Source: an uncultured virus (IMG/VR IMGVR_UViG_3300012352_000177) (lineage: Duplodnaviria > Heunggongvirae > Uroviricota > Caudoviricetes > Crassvirales). From it: 64,000 nt of DNA. Position numbers and translations under genes: made by a program. Of this stretch, positions 1 through 64,000 are shown one piece after another (position 1 is the stretch's first letter; each line of letters begins with the position of its first letter). The stretch lies in IMG/VR virus record IMGVR_UViG_3300012352_000177. The stretch is one strand, 5' to 3'. The notes under the pieces are model-generated. The model searched no databases and had not been told where the DNA came from. It saw nothing but the letters and a program-made list of their open reading frames with translations.

Positions 1-41
1 TGTTTTTCAAGTTGTTCTATAAATTGTTCTACTGCTGTCAT
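1..41 (-). CDS. partial small protein starting MTAVEQFIEQLEK (runs off window start)
   Basis: ATG at 41 follows the repeated junction TAAATCAGAATAAG-ATG; N-terminus shared with ORFs at 2090 and 63871. Confidence 0.55.
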   Translation of the reverse strand, partial: MTAVEQFIEQLEK

Positions 42-149
42 CTTATTCTGATTTATCATTTCTATTTAATATAAGGGGCAACTTTTACCCCTTTTGGTTT
101 ATTGATTTGTTATCAAACATTTGCCACTATTTTGATTTATTGGCGTTTG

Positions 150-884
150 TTAGTCTAATGTCTCGTCTATGTAGTGGTTGTCCACCTCATCTAACTGATC
201 GTCTCCAAAGAACGTGTCGTATACCTCTATCGCCTTCTCTACCTTTCTCTCTCCACCCAACAAGAAGTTCTCTGTTGGTCTGAAGATTCCTAACTGACCG
301 GTCAACTTATCAATCACAAAGAAGATTAACGGCTTGCCGAATAGCTGTTGGTATATGAACGCTTGGCTGTCGTAGTTGTACGCCTTCGCTGAGTACTTGA
401 ACTTATGTATGTCGCTCGTTGTCTTCAGGTCAATGATGACCTCATCTGTAATGATGTCAGCCTTTCCCTTCCACATACGACCCTTAATCTCACCGATTGC
501 GGGTTGCTCGTATACGTTTCCATCCTTGTATATCTCGTCAAAGAAGTAGATGTTTTGCTTCATGACCGATGCCAATCTCTCCATCTCCTCCTTCTCGCTC
601 TGTAGCATACAGAATGGGATGTTGTTCTCTGAGCAGTAGTCCTTGTACAGCTTAGTGTTACGCGTGGATGCCTCAACGAAGTGTGCAACAGTTGCCTTGT
701 CCGGCTCAATCAACAGCTGATGAAAGTACCTGCCCTCCGCGAAGTTCTTGTTGTCTTCTCTCGCTACCCCAAACTCCCTTGGGTTGCGTAGCAATACACC
801 GATGTCTGAGTTGGAGAGGTACTTCTTTCCCTCTCCACCATAGTACTCAGCATCGTTGCGTAGTAGGTCAATTACGCTATCCAT
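150..884 (-). CDS. RecE/exonuclease VIII-like PD-(D/E)XK nuclease
   Basis: LSNSDI, GRYFH, KGKAD...IIDLKTT and YDSQAFIY motifs; coupled to a Sak-like gene. Confidence 0.8.
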   Translation of the reverse strand: MDSVIDLLRNDAEYYGGEGKKYLSNSDIGVLLRNPREFGVAREDNKNFAEGRYFHQLLIEPDKATVAHFVEASTRNTKLYKDYCSENNIPFCMLQSEKEEMERLASVMKQNIYFFDEIYKDGNVYEQPAIGEIKGRMWKGKADIITDEVIIDLKTTSDIHKFKYSAKAYNYDSQAFIYQQLFGKPLIFFVIDKLTGQLGIFRPTENFLLGGERKVEKAIEVYDTFFGDDQLDEVDNHYIDETLD

Positions 885-1510
885 TACTTGAACATATTTT
901 GGATCATCTTGCGTGATAATGCAGACAGCAAGTACTTGCGACCAATCTGCTTAACTATCTTGTCCTCACCAAGTGCCTTGTTTGCGTTGATGTACTCCTC
1001 AATCTTTGAGAACTCAGGTGTGTTTGGCTTGAGGATTGGCAACTGCTCGTCCTCCCCCTCTTTCTTCTCACTATCAACCTTCTTCTTTGCCGTAGTAGGC
1101 TTAGCCGTTGTCATCTCAGGCATATCCTCACCTGTCCACAGCTGAAGTCCTAAGCCATGCATCGCAATTGCCTTAGCAGTCGAACGCTGAATAGCCTTGT
1201 TCACGTCCATAGACGTTAGCTTGTCTAACCTGATTGACTGATTACGGAAGTCCATGATTGGTAGGTAGTCAATGTTCTCCATGCCATCTACCTCAACGCC
1301 AACCTTCACGTATGCTGTGTTGCCGTCTGTAAAGTAGTTGAGGTTCGTGTCCGGATTCTCATAGATGTGGCGTTTAGCCTTTGGGTAATGCATCTTTAGT
1401 ATCTCCCATGCGTATGACCATGACATATACTTTACGTTACCCTTCGTCTCGATTTTTTTACTAATGTCTACAGACGACAAGACATCAAAAACTGATTTTT
1501 GCTTTTCCAT
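884..1510 (-). CDS. Sak/Rad52-like single-strand annealing protein (DUF1071-like)
   Basis: YMSWSYAW, LPIMDFRNQSI and DVNKAIQRSTAKAIAMHGLGLQLWTGED motifs. Confidence 0.85.
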   Translation of the reverse strand: MEKQKSVFDVLSSVDISKKIETKGNVKYMSWSYAWEILKMHYPKAKRHIYENPDTNLNYFTDGNTAYVKVGVEVDGMENIDYLPIMDFRNQSIRLDKLTSMDVNKAIQRSTAKAIAMHGLGLQLWTGEDMPEMTTAKPTTAKKKVDSEKKEGEDEQLPILKPNTPEFSKIEEYINANKALGEDKIVKQIGRKYLLSALSRKMIQNMFK

Positions 1511-1528
1511 TGTATTTGATTTGATTTG

Positions 1529-1825
1529 TTATATACTCCTGTTAATTGTGTTGATGATGGACGCGATGTCCTTGTCCTCGTTCATGCGTAGTTGCATCTG
1601 CTTAACGCCATGAATGATTGTAGTGTGAGAGACATCAACGCCCCTCTCCTTCAAGTACTCCTGAATAGTGTTGTACCTCATGTCCCTGAGTGCACACAGG
1701 AAGTATAGCAGTTGCCTTGCATCTACTATGCTACGCTTTTTTGTCTGTGCAAACATCTCATCCTCAGTTATATCGAATAACTTGGTGATGGACTTGATGA
1801 AGTGATTAAAGATTTGTTTTTTCAT
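1529..1825 (-). CDS. DnaA C-terminal (domain IV)-like HTH protein
   Basis: KKRSIVDARQLLYFL and SHTTIIHGVKQ; start placed at ATG 1825, downstream of the promoter box at 1838-1845. Confidence 0.75.
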   Translation of the reverse strand: MKKQIFNHFIKSITKLFDITEDEMFAQTKKRSIVDARQLLYFLCALRDMRYNTIQEYLKERGVDVSHTTIIHGVKQMQLRMNEDKDIASIINTINRSI

Positions 1826-1837
1826 TTGATTTATCCA

Positions 1838-1845
1838 CAAATATA
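1838..1845 (-). promoter_or_regulatory. Bacteroidota sigmaA -7 box TATATTTG
   Basis: TAnnTTTG in intergenic DNA upstream of the DnaA-C/Sak/RecE genes. Confidence 0.6.
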
Positions 1846-1868
1846 GTTAATAAGATTGTATTTTTAGT

Positions 1869-2090
1869 CTATTGTTGAAACTTTTTTTCGCACTGCAATA
1901 GATCATTGAACTTGACGTACACGAATCCATCGTGGACTATCTTCTTGCAGTTATCCCATGTGTATTGGTGTTGATACTCTACTTCCATTGCCTTAGCTTT
2001 TTCAAATTCATTGAACAGCAAACGCATTCTGTCAGCACCTAAACATTGTGTCATAACATCTTCTAAGTACTCTACTGCTGTCTGTTTCAT
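1869..2090 (-). CDS. small protein, TAVE family
   Basis: MKQTAVEYL...EKAKAME; overlaps the upstream ORF (ATGA). Confidence 0.65.
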   Translation of the reverse strand: MKQTAVEYLEDVMTQCLGADRMRLLFNEFEKAKAMEVEYQHQYTWDNCKKIVHDGFVYVKFNDLLQCEKKFQQ

Positions 2091-2233
2091 ATCTCTTTTA
2101 CTTTAAATTTACCCATCTCATAGCCTCCCTTGATTAGAAGCTCAGACTTCATCCAATAGGCTAATGATTTGTTGTTGAATGTCCACTCTTGGACTACTTT
2201 CTTTCCGATTTCGTAGCTTAGTTTATATCCCAT
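2087..2233 (-). CDS. hypothetical 48-aa protein
   Basis: manual translation MGYKLSYEIGKK...KVKEI; fills the gap in the operon. Confidence 0.6.
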   Translation of the reverse strand: MGYKLSYEIGKKVVQEWTFNNKSLAYWMKSELLIKGGYEMGKFKVKEI

Positions 2234-2244
2234 GACCTATGATT

Positions 2245-2649
2245 TTATCCGTATATAACCTCTCCTAATACCATGTACTGAAAGCATACATCTGATGACT
2301 CAGCATCTCCCTGCTCAGATATCTCGTTGAACAACGCCCAACCATCTCCGGTGTCAATCATCTTCTGTAGTCCATCCTTGATTGTATTGTAGTTGATTAC
2401 TCCAATTGGCGTGTCGTCCTCCATGTCCTCAATGTCATGCACCTCAATGCTCACATCGTGGTCAAGTATTGCCTTGGCAAATGCCATGGAGAAAAACGCC
2501 TCGTCTTCCCTGCTCACAGCATCACGTACCTTCTTATGATTATTTGGGTTGATGTAGTACCAATAGTTACTACCACCCTCTAACGCAGTAATGAATATGT
2601 TCTCTAATACATCCCTGCCTACCTCTTTCTCAATATTAAATTTCATCAT
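2245..2649 (-). CDS. hypothetical phage protein
   Basis: acidic 134 aa; TALEGGSNYW and terminal FQYMVLGEVIYG. Confidence 0.7.
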   Translation of the reverse strand: MMKFNIEKEVGRDVLENIFITALEGGSNYWYYINPNNHKKVRDAVSREDEAFFSMAFAKAILDHDVSIEVHDIEDMEDDTPIGVINYNTIKDGLQKMIDTGDGWALFNEISEQGDAESSDVCFQYMVLGEVIYG

Positions 2650-2885
2650 GATTTAAATTTTTCGTTATACAATATTAGGCTTATCTCTAACCAATCAGAT
2701 ATGATATCATCTGATGCATCAACACCCTTTAGTGCCTCAACTACGTGTGCTACACTCTGTAACGCACACTCATTTGCCATCTCAATGGTCATCATCTCTC
2801 CCCTCTTGGTCTCTAACTTGAGGAATGAGAAACGCAGGTCGAATACCCTACGCTCAATTGCTTTTTGTCGTTCAGTCTTTTCCAT
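2646..2885 (-). CDS. hypothetical protein
   Basis: co-oriented, overlaps neighbours. Confidence 0.6.
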   Translation of the reverse strand: MEKTERQKAIERRVFDLRFSFLKLETKRGEMMTIEMANECALQSVAHVVEALKGVDASDDIISDWLEISLILYNEKFKS

Positions 2886-3084
2886 TATAGATTTGATTTA
2901 AGTACCTATCTTTTCTTCCCGTATATTTTCCGTACCAATCAGGTACTAAAGATTGTTCTGCCGATGCTACCGATGGTGTATGTACACGTGGCAGTGGCTT
3001 CTTTTCACATGACTTGACAGCCATGTAGGTCAAGAGTATACCCACGCAGAGATACCCAACCCTTTGGATTGTTTTTGTTCGCAT
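2872..3084 (-). CDS. small membrane or lipoprotein-like protein
   Basis: hydrophobic N-terminal stretch followed by KSC; AAATCAAATCAA upstream of ATG. Confidence 0.6.
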   Translation of the reverse strand: MRTKTIQRVGYLCVGILLTYMAVKSCEKKPLPRVHTPSVASAEQSLVPDWYGKYTGRKDRYLNQIYNGKD

Positions 3085-3134
3085 TTGATTTGATTTAAGT
3101 TATGTGCGTTACCGAGTCGCACCCCTCGTTAATC

Positions 3135-3476
3135 TTAGGACAACGTCAACAAGTACATCGTCTCGTGTACTAATCCTAACATCTCGTCCATGATGTTCTG
3201 TAGGTCTGATGAGTAGTTACTACGCTCAGCTTCAATCATCTTCTCCATGTCTCTCATGTGCGCTACCGCATCCATGTTCTTAGCCTCAGGGATTACAAAC
3301 TCAACGCGTTTGTTACGTCCGAAGTACTTCTCTGTGAAGCTATCTGTTAGGTCAAGGATTGAATCATAGTACGCGTTCAATGCCTTGTGTTCAGCGAATG
3401 ATGTCGTCTGTAGGTGTGCGATGTGCATCATGTCGCGTGACTGAAACAATGCACCGATAAATTTACTTGGTGTCAT
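3135..3476 (-). CDS. small ferritin/Dps-like four-helix protein (DUF5856-like)
   Basis: HIAHLQTTSFAEHKALNAYYD...DSFTEKYFG...LQNIMDEM...YLLTL; own promoter. Confidence 0.7.
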   Translation of the reverse strand: MTPSKFIGALFQSRDMMHIAHLQTTSFAEHKALNAYYDSILDLTDSFTEKYFGRNKRVEFVIPEAKNMDAVAHMRDMEKMIEAERSNYSSDLQNIMDEMLGLVHETMYLLTLS

Positions 3477-3499
3477 AATAATTAGTTTAAATATTTACA

Positions 3500-3507
3500 C
3501 AAAGATA
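3500..3507 (-). promoter_or_regulatory. sigmaA -7 box TATCTTTG
   Basis: consensus box about 24 nt upstream of the ferritin-like ATG. Confidence 0.65.
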
Positions 3508-3702
3508 CTACATTTCTCGCACAGGTACAAAGACCTTGATGCCTCTATCGTTCACGTCATACTCCAATGGAAACGCCTCGAACGAGTCCTGCAATATCTC
3601 CATGAATACCTCACGTCTCTTGCTCGGTAGGTATAACATTCGGTCAATGATTTCTTGGATGACCTCTTTTCTTTTCTGTTCTGTTAATGGTAGTGTATAC
3701 AT
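3508..3702 (-). CDS. hypothetical protein
   Basis: ORF in the early cluster with A-rich leader. Confidence 0.6.
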   Translation of the reverse strand: MYTLPLTEQKRKEVIQEIIDRMLYLPSKRREVFMEILQDSFEAFPLEYDVNDRGIKVFVPVREM

Positions 3703-3721
3703 TTTGTTTTGTTTTATTTGG

Positions 3722-3955
3722 TTAAAAAATTAGTTCGTCAAATTCTGTGTACATCTCTATGTGCCTATTTGGATGTGTATCCTTTAATGCGTTTAACAAC
3801 GTTTCGTTGTCATAGAAATCATCGTTGTCACGTTCCGCTTGTACGATTGGTTTAATTACTTCGATGATTTGGTCATCGTTCAATGTTGTTAATAGGTAGA
3901 AGTCCTCTTCTGCCCATGCTGACGTTTTGATTTTAATTACTCTCATGTTTACCAT
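3722..3955 (-). CDS. hypothetical protein
   Basis: ORF in the early cluster. Confidence 0.6.
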   Translation of the reverse strand: MVNMRVIKIKTSAWAEEDFYLLTTLNDDQIIEVIKPIVQAERDNDDFYDNETLLNALKDTHPNRHIEMYTEFDELIF

Positions 3956-4251
3956 TGATTTAAGTTTCTAATTCTGTTCTTGTTATTCTTCCATGCATCC
4001 TCACACATAGTGCGTAGTGATTCATCTTGGATGTCGTGTATTCCACCGATGCCCTTGTACGAACCATACCTACCTCCGTAGGTAGATACTTTTATGATTG
4101 GGTCTTCTCTTAGGTACTCAATCACCTCTTCCGTTCTGTCCTTGAACACTGAGTACACGTCCATTGTATTTAGTTGTCCGTACCGGTCTGCTGATGCGTT
4201 CGCAACATATCCTACCATTAATTCTCTGATTTGATTTTTAATTGTCTCCAT
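3949..4251 (-). CDS. hypothetical protein
   Basis: ORF in the early cluster. Confidence 0.6.
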   Translation of the reverse strand: METIKNQIRELMVGYVANASADRYGQLNTMDVYSVFKDRTEEVIEYLREDPIIKVSTYGGRYGSYKGIGGIHDIQDESLRTMCEDAWKNNKNRIRNLNQW

Positions 4252-4254
4252 ATC

Positions 4255-4614
4255 TTAAAGTTCTGCTTCAAATTCACAATATCCTTTTTCCTTTAGGCAC
4301 TCAAGTATCTGTCTACCAAATATCAAATCTGCGTAGTCACCTAACTTGCTTACAGAAATTCCATTCTCAGCTAACATCTCATCTCTGTACGATGTATGCT
4401 TATCAAAGAACTCATCAAACTTCTGCAGTTGATCACCTAACGCATCCTCTATTTTTTTTATCTCAGACTCCACATCCTGTATATTGTCTGCTCCAAATCT
4501 ATACTCTAAGAACTCCGGTTGGTAGCCTGTTACTCCAAACCTATCTGCTGAGTTACTTGGTTGGACGGCAAACCAAAATTTGCCGTCTATGTCTCCACTA
4601 TAATATCTTCCCAT
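4255..4614 (-). CDS. hypothetical phage protein
   Basis: MGRYYSGDIDGKFWFAVQPS...CEFEAEL. Confidence 0.7.
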   Translation of the reverse strand: MGRYYSGDIDGKFWFAVQPSNSADRFGVTGYQPEFLEYRFGADNIQDVESEIKKIEDALGDQLQKFDEFFDKHTSYRDEMLAENGISVSKLGDYADLIFGRQILECLKEKGYCEFEAEL

Positions 4615-4625
4615 GATTCCTAAAT

Positions 4626-4790
4626 TTAAAAACGTGATTTACCTTGTGCTTTCTTAATGTCCTTGGACACATAGTATCCTTTGTTATGGCATCCCTTTGA
4701 TGCTCCACATGATGTTAGCATGATTGCTATTGTGATAATTGATATCGCATACACTGATGCAATTGTCCATACTTTGTTTTCTGTTTTCAT
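4626..4790 (-). CDS. small lipoprotein
   Basis: start re-placed at MKTENK (AAATCAA-ATG); hydrophobic signal plus LTSC lipobox. Confidence 0.6.
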   Translation of the reverse strand: MKTENKVWTIASVYAISIITIAIMLTSCGASKGCHNKGYYVSKDIKKAQGKSRF

Positions 4791-4803
4791 TTGATTTTGT
4801 TTT

Positions 4804-5088
4804 TTAGTTGTTATACTCGTTTCCTTCTGCATCGTACCATTCGTCATCAATATCGTAGAAGTCCCATTCTGTGTAATAGTACATATCTTCGTTGTAGAAG
4901 TACTCCAACAGGTCATCATCATTTTCGATATCCTGTGAAAGATTGCCGACTGCATCCTCCCAATCTAATCCATGTAAGTGGTCAATTAGATGTTCTCTTG
5001 TACTGAAGCAAAGTTCACCATCTCCAAATACATATCCTTCGTTCATGCCTCATCCCGTAGCATCACAACGTCTTGCAAATTTTTCCAT
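4804..5088 (-). pseudogene. acidic early protein with in-frame TGA at codon 13
   Basis: reads MEKFARRCDATG*GMNEGYVFGDG; ATG 5088 is coupled to the upstream stop (TAAAATG); TGA at 5050-5052. Confidence 0.6.
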
Positions 5089-5089
5089 T

Positions 5090-5326
5090 TTAGTTTAGTT
5101 TTAATCGTTCGTTAATTGCATTCTTAATTCCATGTGGGATATGGTCTAACATAGTCCCGAGGTGGTCACCTTCCTCAATCTCCGTTCGGTCACCGATATA
5201 CATATTGAATCCGCATCCCTCTGCGCTCATTCCGTACACGTCGTTACCGATAAAGATTGTATACCGGTCTAAGGTTTCACCACCATTGTCGTAGATTACT
5301 ACGCTCTCTTCTTTTCTCACTATCAA
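5090..5326 (-). CDS. hypothetical protein (start uncertain)
   Basis: IYDNGGETLDRYTI motif; TTG start. Confidence 0.6.
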   Translation of the reverse strand: MIVRKEESVVIYDNGGETLDRYTIFIGNDVYGMSAEGCGFNMYIGDRTEIEEGDHLGTMLDHIPHGIKNAINERLKLN

Positions 5327-5337
5327 CTCTTTTCTTC

Positions 5338-5511
5338 TTAGATTATCTCTGATAGGTACAAAGGCACAACGTGTAATGCGCCCGTATCAGCGCATCGCAC
5401 AATGTAGTTACCTGTTCCGCTTACCTGCCCGATTAATTCGTAATATCCTGTTAACGTTGAATGCATCCCATCAATCAACATCGTATCTCTTTCTCTTAGT
5501 TCTATTAGCAT
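5338..5511 (-). CDS. hypothetical 57-aa protein
   Basis: manual translation MLIELRERD...LYLSEII. Confidence 0.5.
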   Translation of the reverse strand: MLIELRERDTMLIDGMHSTLTGYYELIGQVSGTGNYIVRCADTGALHVVPLYLSEII

Positions 5512-5521
5512 AACTTAAATT

Positions 5522-5932
5522 TTAATCGTTTAACTCTTTAATGAATATCTTTCCGTATCGCGTGAATCTTCCTGTTGGTTTCTCAATGCGTATACTAAAC
5601 TCGTCCGTATCGAATGCGTTCCCTTGCGCCAATCGTCCATGCACCGCGTTACGCGTTATCTTGAATAACTCTACAATCCAATCTGATGCATACGTGAACT
5701 TTAGTTCCCATACGTTATCCGTATTCAATGCCATGTAAGGCTTTACCTTGTCAAAGAAATAATTGTCGGGAGTAACACCGAAGAACTCCTTAAGGAAGTA
5801 CTTGAATAACTCGGGCTTTGTCTCTATCCTGTTGCAATACTGCGCACATTGTGTTGACCATGCGCCATCAATTATCATTGCATTTCCGTCTTCAATCCAA
5901 GACTCGAATGCTTCTAATTCGTATGCTTTCAT
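5522..5932 (-). CDS. hypothetical protein
   Basis: 136-aa ORF coupled to the upstream gene. Confidence 0.6.
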   Translation of the reverse strand: MKAYELEAFESWIEDGNAMIIDGAWSTQCAQYCNRIETKPELFKYFLKEFFGVTPDNYFFDKVKPYMALNTDNVWELKFTYASDWIVELFKITRNAVHGRLAQGNAFDTDEFSIRIEKPTGRFTRYGKIFIKELND

Positions 5933-5933
5933 A

Positions 5934-6629
5934 TTAGTGGTTTAAAATGTAAATACTCTTGTTTCCTTTACCTTCCGTTCCCGAACACAATCCGCATTTA
6001 GAACATGAACTCTTATATCCTGCTTCCTTTGATGCAGGGCAGTTAACGTATTCGTCTAACTTTGTCTCCGTAGCTACGTACGAACGCCATCCTTCATTGG
6101 ATGCGTTTTGTTCCTCCGCAGATGTGTGAACGGATGCCATGAAGAATTTGCTTAACTCTTTTTTCTTTGTCCATTGGTGTGTGTAACCCGTCCAATTTTG
6201 TGATGCGCTCACCATGGATTCGATTAACTCATGTGGATGTAAACTTGGTTCACCATACGTCCCGAATCGGATGAACTTTCCTGCGCTCATGCTAACGATT
6301 ACCGCGCCAATAAACTCATCATATGTCGGAACATCGTCCCATGTTGGGAACTCATTTCTGATTGATTTTATCATGGATTTGAATCCTACATACTGATTAA
6401 ATTTGTGTGTGTAACATTTGCCGAACTCGTTAAATGGACAATCCAAACAATTTGTATCCGCATGGCTAAAGAATCCTTTCATGCCGTCCAAATCTTTTTC
6501 AAATTGTGTACGTGAAAATGTATACGTTTGAACTATCTTGCGCCCTTTGTCCGCTTCGATTTTGTCGTTACTTGTGTTACCTAATCTGAATACTTGTAAC
6601 GTTTCCTTGTGTTTAAATACTAATCTCAT
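5934..6629 (-). CDS. Cys-rich, probable Fe-S protein (gp88/radical-SAM-like)
   Basis: CLDCPF-x5-CY, IRFGTYGEP, WTGYTHQW, FMASV and CPAS...CSKCGLC. Confidence 0.65.
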   Translation of the reverse strand: MRLVFKHKETLQVFRLGNTSNDKIEADKGRKIVQTYTFSRTQFEKDLDGMKGFFSHADTNCLDCPFNEFGKCYTHKFNQYVGFKSMIKSIRNEFPTWDDVPTYDEFIGAVIVSMSAGKFIRFGTYGEPSLHPHELIESMVSASQNWTGYTHQWTKKKELSKFFMASVHTSAEEQNASNEGWRSYVATETKLDEYVNCPASKEAGYKSSCSKCGLCSGTEGKGNKSIYILNH

Positions 6630-6653
6630 GGCTTATGATTTAAATGGTTTATA

Positions 6654-6809
6654 TTACTTATCTGTTGCTACTAATCCAAGCATGAATAAGCTAATGAATA
6701 TTGCGAAACTAAACATACCGAAATGTTCCCATGTTTGGCATTGTGTTAATCCAATTAATGATGTAAGGATTGCCGTAATTAATAGTGGAATTAATGTAAG
6801 TGATTTCAT
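6654..6809 (-). CDS. small two-TM membrane protein
   Basis: manual translation, 51 aa with two hydrophobic segments. Confidence 0.55.
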   Translation of the reverse strand: MKSLTLIPLLITAILTSLIGLTQCQTWEHFGMFSFAIFISLFMLGLVATDK

Positions 6810-6810
6810 C

Positions 6811-7125
6811 TTATTGATTGTTTAATGCGTTAACTAATGCGCGTCTGATGTAGGTCAAATCGCTTTTTAAATGTGCTAATCCGTTGAATGAATACGCGTC
6901 TTTGTTTACGTTATATCTTTCCTTTCTGATGTAGTCATGATGGCTCTCAGATACAGATTCAATGGTCACGAACTGATTACTGATTTTGATAGGTTTAATG
7001 TTCACGTAGTAAGGAAATGTTCCTCCTCCATACGTGTATGCCATTAATTCCAATTCGTTTGCTCTGCGCATCAATTCGTTTATTTCCTCGATGCGCTTTG
7101 TTAGTGATGTTGATACCTTTTTCAT
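6811..7125 (-). CDS. hypothetical protein
   Basis: ORF in the early cluster. Confidence 0.6.
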   Translation of the reverse strand: MKKVSTSLTKRIEEINELMRRANELELMAYTYGGGTFPYYVNIKPIKISNQFVTIESVSESHHDYIRKERYNVNKDAYSFNGLAHLKSDLTYIRRALVNALNNQ

Positions 7126-7140
7126 GTCGTTATTATTTAA

Positions 7141-7374
7141 TTAACCAAAAATGTAATGTCTTTTACTCATCCCCTCAAGGATTAACTCGAATGCCTCAAC
7201 TTGATTTCGTAGGTCATCTATCCTATCAAAATCATCGCATATCAACTTATCCGAATAACCATTGATGTCATATCCCATTGCATCAAAGTAGGTCATTGTG
7301 TAATCCATTAATTCTCTTCTGATTACATCGTATCTGTTTAGTAATGTGCTGAATTCTTTTCTAATTGATTCCAT
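7141..7374 (-). CDS. hypothetical protein
   Basis: ORF in the early cluster. Confidence 0.6.
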   Translation of the reverse strand: MESIRKEFSTLLNRYDVIRRELMDYTMTYFDAMGYDINGYSDKLICDDFDRIDDLRNQVEAFELILEGMSKRHYIFG

Positions 7375-7397
7375 TGTGTTATGTTTTAAAGTTTAGT

Positions 7398-7439
7398 AGC
7401 ATGGGGATGAATCGAACATCCCCTTGAACCATTCATGCT
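7398..7439 (-). ncRNA. tRNA-like T-loop minihelix element
   Basis: AGCAT-N11-GGGGATG-TTCGATT-CATCCCC-ATGCT: 5+7 bp stack capped by a T-loop. Confidence 0.5.
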
Positions 7440-7648
7440 TATGGGTTTTGCAGAAACATTTCCGCCATTAATTTTGCTTTGGTCATTGTCCTATATCCGA
7501 ATAGCTTTCCGTTCATTTCCAATATCCATTGCTTTTCCTCTTTACTATAGTAAACTCTTGCATCCTCATACTCATAGTACGTATGCTCAAATGTGCAGTC
7601 TAATGCAGGAACTAAATTGTAGTCCGTTGTTTTTGTCCATTTACTCAT
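7439..7648 (-). CDS. hypothetical protein
   Basis: ORF in the early cluster. Confidence 0.55.
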   Translation of the reverse strand: MSKWTKTTDYNLVPALDCTFEHTYYEYEDARVYYSKEEKQWILEMNGKLFGYRTMTKAKLMAEMFLQNP

Positions 7649-7823
7649 GTCGTTGTGTTTTAAAGTTAGTCAATGCGGTAGGTTTCGCTCCTATTAAATG
7701 CTCATAGCATCCGCATCGTAATGTTGATATCCACGTGAAACCGATATCCCTCTTCTTAATCTCTACATCTATGCCTGTTAAGATGTGATTCAAATGATAA
7801 CCACCTGAGTAGTGTATTATCAC
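7641..7823 (-). CDS. hypothetical protein (GTG start, uncertain)
   Basis: first ORF after the early promoter. Confidence 0.35.
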   Translation of the reverse strand: MIIHYSGGYHLNHILTGIDVEIKKRDIGFTWISTLRCGCYEHLIGAKPTALTNFKTQRHE

Positions 7824-7934
7824 CCCGACTTAGCGGAGTCTTTATACTTACCGCATCGGACTCGTATGACCTACCGAGTTAATGTTTATTGTCTTACCAA
7901 GAATTAAAGAACTTGTTGTCGTTGTTTGACATTG

Positions 7935-7942
7935 CAAAGATA
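7935..7942 (-). promoter_or_regulatory. early leftward promoter -7 box TATCTTTG
   Basis: consensus box heading the leftward cluster; boxA-like GTTCTTTAA about 25 nt downstream. Confidence 0.7.
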
Positions 7943-8400
7943 ATGCATAATACTTGAATAAAACAAATGCAATTCGTGAAATATTTATGTGCAATACTCT
8001 GTATCCCTTATTGGGCAAGGGATTCAACGTGTTAAATTTCTTTAAAGTTTTTTATTCATTAGGTTATAAAGGGAGTAGATTCACCACATTTAATTAGTTA
8101 GGCTAGAAATTCGAGCAGTCTTTATCCCTCTTCTCATAGCCTATACCATGTATACGTGTGTAATGCGTGCAACAACGGGCGCTAGCTAGGGGAGATATGC
8201 GCAAACGTAGGCGGGGCGGGAGCTACAGCGCGGGAGCATGACCATGTGCGTACACATAGCCAACAGGAAAAGCCAAAAAATCTGCCGAAAGTTCGAGATT
8301 TTGCACCCCCCACCCCTAAAAAAAAAGCAGTTTCCTTTTTCGGGCCGGCTGCGTGAAACGTGGTACAACCCCAACACTACACTTATGTAATATAATTTTT

Positions 8401-8408
8401 TACCTTTG
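8401..8408 (+). promoter_or_regulatory. sigmaA -7 box TACCTTTG
   Basis: 15 nt upstream of ATG 8424. Confidence 0.65.
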
Positions 8409-8423
8409 TAAAAACTTAAGATT

Positions 8424-8639
8424 ATGATGAACAAGAAAGGAAACTTAGAGGGATTAGAGGTACGCAACGGTAGATTGATTAACAACCAACCTGATGGTAT
8501 GACGGGAATCCAAAAGATTGCAATGATGAAGAAGGCAAGAAAGATTGAAGAGAAGACCATGATCATGGAGAACGCGATGTACAGAGCAGAGATGCGAGCT
8601 GATATGATGGAGTACATGAAGGGTAAGAGCTGTATGTAA
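8424..8639 (+). CDS. small Met/Lys-rich protein, monocistronic
   Basis: own promoter and terminator; GLEVRNGRLIN. Confidence 0.7.
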   Translation: MMNKKGNLEGLEVRNGRLINNQPDGMTGIQKIAMMKKARKIEEKTMIMENAMYRAEMRADMMEYMKGKSCM

Positions 8640-8659
8640 TACTATTGCAAGATGAGTTT

Positions 8660-8684
8660 AGGGGGTCTATTAGGCCCCTTTTTT
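8660..8684 (+). terminator. intrinsic terminator
   Basis: GGGGGTCTA/TAGGCCCC hairpin plus T run. Confidence 0.75.
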
Positions 8685-8726
8685 ATTTTACTCATTTTAT
8701 TTTTTAGTATTGATTTTTATAGTTTC

Positions 8727-8903
8727 TGTCGATTATCGACATAATTATTGATTTTTATGTCGAGAGAATGTCGACTAACTTATTGATAATCAGTTAACTG
8801 TCGATAATGTCGATTTTTTCTTCAAATTCTAGTGGGAAAAAAAATATATATTATATAAAATATATATATATATATAGAGAAATTATTTTTGTCAAACGTC
8901 ATC
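8727..8903. repeat. TGTCGA iteron cluster plus AT-rich tract (origin-like, copy A)
   Basis: TGTCGA at 8727, 8758, 8769, 8799, 8808; (AT)n tract about 8840-8876. Confidence 0.55.
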
Positions 8904-8914
8904 CAAAACTTTTT

Positions 8915-9012
8915 TTTGTTTGTTTAGATAATAGTCTTATATTTGCAGTGCATACTTTTCGCATTTGGTTTGAAAGTGGGTTATCAGTTGAAAGCGGTAA
9001 CCCATTTTTATT
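8915..9012 (+). ncRNA. putative small RNA unit 1 (promoter-guide-hairpin)
   Basis: TTTG-N19-TATATTTG promoter, about 25-nt U-rich segment, 13-bp hairpin; no same-strand ORF. Confidence 0.5.
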
Positions 9013-9018
9013 TGTATA

Positions 9019-9103
9019 TTTGTTCGATATAAAATTTTATCTATTTTTACCATAATAGGTATTTGTGATTTGAAAGGGGAGCGGTCAGGCTCCCTTTTTT
9101 TTT
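9019..9103 (+). ncRNA. putative small RNA unit 2 (promoter-guide-terminator)
   Basis: TTTG-N19-TATTTTTA promoter, CATAATAGGTATTTGTGATTTG, GGGAGC/GCTCCC hairpin plus T9. Confidence 0.45.
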
Positions 9104-9305
9104 GCGACATACTTGCGACAAACATTTGCCAATATTTAAATTTATTGTCATATATACTAGATAAAATCGTTTTTATTCCGATTATCTTAATTGTTTTTAG
9201 CAACTTTCATGTATAATTAAGTGAATTTCCTTTACATTAAGTGTTTTTCACGTATAGTTTACCCTTATTTCTTTACATAAGTGTGGCATTGTGACAAATT
9301 TTTTA

Positions 9306-9313
9306 TATTTTTG
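9306..9313 (+). promoter_or_regulatory. sigmaA -7 box TATTTTTG for groEL
   Basis: 22 nt upstream of ATG 9336. Confidence 0.6.
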
Positions 9314-9335
9314 TGACGAATTAATTAAATCAAAT

Positions 9336-10946
9336 ATGCAAGGACAAGGTTATATGCCGAAGGATTTATTCTTCGAAGAGGAGGGAAGGAAGAAACTTAT
9401 CTCCGGAGTTAAGAAGATGGCTTCAGCTGTCAAGAGTACGTTGGGTCCCCATGGGAACACGGTACTAATCGAATCACCACACCACACTCACGGTATTACA
9501 GTCACTAAGGACGGGGTTACGGTAGCAAAGGCTATCGAGCTAATGGATCCTGTAGAGAACCTAGCGGTTAAGATGATGAAAGAGGCATCTGATCGTACTG
9601 CTACAACTGCAGGAGACGGGACAACTACGGCTATCGTGTTAACTGAGGCCATGGTATTGGGTGGTATGGAGCTAATCAAACCGGAGCACAACAGGACTCA
9701 GGTGTTACGACACATGACGGAGCTAAGTGACTTGATCGTTGATAGGCTTAAGAAGAAGAGCAAGAGAGTAACAACGGGTATGTTGGCTGACGTGGCTACG
9801 ATCAGTGCGAACAACGACCGTTCAATAGGTAAGATCATCGCAGACGTGTACAAGGACGTTGGAAAGACGGGCATTGTAACGGTGGAGAAGTCACAGTCTA
9901 CTAGCACATACGCAGAGACCACGGACGGACTACGTGTACAGAGGGGATACCTTTCGCCTATGTTCATTAATAATCAGGAGAAGGACGAGTGTATCTTAGA
10001 GGACACCCTTGTATTGGTAGCAGACATGGAGATCGGTAACATCCTACAGATAGAGTTGGTACTAAAGCCACTTATTCAGGAGGGGAAGAAGCTACTGATC
10101 ATCGCACCGTGCTCTACGAACATGACAAACACCTTAGCTGCGAACGTAGTTAAGAACGGACTAAAGATATGTGCTATCCAACCACCGAGCTTTGGGTACA
10201 AGCAGCACGAGCTGATGCAAGACATCGCGACAAGCGTGGGTGCTACCTACTTCAGCGAGAAGACGGGTGACGACTTGAGCCATATGACGTACGCTGACCT
10301 AGGTCACGCAGGAAAGGTGATCGTTGGACGAGACGAGACCATCATCATGACGAGTGATGTGAAGGCTGACCAAGAGCAGATCGATGAGAGAGTCGCTCAG
10401 TTGTGGAAGGCGAACGAGGCAGCTACCAAAAAGAACGACAAGGACTTCATATTGGAGAGAATTGCGTCATTAACAGGTGGAATTGGTGTAATATACGCAG
10501 GTGGTAACACAGACCTAGAGCAAAAGGAGCTATACGACAGGATTGATGACGCGGTATGCGCGGTACGTTCAGCCTTGGAGGAAGGAATTTTGCCGGGCGG
10601 TGGTAAGGCCTTGGGTGAGATCAACGTCTTTGAGGGCCTAGGCTTTGCAACTGACACGGATGAGAAGGTAATCGCGGCAAAGATCATGCAGTTGGCTGTA
10701 AATATGCCATTGATGCAGATCCTTAAGAACGCAGGCGTACCATTTGAGGACGTAGCGGACTGTATGGTAAACGATGGCTTTGGTTATAACGTGAAGACCG
10801 GTGAGAAGGGTGACCTAATCAAGATGGGAGTTATTGACCCGTTGAAGGTAACGAGAAGCGCACTTCAAAACGCGGTAAGTGTAGCGGTTACGATACTAAG
10901 TACTAACGCTATCGTCACGATGGCACGAACAATTGGAATAGAGTGA
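9336..10946 (+). CDS. groEL: chaperonin GroEL (Cpn60)
   Basis: TLGPHG, VTKDGVTVAK, AGDGTTTA, ALEEGILPGGG, GVIDPLKVTRSALQNAVSVA; start re-placed from GTG 9291 to ATG 9336; no GGM tail. Confidence 0.97.
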   Translation: MQGQGYMPKDLFFEEEGRKKLISGVKKMASAVKSTLGPHGNTVLIESPHHTHGITVTKDGVTVAKAIELMDPVENLAVKMMKEASDRTATTAGDGTTTAIVLTEAMVLGGMELIKPEHNRTQVLRHMTELSDLIVDRLKKKSKRVTTGMLADVATISANNDRSIGKIIADVYKDVGKTGIVTVEKSQSTSTYAETTDGLRVQRGYLSPMFINNQEKDECILEDTLVLVADMEIGNILQIELVLKPLIQEGKKLLIIAPCSTNMTNTLAANVVKNGLKICAIQPPSFGYKQHELMQDIATSVGATYFSEKTGDDLSHMTYADLGHAGKVIVGRDETIIMTSDVKADQEQIDERVAQLWKANEAATKKNDKDFILERIASLTGGIGVIYAGGNTDLEQKELYDRIDDAVCAVRSALEEGILPGGGKALGEINVFEGLGFATDTDEKVIAAKIMQLAVNMPLMQILKNAGVPFEDVADCMVNDGFGYNVKTGEKGDLIKMGVIDPLKVTRSALQNAVSVAVTILSTNAIVTMARTIGIE

Positions 10947-11188
10947 GACAGTTAATAGTTGATGCGTACCCGAACGAAACGTTTATGTTCGTATTGGGAT
11001 TCGATGAGGCAATAATCGGAGTGGAGCAGTTCACAATGAAGGTTGTTTACTCAGAGAAGAAGTGCATTGACATACTAAAGCAAAAGGGGTTAGACCCTAA
11101 GGTAGCTTTAGATCACTTTGAGTTTAATATAAAGTCGGCTTATATGGGAGATAAGACTCCCATATTTGTTGACGACATACTTCAATAA
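10943..11188 (+). CDS. conserved small phage protein
   Basis: GFDEAIIG...VVYS..KC...FEFNIKSAYMGDKTPIF; GTGA overlap with groEL. Confidence 0.75.
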   Translation: MRQLIVDAYPNETFMFVLGFDEAIIGVEQFTMKVVYSEKKCIDILKQKGLDPKVALDHFEFNIKSAYMGDKTPIFVDDILQ

Positions 11189-11189
11189 C

Positions 11190-11209
11190 ATGAAAGCAAT
11201 CGGAAAGAA
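11190..11209 (+). pseudogene. orphaned original 5' end of groES (MKAIGK)
   Basis: ATGAAAGCAATCGGAAAGAA versus groES ATGCGTGCAATCGGCAAAAA. Confidence 0.6.
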
Positions 11210-11230
11210 AAAAAATCTTATCTTTGCTAA

Positions 11231-11926
11231 ATGGAAAATAAAAAAGTAGTATATCTTCATAGGAAAAATACAGATAATTCTGTTTTTTATGTAGGAATGG
11301 GTAATTTGGCGCGTGCATATTCTAAACAAAGATCAAAATGGTGGAATAGCGTAGTAAGTAAACACGGATATACTATTGAAATATTCAAAGAAGGATTAAC
11401 ATTAGAAGAGGCTTGTCAATTAGAGATAGAACTTATTGAAAAATATGGTAGAATAGATTTAAATAATGGACAACTTATAAATCAAACAAAAGGAGGAATT
11501 ACTGTAGAGGCAATGTCTGAAAAAGGTTTAAATAAAAAAATTAAGTCTTTAAAATCTGTAGCAAGAACAGATGAATGGAAAGAAAAAATATCTAAAGCAC
11601 TAAAAGGAAAGGTAAAAAGCAAGGAATGGAGAGAGAAAATAGCTAAAACATTAACAGGAAGTAAGTTATCTGAAGCTACTAAAGAAAAAATGAGATTATC
11701 TAATAAATCAAAAATAGTAAGCGCAAGACCTATTTCTTGTTATGATTATTATTCATCTGAATTCATTGGTAATTTTCCTTCTTTAAGACAAGCTGCAAAA
11801 GATTTAGGTTGTTTGGAAACTTCTATAGCAAATAATATTGCTAAAAGAAGTAAAAAAGTAAATAGTAAAATATTAAACAAAAAATTAAAATTCAATTACA
11901 TATGCGTGCAATCGGCAAAAATATAG
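11231..11926 (+). mobile_element. free-standing GIY-YIG homing endonuclease with NUMOD3 and NUMOD1-like domains
   Basis: VYLH...FYVGMG...R...E...LINQTKGG; EWKEKISKALKG-type repeats; FPSLRQAAKDLG; much more AT-rich than flanks; own TATCTTTG at 11219-11226. Confidence 0.85.
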
Positions 11927-12159
11927 TAATCAAGACAGTAGACGAAGAGATCAAGACTGCATCAGGTCTATTACTGTCAGGAGAGGACTCCAATCAGATG
12001 CGTTACAAGAAGGCTATCGTTGCGGTAGCAGGAACGGACGTGAAAGCAATCGAGACAGGTGACTACATCTACTACGACAAGTCAAATAGCTTTACTATGG
12101 TCATCAACGATGAGCAGTATACAATCATTAACGAAAGGGATGTGGTAGTTGTGCTATAG
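11902..12159 (+). CDS. groES: co-chaperonin GroES
   Basis: KTASGLLL mobile loop, VAVAGTDV, GDYIYY and INERDVVVV. Confidence 0.9.
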   Translation: MRAIGKNIVIKTVDEEIKTASGLLLSGEDSNQMRYKKAIVAVAGTDVKAIETGDYIYYDKSNSFTMVINDEQYTIINERDVVVVL

Positions 12160-12164
12160 TGCAA

Positions 12165-12611
12165 CTACTCCTCCATCTCCTTTTTCAACTTGTTGGCTTT
12201 AATCTCCTCATTCATTGAGATGATCATATTGCGATATACCTTATCGCTGTAGCTAACGTTCCTTTTAAACATAGGGTTAAAGTTCTCGTGTGTTGCAATC
12301 TCCTCACCGTTGAGCTTCTTATAGACAACTTCTAACATCTTTCTAGTCTTCTGTGGCAAGTGGTATAGGTTCTTACGAGGACCACTACCTTTACGGAAGA
12401 CTTGGATCCAACCATCACGTAGTAAGTTGTCAAAGCGGTTCTTGTTCCAAGGGAACACTTGATTGAACTCAAGGAACCTGTCTTTATCAAAGTAGCTCTC
12501 TGACTTGAGGAAGAGGAGCATCTCTAGTTCAGCCTGTGTTATACCGTACTTGGCCTTGATATAATACTTTACTATACGCCAATATTTTAGGTAGTCGTTC
12601 TTTTTTTCCAT
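12165..12611 (-). CDS. winged-helix (MarR-like) DNA-binding protein
   Basis: ITQAELEMLLFL...LLRDGWI...LYHL; lone reverse gene in the rightward arm. Confidence 0.6.
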   Translation of the reverse strand: MEKKNDYLKYWRIVKYYIKAKYGITQAELEMLLFLKSESYFDKDRFLEFNQVFPWNKNRFDNLLRDGWIQVFRKGSGPRKNLYHLPQKTRKMLEVVYKKLNGEEIATHENFNPMFKRNVSYSDKVYRNMIISMNEEIKANKLKKEMEE

Positions 12612-12625
12612 TAGATTTAATTTAT

Positions 12626-12633
12626 TACTTTTG
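12626..12633 (+). promoter_or_regulatory. sigmaA -7 box TACTTTTG
   Basis: heads the basic small-protein cluster. Confidence 0.6.
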
Positions 12634-12659
12634 TAAAGTTAACTAATAAAAAATAGACA

Positions 12660-12884
12660 ATGGCAATGAAAGACTATAATAGCATCAATTTTAAGAATAG
12701 TGCTATTGACAGAATGAGTGGTAGTTTTGGTAAGGTTGATGAACCTACAGACAGAAAAAAAAATAGACTAATGAAGAAAGCAGATAAGATGGTTAAATCT
12801 GCTATGGAGGAAGCTCAAAGTTTACGTCCTAAAACAGGAGTAGACGCTATTAGAGAAGCAGCAAATAAAAGTAAAAAATCGTAA
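12660..12884 (+). CDS. small basic protein
   Basis: Lys/Arg-rich, 74 aa. Confidence 0.6.
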   Translation: MAMKDYNSINFKNSAIDRMSGSFGKVDEPTDRKKNRLMKKADKMVKSAMEEAQSLRPKTGVDAIREAANKSKKS

Positions 12885-12902
12885 CAAATAAACAAATATA
12901 CA

Positions 12903-13040
12903 ATGGCAACAAAAGCAACACCAAACTTACCGGCAGCTTCAAGATTGAAAGGACCTGCTACAGCTACTAAATCGGCAGTTAAGCCTAAAGGAGCTATGGG
13001 TAAACCTGCTAAAAAAATGATGGGCAAAAAAGCTTGTTAA
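12903..13040 (+). CDS. small Lys/Ala/Pro-rich protein (45 aa)
   Basis: manual translation MATKATPNLPAASRLKG...KKMMGKKAC. Confidence 0.65.
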   Translation: MATKATPNLPAASRLKGPATATKSAVKPKGAMGKPAKKMMGKKAC

Positions 13041-13043
13041 GAA

Positions 13044-13199
13044 ATGGCAAAGCAAATGCTTAAAAGAAAAGACGGTAGTTATTCCCAAAGGGGACTTTGG
13101 GATAACATCCGTGACAACAAAGGTTCCAAAAAGAAACCTACTGAAGCAATGCTTAAGCAGGAGAAGAAGATTAAGGCATCTACTAAAAAGAAGGGGTAA
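13044..13199 (+). CDS. small basic protein (51 aa)
   Basis: manual translation MAKQMLKRKDGSYSQRGLWDNIR...KKKG; TAATG coupling. Confidence 0.7.
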   Translation: MAKQMLKRKDGSYSQRGLWDNIRDNKGSKKKPTEAMLKQEKKIKASTKKKG

Positions 13200-13450
13200 T
13201 GGCAAAGAAAGTATCTTTATCAATTGGTAGAGGTGAGAAATCGAAGACAGGTGGACTTACACAGAAGGGTATTAACAAGTACAATAGTGCCACCGGATCG
13301 AAGCTCAAGATGGCTGTTACAACAAAGCCTTCTAAGCTTGACCCTGATAGCAAGGATGCTAAGAGACGTAAGTCTTTTTGCGCTCGAATGTCAGGTGTAA
13401 AGGGTCCTATGAAGGACGAGAAGGGTAGGCCTACTAGAAAGGCATTGGCT
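13199..13450 (+). CDS. basic phage protein (DUF6321-like)
   Basis: GGLTQKG...RRKSFCARMSG...LNKWNC; by my reading the stop TAA is at about 13469-13471 as in the ORF track, core shown here. Confidence 0.6.
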
Positions 13451-13482
13451 CTTAATAAATGGAACTGTTAAAAATAAATATT

Positions 13483-13659
13483 ATGATGAATAGAGAATTC
13501 CCATTAGCACCTACTGACTTTGGAGACAAAGAGACAAGGATGAAGAGAAGAGCTGCTAGAAAAGAGAACAGAGAGATCACTAAGGCTGAGAGAAAGATCA
13601 AGAAAAGCACAGGTCTTGAGTACGAGCCTAAGGTTAGAAAACGCGACATGAGACCATGA
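13483..13659 (+). CDS. small basic protein
   Basis: REFPLAPT; Arg/Lys-rich; start uncertain. Confidence 0.55.
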   Translation: MMNREFPLAPTDFGDKETRMKRRAARKENREITKAERKIKKSTGLEYEPKVRKRDMRP

Positions 13660-13775
13660 AGAAGATAATTAAGAAGGCTGCTAAGTACGAGTCTAAAAAA
13701 TCTTTAGAAGGACCTATGAAATTTCTAAAGGGAAACGTAGGTAAGGTTGTTAAGCCTAAAAATAAACTAAAATAA
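13656..13775 (+). CDS. small Lys-rich protein (39 aa)
   Basis: manual translation MKKIIKKAAKYESKKSLEGPMKFLKG; ATGA coupling. Confidence 0.6.
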   Translation: MKKIIKKAAKYESKKSLEGPMKFLKGNVGKVVKPKNKLK

Positions 13776-13791
13776 TACCTATCTTTGTGAC

Positions 13792-14019
13792 ATGGAATCA
13801 AATTTAAGAACAGTTGTTACAGGCGTAAGGCGAGACAGCATTGGATTAGGAGATACCATTGAGAAGTTTACAAAGGCAACAGGCATAAAGAAGTTTGTTG
13901 ACACGGTCTCAGATTTAACGGGAGTTGACTGCGGATGTTCTGCAAGAAAGGATGCATTAAACGAACCAAACATATTAGTAAATAAATTATTTTATAACAA
14001 TAAAAATAAAGACAAATGA
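13792..14019 (+). CDS. small protein with DCGC motif
   Basis: GLGDTIEKFTKATGIK...DCGCSARKDALN; TATCTTTG at 13780-13787. Confidence 0.75.
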   Translation: MESNLRTVVTGVRRDSIGLGDTIEKFTKATGIKKFVDTVSDLTGVDCGCSARKDALNEPNILVNKLFYNNKNKDK

Positions 14020-14942
14020 GTCAGATAAATGTAAATAATGTACTTCCTTTATCGGGTGCATTTGTAAATGTAAATGGGATTGTAGCAAAAGAAGTTGTTA
14101 ATGGTCCTTTCGTATTATACGGTGGTACTGCATACAATGCAAATACATCAACAGGAGTACTAACAACAATCATTGGTACAGGTGCAATGTTAAATAGCAC
14201 AGGAGCAAATAATACAGCTATTGGGGCAAATGCTTTAAGAAATAACACTATAGGTACAGATAATTTAGCTATTGGTCCTGATGCAATGGTAGATAATACT
14301 ACAGGTACAACAAATGTTGCAATTGGGGCTTCTTCTTTACAGAATAATGTCAATGGGTATAATAATACAGCAGTTGGTGTTGAGGCATTAAGTAGTAATA
14401 TAAGTGGTTATGAGAATGTGTGTTTAGGTGGTGATTCAGGATTCTCTATAACAACAGGAAATTACAATGTTATTGTTGGTACTGCATCAGGTGCATTTTT
14501 AACAACGGGAAGTAATAATGTTTGTTTAGGTGATGACACTCAGGTACCAACAGCTACTACAAGTAACTCAATTACACTTGGTAATACAGCTCACACAGTA
14601 CTACGTTGTAATGTTACATCTATTACATCATTGTCTGATGCAAGAGATAAGAAAGATGTAGCTCCAATTGAATTAGGTCTTGACTTTGTAAAAGAACTTA
14701 ATCCTGTTAAATTTGTATGGGATGACCGCAACGAGAAAGGAAGACACGATGTAGCTGATTCAGGATTTATCGCGCAAGACTTAAAAGAACTTGAGGATAA
14801 GTATGAGGCTGCTGACGTATTGAAATTAGTATACGATGAGAACCCTGAGAAATTGGAAGCATCTTACGGAAGATTAATCCCTGTATTAGTGCAAGCTATA
14901 AAAGATTTAGCTGCTAAAGTAGAAACATTAGAAAATAAATAA
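14016..14942 (+). CDS. tail fibre/spike with C-terminal peptidase S74 chaperone
   Basis: NTAIG repeats; SDARDKKDV...GFIAQDL...LVQAIKDL. Confidence 0.85.
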   Translation: MSQINVNNVLPLSGAFVNVNGIVAKEVVNGPFVLYGGTAYNANTSTGVLTTIIGTGAMLNSTGANNTAIGANALRNNTIGTDNLAIGPDAMVDNTTGTTNVAIGASSLQNNVNGYNNTAVGVEALSSNISGYENVCLGGDSGFSITTGNYNVIVGTASGAFLTTGSNNVCLGDDTQVPTATTSNSITLGNTAHTVLRCNVTSITSLSDARDKKDVAPIELGLDFVKELNPVKFVWDDRNEKGRHDVADSGFIAQDLKELEDKYEAADVLKLVYDENPEKLEASYGRLIPVLVQAIKDLAAKVETLENK

Positions 14943-14944
14943 TT

Positions 14945-15817
14945 ATGAGTCAGATAAACGTAAACGTAGTAGCACCATTTAGTGCTCAAGTAGTGGATGT
15001 GAATGGTGTAAAATTCGATGGTAATTCAACATCACTTCAAATAAGTAATAATAATAACCCTGTAACAGCAACTAATTCATTGTTTGTTGGTTCTTCAACA
15101 GGATTTTCAGTTACAGGAGAGGGTAATACAGCACTTGGTTATTTTGCAGGATATGATTTAACATCAGGTACGCAAAATACTTTAGTTGGTAAAAATGCAG
15201 GACAAAATATTAATACAGGAGCTTCTAATACTTGTGTTGGAGTTGATGCAGGTGAATTAATTACAACAGGTCAAGCAAATGTATTGATTGGTCATAATGC
15301 AGGATCAACTGTTACAACCGGTAATTCAAATGTATTCATTGGGCCTAGTGCAGGTTCAGGGATATCAAATATTACAGGACAAGGTAATGTTTGTATTGGA
15401 GGTGGAGGTGGAGTAAATCCTTCATCTGCTTCAGCTCAATTTGAAATTACACTTGGTAATTCATTTACTACAGCATTACGTTGTGCTCAAACAACTATCA
15501 CATCATTGTCTGATGCAAGAGATAAGAAAGATGTAGCTGATCTACGTGTAGGTTTAGATTTTATCAATGGACTTCGTCCTGTAGAGTTCGTTTGGGATGA
15601 CCGTGATAAAGAAGGAAGACATGACGTTGCTGACTTTGGATTTATTGCGCAAGACCTTAAGGCTGCACAAGAGGATGCTGACATGGCAGATATTCTTAAG
15701 CTTGTTTACGAGTCTAATCCTGAAAAATTAGAGGCATCATACGGTAAACTTTTACCAATCATGGTTAAGGCTATTCAAGAGTTATCAAAAGAACTTAATG
15801 AATTAAAAAATAAATAA
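14945..15817 (+). CDS. tail fibre/spike with C-terminal peptidase S74 chaperone (paralog)
   Basis: same MSQINVN start and SDARDKKDV domain. Confidence 0.85.
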   Translation: MSQINVNVVAPFSAQVVDVNGVKFDGNSTSLQISNNNNPVTATNSLFVGSSTGFSVTGEGNTALGYFAGYDLTSGTQNTLVGKNAGQNINTGASNTCVGVDAGELITTGQANVLIGHNAGSTVTTGNSNVFIGPSAGSGISNITGQGNVCIGGGGGVNPSSASAQFEITLGNSFTTALRCAQTTITSLSDARDKKDVADLRVGLDFINGLRPVEFVWDDRDKEGRHDVADFGFIAQDLKAAQEDADMADILKLVYESNPEKLEASYGKLLPIMVKAIQELSKELNELKNK

Positions 15818-15819
15818 TT

Positions 15820-16110
15820 ATGGCAACAATCGCACCGGGTACCCAATTTATAGGCTTAGCTCCTACGTATCAAATACGTGAGCTAAGATCAAAGATTATT
15901 AACAACGAGTCAGAGCCTTTTACAATTGAAGACATCGCAACTGCAGCAGGCGGAACAGGTATTGAAGCAAATGGATTTACAATCGTAGGCCCGTTGATGG
16001 CAAATATCACACTTCCTGAGAATTCAACTGTAAACTTTACAGGACCTCTATCAATGGGAGCAGGTTATGTATTAACAGTGCCTTCAAATACTACACTAAA
16101 TATTTTATAG
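15820..16110 (+). CDS. small virion/fibre-associated protein
   Basis: N-terminus paralogous to ORF 16196 (TQFIG...EP.T..DI). Confidence 0.65.
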   Translation: MATIAPGTQFIGLAPTYQIRELRSKIINNESEPFTIEDIATAAGGTGIEANGFTIVGPLMANITLPENSTVNFTGPLSMGAGYVLTVPSNTTLNIL

Positions 16111-16132
16111 TATTTAAATAGACAATAATCAA

Positions 16133-16200
16133 AGCCACCTTAATCGGTGGCTTTTTTGTTTTAAAATAATAATTATATTTGTAAAAAAAAAAGACATGGC
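16133..16200 (+). repeat. terminator-promoter-start block, copy 1
   Basis: AGCCACCTTAATCGGTGGCTTTTTTGTTTTAAAATA..TATATTTG..AAGACATGGC. Confidence 0.8.
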
Positions 16201-17446
16201 AATTATAGCAAACGACACGCAGTTCATCGGAATTGCACCAAACATTGACTTAAATGGAAAGAAGTCAGCATTATTAAATGCTCAGACTGAGCCGGTAACG
16301 ATGCAAGATATCATTGACACAACAGGGTCAGGTACACCGGGACCTCAAGGGGTTCAGGGTCCTGTAGGCCCGGCAGGTCCTGTAGGTCCTGTAGGCCCGG
16401 CAGGTTTAGAATGGCAAGGATCATGGGCATCAGGTACGTCTTACGTAGCAGATGATGCAGTTGGATTTGGTGGTGCATCATACTTCTGTATTTTAGCTAC
16501 ATCAGGTACAACAGCTCCTAACTTAGACACTACACATTGGGCACTTTTAGCATCTCAAGGTGCAACAGGTGCAACAGGACCTGCAGGTGCTCAAGGGCCA
16601 ACAGGTGCAACAGGTCCGGGTGTTCCTTTCTATCTTCAGTCAAACCCAACTAACTTCACTATTTGGAATAATGGAAGTGGAGATTACTCTGATAATACTG
16701 CATTTGGAGAGTATGCTTTAAGCGTAAATGACAGCGGAAACTACAATACAGCATATGGGACTGATTCATTAAGATTTAATTTTGACGGTAACCAAAATAC
16801 AGCAATAGGAAGAGCTGCTTTAAGAGCTAATACAACAGGAAATAACAATACAGCAGTTGGATATAATTCTTTACCTGTATCAACAACTTCGGGTGGAAAC
16901 GTAGCTTTAGGTTCATTTTCATTATATGGTAATGAAACAGGTAACCAAAACACTGCTATCGGTGCATCTACATTAGTAGAAAATGTTGTTGGGGAAGGAA
17001 ACGTAGCTGTAGGTAGTGCTGCATTAAGTTATGCTACATCAAATAGTAATACAGCAGTTGGTACAGAGGCAGGTCAATTGATTAGTTCAGGTCAAGGAAA
17101 TTCTTTACTTGGGGCATATTCAGGTTCAGCACTTGAAACAGGAACAGGAAATGTTGTTATCGGTAGAAATTCTAATGTCTATAGTTCAGGGACAAACTTT
17201 AGTATTTCAATTGGTGAAGGAGCTAAGTCTGAATCATATTCTATTGCCATTGGTTCACTTGCTTCATCAGGAGGTTATTCATATTGTGTTTCATTAGGAA
17301 CAGGTGCAACTGCAACTGCAAATAATCAGTTTGTAGTTGGTAGCACTGCACAAAATGTTGGAGCTGTAACAACAGAGTCATTAACAAGTACTAAGACTTG
17401 GTCAGTTGTAATTAACGGAGTAGCACATAAAATCTTGTTAGCGTAA
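16196..17446 (+). CDS. collagen-like tail fibre
   Basis: two Gly-X-Y tracts, a CBM-like WxSGTSY segment and NTAxG repeats. Confidence 0.8.
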   Translation: MAIIANDTQFIGIAPNIDLNGKKSALLNAQTEPVTMQDIIDTTGSGTPGPQGVQGPVGPAGPVGPVGPAGLEWQGSWASGTSYVADDAVGFGGASYFCILATSGTTAPNLDTTHWALLASQGATGATGPAGAQGPTGATGPGVPFYLQSNPTNFTIWNNGSGDYSDNTAFGEYALSVNDSGNYNTAYGTDSLRFNFDGNQNTAIGRAALRANTTGNNNTAVGYNSLPVSTTSGGNVALGSFSLYGNETGNQNTAIGASTLVENVVGEGNVAVGSAALSYATSNSNTAVGTEAGQLISSGQGNSLLGAYSGSALETGTGNVVIGRNSNVYSSGTNFSISIGEGAKSESYSIAIGSLASSGGYSYCVSLGTGATATANNQFVVGSTAQNVGAVTTESLTSTKTWSVVINGVAHKILLA

Positions 17447-17595
17447 TGACAAAGGAAGAAGCAATTAAAGTTTTAGAGCAAGCATTAAACGCTGCAAACT
17501 TAAAAGGGGTATTTACTTTAAACGATGCATCAGCAATTATACGAGCATTAAATAAGGTAAATGAGCTTATTGAGCTAATACCTTCAGAGGATTAA
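17446..17595 (+). CDS. small helical protein (49 aa), possible fibre accessory
   Basis: manual translation MTKEEAIKVLEQALNAANLKGVF; TAATG coupling. Confidence 0.6.
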   Translation: MTKEEAIKVLEQALNAANLKGVFTLNDASAIIRALNKVNELIELIPSED

Positions 17596-17601
17596 ATAAA
17601 G

Positions 17602-17673
17602 AGCCACCTAATCGGTGGCTTTTTTGTTTTAAAATATTGCTTATCTTTGTCTTATTAATTTATAAGACATGGC
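17602..17673 (+). repeat. terminator-promoter-start block, copy 2
   Basis: AGCCACCTAATCGGTGGCTTTTTTGTTTTAAAATA..TATCTTTG..AAGACATGGC. Confidence 0.8.
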
Positions 17674-18142
17674 AAATTATCAAAAGTTGCAGGTTGGAAC
17701 TGCATTAAATATATTCAAGTCCGACAATGCAAACATTCCTTTTCCAAGTATAATTGCAACAGGATCAAGTGCTGCTGTAAGTGCTAACCAACTTGAGGAT
17801 GTAACAGGTCAGTTTGTTACATTAAATGTTCAGACCGGAGATGTTGTATATAATAACACAACAGGACTAGTTGCAACAGTAACAAGAGTACTTGATGAGG
17901 AAAACCTATTACTAAATGCTGATATCTTTTTGGCATCAGGTAACTCATTTACTATCTACACTCAGAACAATAAAGAGGCTTGTGTCCTATACGTTGGTAC
18001 AGGTGGAAACTTACGTGTTCTTACAGCAAGTGGACAGGATGTTACATTTGCAAATACAGTAGGTGGAACATTTTTACCTGTTCAGGTATTAAAAGTATTT
18101 AGTACAGGAACAGCTGCATCGAATCTTGTAGCACTTTGGTAA
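17669..18142 (+). CDS. virion structural protein (spike-base-like C-terminus)
   Basis: LYVGTGGNLRV...GTFLPVQVLKVFSTGTAASNLVALW. Confidence 0.75.
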   Translation: MANYQKLQVGTALNIFKSDNANIPFPSIIATGSSAAVSANQLEDVTGQFVTLNVQTGDVVYNNTTGLVATVTRVLDEENLLLNADIFLASGNSFTIYTQNNKEACVLYVGTGGNLRVLTASGQDVTFANTVGGTFLPVQVLKVFSTGTAASNLVALW

Positions 18143-18143
18143 T

Positions 18144-18293
18144 ATGATAAACGGAATACAGATATCTATTCAGGCGGCAGTTGACGGTAAGCATATCGTA
18201 TCAACTGTTCCTCCCGTACCAACAACAGTGAGGATTGCTGATGATGGTGTATATCGTATTACAGATGACAACGAATATAGAATAATTGATTAA
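18144..18293 (+). CDS. small virion-associated protein (49 aa)
   Basis: manual translation ending RIADDGVYRITDDNEYRIID. Confidence 0.6.
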   Translation: MINGIQISIQAAVDGKHIVSTVPPVPTTVRIADDGVYRITDDNEYRIID

Positions 18294-18295
18294 CT

Positions 18296-19597
18296 ATGAG
18301 CTATAAGATAATAGACCTACCTGCGTTAGGCAGATCATTTAACGCAACAGATATCATCGAGGTATCAGCTGATGGCACAGGAAGCTACAAGGCAAACATC
18401 GGTAACTTTACACTTGGTGGAGAGAACTACATCTTTGTTAATGCAAATGGTACACCTATTGAAAATGGGCAAGCTGTTAGAGATGCTTATACTGCTGCAC
18501 AGGCAATGACACCTAATGGTGTGGCTAAGTCAGCAACTAACCGAGTTGTTATCTTACTATCTCCGGGATACTATGACTTTGATGAGGGTACTCTCGGTGA
18601 CTTTAATATTAACCAATCATTTATTGACTTTGAGTCATTAAGTGGAGTTGCTGATGTGTACTTCTCAAGTATGAACATTTTTAGTACGGGTACAGGTAAA
18701 AACATTCGTATATCAGGGATTGATACTACAAAAAATAGTTATCTTTCAACAGGTCCATTTGCTCTATACACAACAGGTGGTATAGATGAAAACATTTATA
18801 TTAAAGACTGTATTGGAGGCAATTACTCATTTGGTGCATTTTCATCAGGTTTTGTTGGAACTATTGATACTTGTGTAGCAGGTAATTACTCATTTGGATA
18901 TACAGCTGATGTATCTCCTATAGGTATGTATGCCGTTGGTACTAATCCTACACTGTATGGTACATACAAGAATTGTATAGGAGGAAACTACTGTTTCTTA
19001 TCATCTCAAGCATTAGCAGGTGGAACAGGCCAAGTAACTAATTTTGGTACTATCGATAACTGTATAGCAGGTAGTAACTCTTTTGTTTACGCAATAGGAG
19101 ATGTTGTTTTTAACAATGGTACTATATCAAATTGCAATAGTATAGGTACTAAAAGCTTTTGTGTATCAGAAAGCCCTTTTGGTGGTGTAGACCAAGGTGG
19201 ATTAATATTTAATTGCAGAGGAAGGAGTTTTTCTTTTGTTGCATCATATAATATGGGAAATGCAACTAATAGTGGCAGTATTATAGATTGTTATTCATCA
19301 CAAAGTAATTGTTTTTGTGTTAATATAGACAACCCAAGTTTCGCCATAAATTACGGTACTATGTCTAGTTGTACTGCAACTAATTCTACGCAAACATTTT
19401 GTGGTAGTGTAGGAACAAACTATGGATTTATAAATAATTGTATTGCTTCTTCTTTTTCATTTTGTTGTGACAACCCAAGTGGTATTAACAGTGATATTTA
19501 TAGATGTACTATGAGTAACGATACATTTACAGTAGCAGCTACAGGTGGTGGAAGAGTAGTATTAGGAATTGACACTACAGGTGTTGTAAACTATTAA
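18296..19597 (+). CDS. beta-helix-like Cys-rich tail protein
   Basis: repeated (N/D)CxxGxxSF units; KIIDLP N-terminus. Confidence 0.7.
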   Translation: MSYKIIDLPALGRSFNATDIIEVSADGTGSYKANIGNFTLGGENYIFVNANGTPIENGQAVRDAYTAAQAMTPNGVAKSATNRVVILLSPGYYDFDEGTLGDFNINQSFIDFESLSGVADVYFSSMNIFSTGTGKNIRISGIDTTKNSYLSTGPFALYTTGGIDENIYIKDCIGGNYSFGAFSSGFVGTIDTCVAGNYSFGYTADVSPIGMYAVGTNPTLYGTYKNCIGGNYCFLSSQALAGGTGQVTNFGTIDNCIAGSNSFVYAIGDVVFNNGTISNCNSIGTKSFCVSESPFGGVDQGGLIFNCRGRSFSFVASYNMGNATNSGSIIDCYSSQSNCFCVNIDNPSFAINYGTMSSCTATNSTQTFCGSVGTNYGFINNCIASSFSFCCDNPSGINSDIYRCTMSNDTFTVAATGGGRVVLGIDTTGVVNY

Positions 19598-19599
19598 TT

Positions 19600-19929
19600 A
19601 TGAAACAGTATAAAGCAATAAACGAGAGCAGTTGGGTAGAGATTCCTCATCTTATCCTAACAGATGAAGAGATTCATACATTAAATAAAGGAACTGAGGA
19701 AGAGAAAGCTGCATTAAGAGAAGACATGAAGGTTCGCAGTACTCCTATCGAGGTTCCTGTAGAGGAGCTTGTTGATGTATTAGCTATCTATGATGAGTAC
19801 AAGCCTGAGCTACAAGAAGGTGATGTATATGACCTAATATCATTTTATATTGTTCTTATGGGAGAAGAAAGAATGGGAGCTTATAACTATAAGCTAAATA
19901 AGAATATTGTAAACGTAATACTTAAGTAA
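19600..19929 (+). CDS. hypothetical protein
   Basis: acidic, 109 aa, in operon. Confidence 0.6.
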   Translation: MKQYKAINESSWVEIPHLILTDEEIHTLNKGTEEEKAALREDMKVRSTPIEVPVEELVDVLAIYDEYKPELQEGDVYDLISFYIVLMGEERMGAYNYKLNKNIVNVILK

Positions 19930-19930
19930 G

Positions 19931-20530
19931 ATGGCTGTAGATTTAAACATAACAGGACAATATAAAGTAAATGGAGTTGCTATTGGCAGTGGATTAAAAG
20001 GATTACATAGAATAACTCAATATTTTAGTCAACTAACACAAGGAGTTTCAGCACAATTAAATTCATCTTCTGTTGGAAGTTGTCCAATGGGTACAAATAT
20101 AATGTATGCTTATCCTTTTATACCAAATAAAGATATAACATCAGGAGCATTGAAAATTAATGTTACTACATTAGGCGCAGGTGTTAATTGTCGCATTTTA
20201 ATATATAGTGATAATAACGGAGCTCCGGGTACTAAACTTTATGAGAGTGCAAATCTTGACTGCTCTACAACAGGTATAAAGAGTGCTGTTACATCGTTTG
20301 TATTTAATTCAGGTACAGTTTATTGGCTTTGTGTTCAGTCAAGTGGTGCTACAACTTTAACAGGAATTACACCTTCTGCGTTAGTTCCATTATTTATGAC
20401 ATCAACATTTACAGGGGTGCCTATAGTATCATTAGTTAACAATTCAATATATGGTTCTGCTCCTGCAAATTATGTAATTAATAATTTATCAAATCAAGCA
20501 GTTCCAACAGTAGGAATTTATTTATCTTAA
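19931..20530 (+). CDS. virion beta-sandwich protein
   Basis: ILIYSDNNGAPGTKL...GTVYWL. Confidence 0.65.
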   Translation: MAVDLNITGQYKVNGVAIGSGLKGLHRITQYFSQLTQGVSAQLNSSSVGSCPMGTNIMYAYPFIPNKDITSGALKINVTTLGAGVNCRILIYSDNNGAPGTKLYESANLDCSTTGIKSAVTSFVFNSGTVYWLCVQSSGATTLTGITPSALVPLFMTSTFTGVPIVSLVNNSIYGSAPANYVINNLSNQAVPTVGIYLS

Positions 20531-20534
20531 TATT

Positions 20535-20690
20535 ATGCCACAAATTAGAGAAGAAATTTACGATGACAACGGATTAGTAGAAGTTGTATTTCACGAAGTA
20601 GACGAACCTACTCAGGAAGAATTAATTGCACAAAAAGAAGCAGAACTTCTTGCAATGTATAATGAGTTGAAAGCACTAAAAGGTGAGTAA
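20535..20690 (+). CDS. small acidic protein (51 aa)
   Basis: manual translation MPQIREEIYDDNGLVEV. Confidence 0.6.
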   Translation: MPQIREEIYDDNGLVEVVFHEVDEPTQEELIAQKEAELLAMYNELKALKGE

Positions 20691-20827
20691 TGGCAAAGGT
20701 TCAGTCGTCAACATCGTTTTCAGCTAAGCCTAAGGCAGTGCGACCGGGCGTTCATTCAAAAAGCAAAACATCAAAGATCAAGACATCTAAGCTTTATAAA
20801 AAAAGATACAGGGGGCAAGGGAAATGA
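20690..20827 (+). CDS. small basic protein ending YRGQGK (45 aa)
   Basis: manual translation RPGVHSKSK...KRYRGQGK; coupled at both ends. Confidence 0.7.
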   Translation: MAKVQSSTSFSAKPKAVRPGVHSKSKTSKIKTSKLYKKRYRGQGK

Positions 20828-21318
20828 AAGAAAAAATAACTATATTCTTAGTAGCGTTGACATCTTTATTGGCACCGGTAGAGCTATCGGTAATCTGTTT
20901 AATGGGAATTATCTTTATAGATACCATTGTAAAGTTAATCTCATTAAAGTATATTGCTAAGAGAGAGAAAAGAAAGTACAGAGATGTGTTTCAGTCAAAG
21001 ATGCTTAGACGTGGTTATATATTCAAGTCACTTGGTTATGCGTTATTAGTAGTGCCATTGTTGCCACTTGACTACTACGTGTTGACTCCATTCGTGTCAT
21101 CTATCCTTAAGGCACTAGAGTACGACATCGTATTAAATAAAGCGGTGTTTACAAACGGTATATTGATCATCTTCTCAATCATTGAGCTTGCATCAATTAA
21201 CGAGAATTGGTTTGACATCTCAGGTAATAACGTACTAAGTGGGGTTTGGGTTACAGTTAAAAAGATTCGTAGAGCTGCAGAGGGTGTAGCTGAGACGTAT
21301 AGAAATATTAAAAAATAG
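20824..21318 (+). CDS. holin-like membrane protein
   Basis: several TM segments, IELASINEN motif; directly before the endolysin. Confidence 0.7.
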   Translation: MKEKITIFLVALTSLLAPVELSVICLMGIIFIDTIVKLISLKYIAKREKRKYRDVFQSKMLRRGYIFKSLGYALLVVPLLPLDYYVLTPFVSSILKALEYDIVLNKAVFTNGILIIFSIIELASINENWFDISGNNVLSGVWVTVKKIRRAAEGVAETYRNIKK

Positions 21319-21321
21319 ATT

Positions 21322-21999
21322 ATGAAACTTCCATCTAACATCAAGCAGGTTCCTATGAAGGAATCTCAGTACATTAAAACTGAGACGAAGAAGAGCATGA
21401 TTGTGTTACACCACACGGCAGGAAACAGCTCAGGTGTAGGTACAATTAAGATGTGGGACAATGATGACAGAGGTCGCATTGCAACCTGTGTAGTTATATC
21501 AGGGAAGGGACAATCAAAGGATACATTTGACGGAGAGATCTGTCAAGCATTTAGCTCAAAGTATTGGGGATATCACTTAGGTCTTAAGCAAGACATCTTT
21601 AGAGCAAAAGGAGTTCCTTACAAATCAATTGATCCAATGTGCGTAGCTGTTGAGATATGCAATTGGGGACCATTGACTAAGAAGGGTGATAAGTTCTATA
21701 ACTACGTTAGTAGAGAGGTTCCTATCGATCAAGTATGTGAGCTAGAGAAACCATACAAAGGACGCAAGTATTACCATGCATACACAGACGCACAGATCGA
21801 ATCTCTGAGACAATTGATGTTGTATTGGGCAGAACTATATAAAATCGATCTAACGTACCGTGATGAGGATATGTGGGATATATCAGTGAGAGGATTAAAG
21901 GGGGAGAATGGTGTATATAGCCACAACTCATTCCGTAAGGATAAGTCTGATATCTATCCTTGCCCACGAATGATTGCTATGTTAAAGTCATTGAAATGA
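21322..21999 (+). CDS. endolysin, N-acetylmuramoyl-L-alanine amidase (Amidase_2)
   Basis: IVLHHTAG, VEICNWG, YTDAQIESL and SHNSFRKDKSDIYP. Confidence 0.9.
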   Translation: MKLPSNIKQVPMKESQYIKTETKKSMIVLHHTAGNSSGVGTIKMWDNDDRGRIATCVVISGKGQSKDTFDGEICQAFSSKYWGYHLGLKQDIFRAKGVPYKSIDPMCVAVEICNWGPLTKKGDKFYNYVSREVPIDQVCELEKPYKGRKYYHAYTDAQIESLRQLMLYWAELYKIDLTYRDEDMWDISVRGLKGENGVYSHNSFRKDKSDIYPCPRMIAMLKSLK

Positions 22000-22280
22000 G
22001 AAACAAGTTAGCAGGAACTAAGAAGGGAACCTCAAAGACCGCTAAGTACTACCATGATAATCCGGAGGCACGTAAGAAGAAGTTATCTTACGATACAAAG
22101 TATCAGGATACAGAGGATAGAAAGAAGTACAGAGCTAATCTTCAGAGAATAAATAGAGAGAATGGTACTCATGGTAATGGGGACGGAAAGGATGTAGCTC
22201 ATATATCAAAGACTAAGACAAGGATGCAGACTCAGTCTAAAAACCGAGCAGATAAGAAACGCTCATTTTTCAAGTCATGA
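21996..22280 (+). CDS. basic HNH-like protein
   Basis: GDGKDVAH...SKNR; ATGA overlap (start re-placed). Confidence 0.55.
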   Translation: MRNKLAGTKKGTSKTAKYYHDNPEARKKKLSYDTKYQDTEDRKKYRANLQRINRENGTHGNGDGKDVAHISKTKTRMQTQSKNRADKKRSFFKS

Positions 22281-22765
22281 AACAAATTGCACTTATTTTT
22301 ATTACATTGCACCTATTATTTGCGTGTTCTTTAAACTATCACCTTAATAAGGCTATTAAGAAGGGATATAAGTGCGAGGAGGTATCTGACACAATTAGGA
22401 TTACTTCGGTTGATTCTTTTCCGGTGATCGTAAACAATGAAATTATTTGGGAGAAGGTGATAGTTCAAAAAGATACAATCATTCTTAATAAGACTTCCTA
22501 TGTGCCTAAGACAAGGCTTCAATATAGATTTGATAACAGAAGATTTAATGACAGCTTAAAGGCTGTAAAAAAGATGTATTCTGACAGCTTAGAAGCTGAC
22601 AACTATAATAAAAAACAAGAAACTAAGCAAGTAAAGTACCAAAATAAGTACATCACAAAGTACAAGATACGTTGGGGACTTGTTATCATAGCATTCATAT
22701 TGGGATTTATATTAAGGTCTTTATTAAGCCAAACATTGAAATTTTATTTAAATAAGTTTTTATGA
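22277..22765 (+). CDS. unimolecular spanin candidate
   Basis: N-terminal lipobox LFAC plus C-terminal TM WGLVIIAFILGFIL; in lysis cluster. Confidence 0.6.
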   Translation: MKQIALIFITLHLLFACSLNYHLNKAIKKGYKCEEVSDTIRITSVDSFPVIVNNEIIWEKVIVQKDTIILNKTSYVPKTRLQYRFDNRRFNDSLKAVKKMYSDSLEADNYNKKQETKQVKYQNKYITKYKIRWGLVIIAFILGFILRSLLSQTLKFYLNKFL

Positions 22766-23859
22766 GTAAAAACAAAGGTGGCCGTCCTGTAGTAAGCAAG
22801 GGCGTTCCTAGAGTGCGGCTAAGTCCGCAGGAGTTTGACTTGATCAAACAGTACAGAGCGATTAAGGACAAGTCTAATGAGATGGGTCTAGATGAAAACG
22901 ATGTCAAGCATGGTTGGATTAAGACAAAAGACGCATCACTATTCTTTGCTAATCCTTCTTTTAACCACGGTAAAGAACTTGACTTTGACTTTGAGAAGAT
23001 ACTTGAGAATGCTCCCAAACTAAACATAGAGAAAGTAAAGAGAAAGGTTTACGAAGGTGAGTTTGATAAGCTAGTCTTTACAGATGTGCATATAGGTATG
23101 GATGCTAGCGATAAGGGTCGTAGCCTATACCCAACAGAGTGGAACGAGGACATACTATTCGAAAGATTGGAGAAGATGATCTCGTACACGCTAGCTAATC
23201 AAAAGAGCAACGTGCTTTACCTTCTTGACTTAGGCGATTACCTAGATGGGTTTAACGGTCAGACTACACGTGGTGGTCACGCACTACCTCAGAACATGAG
23301 TAATCAAAAAGCATTTGACGTAGGGTTCACATTTAAGGCGATGCTAATAACACACCTATCACCATTCTACGATACCATACACGTGCGTAATATCTGTAAC
23401 GATAACCACAGTGGAGACTTCTCTTACTTTGTAAATCAGTTCTTTAAAAAGTACATCGAAAGAGACCTAAAGAATGTCAAGGTAACTAATCAGACGCGAT
23501 TTATTGATCACGAAGTAATAGGTAATAAATGTTTCGTAACGACACACGGAAAGGACACTCATAACTTAAAGTTCGGTTTTAAGCCGAAGATTGACCCCGG
23601 ACAAATCAATAGAATACTAGGCTATTTAAACACGAACCAACTATTAAACAAAGGATACGAGATAATCTTTGAGAAGGGTGACAGCCACTTGTATCTATTT
23701 GACTCGTCAAGCTCTGACGTATTTAAGTACTACAACTACCCTGCATTTAGTCCCTCAAGCAATTGGGTGGCTATGAACTTTCAACTAGGAAAGAGTGGGT
23801 TCATACACTTCAACTATGGTATAGATCAGAAGAGTATTAATGAATACTTCTTTAAATGA
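22762..23859 (+). CDS. calcineurin-like metallophosphoesterase
   Basis: TDVHIG, LGDYLDG, NDNH, THG and GDSH motifs. Confidence 0.8.
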   Translation: MSKNKGGRPVVSKGVPRVRLSPQEFDLIKQYRAIKDKSNEMGLDENDVKHGWIKTKDASLFFANPSFNHGKELDFDFEKILENAPKLNIEKVKRKVYEGEFDKLVFTDVHIGMDASDKGRSLYPTEWNEDILFERLEKMISYTLANQKSNVLYLLDLGDYLDGFNGQTTRGGHALPQNMSNQKAFDVGFTFKAMLITHLSPFYDTIHVRNICNDNHSGDFSYFVNQFFKKYIERDLKNVKVTNQTRFIDHEVIGNKCFVTTHGKDTHNLKFGFKPKIDPGQINRILGYLNTNQLLNKGYEIIFEKGDSHLYLFDSSSSDVFKYYNYPAFSPSSNWVAMNFQLGKSGFIHFNYGIDQKSINEYFFK

Positions 23860-23880
23860 AAATCGTTATCTAATAAATTG

Positions 23881-23888
23881 TATCTTTG
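23881..23888 (+). promoter_or_regulatory. sigmaA -7 box TATCTTTG
   Basis: heads the packaging operon. Confidence 0.7.
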
Positions 23889-23908
23889 TAAAAATTAAAT
23901 AAAATAAA

Positions 23909-24178
23909 ATGAAAGTAATGAAAGGAAAACACCACATGGTGGCAGATGTTAAGAAGTTAACACAAGAAGAGTTGGATACAATCCAACAAATGAATTCAGA
24001 CTTCACTAAGGCTAAGATCTCTTTAGGAGACCTTGAGTTAGAGAAGTATGCGTTGTTACAGAGAATTGAACACTTAAAGATGGCGTTCGCAGAGAATGAA
24101 AAGCTCTTGATCGTTAAGTATGGTGAAAATTCTGTAATCAACATTAAAACAGGAGAAGTAACAGAGAAAAAAGATTAA
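23909..24178 (+). CDS. small coiled-coil protein
   Basis: KYGENSVINIKTGEV C-terminus. Confidence 0.7.
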   Translation: MKVMKGKHHMVADVKKLTQEELDTIQQMNSDFTKAKISLGDLELEKYALLQRIEHLKMAFAENEKLLIVKYGENSVINIKTGEVTEKKD

Positions 24179-24180
24179 AG

Positions 24181-24945
24181 ATGAAAATTAGTTCATACGC
24201 AGTATTATCGAATCCTCAATTAGGAGACAAGTTAATTGGTACAGATGTAAATAACATGGATGTCACCAAGAACTTTACAATTAGTGATGTTCTTGATCTT
24301 GGTACAACATATTATCAAGGTGACTTTGTTCCATACACGGGAGCAACAGGAGCTGTAGTATTGGGATCAAACCCTATCACTGCAAACCAATTTATTAAAC
24401 TTGGTGGTACATCATCTCAGTTCTTAAAGGCTGATGGTACCGTAGATAGTAACTCGTATTTAACTGCAAATAATTTTCAATTCACTCAGGTTCTAAACGG
24501 ATTCTCAACAGTTGCCCAAGCTCCATCAGCTACTAACACACCTGTAATTATATCTTTCGGATCAGCTCAAGGAAGTCCTTCAGCTGACGTTGAGCTACTA
24601 TCAGGTGGTAAGATTATATTTAATAGAGCAGGTGCGTATATTGTAAATGGATACGGAAATGTTGAGCGTCAAGGTTCATCAGGTGGAACAGCTGTATTGT
24701 TATTCCGTGCAGTTTTAAATGGAACTCAGATATCTACAACTAAAGGGTTTCATTTAGATACTCCTGACTTGCCTGATCCATATGAGATTACAATTCCATT
24801 TCAAGCAAATGCAGGAGATGTACTTGAGTTTCAGATTATGCGTGACTCATCAGGAGTAAATGCAGGTGGAGTTTATCCTCATACAAATTTAGGTGGTTGG
24901 CCTAACGTGCCATCTACTCAAATACAAATTTGGAAAGTTAACTAA
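24181..24945 (+). CDS. virion protein with BclA/C1q-like C-terminal domain
   Basis: MKISSY...DKLIGTD...TKNF; FNRAGAYIV...AGDVLEFQI. Confidence 0.65.
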   Translation: MKISSYAVLSNPQLGDKLIGTDVNNMDVTKNFTISDVLDLGTTYYQGDFVPYTGATGAVVLGSNPITANQFIKLGGTSSQFLKADGTVDSNSYLTANNFQFTQVLNGFSTVAQAPSATNTPVIISFGSAQGSPSADVELLSGGKIIFNRAGAYIVNGYGNVERQGSSGGTAVLLFRAVLNGTQISTTKGFHLDTPDLPDPYEITIPFQANAGDVLEFQIMRDSSGVNAGGVYPHTNLGGWPNVPSTQIQIWKVN

Positions 24946-25172
24946 TGGAAATTAGAAAGATATCAATTGGTCCTGACTACAAAGGTGGTGCGATGCACTA
25001 CCTTGTAGGTCAGAGAGTATGCGGTGATTCGAATGAGATTCATTTGATCAGAAGAGACTCAATGACTAATTCTATCAAGATCTTTATCATTAACGAAAAG
25101 GAAGAGGTTGTGCTTTGGAAAGAGTTCAATCACACAATTCCTGTTGCAATTGAATATAATATAAATTTTTAA
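24945..25172 (+). CDS. conserved hypothetical phage protein
   Basis: IRKISIGPDYK..AMHY.VGQ...WKEFN. Confidence 0.75.
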   Translation: MEIRKISIGPDYKGGAMHYLVGQRVCGDSNEIHLIRRDSMTNSIKIFIINEKEEVVLWKEFNHTIPVAIEYNINF

Positions 25173-25735
25173 TGAAATCTCCATTCTACTTTATTGCAAA
25201 GCCAATGAAGGGGAAAAGATACGACAACACTAAGGAGATAGGCGGAATAGAGCTTATCACTAGTACATCAGAAGAGGACCACAAGTTCTCTAATCGTTTT
25301 GCTGAAGTTGTTGAAACTCCTTTAGGCTATGAGGGACCTATCACAGTTGGTGATACCCTAATTGTACATCACAATGTATTCAAGTTCTATAACGACATGA
25401 AGGGTCGTCAGAAAAGCGGTAAGAGCTTTTTCCGTGATGATATATTCTTTGTTGATACAGAGCAGTTCTATATGTATAAGCATGACGATAAGTGGTATGC
25501 TGTAGATAGATACTGTTTCGTTAGACCAATCCCTGCTATAGAGACTTACATCAAGAAGCCATTTACAGAGGAGCCACTTATGGGGCAGATGGTATACCCA
25601 AACGATTACTTAGTTAGTCAAGGCGTAAAGCCGGGAGACTACGTATGCTTTAAGCCGGACAGTGAGTACGAGTTTACAGTTGACGGAGAGAAGATGTATA
25701 GGATGTTTGATCATCAAATAACAATTATCTTATGA
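25172..25735 (+). CDS. tandem two-domain GroES-like protein
   Basis: domain 1 EIGGIEL...AEVVETP...ITVGDTLIV; domain 2 GVKPGDYVCF...EFTVDGEKMYRM. Confidence 0.6.
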   Translation: MKSPFYFIAKPMKGKRYDNTKEIGGIELITSTSEEDHKFSNRFAEVVETPLGYEGPITVGDTLIVHHNVFKFYNDMKGRQKSGKSFFRDDIFFVDTEQFYMYKHDDKWYAVDRYCFVRPIPAIETYIKKPFTEEPLMGQMVYPNDYLVSQGVKPGDYVCFKPDSEYEFTVDGEKMYRMFDHQITIIL

Positions 25736-26019
25736 AGAATACAAAAGAGATAAAGCTTAGGATTATTGAGGCAGGTGAGTATGCTGTAGAGCAACTGATT
25801 AAGGTTGCTAAGGAGCAGATTATTAAGCTTGATTCAGAGGATGACTTAGCTGCAGATAGATTAAAGAATGCCGCTGCTACCAAAAAATTAGCTATATTCG
25901 ATGCATTCGAGATACTTAGCCGTATAGAGATGGAGAGAGAGAACATTGAGATAATGGAGCATGGCCCATCAAAAACAGATACAAAACAAGGATTTGCAGA
26001 ACGTAGAGCAGGAAAATAA
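25732..26019 (+). CDS. probable terminase small subunit
   Basis: small helical protein directly upstream of and overlapping terL. Confidence 0.5.
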   Translation: MKNTKEIKLRIIEAGEYAVEQLIKVAKEQIIKLDSEDDLAADRLKNAAATKKLAIFDAFEILSRIEMERENIEIMEHGPSKTDTKQGFAERRAGK

Positions 26020-28243
26020 ACTATACCGTATAGTTAAAGGTCACGTACCTTCTAAGGTAATGAGTCGTAAGAATAACGGCCGTACATGGGTATATGGGTA
26101 TAACGAGGAGTACGACATGGTTATCATCTCAAAGACCGGACAGGTTGGTGAGGTAATTAACATCTCAGGACTAAACATAGGCCTACCAATTGCACCTAAT
26201 GATTGCATCAAGAGAAGCGATACATCAAGAGAGCAGTATTGGGAGAGAAAGGACCTTCCTAAGGAGTTAAGTAGGATACAGTCTATATTCCATTGGAATG
26301 ATATGCCGTCTGAGTTTAAGAACAGATGGGTAGACTTTATTGAAAGAGAATTTGATTACAGGGACCAAGGTTGTTGGTTCATGAACAACGGAGTCCCAAC
26401 ATACATTACCGGCTCTCACTATATGTATTTACAATGGTCGAGTATTGATGTTGGGTACCCCGATTACCGAGAAGCAAATAGAATATTCTTTATATATTGG
26501 GAAGCAGCTCGTGCTGATAACAGATCATTTGGAATGGTCTACTTAAAGATCAGACGTTCAGGTTTCTCCTATATGTCATCATCTGAGTGTGTTAACATAG
26601 GGACTCTTGCAAAAGATGCAAGGGTTGGTATCCTATCTAAGACGGGAGCCGATGCTAAGAAGATGTTTACGGATAAGGTTGTTCCGATTAACAGCAGGCT
26701 TCCTTTCTTCTTTAGACCGATAATGGATGGTATGGATAAGCCTAAGACAGAGCTTGCCTACCGTATCCCGGCTGCAAAGATCACAAAGAAGAATATGCAT
26801 GACATTGATGACAATGAGATTCAAGGGTTAGATACAACGATAGATTGGAAGAACACAGAAGAGAACTCCTATGATGGTGAGAAGCTATTATTCTTAGCTC
26901 ATGATGAGAGTGCTAAGTGGGTTAAGCCAAATAATATCCTAAACAATTGGCGTGTAACAAAGACGTGTTTGCGTTTGGGATCAAAGATCATTGGTAAGTG
27001 TATGATGGGATCAACATCCAATGCGTTAAGCAAGGGTGGTGAGAACTACAAAAAGCTATACGAGGACTCTCGTGTAAGCACACGTAATGCCAATGGGCAG
27101 ACTAAGTCAGGACTATACTCACTATTCATTCCTATGGAATGGAATATGGAGGGATTCATAGACATCTATGGTATGCCTGTATTCAGAAAGCCAATGGATA
27201 AGGTTAGAGGTGTAGACGGTTTATGGATTACTAACGGAGCTATAGACTATTGGGAGGCAGAGGTTGAGTCGTTAAAGAACGACCCGGATGCACTCAATGA
27301 GTTCTACCGTCAGTTCCCTCGAACAGAGTCACACGCGTTTAGGGATGAGAGTAAGTCATCACTATTTAACCTGACAAAGATATACCAACAGATTGACTAC
27401 AATGATTCATTAATTGAACAGCATTACTTAACGAGAGGTTCTTTCCATTGGAAGGATGGCATTAAGGATACTAAGGTTATATGGACACCGGATCCAAGAG
27501 GCAGGTTCTTAGTTAGTTGGTTGCCTGCTCAAAGATTACAGAACAGGTATAGTGAGCGCGGAGGTGTAAGGTACCCTGCAAATGAGCACATTGGTTCGTT
27601 CGGATGTGACTCCTACGATATCTCAGCGGTAGTAGATGGACGTGGGTCAAACGGTGCACTGCATGGGATGACTAAGTTTCATATGGATGATGCTCCAACT
27701 AACGAGTTCTTCTTAGAGTACGTAGCTCGTCCACAGACAGCAGAGATATTCTTTGAGGAGGTATTGATGGCGTGTGTATTCTATGGTATGCCAATCTTAA
27801 TTGAGAACAATAAGCCAAGGCTATTGTATCACTTTAAGAATAGAGGCTATAGAGGCTTTTGTTTAAGCAGACCCGATAAGCACTCATCTAAGCTCTCTAA
27901 GACCGAAAGAGAACTCGGAGGCATACCTAACTCATCTGAGGACGTTAGACAGTCTCACGCGTCAGCTATTGAAGCCTACATAGAGAAGTATGTGGGATAT
28001 GATTCTACAGGAGAGTATAGAGATTCAGATCAGATTGGTAATATGCCATTCACAAGGACACTAAATGATTGGGCCCGATTTAACTACGATGACCGTACTA
28101 AATTCGATGCCTCTATTAGCTCAGGGTTGGCTATTATGGCCAATCAGAAGCACTTATATGTGCCGGAGAAAAAAGAATCAAAAATAAGCATTAAATTTGC
28201 AAGATATAGTAACAAAGGACACAATAGTGAATTGATTCAATGA
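25961..28243 (+). CDS. terL: terminase large subunit
   Basis: KIRRSGFS Walker A, LAHDE Walker B, MGST, GCDSYD and IENN nuclease motifs. Confidence 0.9.
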   Translation: MAHQKQIQNKDLQNVEQENKLYRIVKGHVPSKVMSRKNNGRTWVYGYNEEYDMVIISKTGQVGEVINISGLNIGLPIAPNDCIKRSDTSREQYWERKDLPKELSRIQSIFHWNDMPSEFKNRWVDFIEREFDYRDQGCWFMNNGVPTYITGSHYMYLQWSSIDVGYPDYREANRIFFIYWEAARADNRSFGMVYLKIRRSGFSYMSSSECVNIGTLAKDARVGILSKTGADAKKMFTDKVVPINSRLPFFFRPIMDGMDKPKTELAYRIPAAKITKKNMHDIDDNEIQGLDTTIDWKNTEENSYDGEKLLFLAHDESAKWVKPNNILNNWRVTKTCLRLGSKIIGKCMMGSTSNALSKGGENYKKLYEDSRVSTRNANGQTKSGLYSLFIPMEWNMEGFIDIYGMPVFRKPMDKVRGVDGLWITNGAIDYWEAEVESLKNDPDALNEFYRQFPRTESHAFRDESKSSLFNLTKIYQQIDYNDSLIEQHYLTRGSFHWKDGIKDTKVIWTPDPRGRFLVSWLPAQRLQNRYSERGGVRYPANEHIGSFGCDSYDISAVVDGRGSNGALHGMTKFHMDDAPTNEFFLEYVARPQTAEIFFEEVLMACVFYGMPILIENNKPRLLYHFKNRGYRGFCLSRPDKHSSKLSKTERELGGIPNSSEDVRQSHASAIEAYIEKYVGYDSTGEYRDSDQIGNMPFTRTLNDWARFNYDDRTKFDASISSGLAIMANQKHLYVPEKKESKISIKFARYSNKGHNSELIQ

Positions 28244-30678
28244 AAGAAGTACAAATAAACATATCGTCCACCGCGTTTCCGAGCCAATTCGTGCCGGACT
28301 CTGTAAAGGAAACATTTGAGTTCGGCCTTCAGATAGGTCAGGCTATTCAATATGAATGGTTCCGTAAGGATGGAAATCAGCAATGTAGATACTATGGTCA
28401 GTGGAGAGACTACCATAGACTAAGATTATACGCACGTGGCGAGCAGTCTGTTGCTAAGTATAAGAATGAGTTAGCTATTGATGGCGACCTATCTTATCTT
28501 AACTTAGATTGGACACCTGTACCTGTGCTTCCAAAGTTTGTTGACATCGTTGTAAACGGTATGTCCGATCGTATGTTTAAGGTTAAGGCGTATGCACAAG
28601 ATGCTATGTCCCAAGCTAAGAGAAGTAAGTATCAGGATCTAATTGAAGGTCAGATGGTTGCAAAACCTGTACTTGAGAAGATTCAAGAGAAGACAGGTAT
28701 TGATCCATTTATGATGGACCCGGCTCAATTGCCTCAGACAGATGAGGAGCTATCATTGTATATGCAGCTTAACTATAAGCCTGCAATCGAGATAGCTGAA
28801 GAGGAGGCAATCAATACAATCCTTGACGAGAACCATTATATGGATCTTAGAAAGAGAGTTGATTATGACATTACTGTATTAGGTATTGGTGTAATGAAAC
28901 ATCAGTTCCTTGCAGGTTCAGGTATTCAGTTAGACTACGTTGACCCGGCAAATATTGTATATAGCTATACAGAGGATCCTTACTTTAAGGATTGTTTCTA
29001 TTGGGGAGAGATTAAGACAATTCCAATTACAGAGCTATTAAAGATTGACCCTTCATTAACTAACGAACAATTACAAGAGATTTCTCAGTACAGTCAATCA
29101 TGGTATAACTACTTTAACGTAGCTCAGTACTATGAGAACAGTATGTTCTATAGAGACACTTGTACATTACTATACTTTAACTACAAGACCACTAAGAAGA
29201 TTGTCTATAAAAAGAAGATCCTTAAGAACGGTGGTACTCGAATGATTGAGAAAGATGATAACTTCAATCCACCTGTACAAATGATGGAGGAAGAAAAGTT
29301 CGAGAAAGTAGAAAAAACAATTGACGTTTGGTATGATGGTGTTATGGTTATGGGTACCAACATCATGTTGAAGTGGGAGATGTCCAAGAATATGGTACGT
29401 CCTAAGTCATCAAGCCAACACGCATTACCAAACTATATCGCTTGTGCACCACGTATGTACAAGGGAGTTGTTGAGTCATTAGTTCGTAGAATGATTCCAT
29501 TCGCTGACTTGATTCAGATCACTCACTTGAAACTACAACAGGTAATCGCAAGAACAGTTCCGGACGGTGTATTCATCGATGCAGATGGATTGAACGAGGT
29601 AGACTTAGGTACAGGTCAAGCTTACAACCCTGAGGATGCATTACGTCTATACTTCCAAACGGGTAGTGTAATTGGACGTAGCTACACTCAAGATGGTGAG
29701 TTCAATAACGCACGTGTTCCAATCCAACAGCTTACATCTAACTCAGGTGCAAGCAAGACGCAGATGCTTATCGCTAACTACAATCACTACCTAGGCATGA
29801 TTCGTGACGTTACAGGACTTAACGAAGCTCGTGATGGGTCTATGCCTGATCCTAACGCTTTAGTTGGTCTACAGAAGCTTGCTGCGCTTAACTCAAATAC
29901 AGCTACACGTCATATCTTAGACAGTAGCCTTTATATCTTTAGATCATTAGCAGAGGCTCTTACTTATAGAGTTGCTGACGTATTAGAGTACGCAGACTTT
30001 AAAGATGACTTTGCAAATAAGATTGGTAAGTATAACGTGTCATTATTAAATGACATTAAGGACCTATACATCTACGACTTTGGTATCTTTATTGAAGTAT
30101 CTCCGGATGAAGAGCAGAAAGCTCAACTTGAACAAAACATTCAGATGGCTTTATCTAAAGGAGATATTAACCTTGAAGACGCTATCGATATTCGTGAGAT
30201 TAAGAACTTGAAACTAGCAAACCAATTGCTTAAACTTAAGAGAACTAAGAAGCAGGAGAGAGAAGAGAAGATGGCTATGCAACAGCAAGCTATCACAGCT
30301 CAACAACAGCTTCAGTCTCAACAAATGGCAGCTCAGACAGCTATGCAAAGTATTCAAGCAGAGACTCAATCCAAGATTGCAATCAAACAAGCAGAGGTTG
30401 CATTTGATATTCAGAAGATGGAGAAAGAAGCTGAGTACAAGAAAATGCTTATGGCTGAAGAGTTTAACTATAGTATGCAGGTTCAAGGTATGACTCAAAG
30501 TCAAATTGACAAAAGAGAGAAGGAAAAAGAAGATGCTAAATCTAAAAGGATTAGTCAGCAAAATACAGAGCAATCTAAGTTAATTAATCAACGTAAAAAT
30601 AATTTACCTCCTCAAAGTTTTGAGTCAAACGAGGATTCCCTTGATGGCTTTGACATGGCAGAATTTGAGCCGAGATAA
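28240..30678 (+). CDS. portal protein
   Basis: 812 aa after terL; IRDVTGLNEARDG; Gln-rich C-terminal coiled coil. Confidence 0.85.
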   Translation: MKEVQINISSTAFPSQFVPDSVKETFEFGLQIGQAIQYEWFRKDGNQQCRYYGQWRDYHRLRLYARGEQSVAKYKNELAIDGDLSYLNLDWTPVPVLPKFVDIVVNGMSDRMFKVKAYAQDAMSQAKRSKYQDLIEGQMVAKPVLEKIQEKTGIDPFMMDPAQLPQTDEELSLYMQLNYKPAIEIAEEEAINTILDENHYMDLRKRVDYDITVLGIGVMKHQFLAGSGIQLDYVDPANIVYSYTEDPYFKDCFYWGEIKTIPITELLKIDPSLTNEQLQEISQYSQSWYNYFNVAQYYENSMFYRDTCTLLYFNYKTTKKIVYKKKILKNGGTRMIEKDDNFNPPVQMMEEEKFEKVEKTIDVWYDGVMVMGTNIMLKWEMSKNMVRPKSSSQHALPNYIACAPRMYKGVVESLVRRMIPFADLIQITHLKLQQVIARTVPDGVFIDADGLNEVDLGTGQAYNPEDALRLYFQTGSVIGRSYTQDGEFNNARVPIQQLTSNSGASKTQMLIANYNHYLGMIRDVTGLNEARDGSMPDPNALVGLQKLAALNSNTATRHILDSSLYIFRSLAEALTYRVADVLEYADFKDDFANKIGKYNVSLLNDIKDLYIYDFGIFIEVSPDEEQKAQLEQNIQMALSKGDINLEDAIDIREIKNLKLANQLLKLKRTKKQEREEKMAMQQQAITAQQQLQSQQMAAQTAMQSIQAETQSKIAIKQAEVAFDIQKMEKEAEYKKMLMAEEFNYSMQVQGMTQSQIDKREKEKEDAKSKRISQQNTEQSKLINQRKNNLPPQSFESNEDSLDGFDMAEFEPR

Positions 30679-30721
30679 ATTATAAAAAAAATGTATAAAT
30701 TTGTAATCTAAATTAAATCTA

Positions 30722-31849
30722 ATGGAAATTAAAGTAAAGGAAGTAGAATTCACTGAATCAAAGAGTGTACAAGAAATTGAGCGAGAGCTTCATGAGCAAC
30801 ATGAGCAAATGCTTAACGGAGAATTAGAGGTTAACAATGAGCCGGTTATCAACACAGGCGATATGGTTGTTGACAATCAAGCACCGATTGTAAACGAAAG
30901 AGAAGATGATAGTGAAGAGGAACTTTCAGAAGAAAAAGTTCTTTCATATTTGGGAAAAAGATACGGCAAAGAAATCAATTCATTTGATGACTTAGTTCAG
31001 GAACGAGCTGATTCTGAAGAGATGGATGAGGAGATTGCTACGTATTTAAAATATAAGAAGGAGACAGGTAGAGGATTCGAAGACTTTAAGCAGTTAACTA
31101 AAGACTACGATTCAATGGATTCTGATCAACTTCTTAGAGCTTACCTATCTGCTACGCAGGAAGGTCTTGACGATGATGATATCGATGTTCTTATGGAGGA
31201 GTATTCCTACGATGAGGACTTTGATGATGAGTCAGACATCAAGAAAATTAAGCTCAAAATGAAAAAGTCTGTAAATGAGGCGAAGAAATTCTTCAATCAG
31301 CAGAAAGAAAAATACAGAGTACCGCTTGAGTCAAGTAGGTCTTCTATTTCTGAAACTGATAGAGAAGAGTATGAGTCTTATAAACAGTATATACAATCAG
31401 CTAAGAATCAACAGGAGGAAAGCGAGCGTAAAAGTAAGTGGTTCGAACAAAAGACAGATGAGGTCTTTGGTGGAGAGTTCAAAGGTTTTGAGTTCAATGT
31501 CGGAGAGAAAAATATCACATTTGCACCGGGCGATGCCGCTGAACTGAAAAAGTTACAGTCGAATCCATACAACTTCATTACGAAGTATTTGGATGAGGAT
31601 GGAATGATGAAGGACGCAGCAGGATACCATAGGTCATTAGCAATGGCATTAAACCCTGAGAAGTTTGCTAAGTTCTTTTATGAGCAAGGTCAAGCAGATG
31701 CTACAGATGATGTGACGCGTAAGATTAAAAACATTAATATGTCTGAACGTCAAGCACCTGTCAGTGTTTCTAAGGGGGAGATGAAAGTAAAGGCTGTTAA
31801 TCCTGATTCCGGAAGGGGACTCAAGATTCGCAGTATTAAAAATGTTTAA
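30722..31849 (+). CDS. scaffolding protein
   Basis: very acidic helical protein between portal and capsid; TAAATTTG at 30696-30703. Confidence 0.7.
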   Translation: MEIKVKEVEFTESKSVQEIERELHEQHEQMLNGELEVNNEPVINTGDMVVDNQAPIVNEREDDSEEELSEEKVLSYLGKRYGKEINSFDDLVQERADSEEMDEEIATYLKYKKETGRGFEDFKQLTKDYDSMDSDQLLRAYLSATQEGLDDDDIDVLMEEYSYDEDFDDESDIKKIKLKMKKSVNEAKKFFNQQKEKYRVPLESSRSSISETDREEYESYKQYIQSAKNQQEESERKSKWFEQKTDEVFGGEFKGFEFNVGEKNITFAPGDAAELKKLQSNPYNFITKYLDEDGMMKDAAGYHRSLAMALNPEKFAKFFYEQGQADATDDVTRKIKNINMSERQAPVSVSKGEMKVKAVNPDSGRGLKIRSIKNV

Positions 31850-31868
31850 CTTTTAAAAATTAGAAAAA

Positions 31869-33308
31869 ATGGCTTTAAATTCAGTGCCAAATTACGCGTT
31901 GCAGCCGAATGCGCAACAAGTAGCATTATCAACAAATTACATCACGAACTTTGATTTCTTGAATCAGTATCTTCCTGATACATACGAGAAAGAGTTCGAG
32001 CGTTACGGAAACCGTACAGTTGCATCTTTCTTACGTATGGTAGGAGCAGAGATGCCGTCTAACTCTGACATGATCAAATGGGCAGAGCAAGGTCGTTTGC
32101 ATACTAAGTATGTTAACTGTGATTCAGATTCAGCAGCAGGTTCAGATACAGCAGTAATTACTGTAAATGACGTTCTTATCCCATCTGCATCAGGTAAACC
32201 AATCGCTATCCGTCCGGGACAAACTGTATCTATCTCTGCTAACGTAAGTGGTGCTTCCAACAAAGGAATCGTTACTGCAGTTGATACAACTTTGGGAACA
32301 TTCAACGTAGCTTACTACGAAGGAGCAGGACAAGCATTTTCAGGTACAGACGTATTGACTGTTTGGATCTACGGTTCTGAGTTCCGTAAAGGAACAAATG
32401 GTATGGTTGGTTCATTAGAATCTGACGATATCTTCTTCGATAACTCTCCAATCATCATCAAAGATAAGTACTCTGTATCAGGTTCTGATATGGCGCAAAT
32501 CGGATGGGTTGAGATCGAAACAGAAAACGGAGCATCAGGATACCTTTGGTACTTGAAATCTGAGCACGAAACTCGTTTACGTTTTGAGGATTACTTAGAG
32601 ACAGCTATGATTGAAGCAGTTCCTGCTGAAACAGCTTCAGGTGCAGCTACACAAACAGCTAACACTCAAGTTGGTAACAAAGGATCTGAAGGAGTATTCT
32701 ATGTAGTAAACAACCGCGGAAACGTATGGGGTGGTGGTAACCCAACTACATTGGCTGACTACGATACAATCATTACACGTTTGGACAAACAAGGATCTAT
32801 CGAAGAGAACGTATTGTTCTTGAACCGTGAGTTCAGTTTAGATGTTGATGATATGTTAGCAGCACAAAACTCTTACGGAGCAGGTGGTACTTCTTATGGT
32901 TTGTTTGATAACGATAAAGACATGGCGTTGAACTTAGGGTTCACAGGATTCCGTCGTGGTTCTTACGATTTCTACAAAACAGATTGGAAATACTTAAACG
33001 ATCCAACAATGCGTGGTGGTCTTCCAACAGGTGCGTCTGCAACAGGTACAGTAACAGGTTTATTGGTTCCTGCAGGTTCAACAACTGTATACGATCAAAT
33101 CATGGGTCAAAACGCGAAACGTCCGTTCTTACACGTTCGTTACCGTACAGTTAACGCTGAAGACCGTCGTTACAAAACTTGGATTACAGGTTCTGCCGGT
33201 GGTGCACAAACTAGCGACTTAGATGCTATGGAGGTAAACTTCTTGTCTGAGCGTTGTGTATGTACACTTGGAGCGAATAACTTCGTATTGTTCCGTTACG
33301 GAGCATAA
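31869..33308 (+). CDS. major capsid protein
   Basis: strongest codon bias; 479 aa after scaffold and before a terminator; WAEQGRLH. Confidence 0.85.
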   Translation: MALNSVPNYALQPNAQQVALSTNYITNFDFLNQYLPDTYEKEFERYGNRTVASFLRMVGAEMPSNSDMIKWAEQGRLHTKYVNCDSDSAAGSDTAVITVNDVLIPSASGKPIAIRPGQTVSISANVSGASNKGIVTAVDTTLGTFNVAYYEGAGQAFSGTDVLTVWIYGSEFRKGTNGMVGSLESDDIFFDNSPIIIKDKYSVSGSDMAQIGWVEIETENGASGYLWYLKSEHETRLRFEDYLETAMIEAVPAETASGAATQTANTQVGNKGSEGVFYVVNNRGNVWGGGNPTTLADYDTIITRLDKQGSIEENVLFLNREFSLDVDDMLAAQNSYGAGGTSYGLFDNDKDMALNLGFTGFRRGSYDFYKTDWKYLNDPTMRGGLPTGASATGTVTGLLVPAGSTTVYDQIMGQNAKRPFLHVRYRTVNAEDRRYKTWITGSAGGAQTSDLDAMEVNFLSERCVCTLGANNFVLFRYGA

Positions 33309-33321
33309 TAGAAACAAATAT

Positions 33322-33353
33322 GAGGGGGACAGCAATGTCCCTCTCTATTTTTT
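33322..33353 (+). terminator. intrinsic terminator
   Basis: GAGGGGGACA-GCAA-TGTCCCTCTC plus T-rich tail. Confidence 0.8.
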
Positions 33354-33375
33354 ATTTACAATTTAATTATATCAA

Positions 33376-34137
33376 ATGAAAATACAAAGCACAAGACCTG
33401 CAACTGCAGATAAGGTCTATAAACTAAAAAATGACGCTGCACCACTTTCTTTCACATTACCATCAAGAAGTACGAAACGATTTCAGTTACTTTGGTTTGA
33501 TGAAGAGAACAATGTAAATCGCCCATTGCGATATGCAATCAATCAAAAATCCCCATTTGAAGACGAGCAAGATGGAAATGCAATTGTAGATCAGATTGTA
33601 TTTGAAGATGGATTCTTGCACGTACCAAAAAACAATCCGGTATTACAACAGTTTCTTTACTACCACCCATTGAATGGTAAGTCCTTTGTTGAGGTTAACC
33701 ATGAGAAAGATGCAGCTGAAGAGGTTGAATGGTTATCTTTTGAGGCAGATGCTTTAATTAAAGCACGTGAGCTTTCATTAGAAGAGATTGAGTTGATGAC
33801 ACGAGTATTATTCAATAGAGACCCGTCTCGATATACAACTGCAGAGTTGAAACGAGATCTTTTAGTATACGCTAAGAGAGACCCACGTGGGTTCTTAAAT
33901 GTATTAGATGATACATCGTTACAGACTAAGTCTCATGTACGTTCATTCTTTGAAGCTAAGTTATTAGTATTTAGAAACAGTAATAAAGAGATTTGGTTTA
34001 ACACACCATCTAATAAAAAGAGAATGATGACTGTACCGTTTGGTGAAGACCCATACGAGGTAGCTACGCAATTCCTTCAAAGTGATGAAGGTATTGAATC
34101 TTTAAAGATGCTTGATAGCAATATGGAGCTACTTTAG
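33376..34137 (+). CDS. conserved hypothetical protein of the head module
   Basis: 253 aa directly after the capsid gene. Confidence 0.75.
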   Translation: MKIQSTRPATADKVYKLKNDAAPLSFTLPSRSTKRFQLLWFDEENNVNRPLRYAINQKSPFEDEQDGNAIVDQIVFEDGFLHVPKNNPVLQQFLYYHPLNGKSFVEVNHEKDAAEEVEWLSFEADALIKARELSLEEIELMTRVLFNRDPSRYTTAELKRDLLVYAKRDPRGFLNVLDDTSLQTKSHVRSFFEAKLLVFRNSNKEIWFNTPSNKKRMMTVPFGEDPYEVATQFLQSDEGIESLKMLDSNMELL

Positions 34138-34159
34138 TACGGATATATATAGAAAGGAG

Positions 34160-34197
34160 AAGGGGGATTTAGGTTCCCCTTTTTTTATTTATCTTTG
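34160..34197 (+). terminator. terminator followed by -7 box TATCTTTG (34190-34197)
   Basis: GGGGGA/TTCCCC hairpin plus T7, then promoter box. Confidence 0.7.
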
Positions 34198-34211
34198 TAA
34201 AAAGGATTATA

Positions 34212-34964
34212 ATGATAAATTCGGTTAGAAACACAGTACTATCTATACTCAATAAAAATAACTACGGTTATATCTCACCTTCAGACTTCAACTTACTTGC
34301 GTTACAAGCGCAAATGGAGATATTTGAAGAATACTTCAGTAGCTACAACAAGACCATTAACATGGAGAATGCTCGTATGGCAGGAACTGAGTATGCGAAC
34401 ATTGAGAAGAACATCTCAGAGGTATTAGAGTCATTCTTAAGAAATGACTTCTTAAATCAAGTGTCACCACTTACAAATGAGTATTACTTACCATCGTTAA
34501 CAACTACAGGGTATAGCCCTTACATGATTAGTAAGTTAACTTGCTACGATCCAAACACATCTTTAAGATTAAAGGACGCTGAGAAAGTAAACAATGGTAG
34601 GATTAATCTATTATTGGATTCACCATTAACATCACCAAGCTTAGAGTTTCCTGCTTATATCATTGAGGGAGAAAAGGTTATAGTTTATCCGGATGTAATA
34701 AACGGAGTTAACTCATTGAAGTGTTCATACTTTAGAACACCATTAGCACCTAAATGGACATACATAAACTTGTTAAATGGTGAGCCTGCATTTGACCAAA
34801 CACAACCTGACTATCAGGACTTTGAGTTACCTGTAGAGGATGAGTACAAATTGATTACAAAAATGCTTGAGTATTGTGGTGTTGTTATTCGTGAGGCTGA
34901 GGTATCTCAGTTCGGATCAGCACAACAACAACACGAGGAACCAACATTCAGTCAACAACAATAA
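34212..34964 (+). CDS. head-tail adaptor / tail ring protein
   Basis: NKNNYGYISPSDFN...AQ; YFRTPLAPKW; position. Confidence 0.65.
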   Translation: MINSVRNTVLSILNKNNYGYISPSDFNLLALQAQMEIFEEYFSSYNKTINMENARMAGTEYANIEKNISEVLESFLRNDFLNQVSPLTNEYYLPSLTTTGYSPYMISKLTCYDPNTSLRLKDAEKVNNGRINLLLDSPLTSPSLEFPAYIIEGEKVIVYPDVINGVNSLKCSYFRTPLAPKWTYINLLNGEPAFDQTQPDYQDFELPVEDEYKLITKMLEYCGVVIREAEVSQFGSAQQQHEEPTFSQQQ

Positions 34965-34970
34965 TAAGAC

Positions 34971-35894
34971 ATGGCATATATTTCACAGTATCAGTATTAT
35001 GAAAACGGGGGCAATGCTCCCGAGGATGCTAATTGGGGATCGTATCAATACGTTAGTTTAACTGAGATTGTTACAAACTTCCAATTGATGTATTCAGGAA
35101 ACCACTCGTTGGTAAACAATGAGGAGCGTTATAAGATCTTGTTCCACGCAAAGCGTGCGATTCAAGAATTGAACTACGATGCGTTTAAAGAGATTAAGGT
35201 ATTAGAGTTGGACGTATGTGAACAGCTACGTTTTGTATTGCCATCAGACTACGTGAATTGGGTTCGTATATCAATGTACAAGGACGGGTATCTATACCCT
35301 TTATCTGAGAACATTCAGACGTTATCATCAAAGGCTTACTTACAGGACAACAACTGTAGGATTTTATTTGATCAAGATGGTAATGCACTTGAGCCTCAAT
35401 TCTCTGAGATTGATTGGGAGAGAATTACTAATACAAAGAAGAGTATCTACCTTAATAAAGGAAATCAGTTTGATGGTCAAGAAGGTTACTGCTGTGATGG
35501 TAATTGGTATTTTGACCTATCAATTGGTACACGATACGGATTAAATACAGAGACTGCTAACAGAAATCCTACATTTAATATTGATAAGAAGGCAGGAGTT
35601 ATTAACTTTGATTCAGGTATGGCTAATAAGTCTTGTATACTTGAGTACGTATCAGATGGTATGGAAAACGGTGATAACTCAAAGATTACTGTAAATAAGT
35701 TATTTGAGAAGTATGTATACGCTTATATTCAGTATGAGATCCTTAGCTCTAAGCTAGGTGTTCAAGAGTACGTTATTAGTCGTGCACGCAAAGAGAAGAC
35801 AGCTCTTTGGCGCAATGCAAAAATTAGAATGAGTAATATACATCCGGGAAGACTCTTAATGAACTTGAGAGGAATGGATAAGTTCATAAAATAA
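34971..35894 (+). CDS. second tail ring / structural protein
   Basis: LPSDYVNWVRIS, ILEYVSDG; position. Confidence 0.65.
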   Translation: MAYISQYQYYENGGNAPEDANWGSYQYVSLTEIVTNFQLMYSGNHSLVNNEERYKILFHAKRAIQELNYDAFKEIKVLELDVCEQLRFVLPSDYVNWVRISMYKDGYLYPLSENIQTLSSKAYLQDNNCRILFDQDGNALEPQFSEIDWERITNTKKSIYLNKGNQFDGQEGYCCDGNWYFDLSIGTRYGLNTETANRNPTFNIDKKAGVINFDSGMANKSCILEYVSDGMENGDNSKITVNKLFEKYVYAYIQYEILSSKLGVQEYVISRARKEKTALWRNAKIRMSNIHPGRLLMNLRGMDKFIK

Positions 35895-35895
35895 T

Positions 35896-38800
35896 ATGGC
35901 AAACATAACAAGAAACTTTACTGCAGGCCGAATGAACAAGCTCGTTGACCAACGACTTGTGCCTAATGGTGAATATATAGATGCATTAAATGTAAGGATG
36001 GGATCTACTGAGCAATCAGAGATGGGTGTTATTGAAAACACAAAGGGTAACCTACCACTTACGAATATTATCTATACAGATGGTACACCACTAAGTGGCG
36101 ATGCAAGATGTATTGGTGCATTTGAGGATGGGTCTAAAGAGACAGTATATTGGTTTGTACATGACCCTAACTTCTCAGTAGGAGCTACAGGAAAGTTAGA
36201 CTTAATCATGTCTTTCAATACTTTAACAAACATACTAACGTATCACGTTATTAGTATTGATGATGGAGATGGTATATTAACAACTCTTAATTTCAATGAA
36301 AAGTACTTAATTACAGCAGTAAACAAGATAGATGACTTATTATTCTTCTCTGATGACTATAATCCTCCTAGATGGATTAATGTAAAAAAGAACTATGCTA
36401 ATCCATTTGCTGATGTAGATCAGTTCAGTGCTGAGTCATTATTGGTTGTCAAGAAGCCACCTATGGAGGCACCTACTCTTCAATTAACAAACACAGGCGG
36501 TCAACAAAACTTTCTTCAAGAAAACTTCATCTGCTTCGCATATCGTTATCGTTATGCAGACAGTCAGTACTCTGCAACATCTCAGTTTACCTTACCTGCA
36601 TTTATACCTAGTACTTTTCAGTTTGACTTAAGTAGCTTACTTAACAATGGTATGCAGAACTCAATGAATACTGCTATCATTACATATAACTCAGGTGGGC
36701 CACTTGTAGTTGGAGTAGACTTGTTATTCAAGGATGCAAGTAATAATATCATCAAAGTAATTGAGAAGTTAAATAAATCTGAGCTTGGATTATTAGACAA
36801 TACAGACTACACGTATGTATTTGACAATAGCAAGATATTTACAATACTACCTGATTACGAGATACTTAGGTTATATGACAACGTACCACGTCTTGCTAAG
36901 GCACAGACAATTATGGGTAATCGTTTGATGTATGGAAACTATCTTGAAGGTTATAATCTTATTGATAAATACGGTGTTCCTGTCAAATTAAATTATTCTA
37001 CTGAATTGATATCAGAGGATATAAATTTATCAGAGTTAACAAATACTACTATAAGTGGTAATTATAACATTGACGGAGCTACAAGTATCTCAAATTCGGT
37101 TCTTTCTTTTGATTTATCAGGACTTAATTTAGTAGCAGGTTCTATAATAACATTTGATTTATCATTTGAACATGATTCGTTTTCAGGAAGCACTCCATTT
37201 CCAACTGAACTAAACTCAGATTTAGAGGTTTCCTTTTCATTTATATTACCTACAGATTATTCATCTGTTTATGATTTAGCTACTAGTCCAATATTTCAAG
37301 AGGCTATTGGTACAATTACTAATATACAGCCAATTGCAAATGCTTGTAATGGTACGACTATGACTGATATATTTAATTGTGGTCTAAGTCAAAACCTTAA
37401 TACGTATATTAAATATAATAGCGGTATAAATGCTATTGGAGAACCTATACTAATTGGAACAAGTCCGAGTAGTAATAGTATAACTCTGCAATTTCCTGCC
37501 GCTGTTTATGTAAATAACATTACTACTCCTACGTATACAGTGTATGAATATCTTCAAGTAACTAATTCAAATGTTTATTTTCAACAATTATCAAACACTA
37601 AAAGTTTACATAGTAATAGAGGGTATGAAATTGGTATTGTGTACATGGATGATTTTAATCGTTCTACAACTGCATTAGTTAGTAAGAATAATACTGTTAA
37701 TGTACCATGTGGTAACGCTAAGTATAAGAACTATATACAGGTAACTATACCAAGTTCTCCTGTGCCTCAGATTGCTCCTGAATGGGCAACTAGATATAAG
37801 TTTGTTATCAAACCTGATCGAGAGGGATATGAGACTATTTACTCAACTTTATTCTTCGAAGACCCTAATTCAAACAATGTATATTTTTTACTTGAAGGAG
37901 AGAACGCAAGAAAGGTAGAGACAGGTACTAGATTAATAGTTAAGACTGATACTGAAGGTCCAACTGATAATTGTATTATTACAACAGTATTGGAAAAAGA
38001 GTCTCAACAAGCAGATTTTTTAACTATACCAAGCAGTATAGATCCTACTATTAACTTGTCTATTCCTTCAGGAGTATACATGAAAATTAATCCGACCAAC
38101 TTTAACGCTGTATTTGATGAGCAGTCAGTTATTTATTTCGGCACAACTCATACATCAGCTTTAAATGCAGGTGATTATGTATGGGGTGAGTATCCATTAA
38201 ATTATGCATCATCACCAACAGGCCCATTTATAGATTATACTGTACCTCAAGGTAGTAGAATAATGTTAACATTTAAATTTGAAAGAAAAGGCCCCGGTGA
38301 TGGTAATGGAAGTTGTGAAAGAAGGATATATACATTAGAAAAAACATTAGTATCCTCTGCTAATTACAATAACATGAAAGATTGGTGGGATGGAGATAAT
38401 GTTGAAGATATTTTAAATTTAGGTGTAGCTGAAGTAGGAGGTACAGGAAATTGTAATATTGGAAATCAATATAACTCTTCAATGCCAAGTGTTCCTACAG
38501 TTGTTCCTGATTTATGTAATAATCAATATCAAATATGTAGAGATACATCTAACAATAGATTATTTTTATATGTTACAGGTACGAGATCTTGTGGTAGTAC
38601 AGATGATAAAAAATCAACATTAAGTTTAGATATTAAGGTTTATAGAGCTGATACTACATTTATATTCGAGACTGAGCCATCTGAAGCAAATCCTGATATC
38701 TTCTTTGAAAGCGATCAATCATTTGCTATTGACTCTTTTGGTAATCACGATGGTAATGTATTAAACCAAAACCTAAGTTTAGGTACACCGGCTGTTATTA

Positions 38801-40512
38801 ATACAAGCTTCTTTAACTGTTACTCATTTGGTAATGGAGCTGAGAGCTATAAGATACTTGACTCTATTGTAGGTGATACCTTTGGTTTAGGTAACCGAGT
38901 TACATCTGTTGCTAATGAGGAGTATAAGGCAGCACGTAGATCATCTGACATTACATACAGCGGTGTATATAACAATGAGACAAACATAAACAAGCTAAAT
39001 GAGTTTAACTTAGGTCTACTTAACTTTAAGCCACTTCAGAACTCATTTGGGCCTATCTACATATTAGACGCTCGTCAGACTGACGTACTTACGTTACAAG
39101 AAGATAAGATATCTTATGTATTGGCAGGGAAGAACTTGTTGTCCGATGCTGCCGGTGGTGGAGCGGTTACGTCTGTACCTGAGGTATTGGGTACTCAGAT
39201 TGCACGTACTGAAAAGTATGGTATTAGCTTTAACCCTGAGAGTTATATTCAGTGGGGTTACAATAGATACTTTACAGACTCTAAACGTGGTGCTGTTATT
39301 GAACTGAAGGGAGCAAGCTCAGAGTCAGATCAATTAACTGTGATATCTGAGTTTGGTATGGGGACTTGGTTTAGAGACCTATTCAACGAAGACTTTAACA
39401 CTCAGAAGCTAGGTGCATATGATCCGTACTTAGATGAGTATGTACTAAGCTCTAACAATATCGAGATACCAACTGTAAGCAGTTGCTTATCATGTGGTAT
39501 TACTCAAGAGCTTAATATTGACTCGTTATTTAGATACTGTGTGAATGTTGGAGAGCTTGTTGGTGATGTAAACATTACATACAACGTAATGAGTATTGAG
39601 CCATCTGCTACCTTCCAAATAAATGCAGTGTATGATGGTAATACATTTACTACCGGTCCTATAGATACAAGTGGAACACTTGTAGTTGACAAGAATAGTA
39701 ACTCAGAGAATGAGATTGGAATGTCTATTATTACAAGCACTCCATTAGTAATAGAGATTACTGTAAACTGTCCAACTGCTAACGTATTGAGAATTGTTGA
39801 GGTTGTATTAACAGCTGCATCTGAGGTTGGTCAGACTATTCGTACTGAGTATAGATATACAGATGGTGCATTTGTTGGATCATTACAGTCTAACTTAGTA
39901 TTCTTCTCAGGAGGAACTAACCCTGTAGTGTCAAGATATAACACGGTTATAGGGCCACAAGGTTCAGCAAGTATACCAACAGACAATAGTACGATGAGGA
40001 TGATATCAAATGGAGGTGGTTTACTTACGTTCCAATTTGATCCAACATCTGATAGCTTTAAGTACTTAAGAACTAATACATTATATAACAACAACACTAC
40101 TGAGATAAACGCATTAGTTGCGGCATCAAGTACTGCAACTCCTATATTAGGTGGTGGTGATTATTATTATGCTGATTTTAATGTCGGAACATCTGATAAT
40201 TATCTATATTTGATATGGGATTTTAGAAACTCTGTTCCGGTTGACTTATGTTACTCAGCTACTGCAGATGGTATTACAACTATATGCTGTGAGTGTGATC
40301 CTTGTTCTGAACCATGTAAGACATGGGGATTCTCAAATGTAGGAGAGGGTATAGCTCAAGTTCAATATACAGACTGTAATGGTGTAGTTAGAACTATATC
40401 TATAAACGAACAGGAGAGTTCTACAGCTTGTGCTCTTTCATCTGTACTTCCTGAGGTAATATCCGGAACTTTATTAATAACGGTCGTCCAAGAATGTGGA
40501 TGTCCAAGCTAA
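35896..40512 (+). CDS. tail stabilisation (nozzle/muzzle-like) protein, main part with Cys-rich extension
   Basis: GRMNKLVDQRLVPNGEYIDALN, FAYRYRY, YGISFNPES and LGAYDPYLDEY. Confidence 0.75.
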   Translation: MANITRNFTAGRMNKLVDQRLVPNGEYIDALNVRMGSTEQSEMGVIENTKGNLPLTNIIYTDGTPLSGDARCIGAFEDGSKETVYWFVHDPNFSVGATGKLDLIMSFNTLTNILTYHVISIDDGDGILTTLNFNEKYLITAVNKIDDLLFFSDDYNPPRWINVKKNYANPFADVDQFSAESLLVVKKPPMEAPTLQLTNTGGQQNFLQENFICFAYRYRYADSQYSATSQFTLPAFIPSTFQFDLSSLLNNGMQNSMNTAIITYNSGGPLVVGVDLLFKDASNNIIKVIEKLNKSELGLLDNTDYTYVFDNSKIFTILPDYEILRLYDNVPRLAKAQTIMGNRLMYGNYLEGYNLIDKYGVPVKLNYSTELISEDINLSELTNTTISGNYNIDGATSISNSVLSFDLSGLNLVAGSIITFDLSFEHDSFSGSTPFPTELNSDLEVSFSFILPTDYSSVYDLATSPIFQEAIGTITNIQPIANACNGTTMTDIFNCGLSQNLNTYIKYNSGINAIGEPILIGTSPSSNSITLQFPAAVYVNNITTPTYTVYEYLQVTNSNVYFQQLSNTKSLHSNRGYEIGIVYMDDFNRSTTALVSKNNTVNVPCGNAKYKNYIQVTIPSSPVPQIAPEWATRYKFVIKPDREGYETIYSTLFFEDPNSNNVYFLLEGENARKVETGTRLIVKTDTEGPTDNCIITTVLEKESQQADFLTIPSSIDPTINLSIPSGVYMKINPTNFNAVFDEQSVIYFGTTHTSALNAGDYVWGEYPLNYASSPTGPFIDYTVPQGSRIMLTFKFERKGPGDGNGSCERRIYTLEKTLVSSANYNNMKDWWDGDNVEDILNLGVAEVGGTGNCNIGNQYNSSMPSVPTVVPDLCNNQYQICRDTSNNRLFLYVTGTRSCGSTDDKKSTLSLDIKVYRADTTFIFETEPSEANPDIFFESDQSFAIDSFGNHDGNVLNQNLSLGTPAVINTSFFNCYSFGNGAESYKILDSIVGDTFGLGNRVTSVANEEYKAARRSSDITYSGVYNNETNINKLNEFNLGLLNFKPLQNSFGPIYILDARQTDVLTLQEDKISYVLAGKNLLSDAAGGGAVTSVPEVLGTQIARTEKYGISFNPESYIQWGYNRYFTDSKRGAVIELKGASSESDQLTVISEFGMGTWFRDLFNEDFNTQKLGAYDPYLDEYVLSSNNIEIPTVSSCLSCGITQELNIDSLFRYCVNVGELVGDVNITYNVMSIEPSATFQINAVYDGNTFTTGPIDTSGTLVVDKNSNSENEIGMSIITSTPLVIEITVNCPTANVLRIVEVVLTAASEVGQTIRTEYRYTDGAFVGSLQSNLVFFSGGTNPVVSRYNTVIGPQGSASIPTDNSTMRMISNGGGLLTFQFDPTSDSFKYLRTNTLYNNNTTEINALVAASSTATPILGGGDYYYADFNVGTSDNYLYLIWDFRNSVPVDLCYSATADGITTICCECDPCSEPCKTWGFSNVGEGIAQVQYTDCNGVVRTISINEQESSTACALSSVLPEVISGTLLITVVQECGCPS

Positions 40513-40522
40513 ATAATTTAAT

Positions 40523-41833
40523 ATGACTTATTACTTAGATGCTCCATCATTAGGATCCGCAACAGCGGTATACTTAGACGCTGCATTAACTACTTGTGCG
40601 CCTGATGGTTTCTACTCAGACGCACAGATTGTACGTGAGCTTGTCGGTTGTCAATTGCAACCTCAGCAGCTATGTACATCTTGTGGTTCAGGATGTGACA
40701 GTACTTACAATAACTTAGATACAGGAATTGGAGTATATAAATTAACAATAGACTTAGGAAATGATCCAACAAGTATTGGAGCTGTAGTAGTTAAGTTTGA
40801 TCCATTAAACTTTCCAAAAGGAATTGAGGCTGAGTACGATGGTGTTGTATACAACGCAGTAAGCTCACCAATATACGGATTCCTTCAAGGAGCTTTAGGT
40901 CTTCCTACATATATAGGAGACTTAGATGATGACTGTGGTATAACTACAGGATTCCATACACTTCCTAACCTTACATACAATCCAACAACTCTTGTGTATG
41001 ATCCTATCGGGACAACTCAGATTGTTAATGTATTCCCTACTCAGGTAGAGACCACTATTAATAACCCGGATGAGTGTGTGTTCGTTATACCAAAGACATC
41101 TATTAATCCGTCATCATTGACGTTAACAGTATTTGCGCCATGCTCAGCTGCGTTCAACTTATCTGTTACCTGTCCAACTGTCCTTCCAATATTCTACGGA
41201 GGTCAAGCGTCTGCAAGACCGGACTTGGCTTGTGAGTTTCAAGATACCATTACGTACTATAGCGCACCTGTAAATGGTACGGGCGCATTACTTGGTCTGT
41301 TCGATTGGGTGTTCTTAGATGTAAATGGAGAGTTTCATGCACAGGATGGATACTACTATGCACCAACAGCTTTGAGTCCACCATACGAGTGGTTTAGATT
41401 AGAGAATGGTGTTATCGTTGAATTTGGTCAGTGTGGCTATAATAACTTTGTTATTGAGCGTTGTGCTGATGGAATTCAGTTAGTTGCTGACTCATCTATC
41501 ACAGGTGTAAACGTAGGCGACTTCGTATCTATAAGCGATCCATTCTACGGAGGATGTGTGTTCCAAGTTATGTCATACACGTCTGTAACCAATACAGTAA
41601 CGATTGACACAGAGGTTGCTATCTCAAGCTGTGAAGAGGTTTGTGTTAGCTATAAAGTAGATAACTTTACAACAGATCCTTACACTGTAGACTATACAGA
41701 TTGTGCAGGAGCACCTCAGACAACAACAGTACCTGCTTCAGATATAATATATGTTTGTGCAAGAATAAACTCTGTAGTAGTTGACGGTTCACCTGCAGGA
41801 GTGGTAGTATCATTAGAATCATGCACTTGTTAA
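40523..41833 (+). CDS. Cys-rich virion protein
   Basis: APDGFYSD and DGYY motifs; C-terminal YTDC domain similar to the end of the upstream ORF. Confidence 0.7.
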   Translation: MTYYLDAPSLGSATAVYLDAALTTCAPDGFYSDAQIVRELVGCQLQPQQLCTSCGSGCDSTYNNLDTGIGVYKLTIDLGNDPTSIGAVVVKFDPLNFPKGIEAEYDGVVYNAVSSPIYGFLQGALGLPTYIGDLDDDCGITTGFHTLPNLTYNPTTLVYDPIGTTQIVNVFPTQVETTINNPDECVFVIPKTSINPSSLTLTVFAPCSAAFNLSVTCPTVLPIFYGGQASARPDLACEFQDTITYYSAPVNGTGALLGLFDWVFLDVNGEFHAQDGYYYAPTALSPPYEWFRLENGVIVEFGQCGYNNFVIERCADGIQLVADSSITGVNVGDFVSISDPFYGGCVFQVMSYTSVTNTVTIDTEVAISSCEEVCVSYKVDNFTTDPYTVDYTDCAGAPQTTTVPASDIIYVCARINSVVVDGSPAGVVVSLESCTC

Positions 41834-41844
41834 AAAATAAATAA

Positions 41845-42642
41845 ATGGCAGAGTATACATTATCATATAGCGAAAGGGTACAGGGGTGGACATCGTTCTA
41901 CTCCTTTATCCCTGATTGGATGATTGGGATGAACAATTATTTCTATACGTTCAAGGGTGGTAACCTATACCGTCATAACGTAAATAGTGTTAGGAATAAC
42001 TTCTATGGTAATCAGTATAGCTCAACTATACAGACTGTATTTAACGATGTTCCATTACAGAACAAGTTATTTAAGACATTAAACATAGAGGGTGATGACG
42101 CTTGGGAAGCAACTATGGAGACTGACATTCAGACTACAGGGTTCATCGAGTACCCATGGTTTGAGAAGAAGGAGGGGTCTTGGTTCGCATTTGTCCGTAA
42201 CTCAGGAACAGTTCCTGCACTTACAGATGAGTACGCATTGCGTTCACTTAATGGTGTAGGACGAAGCGCATCAATTACGGGTCCTGCAGGTGCATTAGTG
42301 ATTAACTTCTCAATTGCACCATTGGTTGCCATTGGAAGTATTGCAAGTATTGGTGACTACCTTTACTATGCACTACCACCATATACCACTCCTGTGCTAT
42401 GCGGTGAGATTACAGACATCATTCAAGACTATCCGGCAGGTGATAACTACTTTGTAGTAGATACCACTGCAGGTGGGGCTATTCCGCCTATACAAGATCC
42501 GTACTTCCTATACATTAAAAACTCAGTTGCTGAGTCGCATGGTGTATTAGGACACTACTGTGTTGTTGACATAGAGAATACCAATACGTCAAAAGTTGAA
42601 CTTTTTGCTATTGAGTCTGAGGTAATGAAGAGTTATCCTTAA
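41845..42642 (+). CDS. C-terminal module of the stabilisation protein as a separate gene
   Basis: TLSYSERVQGWTSFYSFIP, KLFKTL, FEKKEG and VELFAI. Confidence 0.65.
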   Translation: MAEYTLSYSERVQGWTSFYSFIPDWMIGMNNYFYTFKGGNLYRHNVNSVRNNFYGNQYSSTIQTVFNDVPLQNKLFKTLNIEGDDAWEATMETDIQTTGFIEYPWFEKKEGSWFAFVRNSGTVPALTDEYALRSLNGVGRSASITGPAGALVINFSIAPLVAIGSIASIGDYLYYALPPYTTPVLCGEITDIIQDYPAGDNYFVVDTTAGGAIPPIQDPYFLYIKNSVAESHGVLGHYCVVDIENTNTSKVELFAIESEVMKSYP

Positions 42643-42675
42643 TTTTTAATATCTTTGTAGTTAAAGAATAATATT

Positions 42676-43572
42676 ATGATTGGAGCAGTATTAGCAGGAT
42701 TTGAATTAGCATCAGCAGCCGCAGGGACTGTTATGTCATTTGGTCAGGCAGCACAACAAAAGAAGCTTTATGAACAAGCTCAAGCTGACGCAGCAAAGTC
42801 AATGGTTGAAGCAAAGAAGGCCTTAAGTGTAAACTATTACGAAGGTCTATCTATTCCTACTCAGGCTTATAAGATGGAAAGTGATATCTTAAAGGCGGCA
42901 TCAGCACAAGCTATTGAGGCAGGTAGAGAGGGTGATCAGAGAGGAGTGGCTGCAACAGCAGGTCGTGTACAAGCAGCTGTTAATGAGGGCGCAAGAGACA
43001 TTCGATCTGATATGTCTAAAGAGCTATATGACCTAGATAAGTTAACTCAAACAGAAAATAAAAATATTGCAACAAACTTAGCTGAACTAAGCTTAGCTGA
43101 GGCAGAGGGTGCGCAGTTAGCGGCAAGGGATGCCAAACAAGCGCAGGCTGCTTCTATTAAACAAGGATTTGCAGGATTGGCTGACCTTGCAGGTAAGGCT
43201 TCAGCTATGGCACCTCTTTATGAGAAGAGTCCGCAAGCAAAGTTCTTAGGGGGTGTAACAAGTGACTATGAGAAGGTTATGAAGTCAGGAGAAGTCGGTG
43301 GAGATTTCTTGAATCCTGATAGTACAATTATGAATGCTCAGCAGGCAACTGCAAAGGCATTAGGTTTTGGTCCTGAGATAGGAAACTTAAGTGAGAATGA
43401 ATTCAAGGACTATATTGGAAAGTTACCTGTAGAAAAGCTTCAGGCTTTATATTACAACAAGTCATTTACAGATAACTTAAGCCCTTATCAACGTACACTT
43501 AATAATAACCTACAATACTTAACAAACGAACCATTTGATCTTCCGGTTAATTCAGTTACAGTAACTAAATAA
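42676..43572 (+). CDS. internal virion/ejection protein
   Basis: Ala/Gly/Gln-rich helical; TATCTTTG at 42650-42657. Confidence 0.65.
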   Translation: MIGAVLAGFELASAAAGTVMSFGQAAQQKKLYEQAQADAAKSMVEAKKALSVNYYEGLSIPTQAYKMESDILKAASAQAIEAGREGDQRGVAATAGRVQAAVNEGARDIRSDMSKELYDLDKLTQTENKNIATNLAELSLAEAEGAQLAARDAKQAQAASIKQGFAGLADLAGKASAMAPLYEKSPQAKFLGGVTSDYEKVMKSGEVGGDFLNPDSTIMNAQQATAKALGFGPEIGNLSENEFKDYIGKLPVEKLQALYYNKSFTDNLSPYQRTLNNNLQYLTNEPFDLPVNSVTVTK

Positions 43573-43578
43573 TAATAA

Positions 43579-45108
43579 ATGGCAACATATTATAAATATG
43601 CTGAGCAGGAAGCTGACAGTCAAATAAATTGGGCGGAGATAGGTAAGAACCTATCTGATACACTTCAAGAAGCTAATAAGATACGAGAGGATAAAAAAGA
43701 TGCACTTGATGCCTCTACTCGTGAGTTCTCAAAGACATTAGCCAATTCACCTCAAGGGGAGAATGGTCTTGCTAACCAACGTACATTAGAGTTTGCAAAC
43801 AATGCAACTGAGATGATGTTGATGCAAGAGCAACTTTTTAAGTCAGGTCAATTAAAGTTTAAGGACTACGCAACTGTAAGACAGAACTTAGTTGATAGCA
43901 CGGAACAAGCATTTGGTTTAGCTCAAGAATACCAAGAGGAGTACAAGAAGAAGATGGAAAGATTAGAGTCGGGTGTATCATCAGGCTTAGAGCAGTGGGA
44001 AATGGAACAGCTTGAGGGTTATGCAAACTTGAGTGGAATGAACTTTTATATTGATCCTACTACAGGTAATGTAAGTATGGGTAAGGTATTAAAGAAGACC
44101 ATTAACGGAAAGACAGTAGATGTCATGGATGACAATCCAAATAACTATGTAACAGTTAATACAGCTCGCAATCGATTAAAATCATACCACGATAAGTTTA
44201 AGGTAGAAGAATCTCTTCAAGAGGCTGCAAGTATGTTAGGCACAAATATTGAGTCTATTAGAAAAGCAGGCGGTCTATTTAAAGCAGGTGAGATTGTTAC
44301 AACATCTGACCCAACTAAAAAGAAAGACGTAGACGGAGCTATAAATCTTTACATGGAGGCAGAGAAGAATTTTATTTCATCTCGTCTATCTAATGATTAT
44401 AACGTTCAGTCTGTATTATATGATCATGAGAAGTATGATCCTGTTACGGGTGAAGCTTATAGGTATTCATTTGATCCTAAGGACCAAGCAAGTAATGTCA
44501 TCTTGATGAAGACTGAAAACGGTCGAACTGTAGTTGATCGAGAAGGTAAATTCTTTAAAGATCAATACGCTGTTGCAGAGAAGTATATGCAACAACAGTT
44601 ACGCATTATGGTTGACCGTGAGGTTAAAATAGATACATATAGCGAACCTGCTAACTTTGCACCTAACTATGGTGGTGGCGGTGGAGATGATTTCACTACA
44701 CAGAAAAAAGAGGCGGCTAATATGTTGGGTTATTTCTACTATGGAACACCTTCACAGATTCAAGCAGCAACAAGTTACTTTAAGGGAGTAGATCCATCAA
44801 TCGTAGGCATTAATCGTGCTAATGATAGGATTATTATTGAGAGAAAGAATGCTGATGGAGAGACAAGCTATAAAAGTATCTATATGCAGCAAGGAAGTAA
44901 TAGATTATCTCAAAAAGAATTTATTCAAGCTGCATCACCTGAATTAGCAAAGATAAATGACATCTTTACAGGACTTGCTCAAGGAAGTTATGCTGAAGGT
45001 AAACCTTTAAGTATTTACCAAGATAACCAAGGAAAGGGTACAATAATTAAAAACAGAACCGTAACAGGTGATGAGAACACTAATAAAGTAAACGCAGCAC
45101 AATATTAA
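43579..45108 (+). CDS. internal virion/ejection protein
   Basis: helical, 509 aa, between two other cargo-like genes. Confidence 0.6.
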   Translation: MATYYKYAEQEADSQINWAEIGKNLSDTLQEANKIREDKKDALDASTREFSKTLANSPQGENGLANQRTLEFANNATEMMLMQEQLFKSGQLKFKDYATVRQNLVDSTEQAFGLAQEYQEEYKKKMERLESGVSSGLEQWEMEQLEGYANLSGMNFYIDPTTGNVSMGKVLKKTINGKTVDVMDDNPNNYVTVNTARNRLKSYHDKFKVEESLQEAASMLGTNIESIRKAGGLFKAGEIVTTSDPTKKKDVDGAINLYMEAEKNFISSRLSNDYNVQSVLYDHEKYDPVTGEAYRYSFDPKDQASNVILMKTENGRTVVDREGKFFKDQYAVAEKYMQQQLRIMVDREVKIDTYSEPANFAPNYGGGGGDDFTTQKKEAANMLGYFYYGTPSQIQAATSYFKGVDPSIVGINRANDRIIIERKNADGETSYKSIYMQQGSNRLSQKEFIQAASPELAKINDIFTGLAQGSYAEGKPLSIYQDNQGKGTIIKNRTVTGDENTNKVNAAQY

Positions 45109-45119
45109 TTAATTGTAAT

Positions 45120-48100
45120 ATGAACGAAAAAGCAATTCAAGACGCATATAAACTATTCAAGCAATCGGGTTATACAAAGAGCATTAATGAATTCAGAGTG
45201 CTCATGAGTTCTAATCAAAATGCTGTAAATGATGCATATAAATTATTTAAGCAATCGGGATATACAAAAAGCGTAGATGACTTTAAAGTGCTCATGGGTT
45301 CAGGAGCTCAAGTAAAAAAAAAACCTACTTCAGAATTGGATTCCAAATCGGGAAAACTTACTTCGGTTTCTTCTACCAATCAGAAAAGTAACGGAGAGTA
45401 TACTTTCCCGGGACAAACGGGAGTTAAGTTCAGGAAAGAAAACAATCAGTGGTATAGGAAAGATCCAACTGCTGCTGACTACATTGTAATTAAGGAGCCT
45501 GCTAGAGTTAAAAACCTAGAGAAAAACGCTTTACAAACTACATCAAATACTAAACCAAAGGGGCAAGTTGGTATGGAGCAAGGATATCTTAAAAAGGGAT
45601 ATCAAAAGATTAACAACAAGTACTACGATGGTAAAGGTGAGATATTCACCAACTATCCCGGAAAGGAAGGAAAAGCTTATAGATTCAGTAATGGTCAATG
45701 GTTTGAACAAAGCCAATATATTGACGCAAAGAATGTACTTGCTAATGGTGAAGATATGAGCGTTACTGTATTGAAGTCCCCTATCAAGGACCCAATGCGT
45801 ATAAACGCCCTAAACAAACAATTCAAGAAATGGGGTACTTCTGAGAATGGAGTATTATTAGGATTCCCGGGTAAAGAACAGAACGAATACCGAGTTGTAA
45901 ATAATCAATGGCAGAGAAGATCTCCTGAGAATAAGACTTGGGTAAATGTTACAAACCAAAACTCTGTAACAGCACTTAACGACTACTTCAAGAAACAAGT
46001 TAAGTTTGAACCTGAAAAAGTAGATAATCTTAAGCAAGATAACATATATTCTAAAAACTTTGACACCAATATTAAATCAATTAATTCATCATTAATTGGT
46101 GGAGAAGAAGAGAATGCTGTAGAGGTTCTTAGAAAGAAATTTCCTGCAGCAAATGGATGGTTATTTGAAGAGACAGGTGCAGGAGATAGAATAATAATTA
46201 CTGCCCCGAATGGTCAGAAAGAAACATTTACTCTTGACAATTGGACTTGGGATGATGATAAGAGAAATGCACAGCAAATGATTGGATGGATGCAGGCTAA
46301 TAATTTGGCTCCATCTGAGAAAGAAACTTATGATAGATATAAGAAAGCTACAGTTGCTCAAGGAGAAGGAGCAAAAGAAGAAGTAGAGACAATAGTACTA
46401 CCGGGTGGTGGTTCTTTAAATATACAGCAGCCTGTTCTTAATAAAATGTATTTGAAAAATGAAGAGGTTGCAAGGCAGGCAAGAAATGAATGGATGCCTA
46501 TTAAAAGTCAAAAGGTTCAAGATATAAAGTCTCAATATTCTGCATATATATCTGATAAGGGTGCTTTAGATAAGCATACTCAAGAAAGAGCTCAGGCAGC
46601 TCTTGGCGCATTAGCAGAAGATAAAGAGACAATAAGACAAGTTAATGCATATCAAAATGATATCAAATATAATATTGAGTCATTTAATAAAAAACAAAAA
46701 GAAGCTGAGCTATACGTAACAAGCTTAAACTCAAAGTTTTTAAATGGAGAGATAACAAAAGAAGATTTTGATTCTCAGTTAGGATCTAAACAGAAAGAAC
46801 TATTAGATCAAGAACAGGAAATAAAGAATCAAATTAAGTCATCTGATAACTTAACTAGAACAGCTAATATGGCTGCAGCAGAGAATTATCTTGTTCAGGA
46901 AACAAAAGGTAGTCTTGGAGGTGGTTTAACACTTAGCTTTATAAAAGGAATGGTTTCGCCCTTGAGATTAATTGAGGGTGCAATGGGAATGGATACAAGT
47001 GCATCTGCATGGCATAAACAAGTTACTGATGCAATAGCTCCGATTTGGGATTATGAGACATCACTTGAATACCTTCGTTCTGAAGAAAGACCTGACCTAT
47101 ATAAATCAGCGTTCTCAGTAGCTGAATCACTAGGGGCAATGGCTCCTTTAATTGCATCAGGTGGTGCTACTTTGCTTGGAGAAAGTGCTTTAGCTACAGG
47201 TACAATGACTGCAGCTGCGTTCTATCCTATGTCTTATTATGAGATGAAGGATGAACTTGAGAATATTGATATGCCTGAGGAAGATAAGATTGCTTTATCA
47301 TCCGTATATGGATTGGTATCATCTGCATTTGAATCCATAGGTATGGAGTATGCAATGGGTAAGGTAAGTACTCCTATTCAAACAGCTATAAAGAGAAACA
47401 TACTAAAGAATGTTGTAGGTAAAGAGATACCTAAAAATGCTTCAAAGGAATATATTGATGCTCTTGTAAAGAGTGAGACCAAGGCATACGTTGCAAATTT
47501 AGTTGCAAGCACTGCAGGATCAATGGCTGTTGAGGGCGGAACTGAAGCTCTTCAAAGTTTATCAGGTGCCGGTATGAAAGAAATATATGACCGGTATAAA
47601 GGGAATAATGAGCTATTTAATAATGAAGGATTACAAGGTGTAATGAAAGAAGCCCTTTACGAAGGGTACCTTGGTGCATTAGGTGGTGGTATGACGCATA
47701 GCGTTTACATAGCATCTGATGCGGTAAAACGTGGTAAAGCATTAAACAGCAAGGAGCTTGGAATGCTCATGATGGCTGCTAAGACAGATGGTATGAGTGA
47801 GACACTTATGACCAACTTAAAGTCAGATATGTTAAATGGTCGTATTACAAAGACAGAGGCTGAAGAGATTGCTAATAACTTTCAAATGGTTCGTGGCAAC
47901 ATGGAACAGATGCCTGAGAACTTAACACCTGAAGCGCAGTCTGTATCATTGAGCCTAATGATGGAGCGCGACAGACTAGATAAACAAGTCGCAGGGAAAG
48001 ACCCGAATCTCGTTAAGCCGCAGACAACGCGTATTGCTGAGATAAATAATCGTTTACAACAAATATCAGAAGAAAATGCCGTTCAAGAGCAAGCAACAGG

Positions 48101-51100
48101 TGAAGTTCCTGTACAGTCAGAAACCGGAGTTAGCGAAGAAGTGGCGGGAGGAGTATCCCAACCAACCACTGAACAAGTTACCACAGAAGGTGAGCAAGCT
48201 AAAACAGAGGTCGCTAAACAAGAAGAAAAAGTAGCTCCAAGTACTGAAGCTGAGTTAGACTTCGAGGTTACACCTGAGATTGATCAAGAGGCTGTTAACC
48301 TTGAGAAGCTATTGGCTGATGAGGGTATTACTATTGAGACACCTGTTACTGAGGCTCCTATAACAGAAGAGACTGTTACTGAGGAAGCTCCTGTAGCAGA
48401 GGCTCCTTTAGCAGAGGCTCCTGTAGTAGAAGAGACTGTTACTGAAACGCCAAATGTAGAAGTAGGTGGTATTGTAAGAGGTTATGAAACCATATCAGGA
48501 GAAGAAGCTGTAGGTGACGTAAGATCAAAGCTACCTAATCAAAACAATGGTACAGTTGTAATAGAAGGTCAAGATGGAAATCAATATGCCGTTGCGTTCT
48601 CAAGAAAAGGATCAGACGGTAAAAATATCTTTGAGCAAGGAACAACAACTCAACGTCCGGGATACATATCAGCATCTGTTAAGATTGATGAGAATGCTAC
48701 ACCTGAGCAGATACAAGTCGCTCAACAGGAAGCTCAGAGAAATCTAGAGATGATTCTACCGGCCGTTGTAAACGGGTCGATAAACACACAAGCTGTGAAC
48801 GAGATCATGGCACAACAAGCTGTTGCCCAACCATCCGGAGAAACCGGACAGTTGCCGGTTGCTGAGACAGCTGTGGTTGAAGAAGCTCCTGTAACTGAGA
48901 CAGCTCCTGTAATTGAAGCAGCTCCTGCTAAAAAGCCAAAAGCTCCTAAGAAGTTAACTAAGAAGGAAGTACTTCAGAAATATAATGATTATATCGACTC
49001 ATTGATTAAGGATGAGAAAGAGAGATCAGATAGAAGAATTGCTCAGCTTGCTAACCAAAGAAACTCAGCTACAGGTCAAAGACGTACTGAGTTAACTCAG
49101 GAGATGCAAGACTTAGAGTTTGCATTCAAAGCTAAGAAACGTGGCTTAGAGAGCAAGAAAGACGACAAGCAAGCTGCAATTGATTTCAATGAGCAAGGAA
49201 ATATTAAGCCTGCTGACATATTATTCCAACTTGACTCTAGCCAAGAGTCAGCTGATAAAAAGAAAGAGCTACTAGAAACAGCTACCGCAATGATGGAAGA
49301 GGCTGAGAAGGAAGGATTCTCTGAGACAGCTTTTACAGCAGAACAACCTGAACCACAGGTTGATTTGATTACTATTGATATTAAAGAGAATACGGAGCTA
49401 GCAGATAAGGTACAAAGAATGGGTCTTTCTGAGCTTATTGGAAAGAAAATTAACCTTGTAATGGCAGATCAACTAAAGGTTGACAAAGGTCTTATGGGTG
49501 GACCTTTCTTTCCTTTAATTAATAAGCTATTCGGAAAGGTTGCATGGGCATCTATTAATGACACAGCCGCCATAAAGATTATCAACGGAGCAATTAAGTC
49601 TGACTATACCGTGGTATATAACATGAACCCGGAAGCTATTGACTCTAATGTAGCAGTGCTTGACTCATTTGAAAGAAAGATTCAAGAGCTACCTAAGAAA
49701 ATGCAACAGCAAGTATTCACTGAGATTACTGAGTACTTAAATGAGAAGAAGTTTGGGGAGAAGACAGAGGAGATACAAAAGATAGCATCTGAGTCAAAGA
49801 ACCTAAATGACTTATTGGCTAAGCTAAATGAGTTAGATGTAGATACCATTGCTGCGGTTGTTAAGAGTGTACTACCATCAAAGACTGTTAACGCAGGAAC
49901 TAAGATTGGTGCTACACTTCAGTCTCAAAATATTAGTATTGAGGACATCAGAGCAGAGAACATCGAACAGTTTGTAGCGGACCTTCCTGCCGGAGCTTTG
50001 ACTATGGTATTGCAGGTAACTGACAAGAATGGTAAAAAGGTAACTAAGCAGACAGCAAGAGAGGCTCTTATGAGTAGAGAACAGCAAAAAGCTGAGGGTC
50101 TACCTATACATAAAAACTATCCTGTATACATTAGAGGTAAGGCAGTTGGTATCTTAAAAGAGACCACTCCTTTTTGGAATGTATTTAAGGATGCAATTAA
50201 CGAGATAAACGTAAAAGTTGCAGGTGTTGTTAAGCACTCTACAGGGAGAAACATAACATCAAAAGAGGCTCTATCTAATGAGATGAGAAGCGCGTCAATG
50301 ACTGCTTCACAGGCGAGAAAAGTTTCTGAGCCAACGGTTGATATGTATCAGAAGTTTGTAAGCGTATTGTCTCGATCTATTCCGGGAGTAAATGTTGTTA
50401 CATCTCAGAAAGAGTTCAATGACCTACTAGACAACTTAAACACTCAAAAGCTATCTACTAAAAACCAAAAGGTATATGGTGCTGTGTACAAGGGTAAGAT
50501 TTATTTGAATCCATCACTACAGAACTACAACACACCTATCCATGAGTTTGGACATATTTGGCTTAATGTAGCTAAGACAGCAAATAAAGATCTATACAAT
50601 AAAGGTATTGACCTTATTAAAGGGTCTGAATATGTTGATCAGATTAAAAACAATAAAGACTATCAGCGTGTAACAAACGAGATGGCTAAGAATGGTGCTA
50701 CTCAAGAGGAGATTGACAACTACATCTATGAGGAGGCACTAGCTACTGCAATTGGTGACAAGGGTGAGTCATTTGTTAAAGCATCTCAAGCTCTAAAAGA
50801 TTTTAAGAGTTGGTTAGATAAGCTATACTCATTTGTAAGAAAGCTAACGGGTATATCTAAGTACACGCCTGAGCAGTTACAAGACATATCACTTGATGAG
50901 TTCTTACAGGCTGTATCTGTAGACTTATTATCCGGAGAGAAGCTATTTGATGTGACCGAGGGTAGTATGTCCGATGCGCTTCAGTTAATGTCCAAGAGCA
51001 ATAACATATCTAAAATTATTGATGCAGCTAGGAAGAACAACATATCTGACCAAGCCATAAAGTTGGTATTGGCAAGAAAAGGTTTTGCTGTTTCTGATAT

Positions 51101-54100
51101 AAACGATGCATTTGATACTGCTATTCAAGCTGAAGAGAATTTAGCTGAGACGCTTGAAGGATATTCTGAGTTAATGTCTAAGGTTGATGCCATGATTGCC
51201 CGTCAACAAAAGAGAAATACAGAGCCATCTAAAATCTCTAAGAACGTGGATGCACTTGTAAGAAAATCTGATGTATATCAAAATGCTACAGACTTACAAA
51301 AGAAAGCAATTGAGGCTAATACAAAGGCTAAGACAGGTACTAGACAAACAGTTGCTCCATCATACGGTAGAATTTTAGGTGCTGTTGGAGATATTGAAAA
51401 CTTAACCTCAAAAGAAAAAATAGCTATTGCTAATAGAATAGCCAAGTTAGCTAAAGATGCATCTGCTAACTTAGCAGATGAGATTAAAGACTTAGTTAAG
51501 TCAGGTAAAATTTCAGCCAAACAAATGGTAAGTGTATTTAACAGATTGAAATCTGTTAACTTACTAAATGAGGTATCAGTGATGAAATTCATTGACTACA
51601 TGGCTAAGGTCTTTAATAACGCTGAGTATGCTCAACAAGTAAGTACAGCTAAATCATTACAGTCAAAGGTTAAGAATAACGCTAAGACTAAACTTGGTAT
51701 TGCTAACGACTTGATTTCTGAGATCCTTATAATGGCTTCTATTAACCCATCATTGATCCCATCTAAGGTGTTTAATACGTACTTGGAGACTATGAATATG
51801 CTTGGGCAAAGAACGGCTGTTCTAAAGCTTGAGGAGAGGGGAGAGCTTACGCAAAAGGTTGCTGACATTTTAGACGCAGTTAACGAGGAGTTATCTGTAG
51901 CTAGTGAAATGGCTGAACAGTTTGACAACTACGAGCAAAAAGAATTAAATAAGGAGGGTAAAGTAGACTTTGCTAAGACGTTGAAAAAAATGATAGACGA
52001 TGGCACCATCACGGAGGCTCAAGCTGACATAATGCGTAAGTACAAAGCAGAGATAGTTGATAGTGAGTCTACAAAGAAGACTGAGGAAGAGCTTGCTGAA
52101 GAGAAGAAGACTTTGCTTGGAGTTCTTAAAAAAGACGTTATAACTGATGAGGCTATTAAAGATTTACCATCAAGACTAGAGAGAGAATTAGCTAACTCAA
52201 TTAAATCATTACTTAAGACTGATGCTGTTAACAGATTGAATAACACTACATTAAAGAACTTATTAAAGTTAGTTGACAATATCAATAATGGCTTTGTTCC
52301 TCACTACGCAGAGAAAATGAAGGAGAGATTGAATGCTATTAATAGCTCATCTATATTATCATCTTCTGTTAAAAAAGCGAATCCACTTAGAGTAAGCACT
52401 GTATTAAGTAAGATTAAAGCATTCTTTACTGAGAAGTATACAAAAAGAGATTATGTTCTAGATATGGAACGTAGTATTTCTTTAGCAAATATTGATCAGG
52501 TTTTTGGTGATTTTAAGACAGAGAATATATCAGAGTCAATGTTTGAACCATCTAGAAAAGCACAAGCTGCATTTGAAACAATGTTTAAAAAGGCTCAAGA
52601 TAAGTTAGAGAAAGCAAGAAGAGATGTGTTTATTTCTTTAGGTAAGAATTCAAATAAAACAATTATGTCTGATTTTAAGATAATGACATATTTGTTGCAA
52701 CTTGAAAGTAATTCAAATCCTAACAGTAAGCAAGTAAACAATGCTGTTGACTTTATCAATGCAACAATAGCTCAAATTAATCGAAAAAAATCAGCTAACT
52801 ATACAAACAAAGATGCTAAGTTCTTAAATGAGATATTAGATAAATATACTAATCAAAGATCTTTAGAGAATAAGTATGGTAAGCCGTATGGAAAATTTAC
52901 TTCAGAAGAAAAGGCTAGTGTTGAGTTGGATATTAATAAGATCTATAACTCATTTAACTCAGCAGAAAAAGCTTCTATTAAAACTATTCAGGAAGTAAAT
53001 GACTCTATGACTGAGAAGGCTGTATACACAGCAGGAATCATTCGAGGTGATAAGATTAATCCAATTGCTGATTATGTTCCTCATATTGTAACAAAAGACA
53101 TTTTACCGGGTGAAGAGATTTCAGGAGCAAGTGATGTAAATAACTTTAATAACTCAAGAAAGCCATCTACTAAGGCTAGTAACTTAGTAGAGCGTACGGG
53201 TACTGTCACAGCAATTAGCTTTGATCCATATAAATCTACATCTAATGCAACAAAGAATGTATTATTAGATTTCTATATGACTGAGCCTATCAGGACGGCA
53301 AGGATGACAATCAATGAGACGCGTAAGAGACTAGAGGATGATGGTATTACTGAGCAACAAAATTTATTTTTAAATGCTATTGAAAATGCATTTGAGGAAG
53401 CTACAAAGAATGTATTACAAACTAACTTCCAACAAGACGAGATACTAAGTAAAGCGGCTAGTATTATTACAAAAGCCGGATATAGATCTTTGCTAGGAAC
53501 AAGTACAGTTCGTACTGCATCAGAGCTATTATCTAACATGAGTGCTGTTGCATTGATGGAAGGAAAAGCATTTCTAAAAGGAGTATCCAAAGAATTAAGG
53601 AAATACACCAATCCGGAAGAAGGACTTGAAATCATGATAAACAGTGGTTCAAATGCACCTCAACGAGTATTTGGAGGAAGTACTCAAGGTGGTATGTTTA
53701 TTGATCCTGCTATTGCAAATAGCGCAGTTGGTATGAAAGATTCAGCTGCAAAAACAAAGCTAGAGAATACAATGCAAATGATCTATAATAGATCACTTAA
53801 GCACCCTGTTAATTGGATTGAGACTACATCAGATGTAATGATGTCAGCTCCTGATATTATTGTAACAAGACCAACATGGTTTGGTGCATATGCTAATGAG
53901 TTTAAGAAGGTAGCAGGAAAGGATGTAGACTTTGATAAGATTAAGGCTAACGATGAGGCGTACATGAATGAGAATAAGGATGCCATTGAAGCTGCAACAA
54001 AGAAAGCAGATAAGGCTGTATTCAAGTTGAGTGCTACGAATAATCCTTACATGGGTATATTGAGAAATAATATCTCACCTGACTCAAAAGGTATAGCTAA

Positions 54101-55127
54101 GACTATTAAGATATTTGATAACTACTTGACTCGATTTACTATATATGAGTATACTAATGCTCGTACTGCAATCTATGCACTAGCAGGACAAGGTATGATC
54201 AGTAAGACAGAGGCTACATTATTATTAGCAGGTGTAACTACTCGTATGATTACTTACTCATTACTATTAAAAGTATTAGGTAGTTCTTTATTAGGATTGT
54301 TTATGGGTGGAGATGATGAGGATGACGATAAGAGCTTCATGCAAAAACTTGGTCAGTCAGGAGCATCAGCAGCAACAACCTTATTACTTGGTAGAAACTT
54401 TGGTAACATTATGAGAAATGCAATGGGATATGGTGCTGAGCAATTCAATAAGAACTATCTTACATTACTAAGAGAAGGTGACTACGATGCATACGAGGAT
54501 GCTATTCAATACACGATATTGCCTCAAGAGAAGAAACAAGACATGGGTCAAGGTATGGAGCTATTTGATATATATCAAAATATGCTAGGACCTTCAGGAC
54601 CTTTTATAAAGTCACTTGATTACTCACTTAGAAAATTAACTGAGGCAGATCGAGTTGCTCCGAAAGCAAGTGACAGCGATGCTGTTAAGAAGAAAAGGAT
54701 GGAGGCTGTAACTAGACAGCAGAGGGAGAGAAACATTCGTGTTCCATTAGAACTTACAGGTACGTTAGGATTTGTACCATTCTATAAAGATATAAGAAAG
54801 GTAGTCAATGAGATGATCTACGCTGATCTTAAGAAGTCTCTTAAAGAACAAGAGGCTAATAAGAAAAAGAAAGAGGAGATGTTGATGGGTTATGAGAGTA
54901 AGTCTGACATGGAGGAAAACAATCCTAAGCTTTACGAAAGACTTTACGACAAAGGTGGTAAGTATTATGCTGAAGAGGAGATTAGGTTAGCTAATGAGAA
55001 CCTAAAAAATCAACTAAGGGATATTGAAAAGAAACGTAAAAGCGGTACTATATCACCTTCGAAAGCTGCAACCTTAAAGAGAAGAGAGAAAAGAAAGGCA
55101 ACTGTAAGGATAAGAAGAGCAAGATAA
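45120..55127 (+). CDS. giant ejection/polyvalent protein with zincin-like HExxH domain
   Basis: 3335 aa; duplicated N-terminal repeat; E/A/P/V/T-rich linker; TPIHEFGHIW (HEFGH at 50541-50555) with downstream EEALA. Confidence 0.75.
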   Translation: MNEKAIQDAYKLFKQSGYTKSINEFRVLMSSNQNAVNDAYKLFKQSGYTKSVDDFKVLMGSGAQVKKKPTSELDSKSGKLTSVSSTNQKSNGEYTFPGQTGVKFRKENNQWYRKDPTAADYIVIKEPARVKNLEKNALQTTSNTKPKGQVGMEQGYLKKGYQKINNKYYDGKGEIFTNYPGKEGKAYRFSNGQWFEQSQYIDAKNVLANGEDMSVTVLKSPIKDPMRINALNKQFKKWGTSENGVLLGFPGKEQNEYRVVNNQWQRRSPENKTWVNVTNQNSVTALNDYFKKQVKFEPEKVDNLKQDNIYSKNFDTNIKSINSSLIGGEEENAVEVLRKKFPAANGWLFEETGAGDRIIITAPNGQKETFTLDNWTWDDDKRNAQQMIGWMQANNLAPSEKETYDRYKKATVAQGEGAKEEVETIVLPGGGSLNIQQPVLNKMYLKNEEVARQARNEWMPIKSQKVQDIKSQYSAYISDKGALDKHTQERAQAALGALAEDKETIRQVNAYQNDIKYNIESFNKKQKEAELYVTSLNSKFLNGEITKEDFDSQLGSKQKELLDQEQEIKNQIKSSDNLTRTANMAAAENYLVQETKGSLGGGLTLSFIKGMVSPLRLIEGAMGMDTSASAWHKQVTDAIAPIWDYETSLEYLRSEERPDLYKSAFSVAESLGAMAPLIASGGATLLGESALATGTMTAAAFYPMSYYEMKDELENIDMPEEDKIALSSVYGLVSSAFESIGMEYAMGKVSTPIQTAIKRNILKNVVGKEIPKNASKEYIDALVKSETKAYVANLVASTAGSMAVEGGTEALQSLSGAGMKEIYDRYKGNNELFNNEGLQGVMKEALYEGYLGALGGGMTHSVYIASDAVKRGKALNSKELGMLMMAAKTDGMSETLMTNLKSDMLNGRITKTEAEEIANNFQMVRGNMEQMPENLTPEAQSVSLSLMMERDRLDKQVAGKDPNLVKPQTTRIAEINNRLQQISEENAVQEQATGEVPVQSETGVSEEVAGGVSQPTTEQVTTEGEQAKTEVAKQEEKVAPSTEAELDFEVTPEIDQEAVNLEKLLADEGITIETPVTEAPITEETVTEEAPVAEAPLAEAPVVEETVTETPNVEVGGIVRGYETISGEEAVGDVRSKLPNQNNGTVVIEGQDGNQYAVAFSRKGSDGKNIFEQGTTTQRPGYISASVKIDENATPEQIQVAQQEAQRNLEMILPAVVNGSINTQAVNEIMAQQAVAQPSGETGQLPVAETAVVEEAPVTETAPVIEAAPAKKPKAPKKLTKKEVLQKYNDYIDSLIKDEKERSDRRIAQLANQRNSATGQRRTELTQEMQDLEFAFKAKKRGLESKKDDKQAAIDFNEQGNIKPADILFQLDSSQESADKKKELLETATAMMEEAEKEGFSETAFTAEQPEPQVDLITIDIKENTELADKVQRMGLSELIGKKINLVMADQLKVDKGLMGGPFFPLINKLFGKVAWASINDTAAIKIINGAIKSDYTVVYNMNPEAIDSNVAVLDSFERKIQELPKKMQQQVFTEITEYLNEKKFGEKTEEIQKIASESKNLNDLLAKLNELDVDTIAAVVKSVLPSKTVNAGTKIGATLQSQNISIEDIRAENIEQFVADLPAGALTMVLQVTDKNGKKVTKQTAREALMSREQQKAEGLPIHKNYPVYIRGKAVGILKETTPFWNVFKDAINEINVKVAGVVKHSTGRNITSKEALSNEMRSASMTASQARKVSEPTVDMYQKFVSVLSRSIPGVNVVTSQKEFNDLLDNLNTQKLSTKNQKVYGAVYKGKIYLNPSLQNYNTPIHEFGHIWLNVAKTANKDLYNKGIDLIKGSEYVDQIKNNKDYQRVTNEMAKNGATQEEIDNYIYEEALATAIGDKGESFVKASQALKDFKSWLDKLYSFVRKLTGISKYTPEQLQDISLDEFLQAVSVDLLSGEKLFDVTEGSMSDALQLMSKSNNISKIIDAARKNNISDQAIKLVLARKGFAVSDINDAFDTAIQAEENLAETLEGYSELMSKVDAMIARQQKRNTEPSKISKNVDALVRKSDVYQNATDLQKKAIEANTKAKTGTRQTVAPSYGRILGAVGDIENLTSKEKIAIANRIAKLAKDASANLADEIKDLVKSGKISAKQMVSVFNRLKSVNLLNEVSVMKFIDYMAKVFNNAEYAQQVSTAKSLQSKVKNNAKTKLGIANDLISEILIMASINPSLIPSKVFNTYLETMNMLGQRTAVLKLEERGELTQKVADILDAVNEELSVASEMAEQFDNYEQKELNKEGKVDFAKTLKKMIDDGTITEAQADIMRKYKAEIVDSESTKKTEEELAEEKKTLLGVLKKDVITDEAIKDLPSRLERELANSIKSLLKTDAVNRLNNTTLKNLLKLVDNINNGFVPHYAEKMKERLNAINSSSILSSSVKKANPLRVSTVLSKIKAFFTEKYTKRDYVLDMERSISLANIDQVFGDFKTENISESMFEPSRKAQAAFETMFKKAQDKLEKARRDVFISLGKNSNKTIMSDFKIMTYLLQLESNSNPNSKQVNNAVDFINATIAQINRKKSANYTNKDAKFLNEILDKYTNQRSLENKYGKPYGKFTSEEKASVELDINKIYNSFNSAEKASIKTIQEVNDSMTEKAVYTAGIIRGDKINPIADYVPHIVTKDILPGEEISGASDVNNFNNSRKPSTKASNLVERTGTVTAISFDPYKSTSNATKNVLLDFYMTEPIRTARMTINETRKRLEDDGITEQQNLFLNAIENAFEEATKNVLQTNFQQDEILSKAASIITKAGYRSLLGTSTVRTASELLSNMSAVALMEGKAFLKGVSKELRKYTNPEEGLEIMINSGSNAPQRVFGGSTQGGMFIDPAIANSAVGMKDSAAKTKLENTMQMIYNRSLKHPVNWIETTSDVMMSAPDIIVTRPTWFGAYANEFKKVAGKDVDFDKIKANDEAYMNENKDAIEAATKKADKAVFKLSATNNPYMGILRNNISPDSKGIAKTIKIFDNYLTRFTIYEYTNARTAIYALAGQGMISKTEATLLLAGVTTRMITYSLLLKVLGSSLLGLFMGGDDEDDDKSFMQKLGQSGASAATTLLLGRNFGNIMRNAMGYGAEQFNKNYLTLLREGDYDAYEDAIQYTILPQEKKQDMGQGMELFDIYQNMLGPSGPFIKSLDYSLRKLTEADRVAPKASDSDAVKKKRMEAVTRQQRERNIRVPLELTGTLGFVPFYKDIRKVVNEMIYADLKKSLKEQEANKKKKEEMLMGYESKSDMEENNPKLYERLYDKGGKYYAEEEIRLANENLKNQLRDIEKKRKSGTISPSKAATLKRREKRKATVRIRRAR
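48076..48234 (+). CDS. nested +1-frame basic small protein (MPFKS type)
   Basis: manual translation MPFKSKQQVKFLYSQKPELAKKWREEYPNQPLNKLPQKVSKLKQRSLNKKKK; A-rich upstream context. Confidence 0.6.
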   Translation: MPFKSKQQVKFLYSQKPELAKKWREEYPNQPLNKLPQKVSKLKQRSLNKKKK

Positions 55128-55128
55128 G

Positions 55129-55150
55129 AGTAGTGCCGAAAGGCACTACT
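55129..55150. terminator. hairpin between convergent arms
   Basis: AGTAGTGCC-GAAA-GGCACTACT perfect 9-bp stem; no U tract. Confidence 0.55.
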
Positions 55151-55559
55151 TAAACCTTATGTACTTAAACTCTTTTTGTTTGTCGTAGTAAGCCATTAGC
55201 TCATTATCGTTAGTGGCTCCTTCTCTGCTAGGTCTACCACCCAACCGGATGGTTCCGTATATAGAGAATATCTTACCATAGATGATACCATCTTCGCATG
55301 ACCATATAACAACGGGGTTTAGTCTTTTATCAGATAACTTGTGTAGTTTACGTATGGCAATAGGGAGAGGATACGCGTCTCTCATGGTACGTATCCTTCC
55401 CTTTACCTCGACATAAGCAATTAGTTTCTTGTCCTTATCAAAGACCTTATAGTCTACATCGTGTGGACCTAACTTCTCGTATGATCCTCCGAATATTGCA
55501 ACAAATGTTTCTATGGCTTTTTTCTCTCTTCGTCTGTCTTCTTCTGATTCAAAAGTCAT
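55146..55559 (-). CDS. PD-(D/E)XK endonuclease-like protein
   Basis: DVDY...YVEVKGR. Confidence 0.7.
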   Translation of the reverse strand: MTFESEEDRRREKKAIETFVAIFGGSYEKLGPHDVDYKVFDKDKKLIAYVEVKGRIRTMRDAYPLPIAIRKLHKLSDKRLNPVVIWSCEDGIIYGKIFSIYGTIRLGGRPSREGATNDNELMAYYDKQKEFKYIRFK

Positions 55560-55737
55560 CGTGCTCTATAGATTTTAAAAGCATACGTAGCTCGGAGATA
55601 ACGGAGATGATATCCTTGTCGACCTTGTGAAACTCACGGTCAACTAATCTTTCATAGATATCAGCTAAGGACTTGTGACATATGTCAATTGTGAAGGCTA
55701 TACGCCTTGCTCTGTCCATTTCATTATTCCCCTCCAT
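55549..55737 (-). CDS. hypothetical protein
   Basis: IYERLVDRE; in operon. Confidence 0.6.
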   Translation of the reverse strand: MEGNNEMDRARRIAFTIDICHKSLADIYERLVDREFHKVDKDIISVISELRMLLKSIEHDDF

Positions 55738-55741
55738 ACGC

Positions 55742-56284
55742 TTATCTCATTACAAGACTATTAAAAAAATTATTCAACTTAGATTCCACAAAATCCTCTT
55801 GTCCGACAGGTGTCCTATCGTTGATCAACCAAAGTATTTTTTGTAGTCTCTCGTACTTTAGTTTGTCACTTAAGTACTTTTGATTCTCCAAAGATAGCTT
55901 TTCTATTTGTTTATGCAACACCATTGAGTTATTTATTATCTCAATCTCTTGACTTTCTATCAGCTTAGGTTGTATTTCTATAAACCTTTCTTTCAGGTAT
56001 ATATACGTTTCGCGGAACTCTGTGTCACTACTAAATAACCAATCAAAGTTTTTCATGTAGTGAATAATAGTTGAATGATCTTTGCCAATTCTTCTACCAA
56101 TAGACTTAAATGAATAGTTGTGTTCACGTGCAATCTTTGCATATATAATACGGGCATCGACAAGCTTTCTTTTCCTTGAGTCCCCAAATATATCTATATC
56201 TAGTTCACCCTCTACTACGATGCGAATTGCATCTAATTCATCCTTTGGTTTCCTCACCTCTAAATACTTCTGTTCTGATTCCAT
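55742..56284 (-). CDS. DnaA C-terminal-like HTH protein with coiled-coil tail
   Basis: SRKRKLVDARIIY...SFKSIGRRIGKDHSTIIH. Confidence 0.75.
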   Translation of the reverse strand: MESEQKYLEVRKPKDELDAIRIVVEGELDIDIFGDSRKRKLVDARIIYAKIAREHNYSFKSIGRRIGKDHSTIIHYMKNFDWLFSSDTEFRETYIYLKERFIEIQPKLIESQEIEIINNSMVLHKQIEKLSLENQKYLSDKLKYERLQKILWLINDRTPVGQEDFVESKLNNFFNSLVMR

Positions 56285-56492
56285 GTTTATTTAATTCTTT
56301 AATTCTAAATTCTTGTAACTTACTTAACTTTCCATCCGGACGCTTGACCTCGCTAAACAGCACACCTGTGTTAGGTGGTATAGCGATGAGGTCCGGGATT
56401 CCATTCTTATTGGTCTTGATGAGCTTAATGACGTAGTATCCTTGAGCTTCAAGTTCCTTGATACGTTTGGCTTGTATCTGCTGTTCGGTCAT
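56238..56492 (-). CDS. VRR-NUC nuclease
   Basis: TEQQIQ...GIPDL...SEVKRPDGKLSKLQ. Confidence 0.85.
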   Translation of the reverse strand: MTEQQIQAKRIKELEAQGYYVIKLIKTNKNGIPDLIAIPPNTGVLFSEVKRPDGKLSKLQEFRIKELNKHGIRTEVFRGEETKG

Positions 56493-56737
56493 AGCTCAAA
56501 TAGTTCTCTTCGTGTTTCTTCTAATTGTTTAAGCTCTCTATCAAGCTGACCCTTTAATAGATCTAAAGCAACTTTATAATCAATATAACATGGTATATTA
56601 CGAATTGTAATCCATTCATAGTCGAAATGAATTTCATCCATTCCTTTAACTATTTTTTCAAGCTGCTCTATTCTTTCCTCATATCCAATTATACATTGGA
56701 TAAGATGTTCTCCTTGTCTAACTTGTTCTACTGTCAT
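56489..56737 (-). CDS. hypothetical coiled-coil protein
   Basis: ATGA-coupled; similar layout to ORF 57012-57272 (ends FEL / FDEL). Confidence 0.6.
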   Translation of the reverse strand: MTVEQVRQGEHLIQCIIGYEERIEQLEKIVKGMDEIHFDYEWITIRNIPCYIDYKVALDLLKGQLDRELKQLEETRRELFEL

Positions 56738-57015
56738 AGCTTTTCGATTTCTTGTTTAACTTCTTCCCAATATTCAAGCGACAACCCTAAATCTATTTCC
56801 CGGTGGCTATAACATTGGTTGATTAATTCTTGAACTGCAATCAATGCACATTGTTTGGCTGTATATTCATCAATATGACCTTGATAACAATATAGCATTT
56901 TATCTACTAATTCTTTTGCTTTTTCTTTTGGTGTCATAAATCCATTTATTTTTTTAGGTGTTGCATCTAATATTTTAGATAGCTCATTAATTACTTCTTT
57001 ACTTGTTGGCTTCAT
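56734..57015 (-). CDS. small protein with TPKEKAKEL...YWEEVKQ module
   Basis: module begins at Met 56937; YWEEVKQ shared with ORF 63695-63871. Confidence 0.65.
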   Translation of the reverse strand: MKPTSKEVINELSKILDATPKKINGFMTPKEKAKELVDKMLYCYQGHIDEYTAKQCALIAVQELINQCYSHREIDLGLSLEYWEEVKQEIEKL

Positions 57016-57272
57016 AATTCGTCAAATAGTTTTTGGTGTCTTTCAATTTTTTCTTTAAGCATCTCACAGCGTTGCTCTGAAACTTTGATAATATCTTCAA
57101 TAAGGATGCGTACATATCCTACATCAGAAAACTCAACTGATATAGTTCCATCTTCTCTACATGACTTTCGTTTTAACTTTTCTATTTGCTCTTTTTCAAG
57201 ATCAAGTGCCTTCCAATTACTTGAGATGCAATCTTGCAAATCATTTGCTCTAAATAATAATTCCTTTGTCAT
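57012..57272 (-). CDS. hypothetical coiled-coil protein
   Basis: ATGA-coupled. Confidence 0.6.
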   Translation of the reverse strand: MTKELLFRANDLQDCISSNWKALDLEKEQIEKLKRKSCREDGTISVEFSDVGYVRILIEDIIKVSEQRCEMLKEKIERHQKLFDEL

Positions 57273-58699
57273 AATAATTTTTTAAAATGTGTAACTGTAA
57301 AATCTTTCTTTGCCGATACGGCTTTGTATATCTCCTTCTCGATGCCTCCCTTGGAGAACAACCAATACACTTTATTGTACTTGCGTTCCTTAGTGGTCAT
57401 CCTATCGCGTGACTGCCAATAGCTTGTCGCACTGAAGTCGATGTTGTAGTATACCAAGTAGTCAGCGTTCTTCAACGATATTCCCTCACGTCCGGATACA
57501 ATCTGCAGAGCTATCACCTGATAGTCCTCGTTGTCAAACTTATCAAGCTCAGTAGTAAGCTTATCACCAAACACTTGCTTGAGTGCATTAAGCTCTTCCT
57601 TGAACTTGTAGAAGACTCCAATCTTATATTCTGAAAACTTCCATTTTATGCACTCTGCCTTGGTCAGGTCAAGTATCATAGAGTTTCCACTCTCGAACTT
57701 AATGGTACCACTGCATAGTTGGTGTACCTTCTGCATGAGCTTCACCGGTGTGTCAGCTAAGATTAGCTCTTCCTTCCCCTCGATCAGCAGATCTTTTTTA
57801 AGCTTCTTGATCATTGCGTAGGTCGAAGGCTTCAGGCTAACGTACAAAATCTCTTCTTCTACTTCACTATCAAAGCCTGCTTCTTTCTGCGTGTAGCTTA
57901 TCATGTAAGGCTTCATCGCTTCAAGGATGGAAGGCTTTCCCTCAGAGTAGTCTCTGATGCGTAGGCTGTTGATCATTCGCTCCTTTACGTTCACGTGTTC
58001 GTTTGCAAACTTGTAGAACGTTGGGCATCCTCTGAACGGGTTACCGGGAATTGCGCTTACTTGGTGGTACAGCTGTGAGTATGACTCGGGGGTTGGTGTA
58101 CCCGAAAGTAAGATGACGTATGGTTTATTAACTTTGATGAACTCAGCCACAATCTTAGCTCGGTTACTTGCCTTTGGAAAGGCACCCATACCATGAGCCT
58201 CATCTAGGATGATTACATCGTACCCGTAATTACCAATGGTGTGTAAGCTCTCGTAGTTGATCACGGTTATCGCATAGCTTGGGTTAAGAAGGTCGTAGTC
58301 TCTTTGAATAGTTGAGATAGCTTTCTTCTTAGTAACAAATAAAACCTGATTAGGCTTCAATAACTCGCATATGCCGAGACTTGTGAGTGTCTTCCCTGTC
58401 CTTACCTCCATTGCTAAATAAACGAAGCGAGAGACGTTTAAAATGTCATATGCTTTTGCGATGATTTCTTTTTGATAATCTCTAAACTCTATCTTCATAC
58501 TCTTATAATGTTCTATGCTATTCTTAATTTGTTTTACCTTGTCTTCCATGTTACGATACATAGGCACCCTCATGGTTACAACATTCTTTCCTCTTCCGAT
58601 CTTTACTTCCTTGATCTTATTTATCGCCTTGAGCATTGCCTCAAGTTGACTAATCATCATCTTAGGTGTGTATCCGGATGGACCCTGTATGATCTCCAT
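57269..58699 (-). CDS. SF2 (SNF2-like) helicase
   Basis: FRDYQ, EVRTGKT, ILDEAH, LSGTPTP, GREGISL and QSRDR. Confidence 0.9.
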   Translation of the reverse strand: MEIIQGPSGYTPKMMISQLEAMLKAINKIKEVKIGRGKNVVTMRVPMYRNMEDKVKQIKNSIEHYKSMKIEFRDYQKEIIAKAYDILNVSRFVYLAMEVRTGKTLTSLGICELLKPNQVLFVTKKKAISTIQRDYDLLNPSYAITVINYESLHTIGNYGYDVIILDEAHGMGAFPKASNRAKIVAEFIKVNKPYVILLSGTPTPESYSQLYHQVSAIPGNPFRGCPTFYKFANEHVNVKERMINSLRIRDYSEGKPSILEAMKPYMISYTQKEAGFDSEVEEEILYVSLKPSTYAMIKKLKKDLLIEGKEELILADTPVKLMQKVHQLCSGTIKFESGNSMILDLTKAECIKWKFSEYKIGVFYKFKEELNALKQVFGDKLTTELDKFDNEDYQVIALQIVSGREGISLKNADYLVYYNIDFSATSYWQSRDRMTTKERKYNKVYWLFSKGGIEKEIYKAVSAKKDFTVTHFKKLL

Positions 58700-58701
58700 G
58701 G

Positions 58702-59040
58702 CTAACGTGTTATTATGTTTTCACACAGAGCACACCTTACCTCATCGTACTCGTAGCTTAAGATGTCGGGGTAGTCACACTGACACTCATAGTCCTTAGG
58801 ACTTCCGTCCGGCTTAAATCTGATGTCGTATATCTTCTTTAAGTTAGCACAATGTTCAAACATCTCCTTTCCTTCAAAGTATTTAATTATTAGGTTAAGG
58901 TTTCCTGACTCTAATGGCTCATCAGGTAGGTGAGCGAACATGGCAATTGGTGACTCAGTGATCGCTTCGTAGGTAGCCTTACCTGTAATCAAGTTATGCG
59001 AGTTAAGCATTGCTACGTGTAGTAATTGTTTCTGTCTCAT
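58702..59040 (-). CDS. hypothetical protein with C-terminal Cys cluster
   Basis: YFEGKEMFEHCANL; CQC...CALC. Confidence 0.6.
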   Translation of the reverse strand: MRQKQLLHVAMLNSHNLITGKATYEAITESPIAMFAHLPDEPLESGNLNLIIKYFEGKEMFEHCANLKKIYDIRFKPDGSPKDYECQCDYPDILSYEYDEVRCALCENIITR

Positions 59041-59222
59041 TTTGTGCTTTGTTTGTAATCAATTATAAATCCTATCGCAACTATTATGTTCATGCCTATA
59101 GATGCTACTACCTCTGTAATGTCTTCATAGACCGTTGTCATTAGATGGATGTGTCCTATAGACCAAAAGGGTATGGCTAGGTTCTGACTAATCCAAACTA
59201 TCAAGAACGTAACAAATCTCAT
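59037..59222 (-). CDS. small membrane protein
   Basis: two hydrophobic segments; ATGA-coupled. Confidence 0.6.
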   Translation of the reverse strand: MRFVTFLIVWISQNLAIPFWSIGHIHLMTTVYEDITEVVASIGMNIIVAIGFIIDYKQSTK

Positions 59223-59467
59223 TTTATCTCGTAGTTAACTTTAACTTCTTGTCTAGCTTTTTGTTCAATAAACTTGACATCTTGCTTAAGCTTTTCAATG
59301 TAGCACGTGGCATCCATCAGTTCTTCCTGTAGGTGATTTAACCAATCGGTTAAACTCAGGTCATCACGATCGAGCGTTGTCCCATACTTATTGATACCTA
59401 CCTGACTACGCTCGTAGTACTTTGCCATTACCTTCAATACGATTGGGTCTTCTACTTTCTGTTTCAT
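59219..59467 (-). CDS. all-alpha NTP pyrophosphohydrolase-like small protein
   Basis: RSQVGINKYGTTL...WLNHLQEELMDATCY. Confidence 0.6.
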   Translation of the reverse strand: MKQKVEDPIVLKVMAKYYERSQVGINKYGTTLDRDDLSLTDWLNHLQEELMDATCYIEKLKQDVKFIEQKARQEVKVNYEIK

Positions 59468-59700
59468 TCTTCTAAATTTAAGTTATAGTCTTCTAATATT
59501 CTTCTTAATTCTTCTCTAAGCATTTCAGATGCTTCAATTTCTAGTGAAGTAGCTTGTCTACCTTTAAAATGTTGATTTCTAATAACACTTCTAAGTTGTT
59601 GATCTAAATTCCACATAGCAATCCTCCATTTGTAGCCATCTAAAGCCTCACGAAGTTCTTCTCTTTCTTCGTTTCCGTCAAACTCAATTGTTACTTTCAT
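59464..59700 (-). CDS. hypothetical protein
   Basis: MKVTIEFD...WNLDQQLR. Confidence 0.65.
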   Translation of the reverse strand: MKVTIEFDGNEEREELREALDGYKWRIAMWNLDQQLRSVIRNQHFKGRQATSLEIEASEMLREELRRILEDYNLNLEE

Positions 59701-60094
59701 CTTCTCTATATTTAATTTCTTTTTTAATCAAGTCAAGGTGCCACTCAGCTCCACCATATTCAAGTACTGCTTGTAGGTAGTCATCGTCCATATCGCATAT
59801 CGCGATGTACGTTAGCGGTTGCTTGCCATCTACACCCCGGCTGCCTCTTGTTGCATACTTTCTCACAATCATAAAATCATCATCTGCATAGACGTACTTA
59901 GGTTCAATCTTATCCATGTCCTTAGCACCATATCTCTCATACTCATTACCTCCGTCAACCATGGCGCCATTAGGACATCCACAAGTAACATAGTCATGCC
60001 GGCTACGGCTTACAATCGTTTCGCCACATTCAAGGCATTTGATTGCGTTATAAACTATCTGTCTCATCTTGATATTTTTCTCTAAGTATTTCAA
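59684..60094 (-). CDS. zinc-binding phage protein
   Basis: CLECGETIVSRSRHDYVTCGC...VDGG; true start may be Met 60067. Confidence 0.7.
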   Translation of the reverse strand: MKYLEKNIKMRQIVYNAIKCLECGETIVSRSRHDYVTCGCPNGAMVDGGNEYERYGAKDMDKIEPKYVYADDDFMIVRKYATRGSRGVDGKQPLTYIAICDMDDDYLQAVLEYGGAEWHLDLIKKEIKYREDESNN

Positions 60095-60284
60095 ACTCTT
60101 TTGTTAGCTTTTCCATTGTAATATGTTCTGCGGCTCTTACTAATGCGCCTCCAAACTTAATGGATTCAAACATCTCATCCTCATATTTTATCTTGGCTTC
60201 TTGCTTCAATGCATACCAAGCTAACTTATCCTTTGGCATCTCCCACAGCTGTCGGTATAACCACTCTATTGAATTTTCTTTCAT
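60048..60284 (-). CDS. small protein, TAVE-like family
   Basis: NSIEWL...QEAK resembles the TAVE..L...KAK pattern. Confidence 0.55.
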   Translation of the reverse strand: MKENSIEWLYRQLWEMPKDKLAWYALKQEAKIKYEDEMFESIKFGGALVRAAEHITMEKLTKEFEILREKYQDETDSL

Positions 60285-60535
60285 ATCATATTGTTTTTAG
60301 TAAAGTACTCTGCCACCTGACCGATGTCATCGAACTTAATGTTATCAAATTTCTTTTCCTCAAAGTTATACTGAACAAGGCTTTTGTTTTTAACAGCAGT
60401 CTCAAACGTACATATCTTACAGACCCTGTTTCTTCCAAGGTCTGTCTTCAATGTGTAGTGTCTCCTGTTCTCAGTGAAGCTGTCCAACGTAAGCGTTCGC
60501 CTACAGCTGAAGCATTGTTTCTTTGTCTGTGTCAT
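60281..60535 (-). CDS. CxxC...CxxC zinc-ribbon protein
   Basis: CFSC and CKIC. Confidence 0.65.
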   Translation of the reverse strand: MTQTKKQCFSCRRTLTLDSFTENRRHYTLKTDLGRNRVCKICTFETAVKNKSLVQYNFEEKKFDNIKFDDIGQVAEYFTKNNMI

Positions 60536-62933
60536 CCTGTTCAGGTTTACGATTAATAACTATCCATCTTCCCTTGTCCTCACGTCCCTCAGTAGGCATA
60601 ACTCCGTGCTTGTACATTGCGTAAGACACTAGCCACTTATAGAACTTCGTTCGACTGATCGTCATCTTAGCCTTCGGTCCGTAGTCCGGGTACTCGTTGA
60701 TGAAGTCAAAGTATAGATCGTTCTTGAAGTACTTGATGCTAGGGTATAACCTTTGGTCATCCTTGTTAGCATCGTCAATCAATCCAACCCACTCTATGAA
60801 GTCATGACAGGTCTCAGCTGACAGCTGACGTATCTTAAGGTTCACGAACTTAGACTTAACTAGTCCGGTGTTCAAGTATCCCTGAAGACAGGCTACCATG
60901 TAGTTGTCAAACTCACACCAATCCTCATCGTTCCAATCTGCAAAGAAGTGACGACCAAACTCATCCTGTGGAGTGAAGTGCATATTGTAGTGCTGATGCA
61001 GTTCCAACTCCCACTTACGTCTTGCGAATGAGTTACCTGCCCCCTTGATTGCGTAGTTGGTAGTGATGGCTACCTTAGGTGACTTACTGAATGGTATCTT
61101 AATTGCATCCTTATTCTTCTTCTCAAGCGTTAACCCCTCTGTGATGACAGAGAACAACCGCTCGAAGTCAAAGTATCGTTTAACGTCATCAAAGCATAGT
61201 ATCTGAGTGTCTGCTGATACCAACTGATATGGGAAGGACTTCTCAAATGCGAATGCCTTACCATCAATCACCACCAACTTCTTCATCTGACTAAGCGCGT
61301 TCATGAACAGACCCTTACCGGTACCACCCTCAGGGTTGTCACTGATTACCTCATCGTTTAGGATGACAGCCGGACAGAACGATAGGTTCTTGTACCCATG
61401 CATAAGGAACCCAATGGTACTCTCCATGGTAGCAACTCTGTACTCATCGTTACCACAGATGTTGGAGATGAACTGAACGTAGTCGCACTTGTCTGTGATG
61501 TCACAGATGTTGAAGCTCCTGTCTATCACGTGGTCTTTCCATACGTACCCACCTAAGTCCAAGTAGTCAATCGTCTTTATCTCTCCCTTGGATATCTGAA
61601 CAGCGCAGTTCCTGTAGTACAGGTACGCTGTGTCCTTGGTGTCCTCAATGAAGTAGATGTCAATGGTTGCCAACATGGAAAGGAACTCTTCCTTAAAGAA
61701 TCGAGTGTTGTCAGCGAAGTAGTTGTACACGTTGATGTCGTCCAAGTTAAGCAGGTAGTCAAGGATAAAGTCCTTTATCTCCTTCTCCGATGTGTGGTCG
61801 ATCAAGTTGTTGGTTACCTTAACAAACACGTAGTTCTTTCCACCCTCAGGGCAGTACTTGTAGAACCCATTGTCTTCCAAGAACTGCTTCAATAAGATGT
61901 GTACTACCTTGATGATTCCCTTGTCGTTCTTTGACCAAAATGTAGAATTTGCATTCTCCTCCTCTACCTTGTTAAGAACAGAATCGATTGTCTCCGTATC
62001 CAAATGGGAATCTTGTAGCTGAATACGTATCTCTTTTTTTGATACACCACGTCTTAGCTTAGCCTTGATCTGATTGACTCTCTCCTCATCCTCGTAGTAC
62101 TTGGTACCGAAGTTAGATGTGTTCTTGTAAGCTGAGTCAATTGTCATTGCAATCTCAGACAAAGTAAAGTCCTGAGTAGCAAACTGATTAAGCACGTAAG
62201 ATGCAAGGCTCTTGTTGATACCGAAGTCATTGAACGCCATCGCTAGGATGTACGCGTTATGATTACGTTGACCCTCAACCATTGGGTGCTTCTTCTCCCA
62301 CCACTTGAGTAGTATCTCAACTACCTTGTTCTCATCGGTGATTGGAATGGTAGCCGTGTCTCTGAACTTTGTCACCTCTTGGTACTCAGGCTCTTCGATG
62401 ATGTCCCATAGGGATGAGTTCTCGTTCACGTAGATTAACGGGTCGTATGACTCGTAGCATACGCGACTGATGTTCTTTGATGTCTTGTCGAAGTACTGCG
62501 AGTTGAAGTACTTCTCTAGGCTGTTGAAGTAGTTTGTATGGTTCTCCGGATCTTGTGGGACCTTTATCAATACCTTTAGTCCGTTACCTGATGGTGAGAT
62601 GAACACTGAGTACACGTACTTGTTCTTTGATATGTTCTCCTTGTCCTGAAGTAGCTCCTTTTGTTTTTGGTATCCATCGAAGTCTAAGCAGATGAGTCCG
62701 CTGTGTTCTACTAACGCGCTGTCTGCTCTCTTGGTAAACGTACCGCTGAAGCAGATAGCAGGTAGTAATTTCTTTAGGTCGTTACGTATCTCCTTCTTCT
62801 TCTCTGTACGAATCTTCTTAACCAAGTCCTTTGAGGTACCCTCCTTAATCCTATCGAGGATATTACCTACCTCTCGGTAGAAGGGAGTATCTGTCTCCTT
62901 GATGTTTTGGAATATTGTTATTGTAAATGTCAT
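60501..62933 (-). CDS. primase-helicase (VirE/BT4734-like N-terminus, PriCT, P-loop helicase)
   Basis: HSGLICLDFD, FISPSGNGLK, EGQRNH, GGTGKG, CFDD and ITTNY. Confidence 0.9.
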   Translation of the reverse strand: MTFTITIFQNIKETDTPFYREVGNILDRIKEGTSKDLVKKIRTEKKKEIRNDLKKLLPAICFSGTFTKRADSALVEHSGLICLDFDGYQKQKELLQDKENISKNKYVYSVFISPSGNGLKVLIKVPQDPENHTNYFNSLEKYFNSQYFDKTSKNISRVCYESYDPLIYVNENSSLWDIIEEPEYQEVTKFRDTATIPITDENKVVEILLKWWEKKHPMVEGQRNHNAYILAMAFNDFGINKSLASYVLNQFATQDFTLSEIAMTIDSAYKNTSNFGTKYYEDEERVNQIKAKLRRGVSKKEIRIQLQDSHLDTETIDSVLNKVEEENANSTFWSKNDKGIIKVVHILLKQFLEDNGFYKYCPEGGKNYVFVKVTNNLIDHTSEKEIKDFILDYLLNLDDINVYNYFADNTRFFKEEFLSMLATIDIYFIEDTKDTAYLYYRNCAVQISKGEIKTIDYLDLGGYVWKDHVIDRSFNICDITDKCDYVQFISNICGNDEYRVATMESTIGFLMHGYKNLSFCPAVILNDEVISDNPEGGTGKGLFMNALSQMKKLVVIDGKAFAFEKSFPYQLVSADTQILCFDDVKRYFDFERLFSVITEGLTLEKKNKDAIKIPFSKSPKVAITTNYAIKGAGNSFARRKWELELHQHYNMHFTPQDEFGRHFFADWNDEDWCEFDNYMVACLQGYLNTGLVKSKFVNLKIRQLSAETCHDFIEWVGLIDDANKDDQRLYPSIKYFKNDLYFDFINEYPDYGPKAKMTISRTKFYKWLVSYAMYKHGVMPTEGREDKGRWIVINRKPEQDDTDKETMLQL

Positions 62934-62938
62934 CTTAA

Positions 62939-63092
62939 TGTCGATTTAATGTCGTTTTCAAATTATAAATCCCTTTATTAATAAGGGTTATGTCGATTCT
63001 GTCGATTTTTCTTTCCTAATGTATAAGAATAAAAAATAATTAATAGTAAAAATATATATAGAGTATAGAGAGATATATTTTTTGTTGTCATC
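62939..63092. repeat. TGTCGA iteron cluster plus AT-rich tract (origin-like, copy B)
   Basis: TGTCG at 62939, 62950, 62991, 63000; directly upstream of the primase gene. Confidence 0.6.
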
Positions 63093-63107
63093 TACGATTT
63101 GTTGGTT

Positions 63108-63133
63108 AAAAAAGGGGAGCGTTAACTCCCCTT
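63108..63133 (-). terminator. intrinsic terminator after SSB
   Basis: AAGGGGAG/CTCCCCTT stem plus T run on the minus strand. Confidence 0.7.
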
Positions 63134-63154
63134 GACTAACTGATAATCAATAGG

Positions 63155-63448
63155 TTAGAATGGTAAGTCCTCCTCATCATCCTCGTCTACACTTGGCTTA
63201 GAACTGACAGCCGGTGCAGTTTTCTCGACATCCTTGTTCTTAGGCTCGTATGTGTCCAACTCAAGGTATGCGTTACCACTTCGTCCGTACTTAATGTCTA
63301 AGTTAACCCAACCATTCTTCTCGTTGTTACGTAAGAATGCGATCGCCTCGTCTATCTTAACTGATAGCCTACCGATTACAAAGTCAGGTGCATCCTCTCT
63401 TCGCTTGAACATAAACCCATCTGCGAATACTTTTTCTTTTTGTTCCAT
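63155..63448 (-). CDS. single-stranded DNA-binding protein-like
   Basis: APDFVIGRL, GWVNLDI; acidic tail DEDDEEDLPF; next to primase. Confidence 0.7.
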   Translation of the reverse strand: MEQKEKVFADGFMFKRREDAPDFVIGRLSVKIDEAIAFLRNNEKNGWVNLDIKYGRSGNAYLELDTYEPKNKDVEKTAPAVSSKPSVDEDDEEDLPF

Positions 63449-63470
63449 TTTATATTTGATTTAATTGTTA

Positions 63471-63575
63471 CTAAAATACTCCACGCCATACGTGGATGAC
63501 TAACTCTATCATTCCATAGCAGAAAACTCCAAGGATGAATAGTAATAATATAATTGCCTTTGTTTTCTCTGTCAT
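63471..63575 (-). CDS. small membrane peptide (34 aa)
   Basis: manual translation MTEKTKAIILLLFILGVFCYG; starts at the repeated junction. Confidence 0.5.
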   Translation of the reverse strand: MTEKTKAIILLLFILGVFCYGMIELVIHVWRGVF

Positions 63576-63576
63576 C

Positions 63577-63693
63577 TTATTCTGATTTAATTGTTAATAA
63601 CTTTTCTGCTAGTTCTAATACATATAATAAAAATGTATCTTTCGTATTAACTAATGCTACATTAATTACTACAATGCTGTTTATATCTCTCAT
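63577..63693 (-). CDS. 38-aa peptide ending IKSE
   Basis: manual translation; ends in the repeated junction. Confidence 0.4.
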   Translation of the reverse strand: MRDINSIVVINVALVNTKDTFLLYVLELAEKLLTIKSE

Positions 63694-63694
63694 A

Positions 63695-63871
63695 TTACTT
63701 TTGTTTATTTAATTGTTGTTTTACTTCCTCCCAATAATCTTCTGAAAACCTATCATTTTCAAATTTTTTACTTGTATACAAAACACATTTCTGTATCTCA
63801 TATACTACCTTTATCGCAAGTTCTTTACCAAACTTATTTATCAAATCTGTTGCTCTCTCTACTGCTGTCAT
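63695..63871 (-). CDS. 58-aa protein MTAVERA...YWEEVKQ
   Basis: manual translation; starts at the repeated junction. Confidence 0.6.
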   Translation of the reverse strand: MTAVERATDLINKFGKELAIKVVYEIQKCVLYTSKKFENDRFSEDYWEEVKQQLNKQK

Positions 63872-63872
63872 C

Positions 63873-64000
63873 TTATTCTGATTTAAAGGGTTTTAAAAAA
63901 TTGTTTATTTGGTCAAATAACCATCCTGTTAAGTAAGCTTCAGGCTCATCATTATGAAGATCGATCTTAGCATTTATACCTAAGAAGATGTAGTTCTTAA
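63873..64000 (-). CDS. partial protein ending FKSE (5' end outside window)
   Basis: reads ...HNDEPEAYLTGWLFDQINNFLKPFKSE*. Confidence 0.55.
   Translation of the reverse strand, partial: KNYIFLGINAKIDLHNDEPEAYLTGWLFDQINNFLKPFKSE

Follow-up and report, generated by a model that had tools for sequence, protein, structure and literature searches.

Absence of CCAG from a podophage genome appears to follow the phage's own PD-(D/E)XK nuclease gene

Introduction

The T4 endonucleases II and IV degrade host DNA and spare the phage, which is shielded by hydroxymethylcytosine; endonuclease II is a GIY-YIG enzyme. Chlorovirus enzymes such as Nt.CviPII are virus-encoded endonucleases that act at short sites against host (algal) DNA; cognate methyltransferases accompany them, and the viral genomes retain the sites. 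The Type II enzymes EcoRII, MvaI and PspGI, which read CCWGG, have the PD-(D/E)XK fold. Hjc, a Holliday-junction resolvase, is specific for structure rather than for a site.

Ped1, a small DNase of the Pakpunavirus PaoP5 (PaoP5_157, 74 aa), causes damage to host DNA and has been described as not belonging to the PD-(D/E)XK nucleases, in a paper that also mentions T4 endonuclease II (PMC13728149). We considered Ped1 as a member of the Pfam family PF24579 and rejected it; the PF24579 gene of PaoP5 is a different one, PaoP5_097. The accessible part of PMC5563952 makes no mention of host DNA cutting, and we found no description in the literature of a phage nuclease system such as the one proposed here.

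Here we analyze the window, a 64,000-base stretch of DNA from an uncultured virus. The original prediction was that CCAG/CTGG is absent from all of it through selection by a system reading an asymmetric 4-mer, either a host defence or a phage nuclease, with a PD-(D/E)XK ORF (Table 1) named as the candidate.

Results

The word CCAG/CTGG is missing from the window

Exact counts on both strands gave 0 CCAG and 0 CTGG, as predicted, compared with 285.6 expected under a maximal-order Markov model (z -20.8), 316 at order 1, and 264±13 in 100 synonymous-codon shuffles of the 60,774 coding bases (minimum 223). CCAG/CTGG is the sole tetramer at zero; the next lowest (observed/expected, as in the counts below) are CTAG at 77/179, GATC at 166/267 and GGCC at 29/46. 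Neighboring words are kept, including CAGG/CCTG (444), CCGG (96) and CCCG/CGGG (101), and the trimer CAG is at its normal level (1688/1773). GATC, CCGG and GGCC are present, as had been claimed, and the predicted codon avoidance is clear. None of the 173 Trp codons is preceded by a C-ending codon, though TAC and TAT are used 462 and 464 times; Pro before a G-initial codon is written CCT 121 times, CCG 59, CCC 14 and CCA never, with CCA used 222 times overall; and the third base in xC?-GG codon pairs is A in 212, G in 45, C in 29 and T in none.

The gap had been judged broader than CCWGG. Indeed, every CCAGN pentamer is missing, which rules out depletion confined to CCWGG (Dcm/EcoRII-type) or to a longer motif; in contrast, one relative, G003, shows the CCWGG-only pattern of loss. 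A by-product of mutation or repair is not expected to yield an exact zero with all neighboring words normal.

Table 1 Features of the window.
Feature	Position	Strand	Basis
Nearly complete Bacteroidota-type podophage genome without CCAG/CTGG	1..64000		Counts; relative L083
Portal protein; query for nuclease-independent relatives	28240..30678	+	PHROGs
Gene for a giant virion protein of 3335 aa; one slot border	45120..55127	+	PHROGs
PD-(D/E)XK nuclease (allele A), 137 aa, putative CCAG cutter	55146..55559	-	Pfam, AF2, fold match, covariation
Loop G107-E120 (GGRxxRxGxxNDxE), candidate site-reading element	55200..55241	-	Conservation and decay pattern
Putative catalytic motif D36...E51-x-K53	55401..55454	-	Alignments of homologues
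Opposite slot border: small ORF, DnaA-type HTH protein, VRR-NUC nuclease	55549..56492	-	Pfam
SF2 helicase; tree marker	57269..58699	-	PHROGs, Pfam

A small viral PD-(D/E)XK nuclease closes the replication arm

Allele A is the final gene of the replication arm. In relatives, its slot beside the giant virion gene is filled by allele A, B or C; the genes of the opposite border occur whether a relative is CCAG-free or CCAG-normal. Relative L083, a 64,114-bp contig, carries a nuclease 95% identical to that of the window. As had been stated, no phage methyltransferase is visible: none was found in the window with PHROGs (78 ORFs) or Pfam (57 ORFs), about 100 bases of the genome possibly lying outside. 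A methylase scan by regular expression was dropped because it missed known methylases.

The protein belongs to PF24579 (PDDEXK_14; 29.1 bits against a cut-off of 25), and its nearest Atlas clusters are PF24579 (0.99) and 100% viral. Its AF2 model (pLDDT 88) and the VIA matches share the PD-(D/E)XK core fold. The top VIA match is Hjc (Z 10.2, rmsd 2.5, 104 aligned), followed by D212 (Z 7.8), NhoI (7.2), I-Ssp6803I (6.9) and DpnI (6.4), a Z of about 7 being what common arrangements can also reach. MvaI/BcnI-type enzymes for CCWGG/CCSGG are not among the 50 fold matches listed, and Foldseek gave no match to the model at E<=0.001. Residues D36, E51 and K53 are invariant in 36 close homologues and 23 distant rows, and loop G107-E120 is kept down to about 30% identity. 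In decayed copies K53 and the loop are lost together; this loop may be the element that reads the site.

The gene is viral and not a cell-encoded defence. A pattern-limited scan of 185,579 species genomes found 3 matches, two of them on contigs shorter than 4 kb and the third in an assembly that also contains phage portals. In one of these assemblies, a Flavobacterium SAG, chromosomal CCAG stands at 776/816 (160 kb) and the gene-bearing 3.6-kb contig has 0. No PADLOC model matches the nuclease, the sequences being unrelated, and a scan with P0186 found no relative. Against INPHARED, tblastn with the window nuclease matched MW202828 only, and with P0199 or allele C matched nothing.

The rank of Hjc and the place of the gene within the replication arm are what one would expect of a structure-specific resolvase, or of a site-binding protein with a part in replicating or packaging the phage DNA, for which stray CCAG is harmful. 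We regard this, together with the mutational by-product considered above, as very improbable: a functional site needs at least one copy and the window has none, the gene is dispensable, being replaced or decayed in many relatives, and a conserved VRR-NUC nuclease adjoins it.

Loss of CCAG covaries with an intact nuclease gene

Relatives selected by portal, independently of the nuclease, are bimodal for CCAG: 38 of 80 loci have an observed/expected ratio <=0.12 and the other 42 lie at 0.40-1.24. Among loci selected by nuclease, CCAG is zero in 74 of 80 and <=0.13 in all. The near-complete CCAG-normal relatives G002, G004 and G005 have no allele A and carry an unrelated gene in the slot.

We then compared intact and broken copies in 98 de-duplicated carriers. 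The 82 with an intact gene hold 40 CCAG sites where 6173 are expected, 73 of them at zero and none above 0.13, compared with 503 of 1564 expected in the 16 that have lost the catalytic Lys or the conserved loop, a set that was deliberately enriched. Ten carriers have CCAG back above 0.2 of expectation and all ten are broken. This division (82/16) follows a relaxed rule fixed after the data were seen; the first, stricter rule (79 intact, 19 broken) misfiled the near-intact L095, L109 and L146 and gave the same picture. In 80 metagenome loci with an intact gene, without de-duplication, there are 10 CCAG against 3315 expected, and 75 loci are at zero.

On the helicase tree, at least 10 changes are needed to explain gene breakage and 6 to explain the return of CCAG, and CCAG is back in none of the 71 intact rows. 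Two sister pairs show the difference at close range: L153 (0/115) against L247 (93/140), and L134 (0/69) against L214 (43/89). GATC stays at 0-1 in these sisters, so avoidance in general has not been relaxed. A test on independent pairs gave 4 in the same direction, 0 opposite and 2 without difference (p 0.125, not significant alone). Across relatives, then, CCAG loss tracks an intact homologue of allele A, and comparison of these sequences strongly supports the view that the absence of CCAG follows the phage's own nuclease gene. Of the two branches of the original prediction, this favors the phage nuclease that it had named; the host defence is disfavored.

CCAG-free relatives without an intact gene

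Several relatives depart from this pattern. G022 (complete, with terminal repeats; CCAG 0/310), G008 (78% complete, slot covered; 0/247) and G023 (93% complete; 9/292) have no allele A, G007 has a broken gene yet stands at 0/274, and CCAG remains at <=0.13 in 6 of the 16 carriers with broken copies. Because the slot of G022, G008 and G023 holds allele B, and G024, the sister of G023, retains allele A, we read these relatives as a putative lag after recent gene loss.

The same four genomes could instead be taken as a sign that a host defence (Type IIG/III, nicking, or phosphorothioate Ssp/BREX-4) reads CCAG, the gene riding with host range and decaying after a host shift. Many relatives also lack the palindromes GATC, CATG, CTAG, GGCC and CGCG with no nuclease cluster found nearby, and asymmetric four-base phosphorothioate motifs occur in gut bacteria, NCTC and GAGC/GCTC being given in the part of bioRxiv 2024.06.03.597175 available to us. 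Nevertheless, we think this explanation unlikely. Phages that share a host species differ precisely according to whether they carry the gene, a candidate host, the Flavobacterium SAG, does not avoid CCAG, and decay of the catalytic residue and loop as CCAG returns, with other avoided words still at zero, would be left unexplained. Phages were not found in PMC6286503 to avoid Type I or III sites systematically, as far as the accessible part of that paper goes, and our literature search, resting partly on titles or abstracts, found no host system with a CCAG motif.

Distant homologues keep the association in unrelated phages

Distant homologues (26-42% identity where full length) come from 36 loci that share 0-2 genes with the window and differ in head, tail and replication genes. 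CCAG is zero in 25 of these loci, with 96 sites against 969 expected (no de-duplication). Most exceptions are sharp sub-words: the remaining sites are CCAGG in 42 of 44 for L468-472 and in 34 of 38 for L493-495, and CCAGA in 11 of 11 for L480.

The core members of PF24579, in Pakpunavirus, Otagovirus and P. putida phages (EPA1_97, PaoP5_097), share with the window nuclease the ExK motif and a GGR...D-x-E loop; they are annotated 'Phage putative PDDEXK endonuclease' or hypothetical protein, with no substrate given, and the annotated PaoP5_097 is too short by 38 codons; the Kassivere gene is gp123. Pseudomonas members were reached through L467, not through the window nuclease. Whereas the window branch tracks CCAG, the core members track CCWGG: in the cultured Pseudomonas phages EPA1, Kassivere and phiPsa374 (50 kb each) CCWGG stands at 0/86, 0/82 and 0/72, with CCAG at a normal level. 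CCWGG is not depleted in the P. aeruginosa phages KPP10 (348/301), LUZ24 (202/192), LUZ19 (313/288) and PB1 (208/191), in which the family was not found by a search whose positive control succeeded in 3 of 3.

These data also bear on whether the protein cuts only modified CCAG, in the manner of DpnI, NhoI or LpnPI: host DNA methylated at the word would be attacked, and by avoiding the word the phage would escape such marking by host methylases. Such an enzyme predicts the same covariation, the fold neighbors include NhoI (Z 7.2) and DpnI (Z 6.4), and Dcm and Dam act at CCWGG and GATC, respectively. We nonetheless give it little credence. Enzyme and word go together in unrelated phages and in different host groups, so that every host would need the same methylase; the variants that retain CCAGG alone are more readily explained if CCWGG methylation blocks cutting, or if the site is narrower, than if methylation is required; and a Z near 7 can arise from common arrangements.

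Other small genes pair with other missing words

Allele B is paired with loss of CATG (16 of 17 loci at zero), allele D with loss of GATC (8 of 8 loci, no de-duplication, and 6 of 6 cultured phages) and allele C with loss of CTAG (78 of 80 loci, no de-duplication), a word whose avoidance is common in any case according to the accessible part of PMC4687349. For allele D we prefer GATC, which is zero in every carrier, to CCWGG, which is not (11 sites in L214, 10 in C72C1). The allele C model (pLDDT 92.5) matches only NTF2/cystatin-like arrangements (Z<=7.2) and has no recognized nuclease fold. An apparent HMM link between A and B proved circular, allele B having sat in alignment A2, and we claim no homology.

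These pairings incline us, by a modest margin, to the view that restriction without modification is widespread in lytic phages, in the form of interchangeable site-specific nucleases of 105-145 aa that would be directed against host and rival DNA and be safe only through purging of their sites, with specificities of CCAG or CCWGG for A, CATG for B, GATC for D and CTAG for C. If so, much presumed avoidance of host restriction would be self-inflicted by the phage, and a large pool of new miniature restriction and nicking enzymes would have specificities predictable from missing words.

Discussion

We put at about 75% the probability that allele A encodes a methylase-free, site-specific phage nuclease against which the phage protects itself by losing the site genome-wide. 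The observed basis is the absence of the word, the family and fold, and the covariation of gene integrity with the word; from these we infer cleavage, its target and the kind of break. The nuclease would be made alongside the replication genes, recognize unmodified CCAG/CTGG, and nick or cut any DNA in the cell that bears it; one active center and an asymmetric site suggest nicking rather than a double-strand break. The most probable target would be the host chromosome (shut-off, nucleotide supply); DNA of a rival phage or mobile element is a less probable one, and both could coexist. Because the phage lacks a methylase, selection would purge each new CCAG from its own genome, and upon decay of the gene CCAG would drift back.

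On this reading, the words that a phage genome lacks are not necessarily a record of host restriction systems, which bears on host prediction and on arms-race interpretations. The uncharacterized PF24579 would gain a testable substrate, in cultured phages of therapy research (Pakpunavirus, P. putida phages), and very small enzymes with asymmetric 4-base sites are possible tools.

Avoidance of host Type II restriction-modification likewise leaves a dsDNA phage genome with no copy of a short word, to judge from the accessible part of PMC6286503; in the window, however, the word is asymmetric and appears to follow a phage gene rather than a known host enzyme, and no cognate methyltransferase was found. 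EcoRII, MvaI and PspGI are alike in their PD-(D/E)XK fold and related word, CCWGG, but the window protein has 137 aa and no methylase partner and is viral only. The closest structure is that of Hjc, yet covariation of the gene with a single word suggests that sequence is read. The Chlorovirus enzymes come with methylases, whereas the window nuclease has none and its genome is purged of the site. Unlike T4, the window has no modification gene that we could find, and protection would lie in the absence of the site. This would be a different rule of self and non-self for viral nucleases, with site absence in place of a chemical mark.

CCAG is missing from the window

CCAG, counted throughout together with CTGG, does not occur at all in the 64,000 bases of the window. 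Trimer and dimer counts predict 285.6 sites (z -20.8), and 100 shuffles that preserve proteins and codon usage predict 264±13, with a minimum of 223; the original prediction had claimed the absence and guessed a couple of hundred expected sites, and the exact counts bear out both. Its further claim that codon-pair choices bend around the word holds on the coding sequence. The absence is a real feature of the window, where no other tetramer is at zero; the next lowest are CTAG (77 observed/179 expected) and GATC (166/267). Given that CAGG/CCTG (444 copies) and CCGG (96) do occur, the absent word is the asymmetric CCAG rather than CCWGG or CCNG, a gap wider than CCWGG as had been proposed. Other words are also absent or scarce, including RCATGY (0 vs ~21), GACGTC/GACGCC (0 vs ~10), CGCCG (0/12), CGACG (3/20), AGCCC (7/29), and GAGCTC (3/14); these probably reflect ordinary host restriction. 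Several relatives likewise lack CGACG and CGCCG.

The window is a nearly whole podophage genome, with terminase, portal, and virion genes, a 3335-aa giant protein, GroEL/ES, Sak, an exonuclease, an SF2 helicase, and a primase; no DNA or RNA polymerase turned up in the ORF scan. Searches of 78 ORFs against PHROGs and 57 against Pfam found no methyltransferase or base-modification gene, in agreement with the earlier reading. The closest annotated record is MW202828 (portal 78%), followed at 50% or less by phages of Maribacter, Flavobacterium (elemo), and Cellulophaga, a group classed as the Pachyviridae; these neighbors point to a Bacteroidota host. A single-cell assembly of Flavobacterium has 776 CCAG sites vs 816 expected over eight stretches of chromosome (160 kb), and none on the contig with the nuclease gene. 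Targets would thus be plentiful in a likely host, at roughly one site every 200 bases.

Location of the predicted nuclease gene, the alternative small genes, and other features
Feature	Location	Description
Allele A	window 55146-55559 (-)	predicted nuclease gene, 137 aa, Pfam PF24579 (PDDEXK_14)
Allele B	L180:13735-14136; L183-L199; L384	small protein, D...ExK motif, no Pfam match
Allele C	L165:5202-5585; L297-L376	106-134-aa protein, same slot, no known family
Allele D	L169:3447-3809; L289-L296; L377-L382	second small D...ExK protein
groEL + groES	window 9291-12159	
NUMOD-type homing endonuclease	window 11231-11926	between groEL and groES
Second GroES-like gene	window 25172-25735	
crAss muzzle C-terminal domain	window 41845-42642	

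A predicted nuclease accompanies the loss of CCAG

The product of allele A lies above the Pfam cut-off for PF24579, and its confident predicted fold matches PD-(D/E)XK enzymes, best of all Hjc (Z 10.2). That it acts as a resolvase, or that CCAG loss is a by-product, we consider very improbable. Residues D36, E51, and K53 and the loop GGRxxRxGxxNDxE are invariant in intact copies; the family falls into two sets, intact and decayed, the latter having lost K53 and the loop together. The gene appears in 3 of 185,579 species genomes, namely two contigs below 4 kb and one assembly that also holds phage portals. It does not fit a Type II restriction-modification system: the ORF searches found no methylase, and the genome scan gives no sign that the gene is cellular.

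The relatives support the branch of the original prediction that named this ORF as a phage nuclease. Among 80 loci selected by portal, 38 have a CCAG observed/expected ratio of at most 0.12 and 42 lie at 0.40-1.24. When 80 loci are selected by the nuclease instead, 74 lack CCAG entirely and all are at or below 0.13, with the presence of GATC, CATG, CTAG, and GGCC varying among them. Three CCAG-normal genomes among six near-complete records lack allele A and carry the unrelated allele C in its slot, between the giant virion protein gene and the DnaA-type HTH gene; none of the 80 allele C loci is at or below 0.13. Metagenome loci with intact allele A (80, not de-duplicated) hold 10 CCAG sites vs 3315 expected.

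We put at roughly 75% the probability that the phage protein nicks or cleaves host DNA, and perhaps rival DNA, at unmodified CCAG, and that selection holds the phage genome free of the word. A version of the same protein that depends on modification seems unlikely.

Some genomes are poor in CCAG without the intact gene: G022 (complete; 0/310), G008 (0/247), and G023 (9/292) lack allele A, and G007 carries a broken copy (0/274). A lag after allele B took over is plausible because a sister genome, G024, still carries A. These four genomes lack many words, so that host pressure against CCAG may act in some lineages.

CCAG often returns where the predicted nuclease gene is broken

Decayed forms were retrieved with an alignment of such forms, and 143 loci were collapsed to 98 distinct carriers. 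The 82 intact carriers hold 40 CCAG sites vs 6173 expected (73 at zero); the 16 broken carriers hold 503 vs 1564, ten of them above 0.2 and six still at or below 0.13. Mapped onto a helicase tree from FastTree (94 rows, both traits being available for 87; gene-less rows and MW202828 outside the count), breakage requires 10 or more changes and the return of CCAG requires 6; no intact row has regained CCAG. Six independent pairs on well-supported branches comprise four that go the same way, none opposite, and two without difference (p 0.125, not significant alone). In sister loci such as L153/L247 and L134/L214, CCAG returns and GATC remains at 0-1.

Decayed copies (P0124-P0173) are often still full-length open frames with conserved core residues, and a non-catalytic role may persist. 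One protein, P0136, joins a decayed allele A to the C-terminal portion of a sequence resembling allele B.

Homologues in unrelated phages

Distant homologues occur in 36 viral loci that share 0-2 genes with the window; the eight examined have different terminases, portals, capsids, and helicases. CCAG is absent from 25 of the 36 (96 sites in total vs 969 expected), and 9 of the 11 exceptions retain one sub-word almost alone, CCAGG or CCAGA, as expected from a changed specificity. Nearly all residual sites in L468-L472, L493-L495, and MW202828 are CCAGG, which could mean a narrowed recognition site or shielding through CCWGG methylation. Methyltransferase genes are present in some of the distant carriers (L482, L489, L499). 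In one distant sub-branch (L473-L485, L501) the trimer CAG is halved, with ACAG, GCAG, and CAGC rare and TCAG normal; specificity is possibly relaxed there.

The PF24579 core is also found in 154 Pseudomonas phage records in INPHARED. Three carriers (50 kb each) have CCWGG at 0/86, 0/82, and 0/72, with normal CCAG, whereas in four P. aeruginosa phages that lack the family (44-50 kb each; whole records searched, positive control included) CCWGG is at or above expectation. A host defence behind the CCAG loss would account for the CCAG-poor genomes without intact allele A, but it is improbable: this same-host contrast, between three carriers and four hand-picked controls, weighs most heavily against a host cause. 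The family member PaoP5_097 (L509:601-1023, KU297675.1) is annotated from 55852; its 140-aa match begins at 55738, 38 codons earlier.

Other small genes pair with other missing words

In a clustering of 2349 ORFs from 129 units, allele B goes with CATG (15/15), and family D is confined to phages with decayed allele A (6/6). Of 17 allele B loci, 16 have no CATG, and neither does OX376640 (0/129); this holds also where CCAG is present. GATC is zero in all eight allele D loci and all six cultured phages with D; decayed allele A in all eight close carriers suggests that D replaced A there. D has homologues in 41 INPHARED records, most of them from pelagiphages; HTVC010P, without a match, has 131 GATC sites. 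Allele C loci lack CTAG in 78 of 80 cases, and despite a confident structure model no nuclease-like fold match was found for allele C. These three pairs are correlations. The 32-kb phage G026 (L198, L278-L279) has a second asymmetric missing tetramer, CAGG/CCTG (0/124), as well as CATG at 0/104 and CCAG in excess.

Comparison with known systems

A literature search judged by titles and abstract openings yielded no description of the substrate of the PF24579 family or of such self-avoidance. In the proposed arrangement, a variant on viral DNA-attacking nucleases, a phage nuclease would attack a word that its own genome avoids. It would work like the T4 enzymes EndoII/IV and the chlorovirus enzymes, but no gene for the protecting modification of those systems was found here.

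Follow-up and report, generated by a model that had tools for sequence, protein, structure and literature searches.

The trans-acting phage sRNAs described in the literature that we found belong to Proteobacteria phages. The C4 RNA of P1/P7 is described as an RNase P-processed molecule of three stem-loops, with its a' and b' seeds in loops, that serves immunity and lysogeny (PMC5320573), and PreS of lambda and VpdS of VP882 are described as Hfq-dependent sRNAs of temperate Gammaproteobacteria phages with mainly host targets (bioRxiv 10.1101/2024.10.31.621285; PMC12197685). In Bacteroides thetaiotaomicron, the FopS family is reported as sRNAs of 65-70 nt with 12-15 copies per genome, which are bound by RbpB, repress host susC/PUL mRNAs, and block initiation by pairing beside the start codon; one copy is noted in a Caudovirales phage, and the model is stated to be deposited in Rfam (PMC11697453). 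Reported determinants of initiation in Bacteroidota are low structure and adenines at positions -3, -6, -12, and -13 (PMC7797042). A 2025 review cited beside PreS and VpdS contains no Bacteroid* term in its main text, and the literature that we covered, with most subscription journals and all supplements outside it, held no account of a Bacteroidota phage regulating its own genes with an RNA of this kind; the FopS supplement on the Caudovirales copy may bear on the novelty of the unit described here.

The window (the whole stretch of 64,000 nucleotides that was analysed, whose numbering is used throughout) is most of the ~64-kb genome of a freshwater GroEL>GroES podophage with Bacteroidota-type signals. 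It encodes terminase, portal, virion and tail proteins, primase/helicase, a Sak-like annealing protein with an exonuclease, and a GroEL>GroES operon, and none of the 75 ORFs scanned against PHROGs falls in an integrase, RNA polymerase, or cas family. Small leftward ORFs at 150-7648 and 55146-63871 form a presumed early arm, called early because of its gene content and minus-strand TAnnTTTG promoters at 7942 and 3507, and the TAnnTTTG promoters and A-rich leaders point to a Bacteroidota host. GroEL>GroES contigs of the virioplankton have been tied, in the parts of that study consulted, to Cellulophaga-like podoviruses (PMC5649160); the groEL relatives that we found in genome contigs (11 loci) look like mis-binned phage contigs. 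The sequence-only reading had proposed that two back-to-back non-coding units, here units 1 and 2, form an array of antisense RNAs against early start codons. Both sit at the strand switch and GC-skew switch, between a conserved repeat region and groEL (9336-10946, plus strand), the landmark that closes the variable slot holding them.

Other features of this genome deserve mention in their own right. Clusters of GTCGA-type repeats, candidate origin or operator sites, lie at 8721-8880 (seven sites, 8727-8813) and at 62939-63060, just upstream of the primase gene (three listed, 62939-63005), among 21 repeats in the window, and both clusters then run into an AT-alternating stretch. The 8721-8880 region, at the GC-skew switch, is 142/160 and 144/160 identical (~89%) in two relatives and recognisable in most groEL relatives. 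A GC-rich non-coding stretch between the diverging arms (8160-8370), with counterparts in relatives, is a candidate genome end or packaging site. Between groEL and groES (11902-12159), a 231-aa ORF (11231-11926, plus strand) with weak NUMOD1 and NUMOD3 matches (E 0.001, below the cut-off) is probably a homing endonuclease, and it is missing from the corresponding position in L003 and L004. A second GroES-like family protein of 187 aa is encoded near the terminase gene (25172-25735, plus strand).

Unit 1 begins with a sigmaA-type promoter (8915-8945, plus strand) composed of a -33 TTTG at 8915-8918, a 19-nt spacer, and a -7 box TATATTTG at 8938-8945, and the TTTG-N19-TAnnTTTG layout read from the letters alone is thus borne out. 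Since the -7 box is placed at -12 to -5 in the Bacteroidota promoters described (PMC9723704), transcription would start at G8950. The predicted RNA, about 60 nt long (58-63) and ending near 9010, would consist of a single-stranded 5' guide (8950-8974, plus strand; core 8956-8971, 16-nt seed 8958-8973), nearly unstructured by itself in fold prediction, and an intrinsic terminator (8977-9013, plus strand; stem 8977-8985/8996-9004, T run from 9005). The hairpins claimed for the two units are both real, with z values of -3.5 for unit 1 and -3.2 for unit 2, neither matched by any of 200 shuffles, and with a T run after each. No Rfam family matches the window at gathering score, and raising E to 10 gives sub-threshold chance matches only. 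Five RNA runs share words with the window (word shares 0.05-0.15, all contigs) and are uninformative either way; four were compared over 1-12000, and among the pieces listed none spans 8950-9103.

The best 80 of 383 groEL relatives in IMG/VR were scanned for promoter-guide-terminator units. Unit 1 is present in the four closest (L001-L004), most of the 80 have no such unit, and two sub-clades carry one, the second clade having a different unit at the corresponding position (L008, L009, L011, L014, L015) and L053 a third kind. A guide-core pattern scan of IMG/VR gave 62 matches with only four true homologues, and promoter-plus-terminator patterns that left the guide free gave 56 metagenome matches, 7 of them true, and 7 viral ones, 4 of them true, adding two new variants; L146 looks chimeric and is excluded from our conclusions. 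Altogether unit 1 has six distinct sequence variants, from phages whose groEL is 93-100% identical. The TAnnTTTG -7 box is kept in all six, the -33 box is TTTG or TTG with a spacing of 19 nt in five and 20 nt in one, and the core TTTT(C)GCRTTTGGTTT is nearly invariant. In the terminator stem all 60 cells pair, and 3 of the 10 pairs have changed on both sides, against 45-62% pairing in slid controls, which for six related sequences is supportive with no probability attached. By eye, no conserved reading frame is apparent in the alignment on either strand. TTTGAAAG, which the sequence-only reading placed ahead of the hairpin in both units, differs in the five remaining variants of unit 1 and so is not a shared handle. 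A model of unit 1 detects a single strong copy in each genome, and unit 2 only at E 2; against 151 Bacteroidota genomes it gives three weak matches (36-39 bits), which are ordinary terminators without the core. On this evidence unit 1 is a probable phage sRNA gene.

The best predicted target in its own genome is 3078-3093 (minus strand), comprising the leader, AUG, and first codons of ORF 2872-3084. The reported 15/16 identity of 8958-8973 to this site is confirmed, the sole difference being a guide-G/target-U pair, and the 16-bp duplex spans -9 to +7 of the start. The guide duplex reaches -21.8 kcal/mol, compared with -15.1 for the next of 90 start regions, and with the full RNA folded and target structure counted the net value is -18.5 versus -11.5 for the next best. 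Dinucleotide shuffles of the guide reached -21.8 in 5 of 300 and 3 of 400 cases, the latter over 39 hand-set leftward starts, one of them not a start codon; automated start callers misplaced some starts (4919 for 4790, for example). None of 43 native pre-terminator 3'UTR segments from relatives reached -21.8, in a null that takes in short and A-rich segments and so favours the target claim. The start is also the best of 446 early starts from 29 de-duplicated related phages (14 of them its own), with a small margin over the next non-self start (-20.3), and genome-wide the site comes first after the gene's own antisense strand, again by a small margin (next -21.5). Across 1.64 Mb of related-phage loci with 82 distinct leader-plus-ATG contexts, the 16-nt wobble complement occurs only at the two guide loci themselves.

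The target ORF (2872-3084, minus strand) specifies 70 aa, the N-terminal part including a hydrophobic stretch that closes with a conserved K-S-C, which suggests a lipoprotein-like product; it has 10 homologues, in which R, Q, or K is seen as the second residue, and no family in PHROG, Pfam, or Atlas, and it overlaps the next ORF (2646-2885). A short GC-rich hairpin seen by eye just upstream of its leader (3102-3120, minus strand) is possibly an RNA stability or processing element. The leader motif AAATCAAAT does recur upstream of the other leftward starts listed earlier (1510, 1825, 2885, 4790, 63448), but as unit 1 targets these reach only -8.5 to -14.7, with a mean best shuffle of -14.7, so that the target claim holds for ORF 2872-3084, the top candidate and above shuffles, and is unsupported for the rest. 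The groEL start was rejected as a target (rank 17/90, 24/88, and 38/63), an L201 variant ranking it 2/90. Any preference of the guides for small membrane or hydrophobic ORFs was inconsistent across six genomes, and first-clade guides have no average preference for start regions over coding windows (p 0.98, 0.28, 0.79), which implies that any guide effect is limited to a few genes. A mirror-strand control favoured the plus strand in 8 of 9 cases and is not counted as evidence, since G+U-rich strands pair more freely anyway.

Only three genomes have both the guide and an orthologue of ORF 2872-3084, and searches from the upstream gene (3 loci), from Sak (8), and from the target ORF (2) brought no new ones. 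Guide-target co-variation, suggested as a check on the pairing, appears in G001, where guide and orthologous start have both changed and the orthologue again ranks first (1/88, -22.3; 10 of 300 shuffles), but not in G002, whose orthologous start ranks 33/63 and where 43 of 300 shuffles do as well as the best start, which is not significant. When partners are swapped, the window guide falls from -21.8 on its own orthologue to -15.6 on that of G001, and the G001 guide from -22.3 to -17.9 on that of the window. Several non-start sites in G001 equal or beat the target. Two or three more early starts of G001 are predicted to pair with its guide on both sides of the AUG, and two of those genes are missing from the window, whose guide is without the 5' block that pairs with them. 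In G001 and G002 the guide has the CGU spelling, along with AAAYYAAACG leaders (2/46 and 1/32; 0/43 in the window).

Guides also tend to match the leaders of their own clade. First-clade guides give z values of -2.0 to -6.0 with the early starts of their own clade and of -0.1 to -2.7 with those of the second clade. For second-clade guides the ranges are -0.7 to +0.9 with first-clade starts and -0.1 to -4.1 with second-clade starts. All are rough values from 25 shuffles; four of six guides are best on their own genome, G004 and G005 being the exceptions. Ranked among 29 phages, the own genome came 3, 1, 2, 1, and 1 for five guides (3, 1, 3, 2, and 2 with the other start caller), comparisons that cover two clades of related genomes and are not five independent trials. 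Ordinary 3'UTRs of the upstream gene also weakly favour their own genome (permutation p 0.017, 22 loci), and U-rich stretches before terminators are common in these phages. That conserved gene (8427-8639; orthologues in, e.g., L031, L009, L079, L239, and L241) has a 3'UTR (8640-8685) that is U-rich before its terminator and that mirrors leader motifs in some relatives. The second clade has its own promoter-guide-terminator unit just upstream of groEL (L009:9483-9550; also L008, L011, L014, L015). The guide of this unit mirrors both the CCAATAACA leaders of the clade and the exonuclease gene start (rank 1, 3, and 1 in three genomes); a pattern for the unit gave 16 matches, of which five were true and none of these was new. 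A further short unit that is conserved and bounded by a promoter, and that has a terminator as well as an internal hairpin, lies on the opposite strand in L009 (~8249, minus strand), L011 (~1610, minus strand), and L014 (~88, minus strand).

What can be observed of unit 1 is that it has conserved elements, a predicted structure, and above-chance complementarity to one start of its own genome, which is tracked in one of two relatives. We judge it somewhat better than an even bet that unit 1 is a FopS-like sRNA acting in trans on a small number of early start regions in its own phage; its transcription, in vivo pairing, block of initiation, and timing are what we infer from these observations. 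It could instead be a real sRNA whose selected targets are host mRNAs, with the phage-start match a by-product of Bacteroidota leader motifs. The guide core has stayed invariant in six variants while the orthologous start was lost as a target in G002, as this alternative would have it, and A-rich leaders are described as phylum-wide (PMC7797042). We nevertheless think host targeting unlikely. The own-genome and own-clade preference of the guides speaks against it, and so does the scarcity of full 16-nt host sites: of 301 Bacteroidota genomes sampled, 11 contain the wobble-permissive 16-nt complement, at 12 places in all, and of 13 host sites inspected 12 have an AUG followed by a stop and one opens a 380-aa frame.

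A second alternative, which we regard as quite unlikely for unit 1, is that the unit is a relic with no regulatory role, either an emptied accessory-gene cassette that retains its promoter, U-rich 3'UTR, and terminator, or an inverted leader copy, left where recombination is frequent. No relative has the same content in the slot before groEL, most of the best 80 groEL relatives do without a unit, and in relatives the unit-1 model has weak matches (E 0.03-0.5) to the 3'UTR and terminator that follow the upstream conserved gene, all of which a relic would accommodate. Against this, promoter, core, and stem are kept, the stem with compensatory changes, whereas flanking 3'UTR DNA aligns at only 28/84 and 37/84, and none of the 43 native 3'UTR segments pairs equally well. 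The core itself is informative here. Its invariant GG can pair, via G-U wobble, with the leader spellings AAATCAAA, AAACTAAA, AAATTAAA, and AAACCAAA, and the exact complement AAACCAAA is the rarest of them (3 of 241 first-clade starts, versus 18, 9, and 10 for the others). A DNA copy of a leader would retain the common spelling; a core that could read all spellings, and that matches exactly only the least frequent one, is more in keeping with selection for RNA pairing than with copied DNA.

The relic reading suits unit 2 well. This is a genome-private non-coding cassette (9027-9103, plus strand) with an optional 5' hairpin that carries UUUACCAU in its loop and with a strong terminator (plus strand; stem 9077-9082/9089-9094, T run 9095-9103). 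Its promoter candidates (9015-9049, plus strand) are TATATTTG at 9015-9022, or TTTG at 9019-9022 with TATTTTTA at 9042-9049. The latter, chosen in the sequence-only reading, has an off-consensus -7 box, and TATATTTG, a consensus -7 box with a start at 9027 and no -33 box found, is an equally good promoter that would give a 76-nt RNA with a predicted 5' hairpin. By the -12 to -5 spacing described for these promoters (PMC9723704), a start from TATTTTTA would fall at 9054, leaving the "CAT" at 9051-9053 untranscribed. With three possible 5' ends, 253, 280, and 129 of 400 shuffles do as well as unit 2 on its best phage start, and the resemblance pointed out to the 2885 and 1510 starts is visible (-14.5 and -14.1) without exceeding chance; pairing with phage starts better than shuffles is a property of unit 1 (3/400) and not of unit 2. 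Its own genome ranks 8 and 3 among 29 phages, then 6 and 7 with the other start caller.

Equivalents of unit 1 exist in related genomes as six variants, but unit 2 has no homologue in the 2.97 Mb of loci searched or by IMG/VR pattern scan, and a weak likeness to second-clade units in alignment was not accepted as homology. Units 1 and 2 have at most 14-17 nt in common (76-86% identity). Close relatives diverge right after unit 1, L001 being identical over 8910-9013 and different until 9288, and the slot before groEL (9014-9287) holds other DNA in every close relative. In G001 a TATATTTG box is placed likewise after unit 1, preceding a 96-aa accessory gene; this slot gene is common to G001 and G003, and GTAACTAA-type short repeats occupy the slot in L001 and L002. 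The proposal of an array of two equivalent guides does not stand, unit 2 being missing from all close relatives and having no significant phage target. Unit 2 is best treated as a recent passenger in an accessory slot before groEL; it too probably yields a short transcript, and is perhaps aimed at the host or another phage, or perhaps a relic. That unit 1 is a cis by-product, either a promoter-terminator attenuator for the slot and groEL (which we take to resemble lambdoid pR'-tR') or transcription serving the origin-like repeats, is very unlikely. The position of the unit would suit such a role, directly between the conserved GTCGA-repeat AT-rich region and groEL and where the GC skew switches, but a separate TAnnTTTG box serves groEL both here and in many relatives without the unit, and the clade-matched complementarity would be left unexplained.

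If unit 1 is an sRNA against the phage's own early starts, host sigmaA RNA polymerase would start near 8950 and stop at the intrinsic terminator, as its conserved elements suggest. The unpaired U-rich 5' end would then bind a few of the phage's leftward early genes at their A-rich leader and start codon, ORF 2872-3084 being the chief target in this genome, and the invariant GG may allow one RNA to read several leader spellings by G-U wobble. By analogy with FopS, pairing would prevent the loading of ribosomes, for which Bacteroidota need an A-rich leader that is open. The RNA would accumulate during infection and probably damps the translation of early genes, or times them and the ORFs coupled to them; given the overlap of ORF 2872-3084 with the next ORF, repression could reach down the operon begun at the 3507 promoter. 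The idea of an anti-start RNA therefore survives for unit 1, through its conservation, compensatory stem changes, and guide-target match here and in one relative, but not for an array. A broader conjecture, which we consider possible though doubtful, is that sub-clades of the abundant aquatic GroEL podophages carry clade-specific anti-leader sRNAs in an exchangeable slot ahead of groEL, with seeds that co-evolve with their own SD-free leaders and read several spellings together by G-U wobble, as an RNA timer. Such a timer would shut selected early genes, possibly with the matching genes of co-infecting relatives, and unit 2 would have joined it recently as a second guide, directed at the host or a competitor. 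Confirmation would mean RNA timing of early genes in phages of a phylum without Shine-Dalgarno sites or Hfq, and unit 1 with the ORF 2872-3084 start is a compact natural guide-target pair with a swap partner in G001.

Among known arrangements, a type I toxin-antitoxin pair has its antitoxin RNA gene beside or opposite a small hydrophobic toxin gene, and this was rejected because ORF 2872-3084, while small and hydrophobic, lies ~5.9 kb away from unit 1. CRISPR repeats can present a conserved end with a GAAAG-like handle; a mini-array or solitary repeat was rejected as well, the units matching over 14-17 nt at most, TTTGAAAG varying, and the 75 scanned ORFs including no cas gene. The chaperonin phages have the same reversed GroEL>GroES operon as this genome, in a paper that concerns chaperonins (PMC5649160). 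PreS and VpdS resemble unit 1 as short phage-encoded trans-acting sRNAs with their own terminator, and VpdS is reported to hit phage as well as host mRNAs. C4 comes nearer in its targets, being described as a phage RNA that acts in trans on ribosome-binding regions of phage mRNAs with co-varying specificity, as is predicted for unit 1. It differs in that unit 1 is predicted to be a primary transcript with a single terminator hairpin and a linear 5' seed, and has no Rfam match, and C4 serves lysogeny whereas the 75 window ORFs scanned include no integrase. FopS, in turn, differs in seed, copy number, and targets. The R1/R1' seed was not found in unit 1, with no FopS match up to E 10 over 8600-9340 in a scan of 4227 Rfam models, in which the inclusion of FopS rests on the deposit statement of the original paper (PMC11697453); this genome has one or two copies in place of 12-15 paralogues, and the predicted targets of unit 1 are its own early phage genes rather than host susC/PUL mRNAs. 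Judged by sequence and structure, then, unit 1 is not a member of the FopS or C4 families. What it has in common with FopS/GibS is an architecture: a sigmaA promoter (TTTG-N19-TATATTTG, with the -7 box in 6/6 variants), a single-stranded 5' seed followed by an intrinsic terminator in an RNA of similar length (58-63 nt, by prediction), and pairing near start codons, which is predicted for unit 1 and reported for FopS/GibS (PMC11697453).
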